Source: Planctomycetota bacterium (GTDB lineage: Bacteria > Planctomycetota > UBA11346). Taken from it: a stretch of 51,669 nt of DNA. This document shows, one piece after another, positions 1 through 51,669 of the stretch. The stretch lies in contig JBBQSO010000034.1 of NCBI GenBank assembly GCA_038213805.1, forward strand, positions 1 to 51,669, written 5' to 3'. The first letter of the stretch is position 1. Every line of letters begins with the position of its first letter. A program made the translations under genes and the position numbers. Below the pieces are notes generated by a model. The model was not told where the DNA came from and made no database searches. It worked only from the letters and a program-made list of their open reading frames with translations.

Positions 1-152
1 CTGTCGACCGAGGTCCTACCCCCGCGTCTGCAAGTCGCAGTACGGCCGATGGCGCTTCGAGCGGAAGGCGAAGCCAGGGGAAATGCGGGACGCCGCGTGA
101 CTTCATGCCGGTGTCTCAGCGCACTAAGTCAACGGCATTGCATACCGTGAGG

Positions 153-336
153 GGAGGTCCGGAAGTCCGGAAGTCTAGGAACTCGACGTCCGGACTCGCT
201 TTCACCGATCAGCTTGGGATCCGGGTGCTCAAAACGTGGAGGTCATCCGCGGGCACGGATGCCTGACGTTAAGATCACGGTCAGCAGCGGACTTCCGGAC
301 TTCCGGACCTCCGGACCTCCGGACCTCCGGACCTCC
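153..336. repeat. Inverted pair of octamer tandem arrays: (GGARGTCC)x3 at 153-176 and (GGACYTCC)x6 at 289-336, around a 112-nt spacer
   Basis: Read directly; the arms are reverse complements; the right arm ends 3 nt from the DUF1080 stop codon. Confidence 0.95.
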
Positions 337-339
337 GAA

Positions 340-1050
340 CTATTTCGCCGCCTGCGGCACCTTGATCTTGAGGTTGCGGAACCACACCTGGTTGCCGTGG
401 TCCTGCAGACAGATGCGGCCACTGGCGGCCATGCCGTAGTCGGGCATCGACTTGAACTTGCTGGCGTCGACCAGCGCCTGCCAGGCGGGGCTGTGCAGCT
501 CGTACTCGACGACCTTGGTGCCATTCAGCCAGTGCTCGACGTGGTTGCCGGTGACGATGAGTTCGGCTTCGTTCCACTCGCCCTGGGGATGCACCACCTC
601 CTTGCTGCAGGCGATCAGCGCGTAGGCCGCGCCCGCCGAGGTCTTGGGGTTGTGGCCGTCCGGGTGCTTGGCGTTGTCGAGCACCTGCATCTCGGGACCG
701 GATTCGTAGGGCGCGCCGTGGGCCTCGGTGACGTGGAACATCACGCCGCTGTTGCCGCCGGACGAGATCTTCCACTCCAGCTTGAGATCGAAGTCCTGGT
801 ACTCGTCGCGGGTGACGAGGTCGCCGCCGCCGTTGGGCCGCGCGAGGGCACCGTCCTCGGCCTTCCAGCCATCGGGCACCTCGGTCTTCTTGTATCCGCG
901 CCAGTGTTCCAGGCTCTTGCCGTCGAAGAGCAGCGACCAGCCCGCTTTGACCTCGTCCGGGGTCAGGGTGTTGAGGGCGGGCTCGTCCGCGGCCCGCAGC
1001 GCCATGGCGCCGGTGCAGAGGACGAGGAAGACTGCGGAGAAGACGCGCAT
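340..1050 (-). CDS. Secreted DUF1080 (3-keto-disaccharide hydrolase family) protein
   Basis: Signal peptide; motifs GWSLLFDG, GNSGV, GPEMQVLD, GEWN, HWLNG, ICLQDHG, FRNLKIK. Confidence 0.9.
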   Translation of the reverse strand: MRVFSAVFLVLCTGAMALRAADEPALNTLTPDEVKAGWSLLFDGKSLEHWRGYKKTEVPDGWKAEDGALARPNGGGDLVTRDEYQDFDLKLEWKISSGGNSGVMFHVTEAHGAPYESGPEMQVLDNAKHPDGHNPKTSAGAAYALIACSKEVVHPQGEWNEAELIVTGNHVEHWLNGTKVVEYELHSPAWQALVDASKFKSMPDYGMAASGRICLQDHGNQVWFRNLKIKVPQAAK

Positions 1051-1258
1051 GAAAGGCTCCTTGGCGCCGCCGGAAAGGTGGCAGGCCAGAGCAGATACGG
1101 CCGGATGCGGAATGGTGACATCCCTGGTCCTGCGTGCACGGGCGGGTGTATCACCCCGGAGCGGTGCGCACGCACCAGGAAAGCCACTGGCGGCACCACG
1201 AGCGACCCAGGTCCGACCCCGCGCGTTCAGCCCATCGGCCCTTCCGCCCCCCCTCCCC

Positions 1259-2041
1259 TTATCCCTTCTTCTTGAACATCCACCGCCACAGCATCACCAC
1301 CGGATCATAGTAGCGGTCGGCGACGCGCTCCTTGAGCGGGATGATGGCGTTGTCGGTGATCTTGATGTGCTCGGGGCAGACCTCGGTGCAGCACTTGGTG
1401 ATGTTGCAGAAACCGATGCCGCCGGTGTGCTTCAGGAAGGGCTCGCGGTCGGCGGTGTCGACCGGGTGCATCTCGAGCGAGGCCGCGCGTACGAAGAAGC
1501 GGGGGCCCGAGAAAACGTCCTTCTTGTCATGGTCGCGGATGACGTGACAGGTGTCCTGGCAGAGGAAGCACTCGATGCACTTGCGGAACTCCTGCGAGCG
1601 TTCGACGTCGACCTGCTGCATGCGGAAGGTGCCGTCGGCGGCGACGCCCGCCGCACCGCGCTTGGCCGGCGTGAACGGGGTGATCTTCTTGTTCTGCTCG
1701 TAATTCCACGACACGTCGGTGACGAGATCCTTGATGCTCGGGAAGGACTTCATCGGCGTGACGGTGACGTCGCCATCGGGCAACGACTCCATGCGCGTCA
1801 GGCACATCAGGCGCGGCTTGCCGTTGACCTCGGCGGAGCACGAGCCGCATTTTCCGGCCTTGCAGTTCCAGCGGCAGGCCAGGTCCGGCGCCTGGGTCGC
1901 CTGGATCTGGTGGATGGCGTCCAGCACCACCATGCCCGGGCTGATCTCAGCGGTGAAGGACTTGAACTCGCCTGTGCCGCGCTCGCCGCGCCACACCTTG
2001 AAGGTGCGCGTGGCCGCTGCGGCGGTTCCGATGGAGCTCAT
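1259..2041 (-). CDS. sdhB: Succinate dehydrogenase/fumarate reductase iron-sulfur subunit
   Basis: WNCKAGKCGSC, CIECFLCQDTC and CNITKCCTEVCP Fe-S motifs; ATG at 2041 overlaps the sdhA stop. Confidence 0.93.
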   Translation of the reverse strand: MSSIGTAAAATRTFKVWRGERGTGEFKSFTAEISPGMVVLDAIHQIQATQAPDLACRWNCKAGKCGSCSAEVNGKPRLMCLTRMESLPDGDVTVTPMKSFPSIKDLVTDVSWNYEQNKKITPFTPAKRGAAGVAADGTFRMQQVDVERSQEFRKCIECFLCQDTCHVIRDHDKKDVFSGPRFFVRAASLEMHPVDTADREPFLKHTGGIGFCNITKCCTEVCPEHIKITDNAIIPLKERVADRYYDPVVMLWRWMFKKKG

Positions 2042-3855
2042 CAGCCGATCTCCTTGATCACGCCCTGCAGTTCGTCGGTGAGCGGCTTGATCGGCTCGCG
2101 CCGCAGCTGCATCGCCCCGTCGGCGGCCTTCTTGATGATCATGTTCACCTCGCCGAACTCCTTGGACTTCTCGGGGAAGTCGTCGCGGAACTGCGCGCCG
2201 CGGCTCTCCTTGCGCTCGATCGCGCAACGCGTCAGCGCCTCCGAGACGGTGAGCAGGTTGGAGAGGTCCATGCAGGTGTGCCAGCCGGGGTTGTACTCGC
2301 GATTGGCGGGCGCGGCGACCTTCAGCGCGCGTTCATTGTAGCCCTTGATCTTCTCGAGGGCGGTGAGCATCTCGTCCTCCTTGCGCACGATGCCAACCAG
2401 CGCCTGCATGCTCTTCTGCAGGTCCTGCTGGAGCTTGTAGGGGTTCTCGTCACCCTTGGGCGCATCCATGAAGTGCAGCGCCCAGTCCATGGACGCCTTG
2501 ACCTCGGCCTCGTCGATCCAGCCGGGCTGCTGCTGCTGCGCGTACTTGGCGGCGTACTCGCCGGCGCGCTTGCCGAACACCAGCAGGTCGGAGAGCGAGT
2601 TGCCGCCCAGGCGGTTGGCACCGTGCAGGCCGGCGGCGGCCTCGCCCGCGGCAAAGAGCCCGGGCACATTCGACATCTGCGTATCGCCGTCGACGCGGAT
2701 GCCACCCATGGTGTAGTGCGTGGTCGGGCCGACCTCCATCGCCTCGGTGGTGATGTCGATGCCGCCCAGCTCCATGAACTGGTGGTACATCGAGGGCAGC
2801 TTCTTCTTGATGTACTCGCGCGCGTTGGGGATGCGCTCCTTGATCCATGAGATGTCGAGGTAGACGCCGCCGTGCGGGCTGCCGCGGCCGGCCTTGACCT
2901 CGCGGTTGATGCAGCGCGCCACGTGGTCGCGGGTCAGCAACTCGGGCGGGCGCATCGCGTGCTTGTCGCCCTGGGTGTAGCGCCACCCCTCCTCGATGTC
3001 TTTGGCGGTCTGGTTGCGGTAGTTCTCGGGGATGTCATCGAACATGAAGCGCTTGCCGTCCTTGTTGCGCAGGACGCCGCCTTCGCCGCGCACGCCCTCC
3101 GTCACCAGGATGCCGCGCACCGACGGCGGCCACACCATGCCGGTCGGGTGGAACTGGATGAATTCCAGGTCGAGCAGCTCGGCGCCCGCGTGGTAGGCCA
3201 GCGAATAGCCGTCGCCGGTGTACTCCCACGAATTCGAGGTGATCTCGAACGCCTTGCCCAGGCCGCCGGTGGCGATGATCACCGCCTTGGCCTTGAACAG
3301 CACGAAACGGCCCTTCTCGCGGTAATACCCGAGCGCACCGACCACGCGCTCGCCATCCTTGAGCAGCTTGGTGATGCAGCACTCCATGTAGACGGCGACC
3401 TGCGACTTGTGGACGCTATGGTCCTGCAGGGTGCGGATGATCTCCAGGCCGGTGCGGTCGCCGACGTGGGCGAGGCGCGGATAGCGGTGGCCGCCGAAGT
3501 TGCGCTGCAGGATCTTGCCGTCCTTGGTGCGGTCGAAGACCGCGCCCCACTGTTCAAGCTCGCGGACGCGGTCGGGGGCCTCCTTGGCGTGCAGCTCGGC
3601 CATGCGCGAGTTGTTGACGTACTGCCCGCCGCGCATGGTGTCGGCGAAGTGCGTCTTCCAGCCGTCGCGATCATCGACGTTGCCGAGCGCGGCGGCGACG
3701 CCGCCCTCGGCCATCACGGTGTGCGCCTTGCCGAGCAGCGATTTGCACACCAGGCCCACCGAGCAGCCCGCGTCGGCGGCCTCGATTGCCGCGCGCATGC
3801 CCGCGCCGCCAGCGCCGATCACCAGCACGTCATGTTCGAAGGTCTGGATTTCCAT
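2041..3855 (-). CDS. sdhA: Succinate dehydrogenase/fumarate reductase flavoprotein subunit
   Basis: GAGGAG FAD motif, KAHTVMAEGG, QFHPTG, HYTMGG, HGANRLGGNSL, ESRGA. Confidence 0.95.
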   Translation of the reverse strand: MEIQTFEHDVLVIGAGGAGMRAAIEAADAGCSVGLVCKSLLGKAHTVMAEGGVAAALGNVDDRDGWKTHFADTMRGGQYVNNSRMAELHAKEAPDRVRELEQWGAVFDRTKDGKILQRNFGGHRYPRLAHVGDRTGLEIIRTLQDHSVHKSQVAVYMECCITKLLKDGERVVGALGYYREKGRFVLFKAKAVIIATGGLGKAFEITSNSWEYTGDGYSLAYHAGAELLDLEFIQFHPTGMVWPPSVRGILVTEGVRGEGGVLRNKDGKRFMFDDIPENYRNQTAKDIEEGWRYTQGDKHAMRPPELLTRDHVARCINREVKAGRGSPHGGVYLDISWIKERIPNAREYIKKKLPSMYHQFMELGGIDITTEAMEVGPTTHYTMGGIRVDGDTQMSNVPGLFAAGEAAAGLHGANRLGGNSLSDLLVFGKRAGEYAAKYAQQQQPGWIDEAEVKASMDWALHFMDAPKGDENPYKLQQDLQKSMQALVGIVRKEDEMLTALEKIKGYNERALKVAAPANREYNPGWHTCMDLSNLLTVSEALTRCAIERKESRGAQFRDDFPEKSKEFGEVNMIIKKAADGAMQLRREPIKPLTDELQGVIKEIG

Positions 3856-3906
3856 GGGGTCGATTCTTTGGCAGGGGTCGTGAAGGAGGCGAGGGCCAGC
3901 CGCGGC

Positions 3907-4812
3907 TCAGAAGAAGCGCACCTGCGGCCAGATGCCCATCGCCACCAGGCGCACGTAGATGTCGGCGAAGCCGACCATCACCAGCGAGGCCATCGCCCAC
4001 ACGGCGTGGTTGCGGTTGAGGAATGACACGAAGCTCCACGCCTTGAAGCGCACCGGGTTGCCGCAGCTGAAGCAGTCCTTCTTGCCGCCGACCAGGTGGC
4101 GCAGGCTGTGGCAGCCGAAGGTGTAGCCGGCGATCAGAAGCGGGTTGATGAGCAGGGTCAGCGACACCAGGCTCATGCCGAAGACGTGGTGGTGCGGCTC
4201 GAGCGGTCCGCTAGCGCTGAACGCCGGATTCGGCTGACCGTTGGCAAGGAAATGGTAATTGGCGAAGGCGCTGTTGTCGGCGTTGACCGGGAAGAAGTGC
4301 GCGAGGATGCCGTCGTAGAGCAGGACGAAGACGAAGATGATGGCGAGGTAGAGGAAGTAGCGGTGCAGGTTCCACAGGATTAGCGGCAGGCTGTTCTCGC
4401 CCCAGTAGGATTTGCGCGGCTCACCGACTGCGCAGGCGACAGGATCGAACCACAGCGAGCGGTAGTAAGCCTTGCGGTAGTAGTAGCAGGTCAGGCGGAA
4501 GCCGGCCGGCCCGCCGAGGATGAGCAACGCCGCCGAGAACGGCAGGATGCCGGTCGGCCACCACGACGGCGCGATGCCGAAGATGGCGTGCGGGCTGGTG
4601 CCCCACAGCTCCGGTGAGTAGAACGGCGACAGGTAGTTGGTGCCGGGTACCCAATAGTTCCCGCCAATGAAGGCGGCGATCGTCGAGTAGATGAGGAAGG
4701 CGAGCAGCAGCGAGCCGGTCGCCAGCGGACCGAGCCACCACTGGTCGGTGCGGAGGGTAGCACCAAAGCCGGATCCCTGGGGTGCTGCGACGGGCGACGA
4801 GATCTGGTTCAT
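3907..4812 (-). CDS. Sdh1-type membrane anchor subunit (Rv0249c-like)
   Basis: YLSPFYSP, FRLTCYYYRKAYYR, NLHRYF and TFGCHSLRH motifs; several TM helices; first gene of the sdh operon. Confidence 0.85.
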   Translation of the reverse strand: MNQISSPVAAPQGSGFGATLRTDQWWLGPLATGSLLLAFLIYSTIAAFIGGNYWVPGTNYLSPFYSPELWGTSPHAIFGIAPSWWPTGILPFSAALLILGGPAGFRLTCYYYRKAYYRSLWFDPVACAVGEPRKSYWGENSLPLILWNLHRYFLYLAIIFVFVLLYDGILAHFFPVNADNSAFANYHFLANGQPNPAFSASGPLEPHHHVFGMSLVSLTLLINPLLIAGYTFGCHSLRHLVGGKKDCFSCGNPVRFKAWSFVSFLNRNHAVWAMASLVMVGFADIYVRLVAMGIWPQVRFF

Positions 4813-5063
4813 GGGATGACAGGCTTAGCGTCTGGGAGACCTTCCCTCCAGTGGGAGGTGCGCAAGGCAGGCTGGCATGTCGGAAGTGACGCACGTGCAT
4901 GCATGAGTCGGGGCGTGTGGAGCGGATCCATGCATGAAAAGGGCTCTGCCGGGCCAAAAGTCCTGGACAACTGCCGAGGATTTCGGCCGTCCGCCTCCGG
5001 GGCACCGCCCATCGCCCGCTCCGGCCAGAGCCCCTGAAGTGCCCATGCTACTCGCTAGTGGCC

Positions 5064-8009
5064 CTACCCCCCCTCCCCGATTACCCCCAAGCGTTCCCGC
5101 ACCAGCTCCCGCTGCCCCCCTGCCGTCAATACCTGGATCAGCAGATCCCGGTCCGCGATATCCACCTTCGCCAGCGCCGCCGTGATGCCCCGCACCTGCG
5201 CCTCCGCGGTCAGGTAGGTCGACAGCACCTCCCACAGCCGCTCCGGCTTGAGGTAGGTCTGGCACCAGGTCAGGCCCTCCTTGTAGACCATGCGGCTGGC
5301 CAGGCGTTTGGCGAGGATGGCGACGCGGTGGGGGCGCGGGATGCGCGTGGCGAGGCGGTCGCGGAACTTCTCGACCAGCAGGCCGGGACAGTGCGCCTCA
5401 AGATGGCGCTGCCAGTGCGGCTGGAAGGCCTGGTCGTCGAGGTGTTCGTTGATCGCCGGCTCGAGCAGGCCGCTGACGCGGTTGATCTCGTCGCTGAATT
5501 GCGGCGACAGCGCCGACAGGCCGACTTGGCGGCCGCGCCGCGTCCACGCCGACAGCAGCGCGCGCGCCTCGTCGTCGGCGCGGTCGCGGATGATGCCGAT
5601 GACCTCGCGCACGTAGCGCGGCTTGTCGGCGATGAACTCCGCGTCGCTGATCACCAAGCCGGCGAGGACTTCGTAGCTGGAGCAGATGACGCCGCCCTTG
5701 TTGGCCGATGAGTCCTTGATCACCACCAGCCCGGCGCGTTCGAGATTCGTGCGCGCGATGGGCGTCAGGAAGATGTTCGCACCCTCGACCATGGCCTTGG
5801 CACTGGGCTTGCCGTCGGCGCCCAGGAAGGCCTCCCAGTTGCCGTCGTTGATGGTGTAGGGGCGGCCGCCACAGGGCAGGAAGAGATCAGCAACCACGGT
5901 GTTGTGCAGGGTGTTGCGCACCAGTTCGCCGGCCTTGTCGGTGGCAGGAACAACGCGCGCGCCGGGGCCGCGCAGGCGCGCGGGCGCGAACTTCGCGATG
6001 CCCTGGCTCTCGTCGACCAGGCGCAGCAGCTCGGGCCAGGCCAGCCCGGCGGGGTCGTGGGCGGCGCCGGTGCCGTCGCTGATCGCCAGGACCTTGACGC
6101 GCGCGCCATGCTCCCGGTGCAGGATGCGCAACAGGTTGCCGCCGACGTCGCCGTCGGGGCCGCCGGTCATCTTCACCGTGTAGTCGCCCTGGTCGACGAC
6201 GCCGGCGAGCGGCAGCACGCGTTCGACCCAGCGGAAGATGCCCTCGCTGGTGACGCCATATTCCTTGTGGTTGATGCCGCTGCCCGGTTTCGACGACATC
6301 AGCGTGGCGTCGTGCGGCAGGCCGCGCTCGTGCGCGCGGCGCGCCACCCACACAATGCGCTCGGGCGTCATGTTCTCGTCGGGGCCGAGGAAGATCAGGT
6401 CGCTCTCGCGGGCTTCGCCGTGCGGGCCGACGACCTCGGGCACCTGGCCCGGCGGCAGGATCAGGTCGAGCAGCGCGTCGACCAGCTGGCGCACCGCGGC
6501 GCTGGCGTCGCCGCCGGGCTCGACCAGGGCGATGCACTTGCTGCCACCTTCGGGGATATCCTTGTTCTTGAGCTGCTGCGCCCACGCGAGGTCGTAGACC
6601 TCCTTGAGCAGGCCGTCGCGTGCGCGCTCGTACTGTCCGGCGTTGCGCGGCATGAGGATGCGCAGGCCGCCACGCGCCGAGGCGCGGAAGCGCACGTGGA
6701 AGCCGCGGCACTGCGGCCCGGCGAAGAAGAACACCCCGTACGGCCGCTGCGGGAAGCGTTCCGGCGGCAGGATGGTGCGTTCGAGCTTGAAGGCCAAGCC
6801 GAGGCGGTCACGGCGGTAGGCGTTGGTCAGGCGCACGCCGCCGACGAAACGCAGCATCGCCTCAAGCACCGCGGCGTGGCTCTGCACCTCGCAGGCGCGC
6901 GCGCCGGCGAGCAGGGCGCTGAAGCGCTTGTCCCAGACCGCGCGGGGCAGGATGTGGCCGGGCGCGAAGCGGCCGGCAAGCAGCGCGCACAGCGCGCGGC
7001 ACAACTCGATCTGCTGGCGCAGCACCTCGGCGCCGGCGTCGTCGACATCCAGGTAGCGGTGCTCGGCGGACAGCAGTTGACCGCTGAAGGCGATGGCGGC
7101 GCGCAGCACTTCGAGCTCGTCGAGGGTATAGGTACCGTCCTGGTGGAGCTGCACCAGATCGTCGCGGTACTGCCGGCGCAGCGCATACAGGTCGGCCTCG
7201 ACCAGCGCGGCCGTGCGCGCTGACAGCGGCTTGCCGCTCGCCCCGGCGAGGTAGGCGGTGGCGACCAGGGCGCGCTCGCTGCCCTCGACCGCCGGCACCA
7301 GGTCGAGGTAGCCGCGCACCAGGCGTACGTCGTAGCGCGCGATGATGCGCGCGATGTGCTCGAGCAGTTGCCAGGCCTTGACCCCGCTGGTCGCGGCCAG
7401 GAAGCGGGTCTCGTGCTTGCCATCGACGAGGTGGTCGACGGCGAGGTGCAGGTCCTCGCTGCGCGCCAGCTGCAGCCAGGCGCGGATGTGGCGGACCACG
7501 CGCTCGACCGAACTGCGCGCCAGGTAGCCTTGGTCGACGGCGTCGAGGTAGCGCTCGGCGCGCACGCTGCAGCTCTGGTCGTGGCCGCATACCGCGGCGA
7601 GCACGGCTTGGCGGTGGGCGGCCAGGTCCGCGGCGACCGGCGCCGCCCCGGGACCGTAGCAGAAGGCATAGATGAAGAGCTGCTGGTCGCGGCTGACGTG
7701 CAGCTCGACACGGTGGATCGGGCGTTCGCCGACCAGGCGCATGACGTCGAGCAGGGTGTGGGTCGCGGGGCGCCCGAAGACCAGGATCTTGCCGGCGCTC
7801 TGGTCGTCGAGCAGGGTCAGGCGCGAGTCGTGGGAGCGGCGCAGGGCGTGGATGGTCTCGAGGTGGCGGACCTGTTCGGCCGCGTCGGTGCACTGGAAGT
7901 AATACCGGGGCATCTGAGCCAGGAACCAGTGGACCGAAGCCCCGAGGTCGCCCAGGACCTGGTCCTTGATGAGGGCGGTGAGCTCGCTGACCCGGTGGTC
8001 GCGTGACAT
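5064..8009 (-). CDS. Large NAD-specific glutamate dehydrogenase (~981 aa)
   Basis: GFHVRF..ARGGLR, QQLKNKDIPEGGSK, LGPDEN, GINHKEYGVTSEG, GGPDGDVG, VEGANIF, KDSSANKGGVICSSYE; AAGGAG RBS before ATG at 8009. Confidence 0.92.
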   Translation of the reverse strand: MSRDHRVSELTALIKDQVLGDLGASVHWFLAQMPRYYFQCTDAAEQVRHLETIHALRRSHDSRLTLLDDQSAGKILVFGRPATHTLLDVMRLVGERPIHRVELHVSRDQQLFIYAFCYGPGAAPVAADLAAHRQAVLAAVCGHDQSCSVRAERYLDAVDQGYLARSSVERVVRHIRAWLQLARSEDLHLAVDHLVDGKHETRFLAATSGVKAWQLLEHIARIIARYDVRLVRGYLDLVPAVEGSERALVATAYLAGASGKPLSARTAALVEADLYALRRQYRDDLVQLHQDGTYTLDELEVLRAAIAFSGQLLSAEHRYLDVDDAGAEVLRQQIELCRALCALLAGRFAPGHILPRAVWDKRFSALLAGARACEVQSHAAVLEAMLRFVGGVRLTNAYRRDRLGLAFKLERTILPPERFPQRPYGVFFFAGPQCRGFHVRFRASARGGLRILMPRNAGQYERARDGLLKEVYDLAWAQQLKNKDIPEGGSKCIALVEPGGDASAAVRQLVDALLDLILPPGQVPEVVGPHGEARESDLIFLGPDENMTPERIVWVARRAHERGLPHDATLMSSKPGSGINHKEYGVTSEGIFRWVERVLPLAGVVDQGDYTVKMTGGPDGDVGGNLLRILHREHGARVKVLAISDGTGAAHDPAGLAWPELLRLVDESQGIAKFAPARLRGPGARVVPATDKAGELVRNTLHNTVVADLFLPCGGRPYTINDGNWEAFLGADGKPSAKAMVEGANIFLTPIARTNLERAGLVVIKDSSANKGGVICSSYEVLAGLVISDAEFIADKPRYVREVIGIIRDRADDEARALLSAWTRRGRQVGLSALSPQFSDEINRVSGLLEPAINEHLDDQAFQPHWQRHLEAHCPGLLVEKFRDRLATRIPRPHRVAILAKRLASRMVYKEGLTWCQTYLKPERLWEVLSTYLTAEAQVRGITAALAKVDIADRDLLIQVLTAGGQRELVRERLGVIGEGG

Positions 8010-8170
8010 GGTGTGCTCCTTGGGAGGAGTGTACCCCCGCCCGGTGCGGGCATGGTCGCTGATCGGCCGGGCTGGTACAACCAATTCACCGACGTACCGT
8101 GCGCTGCCGCAGGAAGGCGCACGCGGGGACTCAGACGGGACGGCCGTCCCACGCTGCGCAGGGATCGAGC

Positions 8171-8536
8171 ATGGACATCGAAATTGCCCTGTCGCGCAGC
8201 ACCTGGGAGTGCGATCATGCAGCACTGGCACTGGGTAAAGCGCTCGGTGCGCAGCAGCGGGAGTTGCTGCGTTTCTGGGATTGCCTGACGCCCTGCGATG
8301 CGCTCGCGGGCCCCGATGGACGCTGCGCCATCACCGCGCTGGTCTGGGATGTGGGTAGCGGCACGGGCAGTGCCGTACTGGAGTTCGCCTGGCGCGCAAA
8401 CCACGGCTGCCGCGACATCGTCGTGACGGGCAGCGACCGGCTGAAGGTGGCCCTCGCGCTCGACGCGCCCCGCGGCCAGTTGCGCATCTCCGCGACGGAC
8501 CGGCCGCCAACGCCGACCACACGCGACGAGCTCTGA
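8171..8536 (+). CDS. Hypothetical protein (121 aa)
   Basis: ATG at 8171; host-like codon usage; divergent from gdh; no recognised family. Confidence 0.6.
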   Translation: MDIEIALSRSTWECDHAALALGKALGAQQRELLRFWDCLTPCDALAGPDGRCAITALVWDVGSGTGSAVLEFAWRANHGCRDIVVTGSDRLKVALALDAPRGQLRISATDRPPTPTTRDEL

Positions 8537-8646
8537 GCCGTACGCCCGGCGGGCCGGTCGGCACGTCCTGCGCTCTTTCTTATCGCGGCATGGGGCTTCC
8601 GCTTCGCGGGTGCTCCACCCGTACGATATCCAACGGAGACGCGGTC

Positions 8647-8832
8647 ATGGGCATCCAGCAACGTGCTTGGCATCAAGGCTACCGCCTGGCCCGCGCCATG
8701 CGCCTCGCGCTACGTGAGATCGGCGAAACCACCGGGCCCTACGGCTACCTGGCGGCGACGCCCGGCTTGGCCCGCATCCCGCCGCGCCTGCGCGTCTCGG
8801 TGATGCAGCGCTGCGGCCGGGTCGCCATCTAG
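8647..8832 (+). CDS. Small basic hypothetical protein (61 aa)
   Basis: GGAG before ATG at 8647; GC3-rich codons. Confidence 0.45.
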   Translation: MGIQQRAWHQGYRLARAMRLALREIGETTGPYGYLAATPGLARIPPRLRVSVMQRCGRVAI

Positions 8833-8978
8833 AAGACCCTCCGGTCAGGGGCCCACGCCCGCGGCGAGCGCATCATGGCGGCCAGCCGGGGCTTGGCAGC
8901 ATCCCGGAAGCGGGCATCATCACCCGGCAGGCCATCAGCGCGCGCGCTGGACGTGTGGCCTCTGGAAGCGGCGAGCCG

Positions 8979-9539
8979 ATGCATGCGATCCCCGTCCTGC
9001 TGACTTCACTGCGCCTGGCGCTCGCACCGGTGGTGGTGGCGCTGGCGTGCTGGCATCCGCTGCCCGCAGCCTTCGTGGCCATCCTGGTGATCGCGCTGCT
9101 GAGCGACATCTTCGATGGCGTGATCGCCCGCCGGCTCGGGATCGCCACCCCCGCTCTGCGCACCTACGACAGCCTGACCGACGTCACCTTCTACGCCGCC
9201 GTGCTGGTCGCGACCTGCGTGCTCCATGGTCACGCGGTCGCCAATGCTGCCATGCCGCTGGCCTTCTTCCTGGCCACCGAACTGGCCTGCAACGTGGTCT
9301 CGCTCGTGCGCTTCGGGGCAATGCCGGCGACGCACTCCTATGCCGCGAAGGGCCTGGGCCTGGTGTTCTTCAGCGGCTTCGCGCTGATCCTGGGTTGGGG
9401 TCTGACCACGCCGTGGTTCCTCATCATGATGCTGGCGGGCGTGGCGGTGAACGCCGAGATCCTGCTCATCCTGGTGCTCGCGCGCACGCGGCCGGTGGAT
9501 GTGAAGTCGGTGTTCCACTTGCAGCGGCGGCAGGGGTGA
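8979..9539 (+). CDS. CDP-alcohol phosphatidyltransferase family protein
   Basis: LTSLR..., SDIFDGVIARR...YDSLTD signature; hydrophobic. Confidence 0.88.
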   Translation: MHAIPVLLTSLRLALAPVVVALACWHPLPAAFVAILVIALLSDIFDGVIARRLGIATPALRTYDSLTDVTFYAAVLVATCVLHGHAVANAAMPLAFFLATELACNVVSLVRFGAMPATHSYAAKGLGLVFFSGFALILGWGLTTPWFLIMMLAGVAVNAEILLILVLARTRPVDVKSVFHLQRRQG

Positions 9540-10048
9540 GCGCGGAACCGCCACGGCCGGAGCAAGCTGCGCGCCGGGGTCTCCCGCGCATCGTCGGCAT
9601 CATCGCCATCGCCGCGGCGTGCGTGCCGTTTCTCTACTTCCTTGCGTTCTGCGCGTTTTTCCTCACCACAAAACCCATCGCCCTCCCCAGCGATGTTCGG
9701 TGCTATGCGTACACGTGGTCCTCGCGCGCTCAGCTCGTCGTCCACCGCGTGCGCTTCTTCCGCCACCCCGCCCTGGTCGGCTCTGGTGCAGCAGAGACGT
9801 CCGTCACGTACACCTTCTTCCCGCTCGCATACCGATTGATCACCGGCACTGGTGAACCCGTCGGGATGGCCGAAACGGCACGGATCCGCGCATGCCTGGC
9901 TTGCGCGCACGTGAGCGCCGGCGAGGGCATCATCCGCGTCAGCGCTGGTGAGGCCGTGGTACGGCCACGCGCGGGCTGGTGGCATATGGCGGAATCCGTG
10001 CCCGCGGTCAAAGATCCTGAAGTGATCGAGGGGGAGTGGGAACCGTGA
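9536..10048 (+). CDS. Hypothetical membrane-anchored protein (170 aa)
   Basis: GTGA overlap with the upstream stop; one N-terminal TM helix. Confidence 0.55.
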   Translation: MSAEPPRPEQAARRGLPRIVGIIAIAAACVPFLYFLAFCAFFLTTKPIALPSDVRCYAYTWSSRAQLVVHRVRFFRHPALVGSGAAETSVTYTFFPLAYRLITGTGEPVGMAETARIRACLACAHVSAGEGIIRVSAGEAVVRPRAGWWHMAESVPAVKDPEVIEGEWEP

Positions 10049-10566
10049 TCGGTGTGAGCATCAGATCGGCGGCGAAATGGTGCCCAGGAAACTGATCCAG
10101 CGCGTGGCTTCTCGTTCTAACCTGACGCGCGCCTGACTCCCAGAAATCCATGCGGAGGTCAATCCGGATTGCGATCCGGAGCGTACCACGGCTACCGCCA
10201 GCGACCGCCCGCTCCCCTTGCCGAGCAGACCAACCTGGAGGTATCCTTCCGCGTCGGAGGCCCGCCAGATGTTTCGCAACCAGCAACGCACTTGGCAGGA
10301 AGGCCGACGCATGGCGCAGCAGATGCGCCATGCCATCCCCGCCGTCTACCGCGTCCTGGGCCGGGACCGGAGTCCCCTCGCCTTTCCGGTCATACCGTTG
10401 GCGGTCAAGGGCATGCCTGCACGCATGCGGGCGGCGATATTTCGGCGCACCGGCCATACATTCTTGATATGATTTGAGTTAGGACGAACAGCCAGGCCGT
10501 CCAGCAGCTACGAGGTGTCTACGAGCTGACTTCCGGTTTTCCATAAAGCCGTTCGTAGCTGCGTCC

Positions 10567-10755
10567 ATGTTCGGACTTTCGATCTGCGACTATGATACGG
10601 GCGCCCGCATCAGGATAGCCACCCTCAAGGACATCGAGAACGCCATCACGGCGGCGCGCGAACGCAGCCAGCCGTATTTTACAGAAGAGGTCGAGCAGGA
10701 TGGCGTCACGGTGGTGCGTCGCTGTTCGCTGGAGGAAGATCCACCTTCCGCCTGA
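10567..10755 (+). CDS. Small hypothetical protein (62 aa)
   Basis: Plausible composition; convergent with motB; AT-rich stretch upstream. Confidence 0.5.
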   Translation: MFGLSICDYDTGARIRIATLKDIENAITAARERSQPYFTEEVEQDGVTVVRRCSLEEDPPSA

Positions 10756-10775
10756 ACGCCGACGCCCCTGTTCCC

Positions 10776-11546
10776 TCACTCCGGCTCGAACGGCACCAGG
10801 ATAACCACGCGGTTGTTGTCCAGACTCGACCCATTGCCCTTCGCCACCTGGGTGTCGCCCCGGCTGGAGATCTGTCGACACAGTTCCGCCGGGTAGCCGG
10901 AGGCGATCATCGCCTGGTTGACCGCGCGGGCCCGGGCGAATCCGATGTCCATCTTGCTGGTGCCACCGCTCGCCACCGGCGAGGTGTCGGTGTACCCGGT
11001 GATGCGCACCGGGCGGCGCGAGGTGAGCAGCGCCGCGGTCAGCGACTTGACCATGGACTTGCCGACGTCGGTCAGCTCGTTGTTGGCGCGCGCAAAGAAC
11101 ACCCCGCGCGAGTCCTCGCTGAGCTCGATCTGCAGGCCCTTGTCGGTGATGGTCGAGACCACGTTGTGTTGGCGGCCCTTGAACGGACCGTCGTTTTTGA
11201 TCTTGTCCTGCACCAAGCTGTTGAGCACCTTCGCCCATTTCAGGTCCAGGTACTTGGTGGTGAGATCGTTCTCCTCGACCTTCTCGGGCGGGGGCGGCGG
11301 GTGGCCATCCATCTGCATGACATTGCGGCTGGAGGCGAAGCTCTTGAGCGCCGCGCCGGGATCGTTGAAATAGGCGGCGATGCCGACTTTGGTCTGCGGA
11401 TCCAGACCGATGATCCACATCACCAGGAAGAACGCCATCATCGCCGTCACCAGATCGGCGTAGGCCAGCTTCCACGCGCCACCGTGATGGCCATGGCCGC
11501 CGTGCTTCTTCTTCTTGATGATGATCGGCTGGATTTCCTTGGCCAC
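10776..11546 (-). CDS. motB: Flagellar-type motor stator protein MotB
   Basis: KKK-HGGHGHHGGAWKLAYADLVTAMMAFFL plug/TM with conserved Asp; OmpA-like C-terminus (GYTD, ARARAV, NNRV); GGAGGAG RBS, GTG start. Confidence 0.9.
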   Translation of the reverse strand: MAKEIQPIIIKKKKHGGHGHHGGAWKLAYADLVTAMMAFFLVMWIIGLDPQTKVGIAAYFNDPGAALKSFASSRNVMQMDGHPPPPPEKVEENDLTTKYLDLKWAKVLNSLVQDKIKNDGPFKGRQHNVVSTITDKGLQIELSEDSRGVFFARANNELTDVGKSMVKSLTAALLTSRRPVRITGYTDTSPVASGGTSKMDIGFARARAVNQAMIASGYPAELCRQISSRGDTQVAKGNGSSLDNNRVVILVPFEPE

Positions 11547-11605
11547 GGGTCAGCTCCTCCCACCCGCGTGCATAAGACGCGGCGACCGTTGCGCACGGGC
11601 GCCGC

Positions 11606-11645
11606 CGACTTCCGGACTTCCGGACTTCCGGACTTCCGGACTTTC
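11606..11645. repeat. Solo octamer array (GGACTTCC)x5 between motA and motB
   Basis: Read directly; 2 nt from the motA stop. Confidence 0.95.
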
Positions 11646-11647
11646 TC

Positions 11648-12511
11648 TCATTTCTTGCCCCGTTCCTTGATCGCGGTGGTCATCTCCGAGAACGACGGGC
11701 GCACGCCAGGTTCGATGTTGCGGCGCGCCATCTCGACCGCGGTCATGGGCGGGTCGCCGCGCACGCCGCACTCGATGGCGTTGCGGATGCAGTTCATGTA
11801 CTGCCCGGCGGCGCGCACCTGCGCCTGCATGGCCTTGACAATGGGGGTGACCACCAGGTACGCGACCATGACGCCCAGCAGCGTGCCGACCAGCGCGCTG
11901 CCGATGGCCTTGCCGATCTCCGAGGCCTCGCCGCCGATGTGACCCATGGTGATGATGACGCCGAGCACGCAGGCGACGATGCCGACCGCGGGCAGCGCGT
12001 CGCCGATGCCCTGGAGGGCGTCGGGCGAGAGGTTCTCCTCGGCATGGGCTGCGTCGAGGTCCTTCTCCATCATGTCGGCGAGGTCATGCGGCTGGACGCC
12101 GCCGGTTACCACCACCTTCATGGTGTCACAGAAGAAGTCGATGGCGTGGTGGTTGTGCAGGAAGGCGGGGTTGCTGCTGAGGATCGGGCTCTTGTGCGGG
12201 TCTTCGATGTGGCTCTCTAGCGCCAGCACACCTTCGGTGCGCGACAGGGTGAAGAACTTGTAGAGCATGACCAGCAGGTCGAGGTAGGCCGGCTTAGTGT
12301 AGGGTGTAGGCTTCAGCATCTGGATGAAGGCGCTGATGGCGAGCTTCGTCCCGCCAATGCCGTTCGAGCCGACGAAGATGCCGATGCCGGCGCCGATGAT
12401 GACCACGAACTCGGTCCACGCCTCAATGAAGACACCGAAGCTGCCGCCGTGGAGGTAGAAGCCGAGGAAGGTACAGAACAGCGAAAAGACGATGCCGATG
12501 ATGGCGAACAT
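11648..12511 (-). CDS. motA: Flagellar-type motor stator protein MotA
   Basis: R.EGVLALESHIEDP, DALPAVGIVACVLG, ALVGTLLG, AVEMARR, RPSF; AGGAGG RBS. Confidence 0.93.
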   Translation of the reverse strand: MFAIIGIVFSLFCTFLGFYLHGGSFGVFIEAWTEFVVIIGAGIGIFVGSNGIGGTKLAISAFIQMLKPTPYTKPAYLDLLVMLYKFFTLSRTEGVLALESHIEDPHKSPILSSNPAFLHNHHAIDFFCDTMKVVVTGGVQPHDLADMMEKDLDAAHAEENLSPDALQGIGDALPAVGIVACVLGVIITMGHIGGEASEIGKAIGSALVGTLLGVMVAYLVVTPIVKAMQAQVRAAGQYMNCIRNAIECGVRGDPPMTAVEMARRNIEPGVRPSFSEMTTAIKERGKK

Positions 12512-12776
12512 GGCGTTAGTGCTCAGCCTCCTGGCGGGACGTCGCGGCAATTGCCGCCCGGTGTCGAGAATGACCACAGGGCAGAGCCGCGAAGGCCGAC
12601 GCTGGAGGTGATGGGCACTCCGCGTGCCAACGCCGTCCCGCACCGGGGTTTGGACCGTGGCGCAAGGATCGTGACGGGACGTAGATGGGCACCGGGAACA
12701 GCATGGGTCCGGCACTATACACCGGGCAGGCCCAGGGACGCCAGGGGCTTGGAGCGGATCTTGGACAGCAGCGCCG

Positions 12777-12961
12777 GGTGTCAGGCGCCTGGCGCTAGCC
12801 GCTAGGCGCTAGGCGCTAGGCGCTCGTCTTGGGAAGCGGTCTTCTGGCGCATTAGCGAATTGCGCCTGATCCATAGATCGATCCGCTGTCAGCTGTCAGC
12901 TGTCAGCCATCAGCCATCAGCCATCAGCCATCAGCCATCAGCTATCAGCTATCGGCCATCT
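12777..12961. repeat. Heptamer arrays: degenerate (GGCGCTA)n at 12777-12825 and (GCTGTCA)x3-(GCCATCA)x5-(GCTATCR)x2-GCCATCT at 12885-12961
   Basis: Read directly; lies between the proS stop and the motA upstream region. Confidence 0.9.
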
Positions 12962-12986
12962 TCCAGCCGCACACCGCCCGCCCGAT

Positions 12987-14789
12987 CTACTTCACCGCAT
13001 CGGCCGCAGCGCGACTCGCAGCGAAAGCCGCCTCGACCAGCCCGGCGACGGTCGCAGCCGCGCTGGGGATGGGCAGGTTCTGGGCAGGCGCGGTGCGCGG
13101 CTTGAACTCGACCACGCCCTCGGCGACGCCACGGCCGACAACGATGCGGAAGGGCAGGCCGATCAGGTCCCAGTCCTTGAACTTCACGCCCGGCTTGAGA
13201 TCGCGATCGTCGAGCACCGCCTCGATGCCGGCGGCGATGAGTTCAGCGTAGAGCTTGGCCGCCGTGCCCTCGACCGCGGCGTCGCCGGGCTTGCCCACCG
13301 GCACCACCACCACCTGGTAGGGCGCGATGGCGATCGGCCAGGTGATGCCATCGGCGTCATTGTGCTGCTCGACCGCGGCCGCGACCACGCGCGAGGTGCC
13401 GATGCCATAACAGCCCATGATGAATGGATGCAGCTTGCTGTCCTGGCCGGTGAACTCGGCCTTCATCGCCGCCGAGTACTTGGTGCCAAGCTTGAAGATG
13501 TGCCCGACCTCGATGCCGCGGCGTTCCGCGAGCGGCGTACCTGAGCGCGGGCAGAGGTCGCCGGCGCGCGTGGTGGTGATGTCCGTCCAGTCGACCTGGC
13601 CCGGCGCCTGAGTGGCGATATCGACACCGACCAGGTGATGATCGGTTTGGTTTGCGCCAACCACCAGCGGCACGCCGCGCAGGGTCGGGTCGGCGACCAC
13701 GAAGCGGACCTTCAGCCCGGCGACCGGGCCGGCGTAGCCGACGGCGGCGCCGGTGGCGGCGGTGACCTCGTCCGCCTGCATCGGACGCAGCGCCAGCACC
13801 GGGCCCGCGGCGCCAAGGGCGCGGCCCACCTGGTTGGTGAGCTTGACCTCGTTGACCTCGCGGTCGCCGCGCACGCAGGCGGCGACGGTGATCTCCTCGG
13901 TGGCGGTCTTGGCCACGTAGAGCATGGTCTTGCCGAGGTGGGCGGCGGTGACCTGGGGGTGGCCGTGCGCATTGAGGAAGGCGACGACGTCGGCGATCGC
14001 ACCCGCGCCGGGGGTGTGCACGAGCACTGGCGCGGCCGGTGCCGACCAAGCCGGGGCTGCGCTGATCGTGCCGGTGGCGCGCTCGCGATTGGCAGCGTAG
14101 CCCGATGCGGACGAGAACAGGATGGTGTCCTCGCCGACGTCGGCGGCGACCATGAACTCGTGGCTGCCGTTGCCGCCAATCGCGCCGCTGTCGGCCTCGA
14201 CCGCGAAGGCCTCCAGCCCGAGGCGCTTGAAGGTGCGCAGGTAGGCGATGCGCATCGCCTCATAGCTCTGATCGAGCGAAGCGTCGCTGTCGTGGAAGCT
14301 GTAGGCGTCCATCATGATGAACTCCTTCACGCGCATCAGGCCGAAGCGCGGACGGATCTCATCACGGAACTTGGTGTGCTGCTGGAAGAAGGTGACGGGC
14401 AGCTGCTTGTAGCTCTTGACCACGGTCGCGGCGTAGTCGGTGACGACCTCTTCGGCAGTGGGCGCCAGGCCGAAGACCTGACCGCCGCGGTCGGTGACGG
14501 TGAGCATGGTGCGCGAGGCCTGGTAGGTGGCCCAGCGGCCGCTCTTCTCCCACAGCGCCTGCTCCTGCATGATCGGCATGGTCAGCTCGAGACCGCCGGC
14601 CGCGGCGATCTCTTCTGCCACCACCGCCGCGACCTTGTCGACCACGCGCTTGAGCAGCGGCGCGTAGAGGTAGAGCCCAGCGCCGCTCTTGTGCAGGAAG
14701 CCAGCGCGCGTCAGCAGGCGGTGGCTGGCGATCTCAGCATCGCTCGGGTCTTCACGCAGGGTCACCAGGTTGAGTCGGGTCGCACGCAT
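12987..14789 (-). CDS. proS: Proline--tRNA ligase (bacterial type with editing insertion)
   Basis: LAPTAEE, KFRDEIRPRFGLMR, GIEVGHIFKLG, MGCYGIG, anticodon-binding domain. Confidence 0.97.
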   Translation of the reverse strand: MRATRLNLVTLREDPSDAEIASHRLLTRAGFLHKSGAGLYLYAPLLKRVVDKVAAVVAEEIAAAGGLELTMPIMQEQALWEKSGRWATYQASRTMLTVTDRGGQVFGLAPTAEEVVTDYAATVVKSYKQLPVTFFQQHTKFRDEIRPRFGLMRVKEFIMMDAYSFHDSDASLDQSYEAMRIAYLRTFKRLGLEAFAVEADSGAIGGNGSHEFMVAADVGEDTILFSSASGYAANRERATGTISAAPAWSAPAAPVLVHTPGAGAIADVVAFLNAHGHPQVTAAHLGKTMLYVAKTATEEITVAACVRGDREVNEVKLTNQVGRALGAAGPVLALRPMQADEVTAATGAAVGYAGPVAGLKVRFVVADPTLRGVPLVVGANQTDHHLVGVDIATQAPGQVDWTDITTTRAGDLCPRSGTPLAERRGIEVGHIFKLGTKYSAAMKAEFTGQDSKLHPFIMGCYGIGTSRVVAAAVEQHNDADGITWPIAIAPYQVVVVPVGKPGDAAVEGTAAKLYAELIAAGIEAVLDDRDLKPGVKFKDWDLIGLPFRIVVGRGVAEGVVEFKPRTAPAQNLPIPSAAATVAGLVEAAFAASRAAADAVK

Positions 14790-15055
14790 TGAGGCTCCTC
14801 CAGGAACGGCCTGGGGTTGTCCGGGCGGTTCGGGTCCGGGTCAACTGGGAAGAAGAAGGGGAGAGCGGGTGGCGGCGTAAACGGCAGGTGAGAAGGGGGG
14901 AATCGACGTCAGTACAGAATCAGTTCGCACTGCCCAGCGCGGGCCGCACGCATGCCGGTCCTGCTTGCCTACTTACACCCCTCCCCACTTGCCTTGCCCC
15001 CATCCACCGGCCTCCAGCGTCTTCCCTCCCACCCCCTCCCACCTATGGTCGGGGC

Positions 15056-15742
15056 ATGACCAGCGATCCCCGGGCGGCCACGGAACTCCTGCTCATCCGC
15101 CATGGCGAAAGCACCGGCAACAGCGCCGGCCGCATGCAGGGTCAGGACGACACCGAGCTGTCGGCCCTGGGTCGCGACCAGGGCGCCCTGCTCGCCCAGC
15201 GTCTCGCCGGCCTGCGTGATCGGCCGACCCTGGTCTACAGCAGCGACCTGCGCCGCGCCCACGATACCGCCAAGCTGGTGGCCGCAGCGCTCGGCACTGT
15301 CGTGCACCTCGACCCGCGCCTGCGCGAACTCGACGTCGGCACCTGGGCGGGCATGGCGCGCGAAGAGATCGCCGCCATGGCGCCCGCCGACTGGCACAGC
15401 TGGGAGGAGCGCGATCCCGCGGTGCGCTATGGCGGCGCCGAATCCTTCACCGACCTGCAGCGCCGCGTGGTGCCAGCGATCGAGGAGATCGCCGAACGGC
15501 ATACCGGCGCACACCTCGTCGTCGTCACCCATGGCGTCGCCATCCGCACCTACCTGGCGCACGTGCTCGGCCTGAATCTGAGTGCGATGTGGCAGCTCGC
15601 CATCGCCAACACCGCACTGAACCGCATCCATCCCCACGTGGTCGGCGTCCCGGGCGCACCGCCGCGCATGGGACGGGTCGATGTGATCAACGATGCGACG
15701 CATCTGGAGCGAGCGACAAGTGGGGCGGCGGGGTTGGCGTGA
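15056..15742 (+). CDS. Histidine phosphatase (phosphoglycerate mutase) family protein
   Basis: RHGES, YSSDLRRA, LRELDVGTW, VTHG, IND..HL. Confidence 0.92.
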   Translation: MTSDPRAATELLLIRHGESTGNSAGRMQGQDDTELSALGRDQGALLAQRLAGLRDRPTLVYSSDLRRAHDTAKLVAAALGTVVHLDPRLRELDVGTWAGMAREEIAAMAPADWHSWEERDPAVRYGGAESFTDLQRRVVPAIEEIAERHTGAHLVVVTHGVAIRTYLAHVLGLNLSAMWQLAIANTALNRIHPHVVGVPGAPPRMGRVDVINDATHLERATSGAAGLA

Positions 15743-15750
15743 TTGGACGA

Positions 15751-16073
15751 GCTGATGGCTGATGGCTGATGGCTGATGGCTGATGGCTGATGGCTGATGG
15801 CTGATGGCTGATGGCTGATGGCTGATGGCTGGCGGCCGACTGCAGACTGCAAATAGAACAAGGCACTGCAAAGCTCAGGAGAGAAGAGGACGCGCTGGAC
15901 GGGGCTGCCGCTAGCGGGTCGTCCTGGTGCTCCGGGGTGTTGGTCCGACTTTGCGGCATCACCTTCCCAGCGCTCCATCTCCTCCGCTTGCCTCCGCGTC
16001 TCCTATTCTATCGGCTGTCGGCTGTCGGCTGTCGGCTGTCGGCTGTCGGCTTTCAGCCATCAGCCATCAGCCA
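15751..16073. repeat. Inverted pair: (GCTGATG)x11 plus degenerate units at 15751-15848, and (TCGGCTG)x5-TCGGCTT-(TCAGCCA)x3 at 16011-16073
   Basis: Read directly; lies between two convergent stops (8 nt and 2 nt away). Confidence 0.95.
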
Positions 16074-16075
16074 TT

Positions 16076-17131
16076 CTACAGCCTCATCCTCCACCACCGC
16101 CACGCCCCCACCAGGAACAGTGCCACGATCACCACGACGCTGAGCACGGCGGCGTTGACGGTGCTGCTGACCAGCAGCCGCACGAGCAGGCCGTGGGCGA
16201 CGATCGGGATGAGGGCGTAGCCGAGTGATGAGATGATCAGCGTGGCGATGTTGCCGCGGCGGTCGAAGCGGATGAAGCCGGGCAGAGCGAAGAGCAGGCA
16301 GAGCGGCGCGAGCAGGGCGAAGGAGATGCGCAGGTTGATCTTGCCCCAGGCCTTGTTGGCGTGACTGGCGAGCAGCTCGCTGCTGGTCTTGTCATTATCC
16401 GACTTGAGCAGCACGGCGAGCTGATCCGGGTTTGGCATGAGCGTGATGCCGGCCTCTACGACCGTGCATTCATGGCGCCGATCGATCGTCGAACCGTGAA
16501 CCACGACCGCCTCGGCGAGGCGCCACGCGTCGTCGCGCCAGAACAGGCGCTCGGCGAGCAGCATGGTCGATTCGGTGCGCGCGCCCTCCGCACCGAACAC
16601 GCCGACTTGACGGTACTCGCCGGCATCGGGCCACGCCTGCATCACCGCCCAGAAATGATCGCCCTCCCGCCACCCGACCGAGCGGTCGCGATCCTCGTCC
16701 GCCTTCAGGCTGCCCACCATGCGCTGGCGGCTAAGCTCGGCCAACCGCGCGAGGCGCGGGTTGACCTGGTCCTTGAGCACGAACCCGAGCGCGCCGACGG
16801 CCACCGCCAACAGCAGCATGCCGGTGAATACCCGCCGCGGCGCGATGCCGGCCGCGGCGAGGGCGACCAGGGTGCCTTGGCGCAGCATCGGCGCGGCAGT
16901 GAGGACCCCGGCCACCGCGGTCGACAGCGGCAGCCAGATGGTCATGAACTCGGGGAAACGGTAAAGGTAGAACTCGAGCAGGAAGAGGCTGCGCCCATGG
17001 GCGATGGCGTTGATGTAATCCCCCATCTTGCCGATGAAATCACCGATGAAGATCAGGAATATGCCCAGCAGCAGGACCAGGGCCCAGCGCGTGAATGCGG
17101 CCTCGACGACATTGCGGTCGAGGATCTTCAC
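16076..17131 (-). CDS. lptG: LPS export ABC transporter permease LptG
   Basis: KILDR N-terminus, LVALAAAGI motif, 6-TM layout with periplasmic domain; GTGA overlap with lptF. Confidence 0.8.
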   Translation of the reverse strand: MKILDRNVVEAAFTRWALVLLLGIFLIFIGDFIGKMGDYINAIAHGRSLFLLEFYLYRFPEFMTIWLPLSTAVAGVLTAAPMLRQGTLVALAAAGIAPRRVFTGMLLLAVAVGALGFVLKDQVNPRLARLAELSRQRMVGSLKADEDRDRSVGWREGDHFWAVMQAWPDAGEYRQVGVFGAEGARTESTMLLAERLFWRDDAWRLAEAVVVHGSTIDRRHECTVVEAGITLMPNPDQLAVLLKSDNDKTSSELLASHANKAWGKINLRISFALLAPLCLLFALPGFIRFDRRGNIATLIISSLGYALIPIVAHGLLVRLLVSSTVNAAVLSVVVIVALFLVGAWRWWRMRL

Positions 17132-18237
17132 TTGGGACCCCAGCGCCACAGCCCGCTGATGAACTCGCGCGCGCGGGTCGGGCTCCACGTCAGGAAGGCG
17201 CCGCAGGCGGTGAGCAGCATGGCAGGCGGCCACAGCAGCCAAGCCGGATGCATCTGCGGCAGGTCGACGCCGTTCTTCACGTAGCCGATCGCCGGGTAGG
17301 TGAAGAGCACCACCACCACCACCATGATCACCACCCCGAGCAGGTTCTGCGAGGTGCCCCAGGTCATGCCCAGGCCGATCGCCAGGAAGGCGTAGGCGAT
17401 CATCGCCACCGGGATGAAGAAGCGCACCTGCAGGGCGAGTCGGGCATTATTGAAGATCGACAGGTGCTTCGGGTCTGGGCCTTTCCCCAGTACCTCGAGG
17501 ACGCGGCACGTGGACATCGCATCGGGCTCGATCTTGCCGGACTCGGTGTCCTCATCCTCGAGGAGGTAGTCGTAACGCGTCATCTCCGCGGCAAGGAAGC
17601 GTCCGTTCGCACTGCGCTGCATCAGCTGCACCGCCTCGAACTCCATCTGGATGCCCTTGCGGCCCAGCACCCAGTGCGCGTCGGGCGCGAATGCCGCGGT
17701 AAGGTCGCCGTTGCGATTGATGAGGGCGTGGACGTTGCGCATGCGTCCGCCGTTGACCGCTTCAACCCACAGGCTGATATCCTTCTTCTGCAGGATCGGA
17801 TCGCCGTTGGCGACACTCTGGGCGAGCGCGGTGGGCAGCAGCTTGCCCTTGCTGGCGCGGATCTCGGCGACCGCCTGCGGTAGGACCAAATTGGTGAGCG
17901 CGGCGCACAGCACCACGCCGAGCAGGATCAGCGGCAACAGACGGCGCACCACCGCCAGGTGGCTGACTCCGCACGCGGCGAGCGCGCGCAGCTCGCCCTC
18001 CTGGTTCATCGCGCCCAGCCCGACGAGCAGCGCGGTGGCCAGCGCCAGGGGCAGTGAGATGGGCAGGGCGAACAGGAACATCGATGAGATCACCGGCAGG
18101 GTCGCTTCTGGCGGCACCCCGCGCCCGATCAGCACGCCGAGCTGGCCGCCGACGATGACGCCGACGAACACCAGCAGCAGGAACAGGCAACGCCCGCCGA
18201 TCTGCTTCCACAGGTAGCGCGAGAGCGTGTCCATCAT
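17128..18237 (-). CDS. lptF: LPS export ABC transporter permease LptF
   Basis: TLSRYL, LPISLPLA, EGELRALAACGVS motif; ATGA overlap with the arnD stop. Confidence 0.82.
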   Translation of the reverse strand: MMDTLSRYLWKQIGGRCLFLLLVFVGVIVGGQLGVLIGRGVPPEATLPVISSMFLFALPISLPLALATALLVGLGAMNQEGELRALAACGVSHLAVVRRLLPLILLGVVLCAALTNLVLPQAVAEIRASKGKLLPTALAQSVANGDPILQKKDISLWVEAVNGGRMRNVHALINRNGDLTAAFAPDAHWVLGRKGIQMEFEAVQLMQRSANGRFLAAEMTRYDYLLEDEDTESGKIEPDAMSTCRVLEVLGKGPDPKHLSIFNNARLALQVRFFIPVAMIAYAFLAIGLGMTWGTSQNLLGVVIMVVVVVLFTYPAIGYVKNGVDLPQMHPAWLLWPPAMLLTACGAFLTWSPTRAREFISGLWRWGPK

Positions 18238-19139
18238 GCGGGCTGCACCGCGTCCACCAGCCGCGACGTGGTGACCGGAAAGGCGCGGCCGGGCAGGGCG
18301 GTGCGGCACCATGCGCGCAGCGGCAGCGTTCCGGCGAGACGCCGCGCGGCCTCGGCCATGGTGACAATGCCGCCGAATCCGGCGAGGCGCGGCAGCAGGC
18401 GCTCGAGCACTGGCAGGTAAGGGCCGCCCTCGACCTCGGCGTGCAGAGTGAGCACGGTCAGCGTGGTCGGCTGGCGCAGGCCGGCGAGCAGGGCGTCCGC
18501 CAGCGCCTGTTCGCCGTGCACGCCGCCGGCGAGCAGCTCCTCCAGGCAGGGGCCGGTGCCGGGCAGCTGCGGGATGCGCAGTTCGTGCCCGCGCACCGCC
18601 AGCCGGCAGGGCACGCCGCCGCGCAGGTCGCTGGCATACAGGAAGGGATAGCCGTCCTGGATGCGCAGGGACTCAGGCGTGGTCATCCACGAGGGTGCGC
18701 CGATGCCGGCCGGATCATGGCCGGTCAGGGTGCGGTAGGCGGCCAGCGAGCGGTCGTAGTGGGCGCGGATGCGCGCGGTCTTGAAGCGCGGCAGGTCGTC
18801 CTGCCAGCTGCGGTGGTCCCAGGCGTGGATGGCGGCCTCGTGACCCTCGGCCTCAAGCCGGCGCACCACCTCGGGAAATGCGGTGGCGATCGGCCGCGCC
18901 GGCAGCAGCGTGCCGGAGAGGATGGTCCGCCAGCCGTACAGCGACGGCGCGCCGGTGGTCAGCATCTTCTGCGCGAAGCGTGGCTTGCGCATCTGCAGGA
19001 TGGCGCGCCCGGAACGGTCCGGCCCCATCGACAGGAAGAACGTGCCCGGCACGCCGTGCCGCTTCAGGCAGTCGAGCAGGCACGGCACGCCGGTGCGCAT
19101 GCCGTCGTGGGTGTCGATGTCGATTTTCAGGGACAACAC
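18234..19139 (-). CDS. arnD: Undecaprenyl-P-L-Ara4FN deformylase (polysaccharide deacetylase fold)
   Basis: LKIDIDT..G...GVP, FFLSMGPDRSGRA, HAWDH..WQD, YASD.RG, TLHAEVEG; arn context. Confidence 0.88.
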   Translation of the reverse strand: MLSLKIDIDTHDGMRTGVPCLLDCLKRHGVPGTFFLSMGPDRSGRAILQMRKPRFAQKMLTTGAPSLYGWRTILSGTLLPARPIATAFPEVVRRLEAEGHEAAIHAWDHRSWQDDLPRFKTARIRAHYDRSLAAYRTLTGHDPAGIGAPSWMTTPESLRIQDGYPFLYASDLRGGVPCRLAVRGHELRIPQLPGTGPCLEELLAGGVHGEQALADALLAGLRQPTTLTVLTLHAEVEGGPYLPVLERLLPRLAGFGGIVTMAEAARRLAGTLPLRAWCRTALPGRAFPVTTSRLVDAVQPA

Positions 19140-19166
19140 GGTCAGCGAGTCCGCGAGGCAGGTGCT

Positions 19167-19324
19167 GGAGTCCGGAAGTCCGGAAGTCCGGAAGTCCGGA
19201 AGTCTCGTCGGAAGTGGTTGCGCACGTGCGCCCACGATCCCTCGATTGACGGCTCGCGACCAGGAATATGGCCCGACCGAGTCCAACAGGACTTCCGTAC
19301 TTCCGGATTTCCGGACTTCCGGAC
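19167..19324. repeat. Inverted pair: (GGAAGTCC)n at 19167-19205 and (GGACTTCC)n at 19289-19324, around an 83-nt spacer inside the arn operon
   Basis: Read directly. Confidence 0.95.
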
Positions 19325-19344
19325 GGTAGCAATCATGGAGGCAA

Positions 19345-21288
19345 TCATGGATCGCTCCTGTTGCTGACCAGGATGGTGCGGCGCGCGTTGTCGATGCGAT
19401 GGAATGTGAGGCCCGCCGCGGTGAGCTGGTCAAGCAGCTCGGTCTTGCCCACCAGCCACAGACGCCGGGGCCCATTCCACTCGTCCTTCAGCCGCTGCAA
19501 CGGGTAAAGCCAGGCGTTGGCGGGCAGATTCTCGCCGCTGACCGCGTAGGGATCGGGGATGGGCTGGCCCTTGTCGGGCAGCGGCGTGGTCGGCGGGGTG
19601 ACCTCGGCGAAGTGGCCCATGCCCAGCTCGCGGCAGCTGCTGAAGATGTAGGCGCGCCGACCGAGGGCGTGGACGAGTTCATAGTCGTGGACCACGGTTT
19701 CATGCAGGATGACGCGGTCGTGCTCGGCGACCGGCGTGCCGGCGAGATCGCCACCGTGGGCGCGGATCACCGCGATCATTCGCGACCCGTCCAGGTCGCG
19801 GATGATGTCGTCGGCGTGCGGCAGCATCACCGCAGCGACCACGGCGAAGCCGGTGCCGAGCAGGGCGAGCGACCAGCCAGGGCTGCACTTGCGCAGGGAA
19901 GCCCAGGCCGAGGCAGCGAGGAAGGCCATGAACACCCCCGCCATCACCGCCAGGGCCGGAAGCCAGGACCAGTCGATGTTGCGCAGCGTCTGCACGTCGG
20001 TGTCGTTCGGCCGCCACGTCAGACCACAGAAGCTGATCACGGCCAGCCTATCGTCATGCACGGCTTGGCGAATGACCGACACCGCGGCCGGCGCCAGGAT
20101 CAGGATCACCAGCAGCGCCACCGCGCTGAACCCCGCCAGCGACACCCACCAGCGCCGTCGGAACGGCCATGCGCTGAGCGCATCCGCGACGATCAAGGCG
20201 ATGGGCGCGAACAGCGGCATGGGATAGGTGCCGAGCTTGGAGGCGCTGACGCTGAAGAAGGCAAGCGGGAACAGCACCGCCGAGGCCAGGAACAGTCGCC
20301 CGCGACGCAGGCGCTCCGCGGCGTCCACCGGAGTCACGTGTGGCGCGGCATCGATTCCACCGCGACGTAGGCGCGTCACGGCGTCGGCGACGGCCCGCCA
20401 CAGGCACGCCCCGAGCACTGGCAGCACCACCAGCGAAAACGGCATCAGCGCCCCGGCCAGCACCGGGATGTAGTACCACGGCGGCCCGGGATGATTGACC
20501 GAGCCGTCGAAAAAAGCCTGGAAGTTGATGCGCACATAGAAGAACTCAAGGAAGCGCGGGTCGCGCTGCCACACCGCGATCGACCATGGCAGATTGATCG
20601 CAGCGATGACCACCAGCCCGGCCAACGGACGCATCGCCCACAGCGTGGCGAAGATCCCCTTCAGCCCGCCTGCCAGAAATGCGTAGCCACCGATCCCGGC
20701 CCCCGCGATGACGAGCGCGATCGGCCCCTTGGCGAGGAAGCCGAGGCCGAGCGCCAGCCAGAAGCCCCAGATCCAGCGGTTGGCCGGCGCTCCGGCCAGG
20801 CGTCCGTCCTCCCAGCACCACCATGTCCACCAGCATGCCGCCAGACAGGCGGACAGGATCGGATCGGTGGTCAGCACCGAACTGGTCGCCAGGAACAGCC
20901 CGCCGCCGAGCAGCAGCAAACCAGCTCCCAGTCCGACAGCGGTGCCGAACAGCCGCGTGCCCAAAGCCCACGCCGCCAGCACCGAGACCAGCGCCGCCAG
21001 CCCGCTCGGCAACTGCGCGGCGACGTTACCGCCGCCGAACAGCAGCTGGCAGATGGCGCCGAGCCAATAGGTCAGGATCGGCTTCTCGAAGTACGGCACG
21101 TAGGCGAGATGCGGCACCACCCAGTCGCGCAGCTCGACCATCTCGCGACACGATTCGACATAGCGGTTCGACGAACCGAGCGCCGGATGGTCAGAGGTCG
21201 CGGCATAGACCACGGCCACGGCGAGCGTGAGCAGCGCCGCGTCGCGGCGCGGCGACGCGGCGGTCATCCACGTGGGCAGGCGGATCAT
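19345..21288 (-). CDS. arnT: L-Ara4N transferase (GT83, ArnT family)
   Basis: RY....REM....DWVVP, YFEKPIL.YW, FLAKGP, H.GP.WYY, SKL.TY; polytopic membrane protein. Confidence 0.88.
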   Translation of the reverse strand: MIRLPTWMTAASPRRDAALLTLAVAVVYAATSDHPALGSSNRYVESCREMVELRDWVVPHLAYVPYFEKPILTYWLGAICQLLFGGGNVAAQLPSGLAALVSVLAAWALGTRLFGTAVGLGAGLLLLGGGLFLATSSVLTTDPILSACLAACWWTWWCWEDGRLAGAPANRWIWGFWLALGLGFLAKGPIALVIAGAGIGGYAFLAGGLKGIFATLWAMRPLAGLVVIAAINLPWSIAVWQRDPRFLEFFYVRINFQAFFDGSVNHPGPPWYYIPVLAGALMPFSLVVLPVLGACLWRAVADAVTRLRRGGIDAAPHVTPVDAAERLRRGRLFLASAVLFPLAFFSVSASKLGTYPMPLFAPIALIVADALSAWPFRRRWWVSLAGFSAVALLVILILAPAAVSVIRQAVHDDRLAVISFCGLTWRPNDTDVQTLRNIDWSWLPALAVMAGVFMAFLAASAWASLRKCSPGWSLALLGTGFAVVAAVMLPHADDIIRDLDGSRMIAVIRAHGGDLAGTPVAEHDRVILHETVVHDYELVHALGRRAYIFSSCRELGMGHFAEVTPPTTPLPDKGQPIPDPYAVSGENLPANAWLYPLQRLKDEWNGPRRLWLVGKTELLDQLTAAGLTFHRIDNARRTILVSNRSDP

Positions 21289-21306
21289 ACCAGCGTCCGG
21301 CCGGCC

Positions 21307-22377
21307 TCAGCGCGCCGCGTGGGCGCGCAGGTGGTAGTCGTACACCGAACTCTCGCGCGACATGAACTCGTTGATGTAGTAGGCCACGGTCTGCTTCAGC
21401 ATGTCCTGCGCACCGACTTCGGGCTTCCAACCCAGCGCGGCGGTGATGCCGGTGATGTCGGGTTTGCGCTTGGTCATGTCCTGATAGCCCTCGCCGTAAT
21501 AGGCGGCCGAGGTGATCTCCTCAAGACGCGCGCCCGCAGCGCGGGCGGCGACCTCGGGGAAGGTGCGCACGATCGCGATCAGGCCCTCTGCGAGTTCACG
21601 CACCGACAGATCGTTGTCGGGATTGCCGAGATTGAAGATACGCCCATCGGCCACGCCGTCCTGGTTGGCGATGATCTTCATCAGCGCCGCGATGCCGTCC
21701 GAGACGTAGGTGAAGCAGCGCCGCTGCGCTCCGCCGTCGACCAGCTTGATCGGCTCGCCGCGCAGGATGTGGCCGAGGAACTGCGTGACCACGCGCGACG
21801 AACCCTCCTTCTCGGTGTGGATGCTGTCCAGGCCGGGGCCGACCCAGTTGAAGGGGCGGAAGAGCGTGAACGGCAGGCCCTCGTGCTTGCCCATGGCGAA
21901 GATCACGCGGTCGAGCAGCTGCTTGGCGCAGGCGTAGATCCAGCGTTCCTTGTGGATCGGCCCGTAGACCAGCGGCGAGGTCTCGGGGTCGAAGCTCTCG
22001 TCCGGGCACATGCCGTAGACTTCCGAGGTCGACGGGAACAACACGCGCGTCTTGTACTTCGCGCACTGGCGGATGATCGAAAGGTTCTCCTCGAAATCGA
22101 GATTGAAGACCCGCAGCGGATCCTGCACATAGGTCGCCGGCGTGGCGATCGCGACCAATGGCAGGCACACGTCGCACTTCTTGATGTGATAGGCGATCCA
22201 CTCCTTGTTGATGGTGATGTCGCCTTCCAGGAAGTGGAAGCGGGGGTGCTTCACCGCGCTGCCCAGCTTGTCGCTGGCCATGTCCATGCCGTAGATCTCC
22301 CACTCGGTGTCGCGCAGGATCGCCGAGGTGAGGTTCGAGCCGATGAAGCCGTTGACGCCAAGAATGAGGACTTTCAT
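21307..22377 (-). CDS. arnA: UDP-glucuronate dehydrogenase/decarboxylase (stand-alone ArnA C-terminal domain)
   Basis: VLILGVNGFIG, LPLVAIATP, FPSTSEVYG, RWIYACAKQLLDR, FRPFNW, GSSRV. Confidence 0.93.
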   Translation of the reverse strand: MKVLILGVNGFIGSNLTSAILRDTEWEIYGMDMASDKLGSAVKHPRFHFLEGDITINKEWIAYHIKKCDVCLPLVAIATPATYVQDPLRVFNLDFEENLSIIRQCAKYKTRVLFPSTSEVYGMCPDESFDPETSPLVYGPIHKERWIYACAKQLLDRVIFAMGKHEGLPFTLFRPFNWVGPGLDSIHTEKEGSSRVVTQFLGHILRGEPIKLVDGGAQRRCFTYVSDGIAALMKIIANQDGVADGRIFNLGNPDNDLSVRELAEGLIAIVRTFPEVAARAAGARLEEITSAAYYGEGYQDMTKRKPDITGITAALGWKPEVGAQDMLKQTVAYYINEFMSRESSVYDYHLRAHAAR

Positions 22378-23360
22378 GGGTTTCCTGAAGCACGCTGCGG
22401 TGGGAGGGAAGGAGTTACGGAAGTGGCGGTGGGCGCAGCGCGGAGCAACGCTCCGGGCGCGAGCAGGGCTGGGCGGCCATCGGTCTCGGCCACGGCGAGC
22501 AGTTCGAGCACGCCCGCGCCGCAGGCCACCGCCCACGCTCCCGCCGCGCCGGGCAGCACCGTGCCGGGCGCGGCAGCGACGCCCGAATCACTGCGCACCG
22601 CGCTGCGCTGCACCAGCAGCTTGCGATCCCTGCACCACGTGAAGGCCGAGGGCCAGGGCGGCGCGACCGCGCGCACCAGGTCGTGGACGCGGCGCGCGGG
22701 CCAGGCCCAGTCGATCAGACCGTCGGCCGGCGTGCGCCCGCGCACCACCGTGGCGTGGGCGTGGTCCTGGACGCGCAGCGTGGCGCGCCCGGCGAACAGC
22801 GCGGGCAGCGCGCCGTCGAGCAGCGCATCGGCCTGCGCCAGCAGCTGCGCGGTCAGACCGAAGGCGTCGACGTCGGGATGCACGTCGACCGCGACCTGGG
22901 CGGCGATATCGCCGGCGTCGGCCTGGCGCACCATGCGGTGCAGGGTCAGGCCGCTGGTCTTCTCACCGTTGACCAGCTGCCAGTTCACCGGCGCGCGCCC
23001 GCGGTAGGCGGGCAGCAGCGAGCCGTGCAGGTTCCACCCCCCCTGCGCAGCTAGGGCCAGGACGCGCTCCGGGAGCATGTGCCTGAAGTAGAAGCTGAAG
23101 ATGAAGTCCGGCGCCAGGGCGCGCAGGCGCGCGTACGCACTGCCGTCACCGTCGCCCGTGAGGTCGGCGTCGAGCACCACCGGCACGCCGTGCGCGCGCG
23201 CCAGCTCTGCGGCCGACGGCCACCAGCAGGACTCCCCAGGCTGATCGGCGTGGCTGAGCAGCAGCGCGACTTCGGCGCCACTGCGCAGCAGCGCGGCGAG
23301 CCCGGCGTGGCCGAAGGCCCCGTAGGCGCACACCACCACGCGCGGCGCCCGCGCGGTCAC
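22374..23360 (-). CDS. arnA: UDP-L-Ara4N formyltransferase (stand-alone ArnA N-terminal domain)
   Basis: PDFIFSFYFR, NLHGSLLPAYRGRAPVNW, TLHRM..ADAGDI, RTPADG.IDW. Confidence 0.92.
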   Translation of the reverse strand: MTARAPRVVVCAYGAFGHAGLAALLRSGAEVALLLSHADQPGESCWWPSAAELARAHGVPVVLDADLTGDGDGSAYARLRALAPDFIFSFYFRHMLPERVLALAAQGGWNLHGSLLPAYRGRAPVNWQLVNGEKTSGLTLHRMVRQADAGDIAAQVAVDVHPDVDAFGLTAQLLAQADALLDGALPALFAGRATLRVQDHAHATVVRGRTPADGLIDWAWPARRVHDLVRAVAPPWPSAFTWCRDRKLLVQRSAVRSDSGVAAAPGTVLPGAAGAWAVACGAGVLELLAVAETDGRPALLAPGALLRAAPTATSVTPSLPPQRASGNP

Positions 23361-24343
23361 GCGTCGACCACCGTCTGCGGGTGTTCGATGGCCTCGCCGC
23401 GGCGCTCCACGGTTTGCACTACGTAGGGCTGGCGCAGGCGCACCTGCTGGAAAATGCGCCCGATGTATTCGCCGAGCAGGCCGAAGGCGAAGAACTGCAG
23501 GCTGCTGATGATGAGCAGGATGCCCAGCACGGTGAGCGCGCCGTTGGCCGCCCACTCGGCGCCGTACATGAAGCGCATGACCAGCAACAGCAGGCCGAGC
23601 GCCACACCGAGCAGGCCGCTGAGCGCGCCAAGGCCGAAGAGCAGGCGCAGCGGGCTTACCGAGAACGAGGTGATCAGGTCGAGCTGCAGCGAGAGCAGCT
23701 TGAGGAACGAGTAGTTCGACACGCCGATCTCGCGCGCCGCGTGGCCGACGCCGATCTCGACCGGGCGGCGCGCGAACAACGTGGCCAAGGCCGGAATGAA
23801 GGTCTTGTACTCGCGGCAGGCGACGATCGCCTTGGCGACCTCGCGCGAGTAGCCGCGTAGCATGCAGCCGAAGTCCGAAAGCTTGATGCCGCTGATGCGC
23901 CGCACCAGCTGGTTGGTCCAGCGCGAGGCGGTCTTGCGGAACCAGGTGTCCTGGCGGCCGAGGCGGATGGTGTTGATCAGGTCAAAGCCGGCCTCGAACT
24001 GCGCGACCAGGTTGGGGATCTCCTCCGGTGGGTTCTGCAGGTCGGCGTCGAGGGTGATGATCCAGTCGCCGCGCGCGTGCGCGAAGCCGGCGGTGACCGC
24101 GGCGTGCTGGCCGAAGTTGCGCGCGAACTGCACCAGCACCAGCTGCGGGTTGGTCTCCTGCGCGGCGCGCACCAGCTGGGCGGTGGCGTCCTTGGAGCCG
24201 TCATCGACGCACACCACCTCGAAGGCGAAAGGCAGCTTGGCGCACACCGCGAAGACCCGCGCGAACAGCGCGGGGATGTTGCGCTCTTCGTTGTACATGG
24301 GGATGACAAGGGACAGGCGCGGGGCGCCTTGGACGGCGGTCAT
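23357..24343 (-). CDS. arnC: Undecaprenyl-phosphate L-Ara4FN transferase (GT2)
   Basis: VIPMYNEE, DDGSKD, RNFGQHAA, TLDADLQNPPEEIP, GLLGEYIGRI. Confidence 0.92.
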   Translation of the reverse strand: MTAVQGAPRLSLVIPMYNEERNIPALFARVFAVCAKLPFAFEVVCVDDGSKDATAQLVRAAQETNPQLVLVQFARNFGQHAAVTAGFAHARGDWIITLDADLQNPPEEIPNLVAQFEAGFDLINTIRLGRQDTWFRKTASRWTNQLVRRISGIKLSDFGCMLRGYSREVAKAIVACREYKTFIPALATLFARRPVEIGVGHAAREIGVSNYSFLKLLSLQLDLITSFSVSPLRLLFGLGALSGLLGVALGLLLLVMRFMYGAEWAANGALTVLGILLIISSLQFFAFGLLGEYIGRIFQQVRLRQPYVVQTVERRGEAIEHPQTVVDA

Positions 24344-25518
24344 CGGCCGTGCTCCTGGGCGATCTGGGTGAAGGCCGCGGCGACACGGTCGAGGTCGGCT
24401 GTGGTCATGCCCGGGAAGAGCGGGATGGTGAGCAGACGCTCGCTGAGCGCCTCGCTGACCGGCAGGCTGGTACCGGGGTAGGTGCGCGCGTAGTGCTCCT
24501 GCGGGTGCACCGCCGGGAAGTGCAGGGCGGTGCCGATGCCCTGGCCTTCGAGAATGTCGACCAGCGCCGCGCGGTCGATGCGCAGGCGCTCGAGACGCAG
24601 CAGCACCACGAAGATGTGCCAGCTATGGGTGTCGCCCGGCCGGGCATCGTCCAGGCACTCGAGGATGGGGCTGCCGGCCAGGCGCTGGTAATACCCCGCA
24701 GCGAGCGTCGCGCGCTCAGCGTTCATGCGTTCCAGGTCACGCAGCTGGTGGATGCCCAGCACCGCCTGGATGTCGGTGAGGTTGTACTTGCGCCCCGGCC
24801 GCTCGACGCGGTAGAGGTCCTTGCCGCTGCGCGCGTGGTTCTTCCAGGCGTCCTTGCGGATGCCGTGGAAACGCAGCAGGCGCAGGCGCGCCGCCAGCTC
24901 GTCGCTGCGGCAGGTGATCATGCCGCCTTCGGCGGTGGTCAGATTCTTGGTCGGGTGGAAGCTGAACACCGCGACGTCGCCGTCGCCCGCGACCTGGCCG
25001 ATCGGCACGCCCTGGTGGCGCGCGCCAGCGGCGTGCGCGGCGTCTTCGACCACCGCCAGGCCGTGCTCGGCGGCGAGCCGGCGCACCCCGGCGAGGTCGA
25101 CGGGCGCGCCGGTGAAGTGCACCGGCATGATGGCGCGCGTGCGCGGCGTGATGCGCCGCGCGACGTCGGCAAGGTCGAGATTGAGGGACCGCGGGTGGAC
25201 TTCGCAGAACACCGTGCGACCGCCGTTCAACTCGACCATGTTGGGGCCGCTGACCCAGTTGATGCTCGGAGTGATGACCTCGTCGCCGGGTTTCAGGTCC
25301 ATGGCCTGGAAGACCACGTCCAGGCCGGCGGTGGCCGAGCACAGTGCGATCGCGTGCGGGCTGCCGACAGCGGCGGCGAACTCGCGCTCGAACTGCGCGA
25401 CCTTGGGGCCGCTGGTGATCCAGCCGCTGCGCACCACATCAGCGACTTCGAGCGCGGCGGCCTCGCCGATGCAGGGCCGTGAAAAGGGCAGGCGGGGCAG
25501 CGGGGCGGGGGTGTTCAT
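24340..25518 (-). CDS. arnB: UDP-4-amino-4-deoxy-L-arabinose aminotransferase (DegT/DnrJ family); alternative GTG start at 25536
   Basis: LPFSRP, SGWITSGPK, EDAAHA, FSFHPTKNLTTAEGG, KYNLTDIQA. Confidence 0.9.
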   Translation of the reverse strand: MNTPAPLPRLPFSRPCIGEAAALEVADVVRSGWITSGPKVAQFEREFAAAVGSPHAIALCSATAGLDVVFQAMDLKPGDEVITPSINWVSGPNMVELNGGRTVFCEVHPRSLNLDLADVARRITPRTRAIMPVHFTGAPVDLAGVRRLAAEHGLAVVEDAAHAAGARHQGVPIGQVAGDGDVAVFSFHPTKNLTTAEGGMITCRSDELAARLRLLRFHGIRKDAWKNHARSGKDLYRVERPGRKYNLTDIQAVLGIHQLRDLERMNAERATLAAGYYQRLAGSPILECLDDARPGDTHSWHIFVVLLRLERLRIDRAALVDILEGQGIGTALHFPAVHPQEHYARTYPGTSLPVSEALSERLLTIPLFPGMTTADLDRVAAAFTQIAQEHGR

Positions 25519-25532
25519 GGGCGCGGGATGGT

Positions 25533-25946
25533 TCACGCAGGGACGGGGATGGCGACGGGACGGGTGATGAGCACGACGCCGACGATGATCACCAGGGTGC
25601 CGACCACGCGCAGGGTGGTGACCGGCTCCTTGAACCACAGCGCGCCGATGGCCAGGGTCAGGATGTAGGCCAGGCTCATCAGTGGGTATGAGACCGACAG
25701 CGGCATGCGTGACAGCACCACCAGCCAGTTGACCACGCTGACCGCGTAGAGCACCAGCCCGAGCATGAACCAGGGGTGGAAGACCACACGCACCGGGTCG
25801 GCGAGGATGGTCGCCAGAGACAGCCCGGCCGGTGCGCCGCCGGGGGTGATGGCGGCGGGGGCCAGCGCCTTCGCCGCGAGCTTCAGCGCCACCTGCGCAG
25901 ACACATTGAGTACGATGCCCAGGGCCACGAGGAGGAGGTTGATCAT
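25533..25946 (-). CDS. SMR/EamA-type small membrane protein, probable L-Ara4N-P-undecaprenol flippase subunit (ArnE/ArnF-like)
   Basis: 4 TM; WL.VLSR..LS..YP..SL.Y, FKEP; first gene of the arn operon. Confidence 0.8.
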   Translation of the reverse strand: MINLLLVALGIVLNVSAQVALKLAAKALAPAAITPGGAPAGLSLATILADPVRVVFHPWFMLGLVLYAVSVVNWLVVLSRMPLSVSYPLMSLAYILTLAIGALWFKEPVTTLRVVGTLVIIVGVVLITRPVAIPVPA

Positions 25947-26056
25947 GGCACGCCTTCCGGCCCGCCCGCCGGCACATGCCGAGGGCTGGGTGAGCGCGGG
26001 ATTCTGGCTGCAAACGGCCGTTGACCAGTGATTTCGGCCTGCCGGGGGCAGGCCGG

Positions 26057-26232
26057 GCTGATGGCTGATGGCTGATGGCTGATGGCCAGCCGAACCAGCT
26101 CCGTGCCCCCGGGTTACGCTACCTCATCCGAGGACTTGCAACCCTCATCACCAGATGCCGAGAGAAGGCAGGTCAGTTCAGGAGACGCGCCGCAGGCGCG
26201 TCTCCATCAGCCATCAGCCATCAGCCATCAGC
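26057..26232. repeat. Inverted pair: (GCTGATG)x4 at 26057-26084 and (CATCAGC)x4 at 26205-26232, around a 120-nt spacer with internal hairpin GGAGACGCGCC-GCA-GGCGCGTCTCC
   Basis: Read directly; perfect 28-bp complementary arms; 3 nt from the sigma-factor stop. Confidence 0.95.
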
Positions 26233-26235
26233 CTC

Positions 26236-26850
26236 TCAAATCAAATTCTCGCCGTTCTCGCCGCCCTTGGCCTGCAGGATGGCCCGCAAGCGGCGCAGCG
26301 CGTGGAACATGCGGCTGCGCAGGGTGCCTAGGCTCATGCCGCCGAGGATCACCGAGGCGTCCTCGTAAGACAGCTCTTGGAAGATCACCAATTCGATGAT
26401 CTCGCGATAGATTTGCGGCAGTTCGGCGAGGGCCTCGGCGAGCAGCTTGTTGGACTCGACGCGCGAGAGCTTGGCATCGACGCTGATGCCGGGGGCGGCG
26501 GCGGTGGCGGCGATCGAGGTGCTGTCCTCGTCGCGGTCGAGGTCGGTGAAGCCGACCATGACCTTGCGGCTGCGCGACTGCAGGTAGTCGATCGAGGCGT
26601 TGCGCGCGATGGTGTACAGCCAGGTCGAGAAGCGCCGGGTGATGTCGAAACGCCCGAGGTGCTCGAAGACACGCAGGAAGACGTCCTGGCCGATGCACGC
26701 CGACTCGTCGTAGTTGCGCGTGATCTGGTAGATGTAGGCGAGGATCGGCCGGCGGTAGCGATCGTAGAGGATTTCGAAGGCGGCGAAGTCGCCCTGCTGG
26801 CACTGCGCGACCAGGACTTCATCGACGGCTTGCCCCGGAGGCGGTTCCAT
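26236..26850 (-). CDS. ECF RNA polymerase sigma-70 factor
   Basis: Region 2 (QDVFLRVF, FSTWLYTIARN) and region 4 (LSYED...GTLRSRMFHA). Confidence 0.93.
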   Translation of the reverse strand: MEPPPGQAVDEVLVAQCQQGDFAAFEILYDRYRRPILAYIYQITRNYDESACIGQDVFLRVFEHLGRFDITRRFSTWLYTIARNASIDYLQSRSRKVMVGFTDLDRDEDSTSIAATAAAPGISVDAKLSRVESNKLLAEALAELPQIYREIIELVIFQELSYEDASVILGGMSLGTLRSRMFHALRRLRAILQAKGGENGENLI

Positions 26851-26960
26851 GCGTGCGCCAGTCTAGGTCGTCGAGGCGGATCGCAACCCGGGTCGTGGGG
26901 TGCCGGCGGCCCCCCTTCCGATCTGCATGCCTGCGCGCATCCGGATGCTCGCTCGGGCGC

Positions 26961-27881
26961 TCACTCGGGTACCACCGTGACTTCGACCTGCACCCCGTCG
27001 CCGGGCCGCATCGGCTCGCGGAAGGCGATGCGCTTGGTCGCGGCGATGCGCGGGATGCCGCCCTCGACCACCAGATGGAGGTCGCGGATGTCGATGATCT
27101 CGCTGCCGTCCTGGCGGCGCACCACACCCTGGGCGATCACCCCGGCCGGGAAGCCGAAGGCGTTGCGCGCCAGCCACGCGGCGTCGGCGACCATGGCGTA
27201 CTGGGTGACGCCCATCATCAGGGCCGCCTCGGGGAAGTGGCCGGGCACGAAGGGGTGGTCGTGGGGGTAGTGGTAGGATGCGATGAGCTTGCCGGTCGCC
27301 TGGTCCTGGCTGACCACGTGGTCGATGAAGCGCGCCGCGGCCGGCTTCCAGGCGAACAGGCCGACGTCCAGGCCGTGGCCGCCGACCGCGCCGACCAGCG
27401 GACGGATCTGGCCGGAGGCGACCTGCGCCAGGACCGCCGAACCGGACATCACCTCGGCCTCGAGGCAGCGCTCGCCCTCGCACTCGGCGTAGGTGGTGAA
27501 GACCGTGAAGCCGCTGCGATCGCGGGTGATGGTCGCGTGGCCGATGACTTCGCCATGCAGCGGCACCGAGCGGTGGAATTTCAGGCGGCTGATCATGCTG
27601 AACACCGCGACGTGGTTGCCCACCGCGAGGCGCTCGTGCAGCAGCGGCACCCCGGTCAGGGCCATCAACTCGCACAGGAAGGGCTCGTACCAGCACAGCT
27701 TGCCGCCCGGTCCGGTGCGCCCGAGCAGTTCGCGGCCACGCGGGTCGCCAAGCGGGATGCGGGTACGTGATATCGCCTCGGTGCGCGCCTCATTGAGCGT
27801 CACCTCGTCGGCCATGAGGTTCACGCCGCGGTGCGGCAGGTAGGACTTCAAGGCTTCCGCATCGAGGGTCAGTTCGGGCAT
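26961..27881 (-). CDS. Double-hotdog FabZ/FabA-like acyl-ACP dehydratase (306 aa)
   Basis: Domain 1 LPHRGVNLMADEV...CELMAL; domain 2 HPFVPGHFP...FREPMRPGD. Confidence 0.75.
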   Translation of the reverse strand: MPELTLDAEALKSYLPHRGVNLMADEVTLNEARTEAISRTRIPLGDPRGRELLGRTGPGGKLCWYEPFLCELMALTGVPLLHERLAVGNHVAVFSMISRLKFHRSVPLHGEVIGHATITRDRSGFTVFTTYAECEGERCLEAEVMSGSAVLAQVASGQIRPLVGAVGGHGLDVGLFAWKPAAARFIDHVVSQDQATGKLIASYHYPHDHPFVPGHFPEAALMMGVTQYAMVADAAWLARNAFGFPAGVIAQGVVRRQDGSEIIDIRDLHLVVEGGIPRIAATKRIAFREPMRPGDGVQVEVTVVPE

Positions 27882-28192
27882 GGGGCGATACCATGGTCCT
27901 TCCGACTTGGAGCACAAGGGGATGGACCACCGAGGGAGGACGAGGAAGGCAGGAAAGCAGGAGGGGACAAGGGCGGAAGGACCGCAGGCGAAAGGAGAAA
28001 CAGCCCGCAAGACACCACGTTCGATCCACCAATACGCCGATCCCCAGCGCGCCTTGGGCGCCCGCAGCTCATGTCACCGATCTGCTTACCCCACTCTTTT
28101 TCCCTTCCCCTCTTGCCGCCCCTTTCCCCACTCATGCTTCCCCTTGCCTCAAGGCAGGAACTCCCGAGGCACCGTGATCGTCAGGTTGCCGC

Positions 28193-28910
28193 TTGTGCAG
28201 GGGCCAAAACAACAACCGCTTTGGCGTCGCGATCGTCAAGAGCCATCCGCTGGTACCGGAACTCACCGTCCAGTACGGCTGCCTGTGGAACAACATTGAC
28301 GTCTCGGATGCATCGAATCCGCTGCGCATCCAGACCGGGAACGTGAAGTATTCCATCAAGGACTTCGGCAGCTTTGGCGTCTACGGCATCCTGCTGCACT
28401 TCCGCAACGAGTCGCGCTCCAGAGCAAGGGTTCGCCGCCGGAAATGTTGCGACTGAGGGCATCCACCTCGACAGACCGACCAAGATCGACGAAACGTGGA
28501 GCGTCATCTACGAGGCCGACCTCGCCCAGCAGTAAGACACCTCGATCACCACCGCGCACATCGACGCTAAGTTCCTGCTGGTCCACACGCCGGCCTGAAC
28601 TCCAAGCAGTGGTACCTGAGCGCCGGCTATCGACAGCAGTCCGATCAGAGCTCCTCCTCCGACCACCAGTTCGAGGCCTCCCAGCTCGGCTATCCGTGGC
28701 CCTGGCGCGGCAATACCGAGCAGCTGGCACTGACCCTGGTCGATGGCTTCACGACCATCTTGGCGTGAGGCGGTGGCGCCATCCCGCAGGCCATTCGACA
28801 CGAAGTGGTGGCTGAATGGACCGATCGCCAGAGCCAAGCACGGCGACAAGGGCACTGGCGATTTCGACGACTCCACCCGGGCGGTGTTGATGACCGGCTC
28901 CAGCTTCTGG
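28193..28910 (+). pseudogene. Fragmented outer-membrane beta-barrel gene, alginate-export-family-like
   Basis: Coding-like text continues across about three frameshifts and stops (TAA 28533, TGA 28766): ...YEADLAQQ*D...WYLSAGY...DSTRAVLMTGSSF. Confidence 0.6.
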
Positions 28911-29098
28911 GACCAGGCCCGACCGCCGCCACACACGGCGGGCGGGCCATGGGTTCTCTGGGAGCACTTGTTCGCGTTTTGCGTCTCGCCATCCGTTTTC
29001 CGCCGCTTGCCTTCGAGCCTCCTCCATTTCCTCTATTTCAGCTTCCTCGCTTCATCGCCCCCTCGCTCCCCTCACCCCCCTCACGGATCCCCCCGCAC

Positions 29099-30931
29099 AT
29101 GCCCGTCAGCCCTCCCGGTAGCCTCGACCTCGCCACCCTCGCCGCGCGCTATCGCGCTGGCGCGAGCCCGGTCGACGTCATCACCGAGATCTATGCGCGC
29201 ATCGCGGCCTATGCAGATCCGGCGGTGTGGATCCACCTGCGCCCGCTGGCGGTAGTGCTGGTAGAGGCGCACGCCCTGGCCAAGCGCGGGCCCACCGGGC
29301 TGCCGCTGTTCGGCGTGCCCTTCGCTATCAAGGACAACCTCGACCTCGCCGGAACGCCGACCACCGCTGGCTGCCCGGAATTCACAAACGAGCCTGCGGA
29401 GTCAGCCGCGGTGGTCGCGCGCCTGCTGGCAGCCGGCGCGCTCGCCATCGGCAAGACCAACCTCGACCAGTTCGCCACCGGCCTGGTTGGGACGCGCACT
29501 CCCTATGGGACGGCCCGCAACCCCTTCAACGCTCGCTACATACCCGGCGGATCGAGCTCGGGCTCGGGCGCTGCGGTCAGCGCCGGGCTGGTGAGCTTCG
29601 CACTCGGCACCGACACCGCCGGCTCGGGGCGCGTGCCGGCGGCCTTCACCAACATCGTCGGCCTGAAGCCGACCAAGGGCCTGCTCAGCACGCGCGGCCT
29701 GCTGCCGGCGGTGCGCAGCCTCGACTGCGTCTCGATCTTCGCGCTGACCTGCGCCGATGCCTGGGCAGTGCAGGAGGTGGCGGCCGGCTTCGACGCGCGC
29801 GACTCGTTCTCGCGACGCCCTCCGTCAGCTACGCCGGCGGCGCCGTCGCCGCTGCGCATCGGCGTTCCCGCTGCCGGTGAGCTGCGCTTCTTCGGCAACC
29901 ATCAGGCCGAGCAACGCTATCGTGCCGGATTGGAGCGCCTGGTCGGGCTCGGCGCGCACCTGGTTGAGATCGATTACCAGCCATTCCGGGAGACTGCCGG
30001 ACTGCTCTACGGCGGACCGTGGGTGGCGGAGCGCTACGCGGCGGTCGGCGACTTCCTCGACCAGCATCCCGCTGCGGGCCACCAGGTGACGCGGCGCATC
30101 ATCTCGGCGGCGAAGGAGATCCACGCGGTCGAGGTGTTTCGCGGCCTGTACCGCCTTGCCGACCTGCGCCGCGCCGCCGACGAGCAATGGGCGCGCATGG
30201 ACGTTCTCGCCCTGCCCACCACCGGCAGCATCTTTTCGCTCGCCGAGGTCGCCGCCGAGCCGCTCGCGCGCAATACCGACCTTGGCTATTATACCAACTT
30301 CGCCAACCTCCTCGACCTGTGCGCGATCGCGGTGCCGAACGGCTTCCAGGCCGATGGCCTGCCCACCGGCATGACCTTCTTCGCGGCTGCTTGGGCGGAC
30401 GCGCTGGTCGCCGGCCTCGCCGCGCGCTTCCACGCCGTGCCAGGCACGACCATGGGCGCCACCGGCGTGCCGCTGCCAGAAACAGCCGCAAGCGGTGCGC
30501 CGGTCGCCGCGGCGCCCGCGCGCATCCTCGTCGCCGTGGTCGGCGCGCACCTCCAGGGCCAGCCGCTGCACCATCAACTTGCCGGCAACCAGGCGCGTTT
30601 CGTGCGCGCGGCGCGCACCGCCGCGATGTACCGCCTGCACGTCCTGCCCGGGCCCCCACCGCCGCGCCCGGGTCTGGTGCGGGTCGCCAACGCCACCGGG
30701 GCGGCGATCGAGGTCGAGGTGTGGAGCCTGGACGCCGCCGGACTCGGTGCGCTGATCGCTGACGTCCCCGCACCCCTCGCCATCGGCAGCGTCGAGCTGG
30801 AGGACGGAGAAGTGGTGAAGGGCTTCCTGTGCGAATCCTGGGCCGCCGTCGGCGCCGAGGACATCACGCGCTACGGCGGCTGGCGCGCCTATCTGCAGGC
30901 GCGCGCTGCAGGCCCGGAAGCGCAGGCATGA
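29099..30931 (+). CDS. atzF: Allophanate hydrolase (amidase-signature domain plus C-terminal domain)
   Basis: FAIKDN.D, GKTNLDQFATGLVGTR, GGSSSGS, GTDTAGSGRVPA, YTNFANLLD, VVGAHL, GFLCE, GGWRAY. Confidence 0.95.
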   Translation: MPVSPPGSLDLATLAARYRAGASPVDVITEIYARIAAYADPAVWIHLRPLAVVLVEAHALAKRGPTGLPLFGVPFAIKDNLDLAGTPTTAGCPEFTNEPAESAAVVARLLAAGALAIGKTNLDQFATGLVGTRTPYGTARNPFNARYIPGGSSSGSGAAVSAGLVSFALGTDTAGSGRVPAAFTNIVGLKPTKGLLSTRGLLPAVRSLDCVSIFALTCADAWAVQEVAAGFDARDSFSRRPPSATPAAPSPLRIGVPAAGELRFFGNHQAEQRYRAGLERLVGLGAHLVEIDYQPFRETAGLLYGGPWVAERYAAVGDFLDQHPAAGHQVTRRIISAAKEIHAVEVFRGLYRLADLRRAADEQWARMDVLALPTTGSIFSLAEVAAEPLARNTDLGYYTNFANLLDLCAIAVPNGFQADGLPTGMTFFAAAWADALVAGLAARFHAVPGTTMGATGVPLPETAASGAPVAAAPARILVAVVGAHLQGQPLHHQLAGNQARFVRAARTAAMYRLHVLPGPPPPRPGLVRVANATGAAIEVEVWSLDAAGLGALIADVPAPLAIGSVELEDGEVVKGFLCESWAAVGAEDITRYGGWRAYLQARAAGPEAQA

Positions 30932-31025
30932 GCGCGACGCGCGCAACGTTGCACCGCACAGCATCGACGTCCACCGGCTTGCGCATTCGCTGGCCGTTGC
31001 TCGGATCTGGCCATAGCGCGCGCCG

Positions 31026-31395
31026 ATGGGGCGCATCCTGGCCCTAAGCGAGCCCGGCAACCAGATCATCACGGAACTGGCCCCGCTGGCCAGCGAACTG
31101 GTCATCGACAAGCCCGGCAAGGGTGCTTTCTACGCGACCCCGCTCGACGGGCTGCGCGCGCGGCATTACCTACCTGCTGTTCAGCGCCGTGACCACCGAG
31201 GTTTGCGTGCAGACCACCATGCTCGAAGCCAACGACCGCGGCTACGAATGCCTGCTGATCGAGGATGCGACCGACAGCTACTTTCCCGCTTTCAAGCAGG
31301 CCACGCTGGAGATGATCCGCGCCCAGGGCGGCATCGTCGGATGGACCGCCCCATCCGCCGCCGTCCTGGAAGCCCTGCGACATGCCGACTCCTGA
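31026..31395 (+). pseudogene. Truncated, frameshifted cysteine hydrolase (biuret hydrolase BiuH-like, isochorismatase family)
   Basis: PMGRIL...[13 protein letters not shown], frameshift near 31155, then GIT.L...[17 protein letters not shown]...QGGIVGW; N-terminal half absent. Confidence 0.8.
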
Positions 31396-31759
31396 ACCGA
31401 TCGTGAGCGCGACCGCCTCGCTGCTTTTTCCCGGCCTGCTCGCGCGCGCCCAGGCCGCCGACGAGGGTGCCTGGCAGCCGTTCCGCGCCGGCGTCGACAT
31501 CCTGCCGCTCTATTCCACTGCGGACGGCCACTCCGCTGCCCTGCTGCGCTACCAGCCTGGGGCAGCGGTCGCGCACCACCTGCATCTCGGCTTCGAACAC
31601 GTCCTGATCCTCTCCGGCGCGCAGATCGACCCGCGCGGCGAACACCGCGCGGGCACCCTGGTGGTCAATCCGCCGGGCAGCGACCACAAGGTGACCAGTC
31701 CCGGCGGCTGCGTGGTGCTGGCGATCTGGGAGCGGCCGGTGGAGTTCACCGGGAATTGA
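31382..31759 (+). CDS. ChrR-like cupin protein
   Basis: [39 protein letters not shown]. Confidence 0.85.
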
Positions 31760-31765
31760 ATGCAG

Positions 31766-31807
31766 GCTGATGGCTGATGGCTGATGGCTGATGGCTGATG
31801 GCTGATG
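31766..31807. repeat. Solo heptamer array (GCTGATG)x6
   Basis: Read directly; 6 nt after the cupin stop. Confidence 0.95.
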
Positions 31808-31853
31808 GAGAGCGCGCGCTTGATCCCCCAGGGCGTTCGCCACAACTCCGTCC

Positions 31854-32198
31854 ATGACTGCTACCGAAGCCGCCATCGTCCGTCTGCGCTGGGTCGGTTT
31901 CGCCGAGGCGATCTCGAGCCTGATCCTGTTCTGCGTGGCGATGCCGCTGAAGTACGTCCTTGGCATGAAACTGGCCGTGACCATCGCCGGGGCGGTCCAT
32001 GGCGGGTTGTTCCTGCTGCTTCTGCTCGCGCTCGCCCTCGCCGCCCGCAGAGCACGCTGGTCGCTGCCGCGCCTCGGCCTACTGGGGTTCGCCGCGATTT
32101 TCCCCGCTGGTCCGTTCTTCTGCGAGAAATGGCTGCGCAACGAGCAGGAGGCGGCGCGGTCCCGTGCGCGCACGGATGTGGGTGGTGGAGTGGGCTGA
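31854..32198 (+). CDS. DUF3817-like small membrane protein
   Basis: EAIS.L.LF.VAMPLKY, G..HG.LF, A..P.GPF. Confidence 0.8.
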   Translation: MTATEAAIVRLRWVGFAEAISSLILFCVAMPLKYVLGMKLAVTIAGAVHGGLFLLLLLALALAARRARWSLPRLGLLGFAAIFPAGPFFCEKWLRNEQEAARSRARTDVGGGVG

Positions 32199-32379
32199 GC
32201 AGTTTTGTCCGGGCGAACAGCGGCACTCGTCGACGCTGCGCGCAGCGCGCAGCCTGATCAATCGAGACGGACAGCGCCAGCCGTCAGCCAGACGCGCATG
32301 CGTCCTTAATGGGACCGGGCGCCGCTGGCTCGCTCTCCATTGCCTGCGCACCAGCGGCGCGCGGTTCCAGGAACGGCCC

Positions 32380-32952
32380 TCATGTCGCGGGCGGGGCCTG
32401 AAGTGATGCGCTGAACTTCGCAATGGCCTCCGGATACAGCTCCCGCTCCGCCGCCTGGACGCGCGTCTGCAGGCTCTCTGCGGTATCCGCCGCCAGCACC
32501 GGCACGCGCCGCTGGCCGACGACTGGTCCGCTATCGTAGTCGCCGGTGACCAGATGCACGGTGCAGCCCGTCTCCGCCACACCGGCGGCCAGCACCGCGC
32601 GGTGCACATGGATCCCGTACATGCCCTTGCCGCCGAAGGCCGGTAACAGGCTGGGGTGGATGTTGAGCACGCGGCCGGCGAGCACCGCCGGCGGGTCGTA
32701 GAAGCGCATCCAGCCGCACATCGCGACAAGGTCGACGCGGTGCGCGAGCAACGCCGCGGTGACCTCTTCGGCGCGGCTCGCCACCACGCACGGCTGGCCG
32801 TAGCGCTGCGCCAGCGACACACCGCCGGCCTCCGCCCGCGAGCTGATCACCACCACGATCTCCACCGGCAGGGTCCCGGCCGCGGCGCGCTCCGCGAGGT
32901 TGGCGTAGGTAGAGCCGGAGCCCGAGAGCAGGATGGCGAGACGGACGGGCAT
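32380..32952 (-). CDS. purN: Phosphoribosylglycinamide formyltransferase
   Basis: LLSGSGS, LNIHPSLLPAFGGKGMYG..VH, GCTVH, YDSGP. Confidence 0.93.
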   Translation of the reverse strand: MPVRLAILLSGSGSTYANLAERAAAGTLPVEIVVVISSRAEAGGVSLAQRYGQPCVVASRAEEVTAALLAHRVDLVAMCGWMRFYDPPAVLAGRVLNIHPSLLPAFGGKGMYGIHVHRAVLAAGVAETGCTVHLVTGDYDSGPVVGQRRVPVLAADTAESLQTRVQAAERELYPEAIAKFSASLQAPPAT

Positions 32953-33003
32953 GGGGGCGCAATGTAGGAGAATCGCGGGGATGACCAGGGGGAGGCGGGA
33001 CTT

Positions 33004-33159
33004 CGGGGTGCGGAGTGCGGAGTGCGGGGTGCGGAGTGCGGAAGGAACTTCGTGGAATCTCCTGGGGATGCGCTGCGCATGAGCTCCAGGACATGGTGAT
33101 TGGCATGGAGCACCGGCTACATCCGTACGCCGCACTCCGCACTCCGCACTCCGCACTCC
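33004..33159. repeat. Inverted pair: (CGGRGTG)x5 at 33004-33042 and (CCGCACT)x4+ at 33122-33159, around a 79-nt spacer between divergent purN and argH
   Basis: Read directly; the spacer holds TCCTGG..ATGCGC-T-GCGCAT..CCAGGA. Confidence 0.95.
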
Positions 33160-33245
33160 AAGCAGCCGATGTCTCCCCGCCCTTGCGCACCGCGCCATCC
33201 CCTCCACCGTCACTGATCCCCGGCCGCGCCGGGCAAGGAGCGATC

Positions 33246-34640
33246 ATGGCAGCTGCGCACCCGGCCGACCCCCGGCCCACCGCGACCACCCGGCCGATCT
33301 GGGCCAAGGGCGGCGACGAGACCAACCGCCTGGTCCACGAATTCACCGTCGGCGACGACTATCTCTATGACCGCGAACTGGCGCCGTTCGACCTGCTCGG
33401 CTCGCTCGCGCATGCGCGCATGCTCGGCCACGTCGGGCTGCTCTCGGCGCAGGACACCACCGCCCTGGTGGGCGGCCTGCAGGCCCTGCACCGCGAGCAC
33501 CTCGCCGGCGCGTGGACGGTCGAAGTCGCCGACGAGGATGTGCACAGCAAGGTCGAGGCCCTGCTCGAGCAACGCGTCGGCGAGCCGGCCAGACGCCTGC
33601 ACACCGGGCGCAGCCGCAACGACCAGGTACTGACCGATGTGCGGTTGTGGCAGAAGCACACCCTGGCCCTGCTCGCCGACGAGACTGCGGCGACGGCGGC
33701 GGCGCTGCTTGAGCGCGCCCAGACCCACGAGTTCCACCCGCTGCCCGGCTACACCCACTTGCAGCGCGCCATGCCGTCGAGTGTCGGCATGTTCTTCGCC
33801 GCGCACGCCCAGGCGCTGCTCGACGACCTCATCCTGCTGGATGCGGCCTACCAGCTCGCCGATGCCTGTCCGCTCGGCTCTGGCGCGAGCTACGGCGTCG
33901 GCCTGCCGCTGGACCGCGCATACGCAGCGACGCTGCTCGGCTTCGCGCGCAGCGGCGGGGTGGCCATGGCCGATGCCAACGGCCGTGGCAAGGTCGAGAC
34001 CGCCTGCATCGACGCCGCCGGCGCGGTGGTCGGCGACCTCAGCCGGCTCGCCGCCGACCTGTTGTTCTTCACCACCGGCGAGGCCGGCTTCTTCACCATC
34101 GGCAAGGGTTTCACAACCGGTTCGAGCATCATGCCGCAGAAGAAGAACCTCGACCTGTTCGAGCTGCTGCGCGGCCGCGCCGCGCGCTTCCTCGGCCTGC
34201 GCACCGGCCTGGCCGCGATCACCCTTGGCCTGCCCTCCGGCTACAGCCGCGACCTGCAGGACACCAAGGCGCTGTGCCTGGACGGACTGCGCCTGGCGCG
34301 CCAGGGGCTGGCGGTCGCCGCCGCCGCGGTGCCGACCCTGGAGCCGGTGCGCGCGCGCATCGAGGCCGCCCTGACCCCCGACCTGTACGCCACCGACGAG
34401 GCGTACCGCCTGGTGCGCGAGCAGGGCATGGCCTTCCGCGACGCCTACCGCCAGGTCGGCCGCAACCTCGACCAGGTGCCGGTCCCCGACCACGAGCGCA
34501 CCGTGCGCGATCGCACCCACGCTGGCAGCACCGGCAATCTCGGCCTGCCCGCGCTCGCCGCGCGCGGCACGCGCGAGCGCGCACGCTGGACGGCGCGCGC
34601 GACGGAGCTGACGCGGATATGGGAGACCTTGCTGGGGTAG
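33246..34640 (+). CDS. argH: Argininosuccinate lyase
   Basis: EDVH, LHTGRSRNDQ, PGYTHLQ, TGSSIMPQKKN, GYSRDLQ; AAGGAG RBS. Confidence 0.95.
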   Translation: MAAAHPADPRPTATTRPIWAKGGDETNRLVHEFTVGDDYLYDRELAPFDLLGSLAHARMLGHVGLLSAQDTTALVGGLQALHREHLAGAWTVEVADEDVHSKVEALLEQRVGEPARRLHTGRSRNDQVLTDVRLWQKHTLALLADETAATAAALLERAQTHEFHPLPGYTHLQRAMPSSVGMFFAAHAQALLDDLILLDAAYQLADACPLGSGASYGVGLPLDRAYAATLLGFARSGGVAMADANGRGKVETACIDAAGAVVGDLSRLAADLLFFTTGEAGFFTIGKGFTTGSSIMPQKKNLDLFELLRGRAARFLGLRTGLAAITLGLPSGYSRDLQDTKALCLDGLRLARQGLAVAAAAVPTLEPVRARIEAALTPDLYATDEAYRLVREQGMAFRDAYRQVGRNLDQVPVPDHERTVRDRTHAGSTGNLGLPALAARGTRERARWTARATELTRIWETLLG

Positions 34641-34786
34641 AAGGGCCGCAGGTCCGGCCGTCTCATCGGATGGACGTCCACCGCCGCACGGTGACGCAGC
34701 GAGGCAAAACGCCTTCACGAGCTGCAGGACTGGACACCAAACCTCGGCCCAACACGACTTCCGGACTTCCGGACTTCCGGACTTCC
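34640..34786. repeat. Octamer element: degenerate left arm at 34640-34663 and (GGACTTCC)x4 right arm at 34755-34786
   Basis: Read directly; lies between convergent argH and methyltransferase stops. Confidence 0.85.
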
Positions 34787-34798
34787 TGACCCAAGCCG

Positions 34799-35365
34799 CT
34801 AGGCGACTCGCATAAACGGCATGACCACCGCCGGCGGCAGGTTCAGCCACACACCCGTGACGGGTTCCGCTTGGAAACCGGGCAGGGCGAAGCGGCGCCA
34901 GGCGCGGCGCGAATACGTGAATTGCACATAGCGGCGGCCACTGGGCAGAACCTCGCCGATCGAGCGCACGATCGCCTCGCCGAGCGGGCGCGGCAGGCTG
35001 AGCAAGGGTAGGCCGCTGATCACGCCGCCGATCTGGTCAGGGCGCAGGCCGACGCTGGCGAGGTGCTCGCGCAGCTTGGACGCGCAGCCCTCGACCACGT
35101 CGACGGTGGGCATGGCGCTGCGCAGGCGGCCGGCGAACGCCGTGTTGAATTCGACCGCGACCACGCGGTGGCCGGGGAAGCGCTGGACGAGTTCGCGGGT
35201 GAAGACGCCGGTGCCAGGACCGAGCTCGATGACCGCCTCGCCCGGGCGCAGCGCGCCGAGGGCGGTGATCATGGCGCGCGCCAGGCCGCGACTGCTCGGC
35301 GCGAGGGCGCCGGTCTCCCGGAAGTGGGTCGCGAACTGACCGATGAAATGCAGGGTGTCGCGCAT
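34799..35365 (-). CDS. Class I SAM-dependent lipid N-methyltransferase (PmtA/OlsG-like)
   Basis: TGALAPSS..LA..M, IELGPGTGVFT, ISGLPLL, VQFTY, NLPPA.V. Confidence 0.85.
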   Translation of the reverse strand: MRDTLHFIGQFATHFRETGALAPSSRGLARAMITALGALRPGEAVIELGPGTGVFTRELVQRFPGHRVVAVEFNTAFAGRLRSAMPTVDVVEGCASKLREHLASVGLRPDQIGGVISGLPLLSLPRPLGEAIVRSIGEVLPSGRRYVQFTYSRRAWRRFALPGFQAEPVTGVWLNLPPAVVMPFMRVA

Positions 35366-35522
35366 GGGCTGGGCTGCAGCAGTAACCATTCCGGCGCGGG
35401 CCATGTCAAGGCGACAGGCCGCCAACGGGAACGACTGGCCGGCACGCCCTGGGCCCGCGTACCGCCGACCCACCCACGGCAGGGGGCTGCGCTCGCCGCC
35501 TGGATCGCTAACCTCGACCACC

Positions 35523-37163
35523 ATGCCGGACCCGACCGTCCCCGAACTCCCCTTGCTCAGCGACGGCACCCTCCCGCCGGTCGCCCTGCTGCTGCGCTGG
35601 CTCGGCCAGGCGCGACCGGCCCCCGCGGCCCGACTGGATGCGCTGCCACCCGGCAACGGTTCGCTGCCCGACCTGCTGCGCCTGGGCGGCATCGCCCAGC
35701 TCGTGCACGGGGGTCTCGAGGCCTTCCGCTGGGAAGGCTGCGCCGGGGCGCGCGTGCTGGTCGACGGTGATGGGGACGAGGACGCGCCACTGCACCACGG
35801 CCACCTGCCGGCCGATGCGACGTGGGGGGACGAGGCCTCGGCCATCCACGGCTTAATCGACCTGGCCCGCCTCGAGGACGCCAGCGCGGCGCTCGCCGAC
35901 GGCAGCGCCGCGCCGCGCGCAGGTGCCGCATGGGACCACATCCTGGCCGCTGCCGGCATGGTCCGCACGCCGCCCATCCCGCCGCTCGCCGGCCATGGCC
36001 TGGCCGACGCGGGCCAACTCGGCGCCTGGAACCCCCTGCCCTTCGCGCGCCGCCAGGTGGTCTCGCTACCGATGCCGCCGGGCACCGCGCCGTGGGGGCT
36101 GCGCGACCAGCGTGGCGCGCGCCACCCCGTACAGGTGGTGGAAGGCCCGCGTGGACAGGAGCTGCTGGTCGAGCTCGCGCTCGGCGCGCTCGAATGCCGG
36201 CGCTTCGCGCCCGACGACGATCCGGTGGCCGGCGCGAACTGGGAGGTCTCGCGCACCGTGCTCGACAATGGCCGCGTGCGCGCCGAGCTTGATCCGCTCG
36301 GCCAGATCGTGCGGCTGTGCTGGGACGGGCGCTTTGCACGCTGGGCCGGCCCGGCGCCCCAGGCACTGGTCGACGGCCTGCCGCTGTCCGGCGGCAGCAG
36401 CATCACCGTGCTCGAGGATGGCCCGGTGCGCGCCCGCCTCGCGGTCAGCCGCAGCGGGCCGCAGGGCACCCTGCACCTGACCTATACCCTGCACGCGCAC
36501 GAGGACGTGCTACGCGTGGCGGTGTCGTGGGACGGGGCCGGCGAACTCGTCCTCGACCATCCGACCCCCTACCGTGACGGCGAACTGCGCGTCGCCGGCG
36601 AACTGGCGCCGTGGAGCATGGTTCAGGCGGCGCGCGCGGGTGACGAACCCGCGGTGGTCCAACCCGGCGTGCGCTGGGCGACCCTGGGCGAGGGTCACGG
36701 CGAGGCCTTCGATGGTCTGGCCCTGCTCGGGGCGCGGCCGCTGAGCGTCTCGGCCCAGGCGGGGCATCTGCGCCTGCATGTCGGCGGCGCCCTGGCCTAT
36801 GCGCTGGCGCCGGCGCGGCGCCTGCCGGGCAGCCTTGGTCTCGGGCAGCTCGCGCTCGCCATCGGCGTGCCCGGGCGCGTCTACAGCGGCGCCACTGATC
36901 TGCCCAGTGCGCTGCGCCTGGAACACCGCGGCGGGGTGACACCGTGGTGGGTTGGGCGCCCGGCGGACTGGCGCGGCGAGGTAGTGCTCGGCGACCAGTC
37001 CGGCGCGGCCGGCCGCTGCGTCCTGTTCGCCCCGGGCCTGACCGAGGCGTGGCGTGTGGACGCGGGCGGCAGCCCGCTGCAGCGCCTGCCCGCGACGCCC
37101 GAGGCCGACGGCGCCGAACTCGACCTCGCCGGGCACGAGCTGGCGATCGTGCGCTGGCGCTAG
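35523..37163 (+). CDS. Protein resembling the C-terminal regions of GH38 alpha-mannosidases, without a recognisable catalytic domain
   Basis: WNPLPFARRQVV, VLDNGRVRAELD..G.I, VLEDGPVRARL segments. Confidence 0.55.
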   Translation: MPDPTVPELPLLSDGTLPPVALLLRWLGQARPAPAARLDALPPGNGSLPDLLRLGGIAQLVHGGLEAFRWEGCAGARVLVDGDGDEDAPLHHGHLPADATWGDEASAIHGLIDLARLEDASAALADGSAAPRAGAAWDHILAAAGMVRTPPIPPLAGHGLADAGQLGAWNPLPFARRQVVSLPMPPGTAPWGLRDQRGARHPVQVVEGPRGQELLVELALGALECRRFAPDDDPVAGANWEVSRTVLDNGRVRAELDPLGQIVRLCWDGRFARWAGPAPQALVDGLPLSGGSSITVLEDGPVRARLAVSRSGPQGTLHLTYTLHAHEDVLRVAVSWDGAGELVLDHPTPYRDGELRVAGELAPWSMVQAARAGDEPAVVQPGVRWATLGEGHGEAFDGLALLGARPLSVSAQAGHLRLHVGGALAYALAPARRLPGSLGLGQLALAIGVPGRVYSGATDLPSALRLEHRGGVTPWWVGRPADWRGEVVLGDQSGAAGRCVLFAPGLTEAWRVDAGGSPLQRLPATPEADGAELDLAGHELAIVRWR

Positions 37164-37250
37164 CGCCAGTGGCCTTCACCAGATCCGCAGCGCCCCCCCC
37201 AGCATCACCAGCGCAGAACACCTCCGCCCACTCCCGACTTCGGACCAGCC

Positions 37251-37940
37251 ATGCCCACCCCCGCCGTGCTTCTCGACATCGAAGGCACCACCACCTCCAT
37301 TAGCTTCGTCACCGACGTGCTCTTCCCCTTCGCCGCCAATGCGATCCCGGAATTTCTCAAGGCACACGCCGACGATGAGGAGATCAACGACGCGCGCGTC
37401 CAGGTCCTGCAGGACGCCACGCCTGAGGAACGTCTCCTGACCGGTGACGCCGGCGTGATCGCCGTGGTGCGCCGGCAGATGGCCGGGGACGTCAAGGCCA
37501 CCGGACTCAAGCTGCTCCAGGGCCTGGTGTGGCGGCACGGCTACCAGACCGGGCGCATCACCGGCCACGTCTACGCGGATGTGCCGAAGGCGCTGGCCGC
37601 GTGGCATGCGGCCGGGCGCAGCGCCGCCATCTACAGCTCGGGCAGCCGCCTCGCGCAGCAGCTGCTCTTCCGCCACAGCGACGCCGGCGACCTCACGCCG
37701 CTGCTGTCCGGCTACTACGACACCACTTCGGGCCCCAAACGCGAGTCGGCCAGCTACGCCGCGATCGCGCGCGCCTGGGGCAAGGCGCCAGCGGACATCA
37801 CCTTTTGCAGCGACATCCCGGCCGAAGCCGACGCGGCGCACGCCGCCGGCATGCATGCGGTGGTGTTGATGCGGCCGGGCAATGCGCCGTTGCCCGCGAA
37901 CTTGGCGCATCCGGTGCATGCGGATCTGACGCGCATTTGA
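37251..37940 (+). CDS. mtnC: Acireductone synthase (enolase-phosphatase E1)
   Basis: LLDIEGTTTSISFV.DVLFP, K.TGLK.LQG, IYSSGS..AQ.LLF, DT..GPK.E..SY, F.SD. Confidence 0.93.
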   Translation: MPTPAVLLDIEGTTTSISFVTDVLFPFAANAIPEFLKAHADDEEINDARVQVLQDATPEERLLTGDAGVIAVVRRQMAGDVKATGLKLLQGLVWRHGYQTGRITGHVYADVPKALAAWHAAGRSAAIYSSGSRLAQQLLFRHSDAGDLTPLLSGYYDTTSGPKRESASYAAIARAWGKAPADITFCSDIPAEADAAHAAGMHAVVLMRPGNAPLPANLAHPVHADLTRI

Positions 37941-37946
37941 GCACGT

Positions 37947-37992
37947 GACGGCGGACACACGGGGACTCCTGGTCCGCCGTCCGCCGTCCGCC
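37947..37992. repeat. Small inverted element GACGGCGGAC ... (GTCCGCC)x3 between convergent stops
   Basis: Read directly; 6 nt from each stop. Confidence 0.8.
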
Positions 37993-37998
37993 AGCGCT

Positions 37999-38640
37999 TC
38001 AGTGCTGGGGGCGGGCCACGCGCAGCGTTTCCGGCACTTGCTGCGGCATCTGATCAACCACCCGCCAACCCTCGCCGGCGAGGTAGGAGCGGTCGCCGAG
38101 GCGCGCCGGAGCCGCGAGCAGATGCGGATCGGGCAGCCCGTCGGCGCCAAGGATGGCGTCGGCGAGGTGCGCGTACACCACTTCGAGCAGGCACAGCGCG
38201 GTCGCCGGCGCGCCGACCGGGATCTCGCGCACCAGGCGGCATTCGAAGGCGACCTGCGCGCAGACCAGGCGCGCCGGTGCGACCACGTTCGAGGGCATGG
38301 TCGCGAGTCCGAGCTGCGCCACCTCGCTGACGGTGGACGCGTAGTCACCGCCACTTTGATGGACCGCCGGCAGCTGGTCGGGGGGCGCGAGATGCACGAC
38401 CGCCTCGCCATTCGCGCGCAGGTTGGCCAAGGTGTCCTTCACCGGATCGCGGTGGGCGATCGCCACCGACAGTGTCGGCGGCGAGGCGGTCACGCCGTTG
38501 AAGAAACTGAACGGGGCGAGGTTGAGCACCCCGCCGGGCCCGAGGGTGGTGATCCAGGCGATCGGCCGCGGCACCACTGCGCCGATCAGCAGGCGGTAGC
38601 GGTCCTTGGGACCGAGCGCCGCCGGATCGATGGCACGCAT
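37999..38640 (-). CDS. Flavin reductase-like FMN-binding protein
   Basis: VVPRPIAWITT, NLAPFSFFN, KDTL.N, FECR, RLG...Y. Confidence 0.88.
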   Translation of the reverse strand: MRAIDPAALGPKDRYRLLIGAVVPRPIAWITTLGPGGVLNLAPFSFFNGVTASPPTLSVAIAHRDPVKDTLANLRANGEAVVHLAPPDQLPAVHQSGGDYASTVSEVAQLGLATMPSNVVAPARLVCAQVAFECRLVREIPVGAPATALCLLEVVYAHLADAILGADGLPDPHLLAAPARLGDRSYLAGEGWRVVDQMPQQVPETLRVARPQH

Positions 38641-38645
38641 GCGCG

Positions 38646-39743
38646 TCAGGGCGCAGCCGGCGCCGCGGCGGGCGCAGGCAGCGGCGCGCCAATGCGCAAT
38701 ACCGCCACGCGCAGATAGCGCGCGTCGGGCTTGCCCTGGACGAGCTGCTCGACCAGCAGGCGCGTCCCGTCGTGGCTCCACTCCGGATGGTCGCCCTGGT
38801 CGAGGAAGTTGCGGCGGTGCGCACCGGACTCATCGACCAGGTCCGTGGCGCCCTCGCGCGAGACCACCGCGACCAGGCCGCCGCCGGGATGCGGGGCCGG
38901 GCTGCGCGCGTCTTTGGCGATCAGCAGCGGCTTGGCCTCGGGCCCGGCGACCAGGTACACGTCGGTGCCGGCCTCCCACCATGGGCGGCCCAGCGGCGGG
39001 TCGTTGCGCAGCACCGTCGCGACCACGCCGCCGGACGCGGTCCAGCGCGCCTCGATGGCGTTGGCCAAGGAGGTGACCTGGCCGGGCTTCCAGCGGATGA
39101 ACAGGCGCCCGCGGCGCAGATCGAGACCTGTCCAGCGATCGGCTTCCAGCACCGGGGCCTCCTGGAAGGTCACTCCGCGACCGCCGCGCTGCGGCTCGGC
39201 ATAGAAGCCGGGCCCGAACTCGCTGACGCCGCCGAAATGGTCGACGACGATGATCTTGTCCTCGGCCTGGGCGATGATGCGGTCACCCCAGACGCGCGGC
39301 CGGTAGCCGGTCTTGGTCAGGGTCTGGGGATCGAGCACACGCTTGCCGTTCTTGTCGCCGATGGTGACCACGGTCAGCCCCTGGCTGCTGGGTACTTCGC
39401 GGCCGCTGGCGGTGGCGATCAGGCCGTGGCCCGGGCCGAAGGCGAACTGGGTGCGGTTGATCCACACCGGGTCGACGGTCTCGCGGCGCTCGGTCGAACG
39501 GTAGTAGTCCTGCCGGTCGCGGCCCTCATCAAGCAGCACGAAACCGGCCTCGATGCGCGCCAGGATCTGGTTGGTCTCGGGATTCCACGTCGCCTGCGGT
39601 TCGACGATGGTGTCGAAACCGTAGGTGCGCAGCTCCTTCACGTCGTCCACGCCGAGCGGCGGCGGCGCCTGGCGGAAGCAGCCGCTCAAGCCGAGCAGGA
39701 GGGCGAAAGCGGAGCACAGGGCGAGCGTGGGCAGGGTGCGCAT
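38646..39743 (-). CDS. Hypothetical lipoprotein, possibly a TolB-like beta-propeller
   Basis: Lipobox LSGC; PEWSHDG and similar repeats. Confidence 0.65.
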   Translation of the reverse strand: MRTLPTLALCSAFALLLGLSGCFRQAPPPLGVDDVKELRTYGFDTIVEPQATWNPETNQILARIEAGFVLLDEGRDRQDYYRSTERRETVDPVWINRTQFAFGPGHGLIATASGREVPSSQGLTVVTIGDKNGKRVLDPQTLTKTGYRPRVWGDRIIAQAEDKIIVVDHFGGVSEFGPGFYAEPQRGGRGVTFQEAPVLEADRWTGLDLRRGRLFIRWKPGQVTSLANAIEARWTASGGVVATVLRNDPPLGRPWWEAGTDVYLVAGPEAKPLLIAKDARSPAPHPGGGLVAVVSREGATDLVDESGAHRRNFLDQGDHPEWSHDGTRLLVEQLVQGKPDARYLRVAVLRIGAPLPAPAAAPAAP

Positions 39744-39819
39744 GGCGGGCCAGTGTCCACCCGATCACGCGGCCACAAGCCCGCTCAGGCGGGGATCACG
39801 GCAGGCGCGTGGCGCAGTC

Positions 39820-41301
39820 CTACCAGGCCACCGTCGCCGCCAGGCGCAGGCCGAGACCGCCGCTGGCGCGCTGGTAGGCGTCACTATCCGTGCCGCCCAC
39901 CGCACGCGCCGCGCTGAAGGGCTTCCACGCCTCGTAGAGCACGCTGACGCCATAGCGGGCGGTGGTCTCGCCCTGCGGCAGCCGGCCCCAGTAGAGGCGC
40001 GCGCCGATGCCGCCCTGGACCACGCCGCGCGTCGCGCTCTGGTCGGGAAAGCGCGGGAAGTCGCCGGAGGCGCGCACGCGCTCTTCGCGGATACCGACCG
40101 CGACGTAGGTGAACGGCGTGCACTGGAAGCCATCGTGCGGCCGCCCCCAGGAAAGATCGATGCCCAGCACCGGCTGCCGGACGATGACCACATTGTCGTT
40201 CCAGGCGGGGCCCGGGTACTGCCCAAATCGATAATCGAAGAGCAGCGAGGTCTGCAGCGGAGCATCGCCGCGCATCCAGGTCGGCTGCCAGCGGTATTGG
40301 ACGCCCAGCGAGTAGCCCTGGTAGATGCCGATGATGCCCTCCATCTCGGTGCGACCGGCGCGGTCGCTGCGCGCCCCGCCACGCCCCCATGACCAGCCGA
40401 CATGGCCCATGGTCGCCTGGTTCGCGAGATCGAAACCCGCCTCGTAGAACCAACCGCCGGCGGAGGAGCCGACCACCAGCCAGGTGCCGTCCTCGTGGCG
40501 ACTGACGGCCTGCGCGGCGAGGCTGGCGTGATGGCCACCGTTCCAGGCGCGGCGCAGGCCGAGGCTGAGCGAGCCGTCCTGACCGAGCACCAGCACGCGC
40601 ACGCCGAGCTCGTTCTGCAGCTCGCCGCCGGTGCTGGCCAGGACCGCGCCGGTGATTTCGATGCCCACGCGCTGTTCGTCGACGCGCCCGAACGGTGTCC
40701 ACCAGCCGGACTCGTCGTTGAGCCACATCCAATTGCCGGCGGCGTAGCCCACGCCGTCCAGCGCACCGCCCTGGTAGGGGATGTCGACGCGCTGGTAACT
40801 GACGCTGTCGTGGAAGCGGTTCTGCACCGCGCCGCCACCCAGGTTTCCGGCCAGGCGCAGGCCCGCGCCTGCCGCGAGCATGCCGCTGCCACCCAGGCCG
40901 ACGCTGCCCTCGGGCAGCAGCTGCCAGCCCACGGTGACGGTGGCCTCATCGCTGCGCGTGCCGGTCGCGCCCGGCGAGCGGTAATCGGTGAGCATGCTGT
41001 AGTCGGCGCCGAACAGCCAGCGGCCGTGGTGCGCGCCGCCGCTGAAGGCGTTGGTGCGGTAGTCGTCGGAATCGTGGCCCATCTCGCCGCCGAACGAATC
41101 GTTCGACCATTCCACCCACGCCGCCGGATAGGGCCCGGGACGCGGCGCCTCGGGGACGCCGGCGATGGCGCTCCATAACGGCAACGCCGGTGCGAGCAGC
41201 GCGGCGATGGTCAGCAGGCCGCTCGTGCGCCGTGCGACCGACCGCGTCAGGCGACGCGCACGCGACCGGCGCGAGCCGGGATCATTCAGGCTGGAGGACA
41301 T
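39820..41301 (-). CDS. Hypothetical outer-membrane beta-barrel protein (N-terminus reminiscent of LpxR/DUF2219)
   Basis: Signal-like N-terminus, WSNDSF...DDYRTN, alternating beta patterns, terminal Trp; start uncertain. Confidence 0.55.
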   Translation of the reverse strand: MSSSLNDPGSRRSRARRLTRSVARRTSGLLTIAALLAPALPLWSAIAGVPEAPRPGPYPAAWVEWSNDSFGGEMGHDSDDYRTNAFSGGAHHGRWLFGADYSMLTDYRSPGATGTRSDEATVTVGWQLLPEGSVGLGGSGMLAAGAGLRLAGNLGGGAVQNRFHDSVSYQRVDIPYQGGALDGVGYAAGNWMWLNDESGWWTPFGRVDEQRVGIEITGAVLASTGGELQNELGVRVLVLGQDGSLSLGLRRAWNGGHHASLAAQAVSRHEDGTWLVVGSSAGGWFYEAGFDLANQATMGHVGWSWGRGGARSDRAGRTEMEGIIGIYQGYSLGVQYRWQPTWMRGDAPLQTSLLFDYRFGQYPGPAWNDNVVIVRQPVLGIDLSWGRPHDGFQCTPFTYVAVGIREERVRASGDFPRFPDQSATRGVVQGGIGARLYWGRLPQGETTARYGVSVLYEAWKPFSAARAVGGTDSDAYQRASGGLGLRLAATVAW

Positions 41302-41654
41302 CGGGAGCATCCGGAGTGGGCGGTCGCGGACCCGGGCGGCGGGACCGGGCGGCGGCGATCCGCGGAGCGGATCCCGGGCTGGGCGCATCCGCTCCGAGGA
41401 GCCTGTCCGCGGTCGCCTCAAGGACGGGCCGCAGCCGGATTGCGCACACTTCCGGGCGTCCCCGGCGGTGTGCGACAGTGTACCTGACGCGCAGCGGCGG
41501 GGACGCAGCGACCCGGCGCGAGGGCCGGCGTTGTACAACGTTCACTACTGCGGTGACGGTGTTTTCGATGCAGGCGCGGCAGCCGGGCGCGGCGCGCCAC
41601 TTGCACCGTTCCGCCGCGCGGATTGCGCTGGACGCGCCAGCCTCGGCCGGCCAG

Positions 41655-42872
41655 ATGGCGCGCGTGCCCGCCAATGCTCCTTCCGCTCATTCGCCGAGCG
41701 GCCCGCGCCCGGCGCTGGTCATCACCGCCCTGGTGCTGGTAGCGCTCAATCTGCGCGCCGTCATCACGTCGGTCGGGCCGGTGAGCGACGATCTGCGCGC
41801 TGACCTCGGGATCAGCCGCGCCCTCGCCGGCCTGCTGTCGAGCGTACCGGTGCTGTGCATGGGTGTATTCGCGCCGCTCGCCGGTGCGCTCGGCGCGCGC
41901 CTGGGTGTAGAACGCACGGTCGCCGCCTGCCTGGCGCTGATCGGTGTGGCCACGGCGCTACGTCTGGCCCAAATTGGCATCGTTGCGCTGCTCGCCACCG
42001 CGGTGGCGGCGGGCATCGGCATCGCCGTGGCCAAGCCGGTGATCGCGGCCTTCATCAAGCAGCGCTTTCCCACCCGCGCCGCGCCGGTCATGGGACTGTT
42101 CACCATGGGCCTGACGCTTGGCGCTGCGCTGGCGGCCGGCGCCAGCGCCCCCCTGCGCGCGCTCAGCGGCTCGTGGCGGGTGGCGCTCGGATCCTGGGCG
42201 GTGCTGGCGGTGATCGCACTGGTGGCCTGGCGCCTGGTCACCGCCGACGCGCGCACCCAGGCCCCGCGGGTCGCCAGCGCTCGCCTGCCGTGGGGCCGAC
42301 CGCGCGCCTGGCTGCTGGTCGCCTATTTCGGGCTGCAGTCCTCGCTCTATTACGCGATCATGGCCTGGCTGGCCCCGCGCTACACCGAACTGGGCATCGA
42401 CGAGCAACGCGCCGGCGTCCTGCTCACCCTGATCGGCCTCACCCAGATCGCCGCGTCGCTTGGCGTGCCGATGCTGGCGGCGCGCTCCCTCGACCGTCGC
42501 CCGTGGCTGGTGCTGAGCGCGCTGCTCGAGAGCGTCGGCCTCGCCGGCGTCGCCTTCGCGCCGCTCGCCGCCCCGTGGGCGTGGGCCATGCTGCTCGGCA
42601 TCGGCACCGGCGGCCTATTCGCCCTGGCCCTGACCCTGCCGCTCGACGATGCCGATTCGCCGCAGGAGGCCGGCGCACTGACCGCGATGATGTTCTGCGG
42701 CGGCTACCTGATCGCAGGCAGCGGCCCCTTCGTGATCGGCGCCATGCGCGACGCCAGCGGCAGCTACCGCAGCGCGTTCGCGTGGCTGATGGCAGTGTCT
42801 GCGCTGGTGGCGCTGGTGACGCTCTGGCTGGGACCGCGCCAGCGGGCCCGCGCTGGCGCGGGCCCAGTCTGA
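41655..42872 (+). CDS. CynX/NimT-family MFS transporter
   Basis: ALNLR..ITSVGP, FIK..FP, YFGLQS..YY...WL; about 12 TM. Confidence 0.88.
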   Translation: MARVPANAPSAHSPSGPRPALVITALVLVALNLRAVITSVGPVSDDLRADLGISRALAGLLSSVPVLCMGVFAPLAGALGARLGVERTVAACLALIGVATALRLAQIGIVALLATAVAAGIGIAVAKPVIAAFIKQRFPTRAAPVMGLFTMGLTLGAALAAGASAPLRALSGSWRVALGSWAVLAVIALVAWRLVTADARTQAPRVASARLPWGRPRAWLLVAYFGLQSSLYYAIMAWLAPRYTELGIDEQRAGVLLTLIGLTQIAASLGVPMLAARSLDRRPWLVLSALLESVGLAGVAFAPLAAPWAWAMLLGIGTGGLFALALTLPLDDADSPQEAGALTAMMFCGGYLIAGSGPFVIGAMRDASGSYRSAFAWLMAVSALVALVTLWLGPRQRARAGAGPV

Positions 42873-42888
42873 GGCCAGCCCACCGCGC

Positions 42889-43281
42889 TCAACTCCGGGG
42901 CTGCACGGGATCCTCCGCCCCCAGGGGGACGATGGCGGAGATCGCGAATGAAATCGAAAGCACTGCGCACAGCTTGGCGACGAGGCCGCAGATGGCGACC
43001 ATTCGCATCGCGAAGACCATGCCGCCGTCGGGCCCACCCCCGTACGCATGGGATCCGGTCGCACCCTGGATCAGTTCAAACACGCCGAAGGCGATGATCG
43101 GCAGCAGCAGCGAGGTGATGAGCAGGAAGACGCCGATGCGCAAACGCCTGCGCTCGACGGGTGGACGTCTGAAGCCGATGATGATCAGGACGATCGACCA
43201 GATGATGATCGGCATGACGTAGGAAAACGTCGTGCCGATGACCGAGCCGAACATGGAGTTGATCTGCGCGTATTCGTTCAT
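42889..43281 (-). CDS. Hypothetical membrane protein (3 TM)
   Basis: Hydrophobic segments; GAGA upstream of ATG. Confidence 0.6.
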   Translation of the reverse strand: MNEYAQINSMFGSVIGTTFSYVMPIIIWSIVLIIIGFRRPPVERRRLRIGVFLLITSLLLPIIAFGVFELIQGATGSHAYGGGPDGGMVFAMRMVAICGLVAKLCAVLSISFAISAIVPLGAEDPVQPRS

Positions 43282-43344
43282 GCGTCGTTCTCGTGCGGGT
43301 GGGTGGTGGCGGAAGGCGCGGTCGCCGGGGATGCGGCGAACGGT

Positions 43345-43719
43345 CTAAGAGAAGCCAAAACGGATGATCAGCAGCGACACGACCCAGGCGAGACCGACCA
43401 GCAGGGTCAGGTTGATCAGCGTCCCGCAGATCGCCGCCACCAGCACCCCGACGCGCCGCACCTTGGCATAGTTCACCCAGGTGCGGATCGAGCAGGTCGA
43501 GGAGTACAGCACGACGAGGATGTTGAGGATGCCGATGATCTGCACGTGGCGGTGGAATGCTTCCACCGCAGCGAAGGCGACCGCAATGGCGATGAGCGGC
43601 AGCATCCAGGACATCATTGCGATGCGGCCCAGCTCGCGCGCGGCGCGCTCCTGCGCGCGCTTTTCGCGAATCGCCTCCAGTTTGTCGTTGGTGCGCGGAG
43701 CTTGGATCATTGCAATCAC
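43345..43719 (-). CDS. Hypothetical membrane protein (3 TM)
   Basis: Hydrophobic segments; AGGA upstream of ATG. Confidence 0.55.
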   Translation of the reverse strand: MIAMIQAPRTNDKLEAIREKRAQERAARELGRIAMMSWMLPLIAIAVAFAAVEAFHRHVQIIGILNILVVLYSSTCSIRTWVNYAKVRRVGVLVAAICGTLINLTLLVGLAWVVSLLIIRFGFS

Positions 43720-43850
43720 ATCATCCTGATGGTGCGGCGCCGACCCTGGAAATTAGGCTACGTCGGCCATTTGCAAAGACCGAAACGGGAGCTTGCGGAG
43801 GTGGCCAGATTCGACCGGTGACGGGCGTTTCCGCGCAGACCCCGACATCC

Positions 43851-46466
43851 TCAGGTCAGCTGCGAGAAGTGCTCCACCGTCGCCGCCAGGGCCCGATCCA
43901 GTTCGTCCACCAGCGGCGACCCGCCCGCTGGCGCGGCGCTGCGCCCGAGGTCTTCCAGGCGCCGGCAGCAGTCCGCCAGCCAGCGCGCGCCCAGCACCTG
44001 GGCCGAGCCCTTGAGCAGGTGCGCGGCGCGGCGCAGCGGATCGCCGCCACCGGCCTGGGCGGCGGCGGCGATCGCTGCGCAGCGCTCGGCGCATTCCTCG
44101 ACGAAGGTCGCCACCGCCTCGGAGATCGCCAGGTCGTCGCCGAGATCCTCGCGCAGGTCGGCGAGCGCCTGCGGATCGCTGACCGGTGGGGTGGCCGCGA
44201 TGCTGCGCGCGCGGTAGCGGGCGGTGCCGGTCTGCGCCGCCGGCAGCCAGGCCGCGAGGGTCTTGGCCAGCACCTCGTTGCGCACCGGCTTGGGCACGTA
44301 GTCGTCCATGCCGGCGGCCAGGCAGCGCTCGCGGTCGCCGGCCATGGCGTTTGCAGTCATGGCGATCACCGGCAGGCGGCGCACACCGGGACGCTGCGCC
44401 TCGCGCGCGCGCAGGGCCGCGGTCGCCTGATAGCCGTCGAGCTCGGGCATCTGGCAATCCATCAGTACTGCGTCGTACGGTGCACGCGCCAGCGCGGCGA
44501 GCGCCTCGGCGCCATTCGCGACGATGTCGCAGCGGCAGCCGAGCTTGGCGAGCTGGGCCGCGACCAGGCGCTGGTTGACCGGGTTGTCCTCGGCCACCAG
44601 CACGCGGCCATGCAACTGCGGCATGGCCGGTGCGGCAGCGCGGATCTGCGTCCTGCTGGTGCCATCGCCGCTGCCGACCAGACGCAGCAGGGTGGCGGCC
44701 AGTTCCGCCTGGCGCACCGGCTTGGCAAGCACCGCGAAGGCCGCGCCACCATCCTCCTGCAGACCGCGCGCACCCAGCAGCACCACCTGGGTGGCCGCCA
44801 GCGCGGGCTCGCCGCGGATCGCCCGCGCCAGGGCGTTGCCGTTCATGCCCGGGGCGCCGGTCGCACCCATCGCCACCAGCGCGCAGCGCAGGGGCGCCGC
44901 GGCCGCGGCGGCGGCGCGCAGCCGCGCCAGTGCCGTCGCGCCATCGGGGACGGCAAGCGACTCCACGCCCAGGCCCGCCAGCTGGGCGACCAGTGCCGCC
45001 CGCACCAGCGGGTGCGGCTCGACCACCAGCGCGTGCAAGCCGCCGAAATCGCGGGTTGGCTCGCCAACCTGTCCAGCGGCGGCGGACACGGCGATGGTGA
45101 AGCTGAAGGTGCTGCCCGCCCCGGCGGCGCTGCTGACACTGATCGCGCCGCCCATCAGTTCGACCAGGCGGCGACAGATCGCCAAGCCCAGGCCGGTACC
45201 GCCATAGGTGCGGGTGGTCGAGCTGTCGGCCTGGCTGAACGGCTGGAAGAGGCGCTCCTGCACCGCGGGCGGGATGCCGATGCCGCTGTCGCGTACGCTG
45301 AACGCGAGCAGCCCATTCGACTGGGCGGCGACGCCGACCACAACCTCGCCCTGGGCGGTGAACTTGATCGCGTTGCCGACCAGGTTGACAAGGATCTGAC
45401 GCAGCCGCCCGGGATCGCCGCGCACCATCGCTGGGACGCCGGGCGCGATGCCGCACAGCAGCTCCACGCCCTTGTCCTGTGCGGCGTCCGCGAACAGGCC
45501 CAGGCTGTCGTCCAGGACCTGACGCAGGTCGAAATCGATGGCCTCCAGGTCGAGTCGCCCGGCCTCGATCTTCGAGAAGTCGAGGATGTCGTTGATGATG
45601 GTGAGCAGGCCATCGGCGCAGCCGCGCACGGTCTCGACCAGACCATACTGCTCCTCGCTCAGCGGCGTGTCGATGAGCAGCCCGGTCATGCCGATGATGC
45701 CATTCATCGGCGTGCGGATCTCGTGGCTCATCGCCGCCAGGAATTCACCCTTGGCGTGGCCCGCCGCTTCGGCCTGCTCCTTGGCAGCGCGCAGCTCGCG
45801 GATGGCCGCGGCCAGGCGCTCCTCGCTGAGCCGGGCCTGGTCGAGCGCGCCCTGGAGGCGGCCGCGGTCGCGGTTCAGCACGCGGAACACCCAGGTGAGC
45901 AGGCCGGCCTGGGCGAGCACGCTGAACGCCAGCAGCAGCATGAGCAGGCGGCGGTTACCTGCGAGTTCGTCGTTGCGCAGCGCGAAGAGCATCGCCTCGG
46001 CGAGCTGCATGCCGCCGATGCGGTCGCGCAGCGCGGACATCACCTCGCGGCCGCGCTCCTCAGAGGGCGGCGCGGTGCGGGTGCGCGCGGCGGCGATCGC
46101 CGCGGCGAGCAGGGCACGCTCCTCCGCGACCAGCGGGTCGAGCAGTGCGAGGTTGGCCTGCTGCTGCGGATCGTCCCCGGTCAGGCGGCGCAGCCCCGCG
46201 AATTCGTCGCCGAGCAGCGCCTCGGCCTTGCGCCACGGGTCGAGATCACGTTCGTCTCCGGACAGGCGGAAGCCGCGCACCGCGGTCTCCTCATCCTTGA
46301 GCAACGACAAGAAGCGTTCAACGCGCGCCTGGACCTCGCGGGTGTGGTCGACCCAGCTGCCAGCGGCGTGGTAGGAGCGCGCCGCACAGGTGGTGATGGC
46401 AGCGATGAGGCTGAGCAGCAGCAGCGCCAATGCGAGACCCAGCCAACTCTTGGTGCGGACGTTCAT
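43851..46466 (-). CDS. Hybrid sensor histidine kinase: CHASE3-HisKA-HATPase-REC(degenerate)-REC-Hpt
   Basis: WVDHT.EV, ET..RGF (CHASE3); [42 protein letters not shown]. Confidence 0.93.
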
Positions 46467-46695
46467 CGCCGGCCGGTCCCGGTGGGGATGGCGCAGGCGG
46501 CGGGCGTGGTCGGACGGCGCACGGGCACGGCATCTCCCTGGTCACGGCACGGATGGCATCACCAGCATACCCCAAGGCCGGCGCCCCCGCCGCCCCTTCC
46601 CGAGCGCCAGCTCGCCAGCGCAAGACCGATCCATCAAGGTACTTCCGTATCGCCAGCGGAGGCCCATCCTGGGCCCACCCCGCGGAGCCCGACTC

Positions 46696-49600
46696 GTGAT
46701 CAGCCCTTCCCGCCTCCTGCGTACCGGCCGCCGCAGCCCGCGCGCCTCCGATGAGCAGCCCCTGCGCGCCGAGCTGTTCAGCGTCACCCAGCTTGAAGGC
46801 CACGCCCGCACCATCGCCGCCACGCATCGCCTCGACCCTGAGCACGGCCCCGACCGCCTGCTGCCGCGCCTGACCGAGAACACCGCGGTCCTGGCCGAAA
46901 CCCACGCCCTGGTCACTGAAGCGGTGGCCAAGGGCCGCCGCACCGCCCCCGCCGCGGAATGGCTGCTCGACAACTACTATCTCATCGAGGAGCAGATCCG
47001 CACCGCGCGCCGCCACCTGCCGCGCGGCTACAGCCGCGAACTGCCGCGCCTGGCCGCGGGCGGCGCGATCGGCTATCCGCGCGTCTACGACCTGGTGTTG
47101 GAGCTGATCTCGCACAGCGATGGCAAGGTCGACGGCGAGAACCTCTCGCGCTTCATCGAGGCCTACCAGGGCACCGTGCACCTAACCATCGGTGAACTGT
47201 GGGCGATCCCGATCATGCTGCGCCTGGCGCTGATCGAGAATCTGCGCCGCGTCGGCGCGAGCGTCTCGGCCGGCTGCCGCCAACGCGAACTGGCCTGCGC
47301 CTGGGCCGACCGCATGGCCGCCACCGCCGAGAAGGACCCCTCCTCGCTGGTCCTGACCCTGGCCGACATGGTGCGCGCCAACGTCGCGCTGGGCGGCGCC
47401 TTTGTCGCCGAATTCACGCGCCGCGTGCAAGGCCAGAGCCCGGCGCTGGCGGTCGCGACCAGCTGGATCGAACAGCGCCTGGTCGAGGTCGGCACCAGCG
47501 TCGAACAGGCGGTGCAGGCCGAGAACCAGGCGCAGGCCGCCGACCAGGCCTCGATCGGCAATTCGATCGGCAGCCTGCGCCAGCTCTCCGCCCTCGACTG
47601 GCGCGAGTTCGTCGAAGCGATGAGCGTGGTCGACCGCTGCCTGCGCGGCGACCCCGCGCAGGTCTACGCGCGCATGGACTTCGCCACCCGCGACCAGTAC
47701 CGCCATCGACTCGAGCGACTCGCCAAGCGCTGCCCGCGCAGTGAACTCGAGGTCGCCGAGCAGGTCGTACGCCTGGCGGCCGAGGGCATCCGGACGTCCG
47801 GCGGCGACGACCTCGCCGAGCGCCGCGGCCACGTCGGCTATTACCTGATCGACCGCGGCCAGCGCGAACTCGAACGTGCGGTCGCCGCGCGCGCTACCCT
47901 GGGCAGCGCTGCCGAAGCGGCGGTGCGCCGCGCGCCCGCTGCCGCCTACCTGGGCGGCATCCTCGTCCTGACCCTGCTCGCCGTGGCGGTGGCGGTGTGG
48001 TGGTGCGAACCGTGGACCAGCGGCTGGTTGGCGCGCCCGCTGCTGCTGCTGCCGCTGCTCGCAACCGCGCTGGTGGTGGCCATCGCCGCCAGCCAATGGG
48101 CGATCGCCTGCGTCAACTGGCTGGTCACCACGCTGCTGCCGCCGCGCAGCCTGGCGCGCCTCGACTTCACCGCCGGCATCCCGGCGGGCGCGCGCACCAT
48201 GGTGGTGATCCCGACCATGCTGCGCCGCGCCGCCGACATCGACGGTCTGGTCGAGGGCCTCGAGGTGCGCTTCCTCGCCAACCCCGATCCGCACCTCGAC
48301 TTCGCCCTGCTCACCGACTTCGGCGACGCCGCGAGCGCCACCCTGCCCGGCGACGACGCGCTGCTCGCGCAGGCGATCGCCGCGATCGAGGAACTCAACG
48401 CGCGCTACCTCACCAAGCGCCGCGGCGTGTTCTTCCTCTTCCACCGCCCGCGCCTGTGGAACGCCCAGGAGGGCGTGTGGATGGGCCGCGAGCGCAAGCG
48501 CGGCAAGCTCGCCGACCTCAACGGCCTGCTGCTGCACGGCGAGCGCAGCGCCTTCAGCGCGGTGGTCGGCGAAACTTCGGTGTTCGGCCAGGTGCGCTAC
48601 ATCATCACCCTCGACACCGACACCCAGCTGCCGCGCGGCGCCGCACACCAGCTGGTCGGCACCCTCGCGCACCCGCTCAACCGCGCGCGCTTCGACGCCG
48701 CCGGGCGGGTGGTCGACGGCTACAGCATCCTCCAACCACGCGCGGCGATCAGCCTGCCGAGCTCGGGAAAATCGTGGTTCGCACGCATCTACAGCGGCGA
48801 GCCGGGCATCGACCCCTACAGCCGCGCGGTGTCCGACGTCTACCAGGATCTTTTCGGCGAAGGCTCGTTCGTCGGTAAGGGCATCTACGACCTCGCCGCC
48901 TTCGAGCGCGTGCTGGCCGGGCGCTTTCCCGACAACCGCATCCTCAGCCACGATCTGATCGAGGGCGCCTACGCCCGCGCCGCCCTGGTCAGCGACGTGA
49001 TGGTCTACGAGGACCATCCCTTCCGCTACGCCGCCGACGTCAGCCGCCGTCACCGCTGGATGCGCGGCGACTGGCAGCTGCTGCGCTGGCTGATGCCGCA
49101 GGTCCCTGACGGCGCGGGGCGCAGCGTCCCGAATACGCTCGGCGCGGTCGCGCTGTGGAAGATCGCCGACAACCTGCGCCGCAGCCTGGTCGCCCCCGCG
49201 CTGCTCGCGCTGCTGATCGGCGGCTGGACGGTGCTCGCCGGACCGCCGCTGCTGTGGCCGGCACTGGTCGCGGTCTTCCTGCTCAGCCCGGCGCTGCTTG
49301 GCTCGCTCGCCACGCTGGTGCGCAAGCCCGCCGATCTGCCACTCATCATGCACCTGCGCAACTGGTGGGATGGCCTCGGGGCGCAGCTCGCCCAGGCCGG
49401 TCTGACGCTGGTGTTCCTGCCCTACGAGGCGGTGACCGCGGCCGACGCCATCCTGCGCACGCTGTGGCGCACCGCGGTATCGCGGCGGCGGCTGCTGGAG
49501 TGGACCACCTCCAGCGACGCCGAGCGTGGCGCGCGCACCTCGCTGCCCGGGCTCTACCGCACCATGTGGATGGCACCGCTGGTCGCGCTCGCCACCGGCG

Positions 49601-51669
49601 CTTGGCTGCTACACAGTGACGATCCCGACCTGCCGGCCGCCGCGGGCGTGCTGCTGCTGTGGTGCGCGGCACCGGCGGTGGCGTGGTTCATCAGCCGGCC
49701 GCTGGGCGCCGAGCGCCATCGCCTGAGCCCCGCCCAGGTCGGGTTCCTCGAACGCCTGACGCGCAAGACCTGGCGCTTCTTCGAGGTCTTCGTCGGCGAC
49801 GAGGACCACCACCTGCCACCCGACAACATGCAGGAGTTCCCAAGCCAGGTGGTCGCGCACCGCACTTCGCCGACCAACATCGGCCTGGGGCTGCTCGTCA
49901 ACCTCGCCGCCCACGACTTCGGCTACGTCGCGCTGCCGCGCCTGCTCGAACGCACCACCGCCACGCTTGACACCCTTGACCGCCTTGAGCGCCACCGCGG
50001 GCACTTCCTCAACTGGTACGACACCCGCACCCTGCAGCCGCTGCACCCACGTTACGTGTCGTTCGTCGATAGCGGCAACCTCGCCGGACACCTGTTGGTG
50101 CTCCGCCCGGGCCTGCTCGGCCTGGCCGAGACCGGCATCTGGACGGGCATCGCCTTCGCCGGCCTGCGCCACACCCTCGACTGCCTGATCGCGGTCGACA
50201 CCGAGGCCACGCGCGTGCAGACTCTGCTCGCTCTGCGCGCGCGCCTGCTTGCCGGCGCGACCGAGGCCACCGGCAGCATCGAGCGCTCGCTGGTGCTGCT
50301 CGGCGAGGTCGGCAACGCCGCCGACGAGCTCGCCGATACTCTGCCAGCAACCGGCGAGGACGAGCGCCGCTGGTGGACCGCCGCGCTGGCGCGCGAGGCG
50401 CGCGAACACCGCGACCACCTGGTCGAGATCGCGCCGTGGTGCCTGCTGCCGCCGCCGCCCGGATTTCTCTGGCAGATCGGCTCGCCGCGGCCCTCGGCCG
50501 CGCTGCAGGAACTGCGCGGCGAACTGGCGCGACTCGACGCCGGCCCCAGCCCGCAGGACATCGCCCGCCTTGACGACACCCTGCTGCCGCTGCTCGCGCG
50601 CCTGCTCGCCGAGCACGGCGGCGGCACGCCCTCTCCCCAGGTCGCATCAGCGATGAAGTGGGTCGGCGATCTGCGCGCCCCCCTGCAGCTCGCCGCGGAA
50701 CGCGCTGCGCGCCTGATCACCCGACTCGAGTCGCTCGCCAGGCGCTGTGGCGAACTCGCCGATATGGAATGGCGCTTCCTCTTCGACCCGGCGCGCGACC
50801 TCTTCCTGATCGGCTTCAACGTCAGCGACAACCGCCTCGACCGCGGCTGCTACGACCTGCTCGCCAGCGAAGCGCGCTTGGCCAGCTTCGTGGCCATCGC
50901 CCAAGGCCAGGTCCACCAGGACCACTGGTTCAGCCTCGGCCGGCTGCTGACCTCGTCGCACCTCGCGCCCGCGCTGCTGTCGTGGTCGGGTTCGATGTTC
51001 GAGTACCTGATGCCGCTGCTGGTCATGCCGACCTACGACAAGACCCTGCTCGATCAGACCTATAAGGCGGTCGTGCAGCGCTCGATCGACTACGGCCGCC
51101 AGCGCGGTGTGCCGTGGGGCATCTCGGAGTCGGGCTACAACTTCACCGACGCCCAGCTCAACTACCAGTACCGCGCCTTCGGCGTGCCCGGACTCGGCCT
51201 CAAGCGCGGTCTGTCGGATGACCTGGTGGTCGCACCCTACGCCACGGTGATGTCGTTGATGGTCGCGCCCGAGGCGGCGTGCCGCAATCTCGAGCGCCTG
51301 GTCGCCGATGGTAACGAAGGCGCCTACGGCCTCTATGAGGCGATCGACTACACCGCCGCGCGCATGCCGCGCGGCGTGAACAGCGTCACGGTGCGCTCGT
51401 TCATGGTCCACCACCAGGGCATGAGCCTGCTCGCGCTGCTCTACGTGCTGCGCGACCGCCCGATGCAGCGGCGCTTCACCGCCGACCCGCTATTCAAGGC
51501 CACCGAGCTGCTGCTGCAGGAGCGCATCCCCAAGGCCGCGCCGATGACGTACCCGCACGCGGCCGAGGCCGAGACGGTGCGCGAGGAGAGCGCCAGCCAG
51601 GTCGACAATCTGCGCTCCTTCACCAATCCGAGTTCCGTGGTTCCCGAGGTCCACCTGCTCTCCAACGGC
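46696..51669 (+). CDS. ndvB: Cyclic beta-1,2-glucan synthase (Cgs/NdvB; GT84 then GH94), running off the window end
   Basis: Frame open from GTG 46696 (GGAG RBS) to the window end, so absent from the ORF track; EWLLDNYY, WMGRERKRGKL, ITLDTDT, LSHDLIEG, RTSPTNIG, YDLLASEAR, SWSGSMFEYLMP, PEVHLLSNG. Confidence 0.92.
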   Translation, partial: MISPSRLLRTGRRSPRASDEQPLRAELFSVTQLEGHARTIAATHRLDPEHGPDRLLPRLTENTAVLAETHALVTEAVAKGRRTAPAAEWLLDNYYLIEEQIRTARRHLPRGYSRELPRLAAGGAIGYPRVYDLVLELISHSDGKVDGENLSRFIEAYQGTVHLTIGELWAIPIMLRLALIENLRRVGASVSAGCRQRELACAWADRMAATAEKDPSSLVLTLADMVRANVALGGAFVAEFTRRVQGQSPALAVATSWIEQRLVEVGTSVEQAVQAENQAQAADQASIGNSIGSLRQLSALDWREFVEAMSVVDRCLRGDPAQVYARMDFATRDQYRHRLERLAKRCPRSELEVAEQVVRLAAEGIRTSGGDDLAERRGHVGYYLIDRGQRELERAVAARATLGSAAEAAVRRAPAAAYLGGILVLTLLAVAVAVWWCEPWTSGWLARPLLLLPLLATALVVAIAASQWAIACVNWLVTTLLPPRSLARLDFTAGIPAGARTMVVIPTMLRRAADIDGLVEGLEVRFLANPDPHLDFALLTDFGDAASATLPGDDALLAQAIAAIEELNARYLTKRRGVFFLFHRPRLWNAQEGVWMGRERKRGKLADLNGLLLHGERSAFSAVVGETSVFGQVRYIITLDTDTQLPRGAAHQLVGTLAHPLNRARFDAAGRVVDGYSILQPRAAISLPSSGKSWFARIYSGEPGIDPYSRAVSDVYQDLFGEGSFVGKGIYDLAAFERVLAGRFPDNRILSHDLIEGAYARAALVSDVMVYEDHPFRYAADVSRRHRWMRGDWQLLRWLMPQVPDGAGRSVPNTLGAVALWKIADNLRRSLVAPALLALLIGGWTVLAGPPLLWPALVAVFLLSPALLGSLATLVRKPADLPLIMHLRNWWDGLGAQLAQAGLTLVFLPYEAVTAADAILRTLWRTAVSRRRLLEWTTSSDAERGARTSLPGLYRTMWMAPLVALATGAWLLHSDDPDLPAAAGVLLLWCAAPAVAWFISRPLGAERHRLSPAQVGFLERLTRKTWRFFEVFVGDEDHHLPPDNMQEFPSQVVAHRTSPTNIGLGLLVNLAAHDFGYVALPRLLERTTATLDTLDRLERHRGHFLNWYDTRTLQPLHPRYVSFVDSGNLAGHLLVLRPGLLGLAETGIWTGIAFAGLRHTLDCLIAVDTEATRVQTLLALRARLLAGATEATGSIERSLVLLGEVGNAADELADTLPATGEDERRWWTAALAREAREHRDHLVEIAPWCLLPPPPGFLWQIGSPRPSAALQELRGELARLDAGPSPQDIARLDDTLLPLLARLLAEHGGGTPSPQVASAMKWVGDLRAPLQLAAERAARLITRLESLARRCGELADMEWRFLFDPARDLFLIGFNVSDNRLDRGCYDLLASEARLASFVAIAQGQVHQDHWFSLGRLLTSSHLAPALLSWSGSMFEYLMPLLVMPTYDKTLLDQTYKAVVQRSIDYGRQRGVPWGISESGYNFTDAQLNYQYRAFGVPGLGLKRGLSDDLVVAPYATVMSLMVAPEAACRNLERLVADGNEGAYGLYEAIDYTAARMPRGVNSVTVRSFMVHHQGMSLLALLYVLRDRPMQRRFTADPLFKATELLLQERIPKAAPMTYPHAAEAETVREESASQVDNLRSFTNPSSVVPEVHLLSNG

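Follow-up and report, generated by a model that had tools for sequence, protein, structure and literature searches.

Ten intergenic sites in a stretch of 51,669 nucleotides of a Planctomycetota contig (JBBQSO010000034.1; the whole stretch is called the window here) carry tandem arrays of short units. We read them, with a probability of roughly 0.55, as foldback cassettes without cargo, akin in type to 23S intervening sequences, that act as RNA stems. Judged from sequence, the best reading is that the window elements share a design class with the arms that enclose PF05635/TIGR02436 genes, and that all the window copies are empty. Such an element would consist of two inverted arms of tandem 7–8 nt units around a site-specific loop. 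In the transcript, the arms would pair into a long perfect stem, a putative RNase III substrate as in 23S intervening sequences (IVS), so that the element could be tolerated, or cut out, just behind stop codons and within operons.

Arrays were located with TRF and with an exact-copy scan (at least three perfect copies per array) over the whole window. The scan finds 15 perfect arrays at the ten sites, 11 with period 7 and four with period 8, and none with periods 4–6 or 9–12. Tandem arrays of 7–9 nt units occur far beyond chance in the intergenic DNA, as in the class of paired short-unit arrays; first-order Markov simulations (n = 100) gave none at periods 7–12. Every array lies in the non-coding share, ~14% of the window on an approximate gene map. 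One unit family is GGAAGTCC, with the variant GGAGGTCC (sites A, B, E, and I); a second is GGCTGAT, with the variants GGCTGAC, CAGCTGA, and GGCTGTC (sites C, D, F, and G); the others are CGGAGTG, AGGCGCT, and GGCGGAC. At least five unrelated units are thus present inside one 38-kb stretch. An initial annotation had listed 7–8 bp arrays of at least five families at about ten intergenic sites, and TRF recovers them at the positions given there. The independent assemblies of two relatives (L030 and L025) have arrays at the same gene junctions, which rules out an assembly artefact.

Inverted pairs of the same unit occur at five sites in solid form (A, D, E, F, and H) and at one site in marginal form (J), and the predicted stems of inverted pairs measure 23–38 bp. 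Pairs, and the two unlike arrays of site C, are given without a strand. Site A (153..337) has arms at 153–175 (2.9 copies) and 288–337 (6.2 copies) around a spacer of 112 nt, and the stop of a DUF1080 gene (340, minus strand) lies 2 nt beyond the end of its right arm. The left arm is made of GGAGGTCC and GGAAGTCC units, and the variants are mirrored, with GGAAGTCC inner and GGAGGTCC outer in both arms; 23 nt are 100% complementary (MFE −106 kcal/mol, z −6.5). Site D (15751..16074) lies between convergent genes (histidine phosphatase stop at 15742, lptG stop at 16076). Its left arm, 15751–15831, is GCTGATG × 11.6, and on its right side a direct array of a variant unit (16011–16051, TCGGCTG × 5.9) is followed by the inverted partner (16053–16074, TCAGCCA × 3.1). 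Site E (19167..19326), an inverted GGAAGTCC pair (4.5 + 4.5 copies, spacer 84 nt), stands 20 nt past the stop of an ArnT-like gene with a deacetylase gene downstream (MFE −103 kcal/mol, z −8.5). Site F (26056..26233), an inverted GGCTGAT pair (4.4 + 4.3 copies, spacer 117 nt), begins 2 nt past a sigma-factor stop and is followed by a DegT-type aminotransferase gene; 30 nt are 100% complementary (MFE −122.8 kcal/mol, z −8.3). Site H (33004..33159) is an inverted CGGAGTG pair (5.6 + 5.4 copies, spacer 79 nt; MFE −117.7 kcal/mol, z −9.3). It had been placed behind a stop codon in the initial annotation, but it lies between the divergent starts of a formyltransferase (minus) and a lyase (plus), with no stop adjoining. 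At sites A, E, F, and H (z −6.5 to −9.3), none of 200 shuffles folds as well. Site J (37947..37992) is a small hairpin in which one GGCGGAC (37950–37956) faces (GTCCGCC) × 3 (37972–37992), with ten paired positions; the stops of two convergent genes (HAD hydrolase and flavin reductase) are each 6 nt away.

The remaining sites, about four of the ten, are single arms or unlike arrays with which no stem is possible. Site B (11607..11643, minus strand) is a single GGAAGTCC array of 4.6 copies, with the motA stop 4 nt before and the motB start 60 nt after. Site C (12783..12960), located between the stop of proS and the start of motA, comprises two unlike arrays, AGGCGCT × 6 at 12783–12824 and blocks of TCAGCCA/TCAGCTG (8–11 copies) at 12881–12960. 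Site G (31765..31808, plus strand) is (GGCTGAT) × 6.3, with a cupin stop 5 nt before and a DUF3817 start 45 nt after. Site I (34756..34790, minus strand) is (GGAAGTCC) × 4.4, 8 nt past a methyltransferase stop and between convergent genes. Eight two-armed sites had originally been proposed, seven of them inverted. The five solid pairs stand, while 37947–37992 opposes one unit to three and the left arm claimed in 34640–34786 holds at most one degenerate unit, the sole real array there being 34756–34790; for 12777–12961, the view that it is not a same-unit pair is borne out.

The bias toward inverted pairing extends to the window's lineage and to other proS-bearing genomes: among 57 arrays in 78 sequences (the window plus 77 loci from these sources), same-unit pairs are inverted in 12 cases and direct in none. 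Polarity, with the G-rich arm on the left, had been described as invariant. No pair in the window departs from this, but among ten polar or neutral pairs of relatives, two are C-first (L027 and site D of L025). Once the left arm is G-rich, a G-rich arm behind the stop on the sense strand is automatic, because an inverted repeat reads alike on both strands. Shine–Dalgarno content was tried as a cause of the G-first polarity and rejected as unsupported, GGAG, GAGG, or AGGA being present in seven of 15 cassette 5′ units versus 5.15 expected from letter-shuffled units. As a possible trace of selection on the RNA, mismatches compatible with G·U pairing show a weak bias to the sense strand (23 vs. 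11 antisense), in a set whose rows are non-independent (L078, L085, and L087 are close kin), and number 19 vs. 9 in cassettes alone; the ten mismatches of site D, which are unpolarised, repeat a single one.

Nine of the ten sites adjoin the 3′ end of a gene, 1–26 nt behind the stop (2–25 nt in the initial annotation). At the five co-directional sites, the distance to the stop is 2–26 nt vs. 43–70 nt to the next start. Several elements lie within likely operons (motA-motB), and the neighboring genes are housekeeping genes (proS, lptG, motA, and neighbors of sdh).

In the relatives L025 and L030, the junctions of sites B, C, D, and E all contain a hairpin or an array, with the units changed. In L025, hairpins occur at all four comparable junctions with different units, although ProS of the relatives is 93% identical: an AGACCCT-type pair is found at the site D junction, and a perfect 26-bp inverted repeat without tandem units replaces the arrays between proS and motA. 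The CGGAGTG family, present at site H in the window, occurs at site E in L025. In L030, site C is made of the two families found in the window, but their variant blocks differ, and the orthologue of site B has both arms; the window copy of site B appears to have lost its spacer and 3′ arm. Arms differ from each other in copy number, as do the window and L030, and variant units come in blocks. The variant blocks, the unequal copy numbers, and a lost arm show fast change in place, attributable to slippage.

Spacers and flanks are specific to each site. In spacer alignments, only the orthologous pair of site C and its L030 counterpart stands out (z 12.6, all other pairs z ≤ 2.7). The 30-nt flanks of arms show no greater similarity within families than between them (inner, 5.44 vs. 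5.34; outer, 5.24 vs. 4.97). Since spacers and flanks of same-family elements are unrelated in the window, simple copying of a single non-autonomous element does not account for them, and a MITE, which requires a conserved core, conserved ends, and target-site duplications, was rejected. The spacer and flank comparison of the window sites gives no sign of whole-element copying in this genome.

The cargo form is seen in the relative L017, where arms enclose a four-helix-bundle gene behind the proS stop; the arms adjoin the ORF without a gap, 6 nt past that stop, and the protein matches PF05635 (4e-32) and TIGR02436 (1e-30). Proteins of this type, annotated as 23S rRNA intervening-sequence protein, are kin of the Avd protein of diversity-generating retroelements and are among the commonest small proteins of unknown role; we know of no catalytic activity for them. 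A search of plasmids for homologues returned 29 records, of which 16 were sampled for taxon spread before the sequence was inspected (five phyla; 11 of the 16 cyanobacterial; L078, L085, and L087 close relatives). Inverted short-unit arrays of the same family flank the gene on both sides in 14 of the 16 (13 by TRF, L089 by eye), always with the G-rich arm first (14/14). In L083, the cassette sits inside the LSU (23S) rRNA, with heptamer-like arms. In a 50-kb stretch of Nostoc, arrays of this layout flank only the four-helix-bundle gene, one of 48 annotated CDS. The unit tracks the protein lineage: proteins 77–85% identical share TCAGGAG and, across genera, proteins 79% identical share ACTTCAA/CTTCTGC. 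Empty elements also occur near cassettes. On Nostoc pNe_5, they lie beside cassettes with which they share the unit AGGGAGT; in Gemmatirosa, three copies of one small empty element have an identical order of unit variants and GAAC…GTTC ends, and their units differ from those of the local cassette.

In the window, no four-helix-bundle gene is found among the 45 ORFs scanned, as initially reported, and tblastn with the L017 protein (E up to 10) over the window and the 77 loci matches only L017 itself, with no gene remnant in the window or its spacers. The initial annotation had mentioned similar arms around 23S-IVP-like genes in some genomes; L017, the 14 plasmid genes, the insertion in 23S rRNA, and the XCC0516 locus of Xanthomonas (whose product, a relative of the L017 protein, is a solved four-helix bundle, PDB 2gsc) all bear this out, which makes cargo-less versions the best reading of the window elements. 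The 23S IVS is described as a small PF05635 ORF in an inverted repeat cut by RNase III and has been called a selfish element (Warrier et al. 2016, PMC4990558). The window elements resemble it in the inverted repeat able to form a long stem, and L083 is such an insertion. They differ in lying between protein genes and having no ORF; the window contains no rRNA, and hence no 23S helix 25 or 45. Tandem-unit arms are not mentioned in the sections of that article consulted (PMC4990558).

Empty copies may arise when recombination between directly repeated arrays cleanly removes the gene, as suggested by the layout [arm][arm′] ORF [arm′] in L079 and L081. Unit families shared among sites would mean that elements, or arms alone, are copied; among the window genes there is no candidate for a trans-acting enzyme making or copying the arms. 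A distant analogy is offered by the foldback (FB) transposons of Drosophila, with long inverted arms of short tandem units, unequal arms, and a variable loop sometimes containing genes; these are, however, eukaryotic, far larger, and provided with a known transposase partner.

The main alternative, which we hold to be unlikely but worth weighing, is that host hairpins have grown in place as strong stems without U-tracts, serving as terminators or 3′-end protectors, with nothing mobile. Slippage would lengthen one arm, hairpin-templated correction or selection for pairing would lengthen the other, and four-helix-bundle genes would merely settle in such hairpins. The maintenance of hairpins at the four L025 junctions while units change, the 26-bp repeat at proS-motA, the site-specific spacers and flanks, and the prevalence of gene 3′ ends all agree with it, as do the variant blocks and unequal copy numbers that slippage predicts, and site J looks nascent. 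However, independent slippage cannot produce the recurrence of GGAAGTCC at A, B, E, and I and of GGCTGAT at C, D, F, and G within 50 kb when 16,384 heptamers are possible. One unit family recurs at four to five separate sites, so slippage alone fails, in line with the doubt about slippage alone in the initial annotation. Nor would hairpins grown in place explain CGGAGTG at H in the window and at E in L025, units that follow protein lineages across genera, the identical variant order of the Gemmatirosa copies, elements inside motA-motB and between divergent starts, or single arms without a stem. No T-run follows any arm, the longest in the 15 nt past the arms being three (14 flanks, seven sites), and the class of intrinsic terminators was rejected; in high-GC bacteria, stems without U-tracts may still terminate. 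Rfam 15 gives no match in the window at the gathering score.

A more active role of the protein is a speculative and rather doubtful possibility. Avd-like four-helix-bundle proteins and arrays would then form a RAYT/REPIN-like system that writes, copies, or maintains arms at new sites behind genes. Each protein lineage would recognise its own 7–9 nt unit and, whether acting by itself or together with a polymerase or a reverse transcriptase, leave numerous empty hairpins in each genome. REPs and REPINs are numerous non-autonomous intergenic hairpins behind stops, often inverted doublets, formed of imperfect palindromes of 20–40 bp with GTAG/CGTC heads, and RAYT is an IS200-like transposase encoded by a single-copy gene flanked by its own repeats. 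The window elements are likewise short intergenic hairpins behind stop codons. In contrast, their arms are tandem unit arrays and the partner would be a four-helix bundle instead of an IS200-like transposase. Membership in the REP/REPIN-RAYT class itself was rejected: the arms have no GTAG/CGTC heads, and no Y1 transposase domain is present among the 45 window ORFs scanned.

Published accounts from Xanthomonas and Geobacter already describe paired heptamer arrays a short distance past upstream ORFs. As described in the sections cited here, the paired GGGAATC heptamer arrays of Xanthomonas campestris/citri are 89–93% intergenic, with the upstream ORF 28 nt away on average and the downstream ORF 160 nt; 70–75 convergent inverted pairs occur among ~185 arrays, the rest including singles, and the status as pair or single is constant between species while lengths vary (Rehm et al. 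2015, PMC4692102). The window arrays share with them the tandem heptamers, the intergenic location nearer the upstream ORF, and the mixture of inverted pairs and singles. They differ in phylum and in comprising at least five families without GGG, whereas one GGG-tract family, read as a quadruplex former, is present there. Array #15 lies 6 nt past bccP and overlaps the start of XCC0516 (PMC4692102, supplement file 2, row 27); in these sections, the authors draw no link between the arrays and this four-helix-bundle gene. In Geobacter metallireducens, "global regulator binding sites" fall into three to four classes of 3–5 tandem 7–9 nt units, mostly in opposite-strand pairs at variable distance in intergenic regions, e.g., between proB and proA (Aklujkar et al. 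2009, PMC2700814). These were taken by the authors for sites of an IHF/HU-type protein, with no link to a hairpin or cargo in the part cited. The likeness to the window, in several short-unit classes per genome and opposite-strand pairs, is one of description, not of sequence. Tandem heptamer arrays, the commonest long-unit class, are mostly intergenic and patchy across phyla (Mrazek et al. 2007, summarised in PMC4679880). Cyanobacterial STRR heptamers and long simple-sequence repeats are described as direct arrays; inverted pairing, polarity, and cargo do not enter the account in the portion of that summary used (PMC4679880). Our literature search, with the early STRR and Leptospira IVS papers outside its scope, returned no link between S23p/four-helix-bundle genes and flanking tandem arrays.

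These published readings of an identical architecture suggest sites acting at the DNA level, either iteron-like for a nucleoid or global regulator (proposed in G. metallireducens and Nostoc) or G-quadruplexes (Xanthomonas), which we judge improbable for the window. Multimeric DNA binders do use tandem short units, and the unit co-varies with the four-helix-bundle protein next to it, as would suit a protein that has a binding site of its own. But at least five unrelated units, and junction units that differ in relatives with such similar ProS, do not suit a single regulator or a conserved regulon; nine of the ten sites are found behind genes and not at promoters, and the strict inverted pairing (12 vs. 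0) indicates a stem. The quadruplex reading does not carry over because the units lack a run of three G: they reach GG at most, and the class, which calls for a minimum of four runs of three or more G, was rejected. Contingency loci, whose repeat length switches neighboring genes on and off, are very improbable: close relatives do differ in copy number and long simple-sequence repeats of 5–11 nt units are reported in many bacteria (PMC4679880, in the part cited), but the arrays lie downstream of housekeeping stops instead of in promoters, 5′ leaders, or reading frames, so this class too was rejected, and inverted pairing has no part in phase variation.

On the reading as empty cassettes, the arrays are the arms of the cassette of a four-helix-bundle gene, with near-constant G-first polarity and many empty copies per genome. 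Bacterial intergenic arrays of short units have been reported repeatedly over ~35 years, with quadruplexes, regulator sites, and translation signals as guessed roles; we know of no accepted mechanism for any of them. The window, its relatives, and the plasmid sample from five phyla join this array literature to the four-helix-bundle gene. In practice, short-read assemblies break at these perfect repeats, and start codons near them are miscalled (L010, XCC0516). The questions raised are testable: whether the protein binds its own unit, whether RNase III cuts the stems in operons, and how arms of the same unit are placed. If the RAYT/REPIN-like reading were true, the STRR heptamers, the Xanthomonas and Geobacter arrays, the 23S IVS, and the planctomycete family would be one widespread and undescribed type of mobile cassette.

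The ten intergenic array sites of the window (A to J) form a real and strongly non-random family and are likely empty members of a class of cassettes in which inverted arms of a short repeated unit enclose a four-helix-bundle gene. The relatives of its ProS assign the window to an uncultured lineage of Planctomycetota. Tandem Repeats Finder (TRF) gives 7- or 8-nt arrays at all coordinates of the initial annotation, and each site was also read directly. With a threshold of at least three exact copies, a scan of the window (69% G+C) gives 11 arrays at period 7 and four at period 8, with none at periods 4–6 and 9–12; in 100 simulated windows (first-order Markov), no array arises at periods 7–12. 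Pfam annotation of 45 candidate ORFs bears out the gene names first proposed and places every array within the non-coding ~14% of the window. Rfam gives no match to the window. The region from 38 to 51.7 kb is without any array; a very long ORF (>1,760 codons, 46390–51669) with a glucoamylase-like domain at its C-terminal end continues there beyond the window, and a CHASE3 hybrid histidine kinase gene is divergent from it. Between the GT2 glycosyltransferase and epimerase genes, 820 nt (22537–23356) have a counterpart of equal length in the relative L025 (1893–2713); this stretch has a Pfam match on neither strand and strong predicted folding (−153 kcal/mol for 260 nt).

Solid inverted pairs with both arms from a single unit family are present at five sites: A (153–337), D (15751–16074), E (19167–19326), F (26056–26233), and H (33004–33159). 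Seven had been counted initially; at site J (37947–37992), a single unit lies opposite three. Site C (12783–12960) combines two unlike arrays, and single arms are present at B (11607–11643), G (31765–31808), and I (34756–34790), where reading the site reveals no array in the left arm described earlier. Folded as RNA, sites A, E, F, and H form stems of 23–38 bp (−103 to −123 kcal/mol, z-scores −6.5 to −9.3), and none of 200 shuffles folds equally well. The proposed position of the arms just after stop codons holds at nine of the ten sites (gap of 1–26 nt) and fails at site H, which separates the divergent starts of the formyltransferase and lyase genes. At the five co-directional junctions, the element is 2–26 nt from the upstream stop, whereas 43–70 nt separate it from the next start. 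No T-run was found 3′ of the arms at the window sites. On the minus strand, a perfect 11-bp GC hairpin (GGAGACGCGCC...GGCGCGTCTCC, 26088–26112) adjoins the 5′ arm of site F, just inside it, and a comparable AGAGCGCGCGC is directly behind the lone arm of site G.

Because an inverted repeat is the same on either strand, to place the G-rich arm behind the stop in sense orientation is only to restate that this arm is on the left; the genuine asymmetry is between G-first and C-first pairs. A TRF run (period 7–8, at least 2.8 copies) on all 77 proS loci together with the window (~1.05 Mb) gives 57 arrays, with 12 inverted versus no direct pairs of the same unit within 600 nt. Among these 12, eight have G-first polarity, three show no G/C bias, and L027 has the one C-first pair; a second C-first pair, in L025, is below threshold and was spotted by eye. 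Shine–Dalgarno-like words, tested as a source of the G-first polarity, are not enriched over base composition; our guess is that a C-rich arm placed first would load Rho. A wobble-pair bias is weak. Only two sequences, L030 and the window with its 16 arrays in 51.7 kb, are array-dense; arrays are sparser in L025, L017, L040, L010, and L027 and missing from most of the 77 loci. The longest pair observed, CGATGTC x7.7/GACATCG x10.7, occurs in L040 (54% G+C; 3702–3919), with the 3′ arm reaching the following gene's stop codon at zero gap. In L010 (5402–5560), all in-frame start candidates of the downstream CobU-like gene are in the loop of the hairpin or farther upstream; translation from such a start would turn the 3′ arm into an N-terminus rich in Thr, His, and Pro. 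A small GC hairpin also separates this 5′ arm from the upstream stop.

The closest ProS relatives, L030 (96% identity, partial) and L025 (93%; the others are at most 79%), are syntenic with the window. Between motA and motB, the window has one GGAAGTCC arm, L030 a full GGAAGTCC pair, and L025 a CGCCAAGG pair within a longer unique inverted repeat. Between proS and motA, the two unlike families of the window recur in L030 with different variant blocks, and L025 has a perfect 26-bp inverted repeat without arrays. At the other two junctions, not covered in L030, the window has GGCTGAT (phosphatase/lptG) and a GGAAGTCC pair (arnT–deacetylase), and L025 has, respectively, C-first AGACCCT-type units and a lone GCACTCC array (the family of window site H). 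Thus, hairpins persist at the same junctions with fast in-place change: units, copy numbers, and even entire arms turn over, and unit families shift between sites as well. In L025, DegT, GT2, arnT, epimerase, GDH, and proS each match window proteins as two to four pieces in differing frames, a pattern suggestive of long-read assembly frameshifts and not of pseudogenes. Among the window sites, only the arrays are common: spacers are unrelated to each other, and flank similarity between arms of one family does not exceed that between arms of different families. The main rival explanation, in-place growth of host hairpins through slippage, accounts for the persistence of the hairpins and for the site-specific loops, but not for the same unit turning up at four or five sites.

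Arms in L017 (GTCCGGG x4.4, CGGACCC x4.9) start 6 nt past the proS stop and immediately adjoin an ORF of 131 codons that matches PF05635 (4e-32) and TIGR02436, “four helix bundle protein” (1e-30); XCC0516 (2gsc), from Xanthomonas campestris, is its relative of known structure. Searched with the L017 protein, the window and the 77 loci contain no further copy or remnant, in agreement with the initial annotation, which had noted the lack of such a gene and mentioned similar arms around four-helix-bundle genes in some genomes. That link is borne out by L017 and by plasmids: 29 plasmid records match the L017 protein, and among 16 picked for taxon spread (cyanobacteria, Riemerella, Gemmatirosa, Azospirillum), TRF arrays flank the gene on both sides in 15, and inverted copies of one 7–8-nt family do so in 14 (13 by TRF, L089 by eye), all 14 G-first. 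In L081, direct arrays surround the gene with an inverted partner farther upstream, and in L088 unlike arrays occur beside an insertion sequence. The gene of L083 is inside a large-subunit rRNA gene and is therefore a true intervening sequence. Other copies occupy tight operon gaps: cas6–cas4 (twice), cas10–cmr3, and between ribonucleotide reductase genes. The CRISPR-Cas operons holding armed cassettes are on three cyanobacterial plasmids, L081 and L089 (different genera, identical cas6/cas4 junction) and L082 (cas10–cmr3). Proteins 77%–85% identical have one unit in common, and two proteins from Nostoc and Stanieria (79% identical) have another; this tie between unit and protein lineage is likewise left unexplained by slippage in place.

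Empty elements accompany the cassettes on plasmids. In 50 kb of a Nostoc plasmid, the cassette's unit occurs again in one single array and one empty inverted pair, with an inner flank common to both; the four-helix-bundle gene is the only one of 48 annotated CDSs flanked this way. A 50-kb stretch of a Gemmatirosa plasmid (L094) has small empty hairpins at 2403–2475, 10600–10675, 11186–11261, and 18974–19042, with three 9-nt units per arm and bounds GAAC...GTTC. Three of them have the same variant order, differing loops, and a unit unlike that of the local cassette; they look like copies of one foldback element of ~75 bp.

Such arrays have precedents. According to Rehm et al. (2015; PMC4692102), X. 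campestris has 186 GGGAATC arrays, 89%–93% intergenic, whose gap to the upstream ORF averages 28 nt and which include 70 convergent pairs; they are read there as quadruplex formers. Array #15 of the supplementary table there is 6 nt past bccP and across the start of XCC0516, a link on which the authors do not comment. Several classes of paired 7–9-nt tandem sites in Geobacter metallireducens are interpreted as regulator sites (Aklujkar et al. 2009; PMC2700814), and heptamer arrays in Nostoc as regulators with an unknown partner (bioRxiv 2022.06.06.494920). Heptamer arrays are described as the commonest long-unit repeats in bacteria (Mrazek 2007, as cited in PMC4679880). RNase III cuts out intervening sequences carrying an S23p ORF (PMC4990558), and PF05635 is similar to Avd (PMC10053308). 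Among the papers covered by our literature search, none ties short-unit arrays to a four-helix-bundle gene. Readings as binding sites, quadruplexes, or phase-variation loci are a poor fit to the many unrelated units, to the lack of GGG in any unit of the window, and to arrays behind housekeeping genes.

If the window sites are empty cassettes, the transcript would form a long, perfectly paired stem cleavable by RNase III, so that the element would be tolerated just past a stop and within operons. Recombination between direct arrays, such as those of L079 and L081, may produce the empties without leaving a remnant of the gene, and some further process would carry same-unit arms to several sites. 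The window family extends a published and so far unexplained kind of array to a new phylum and to several unit families.
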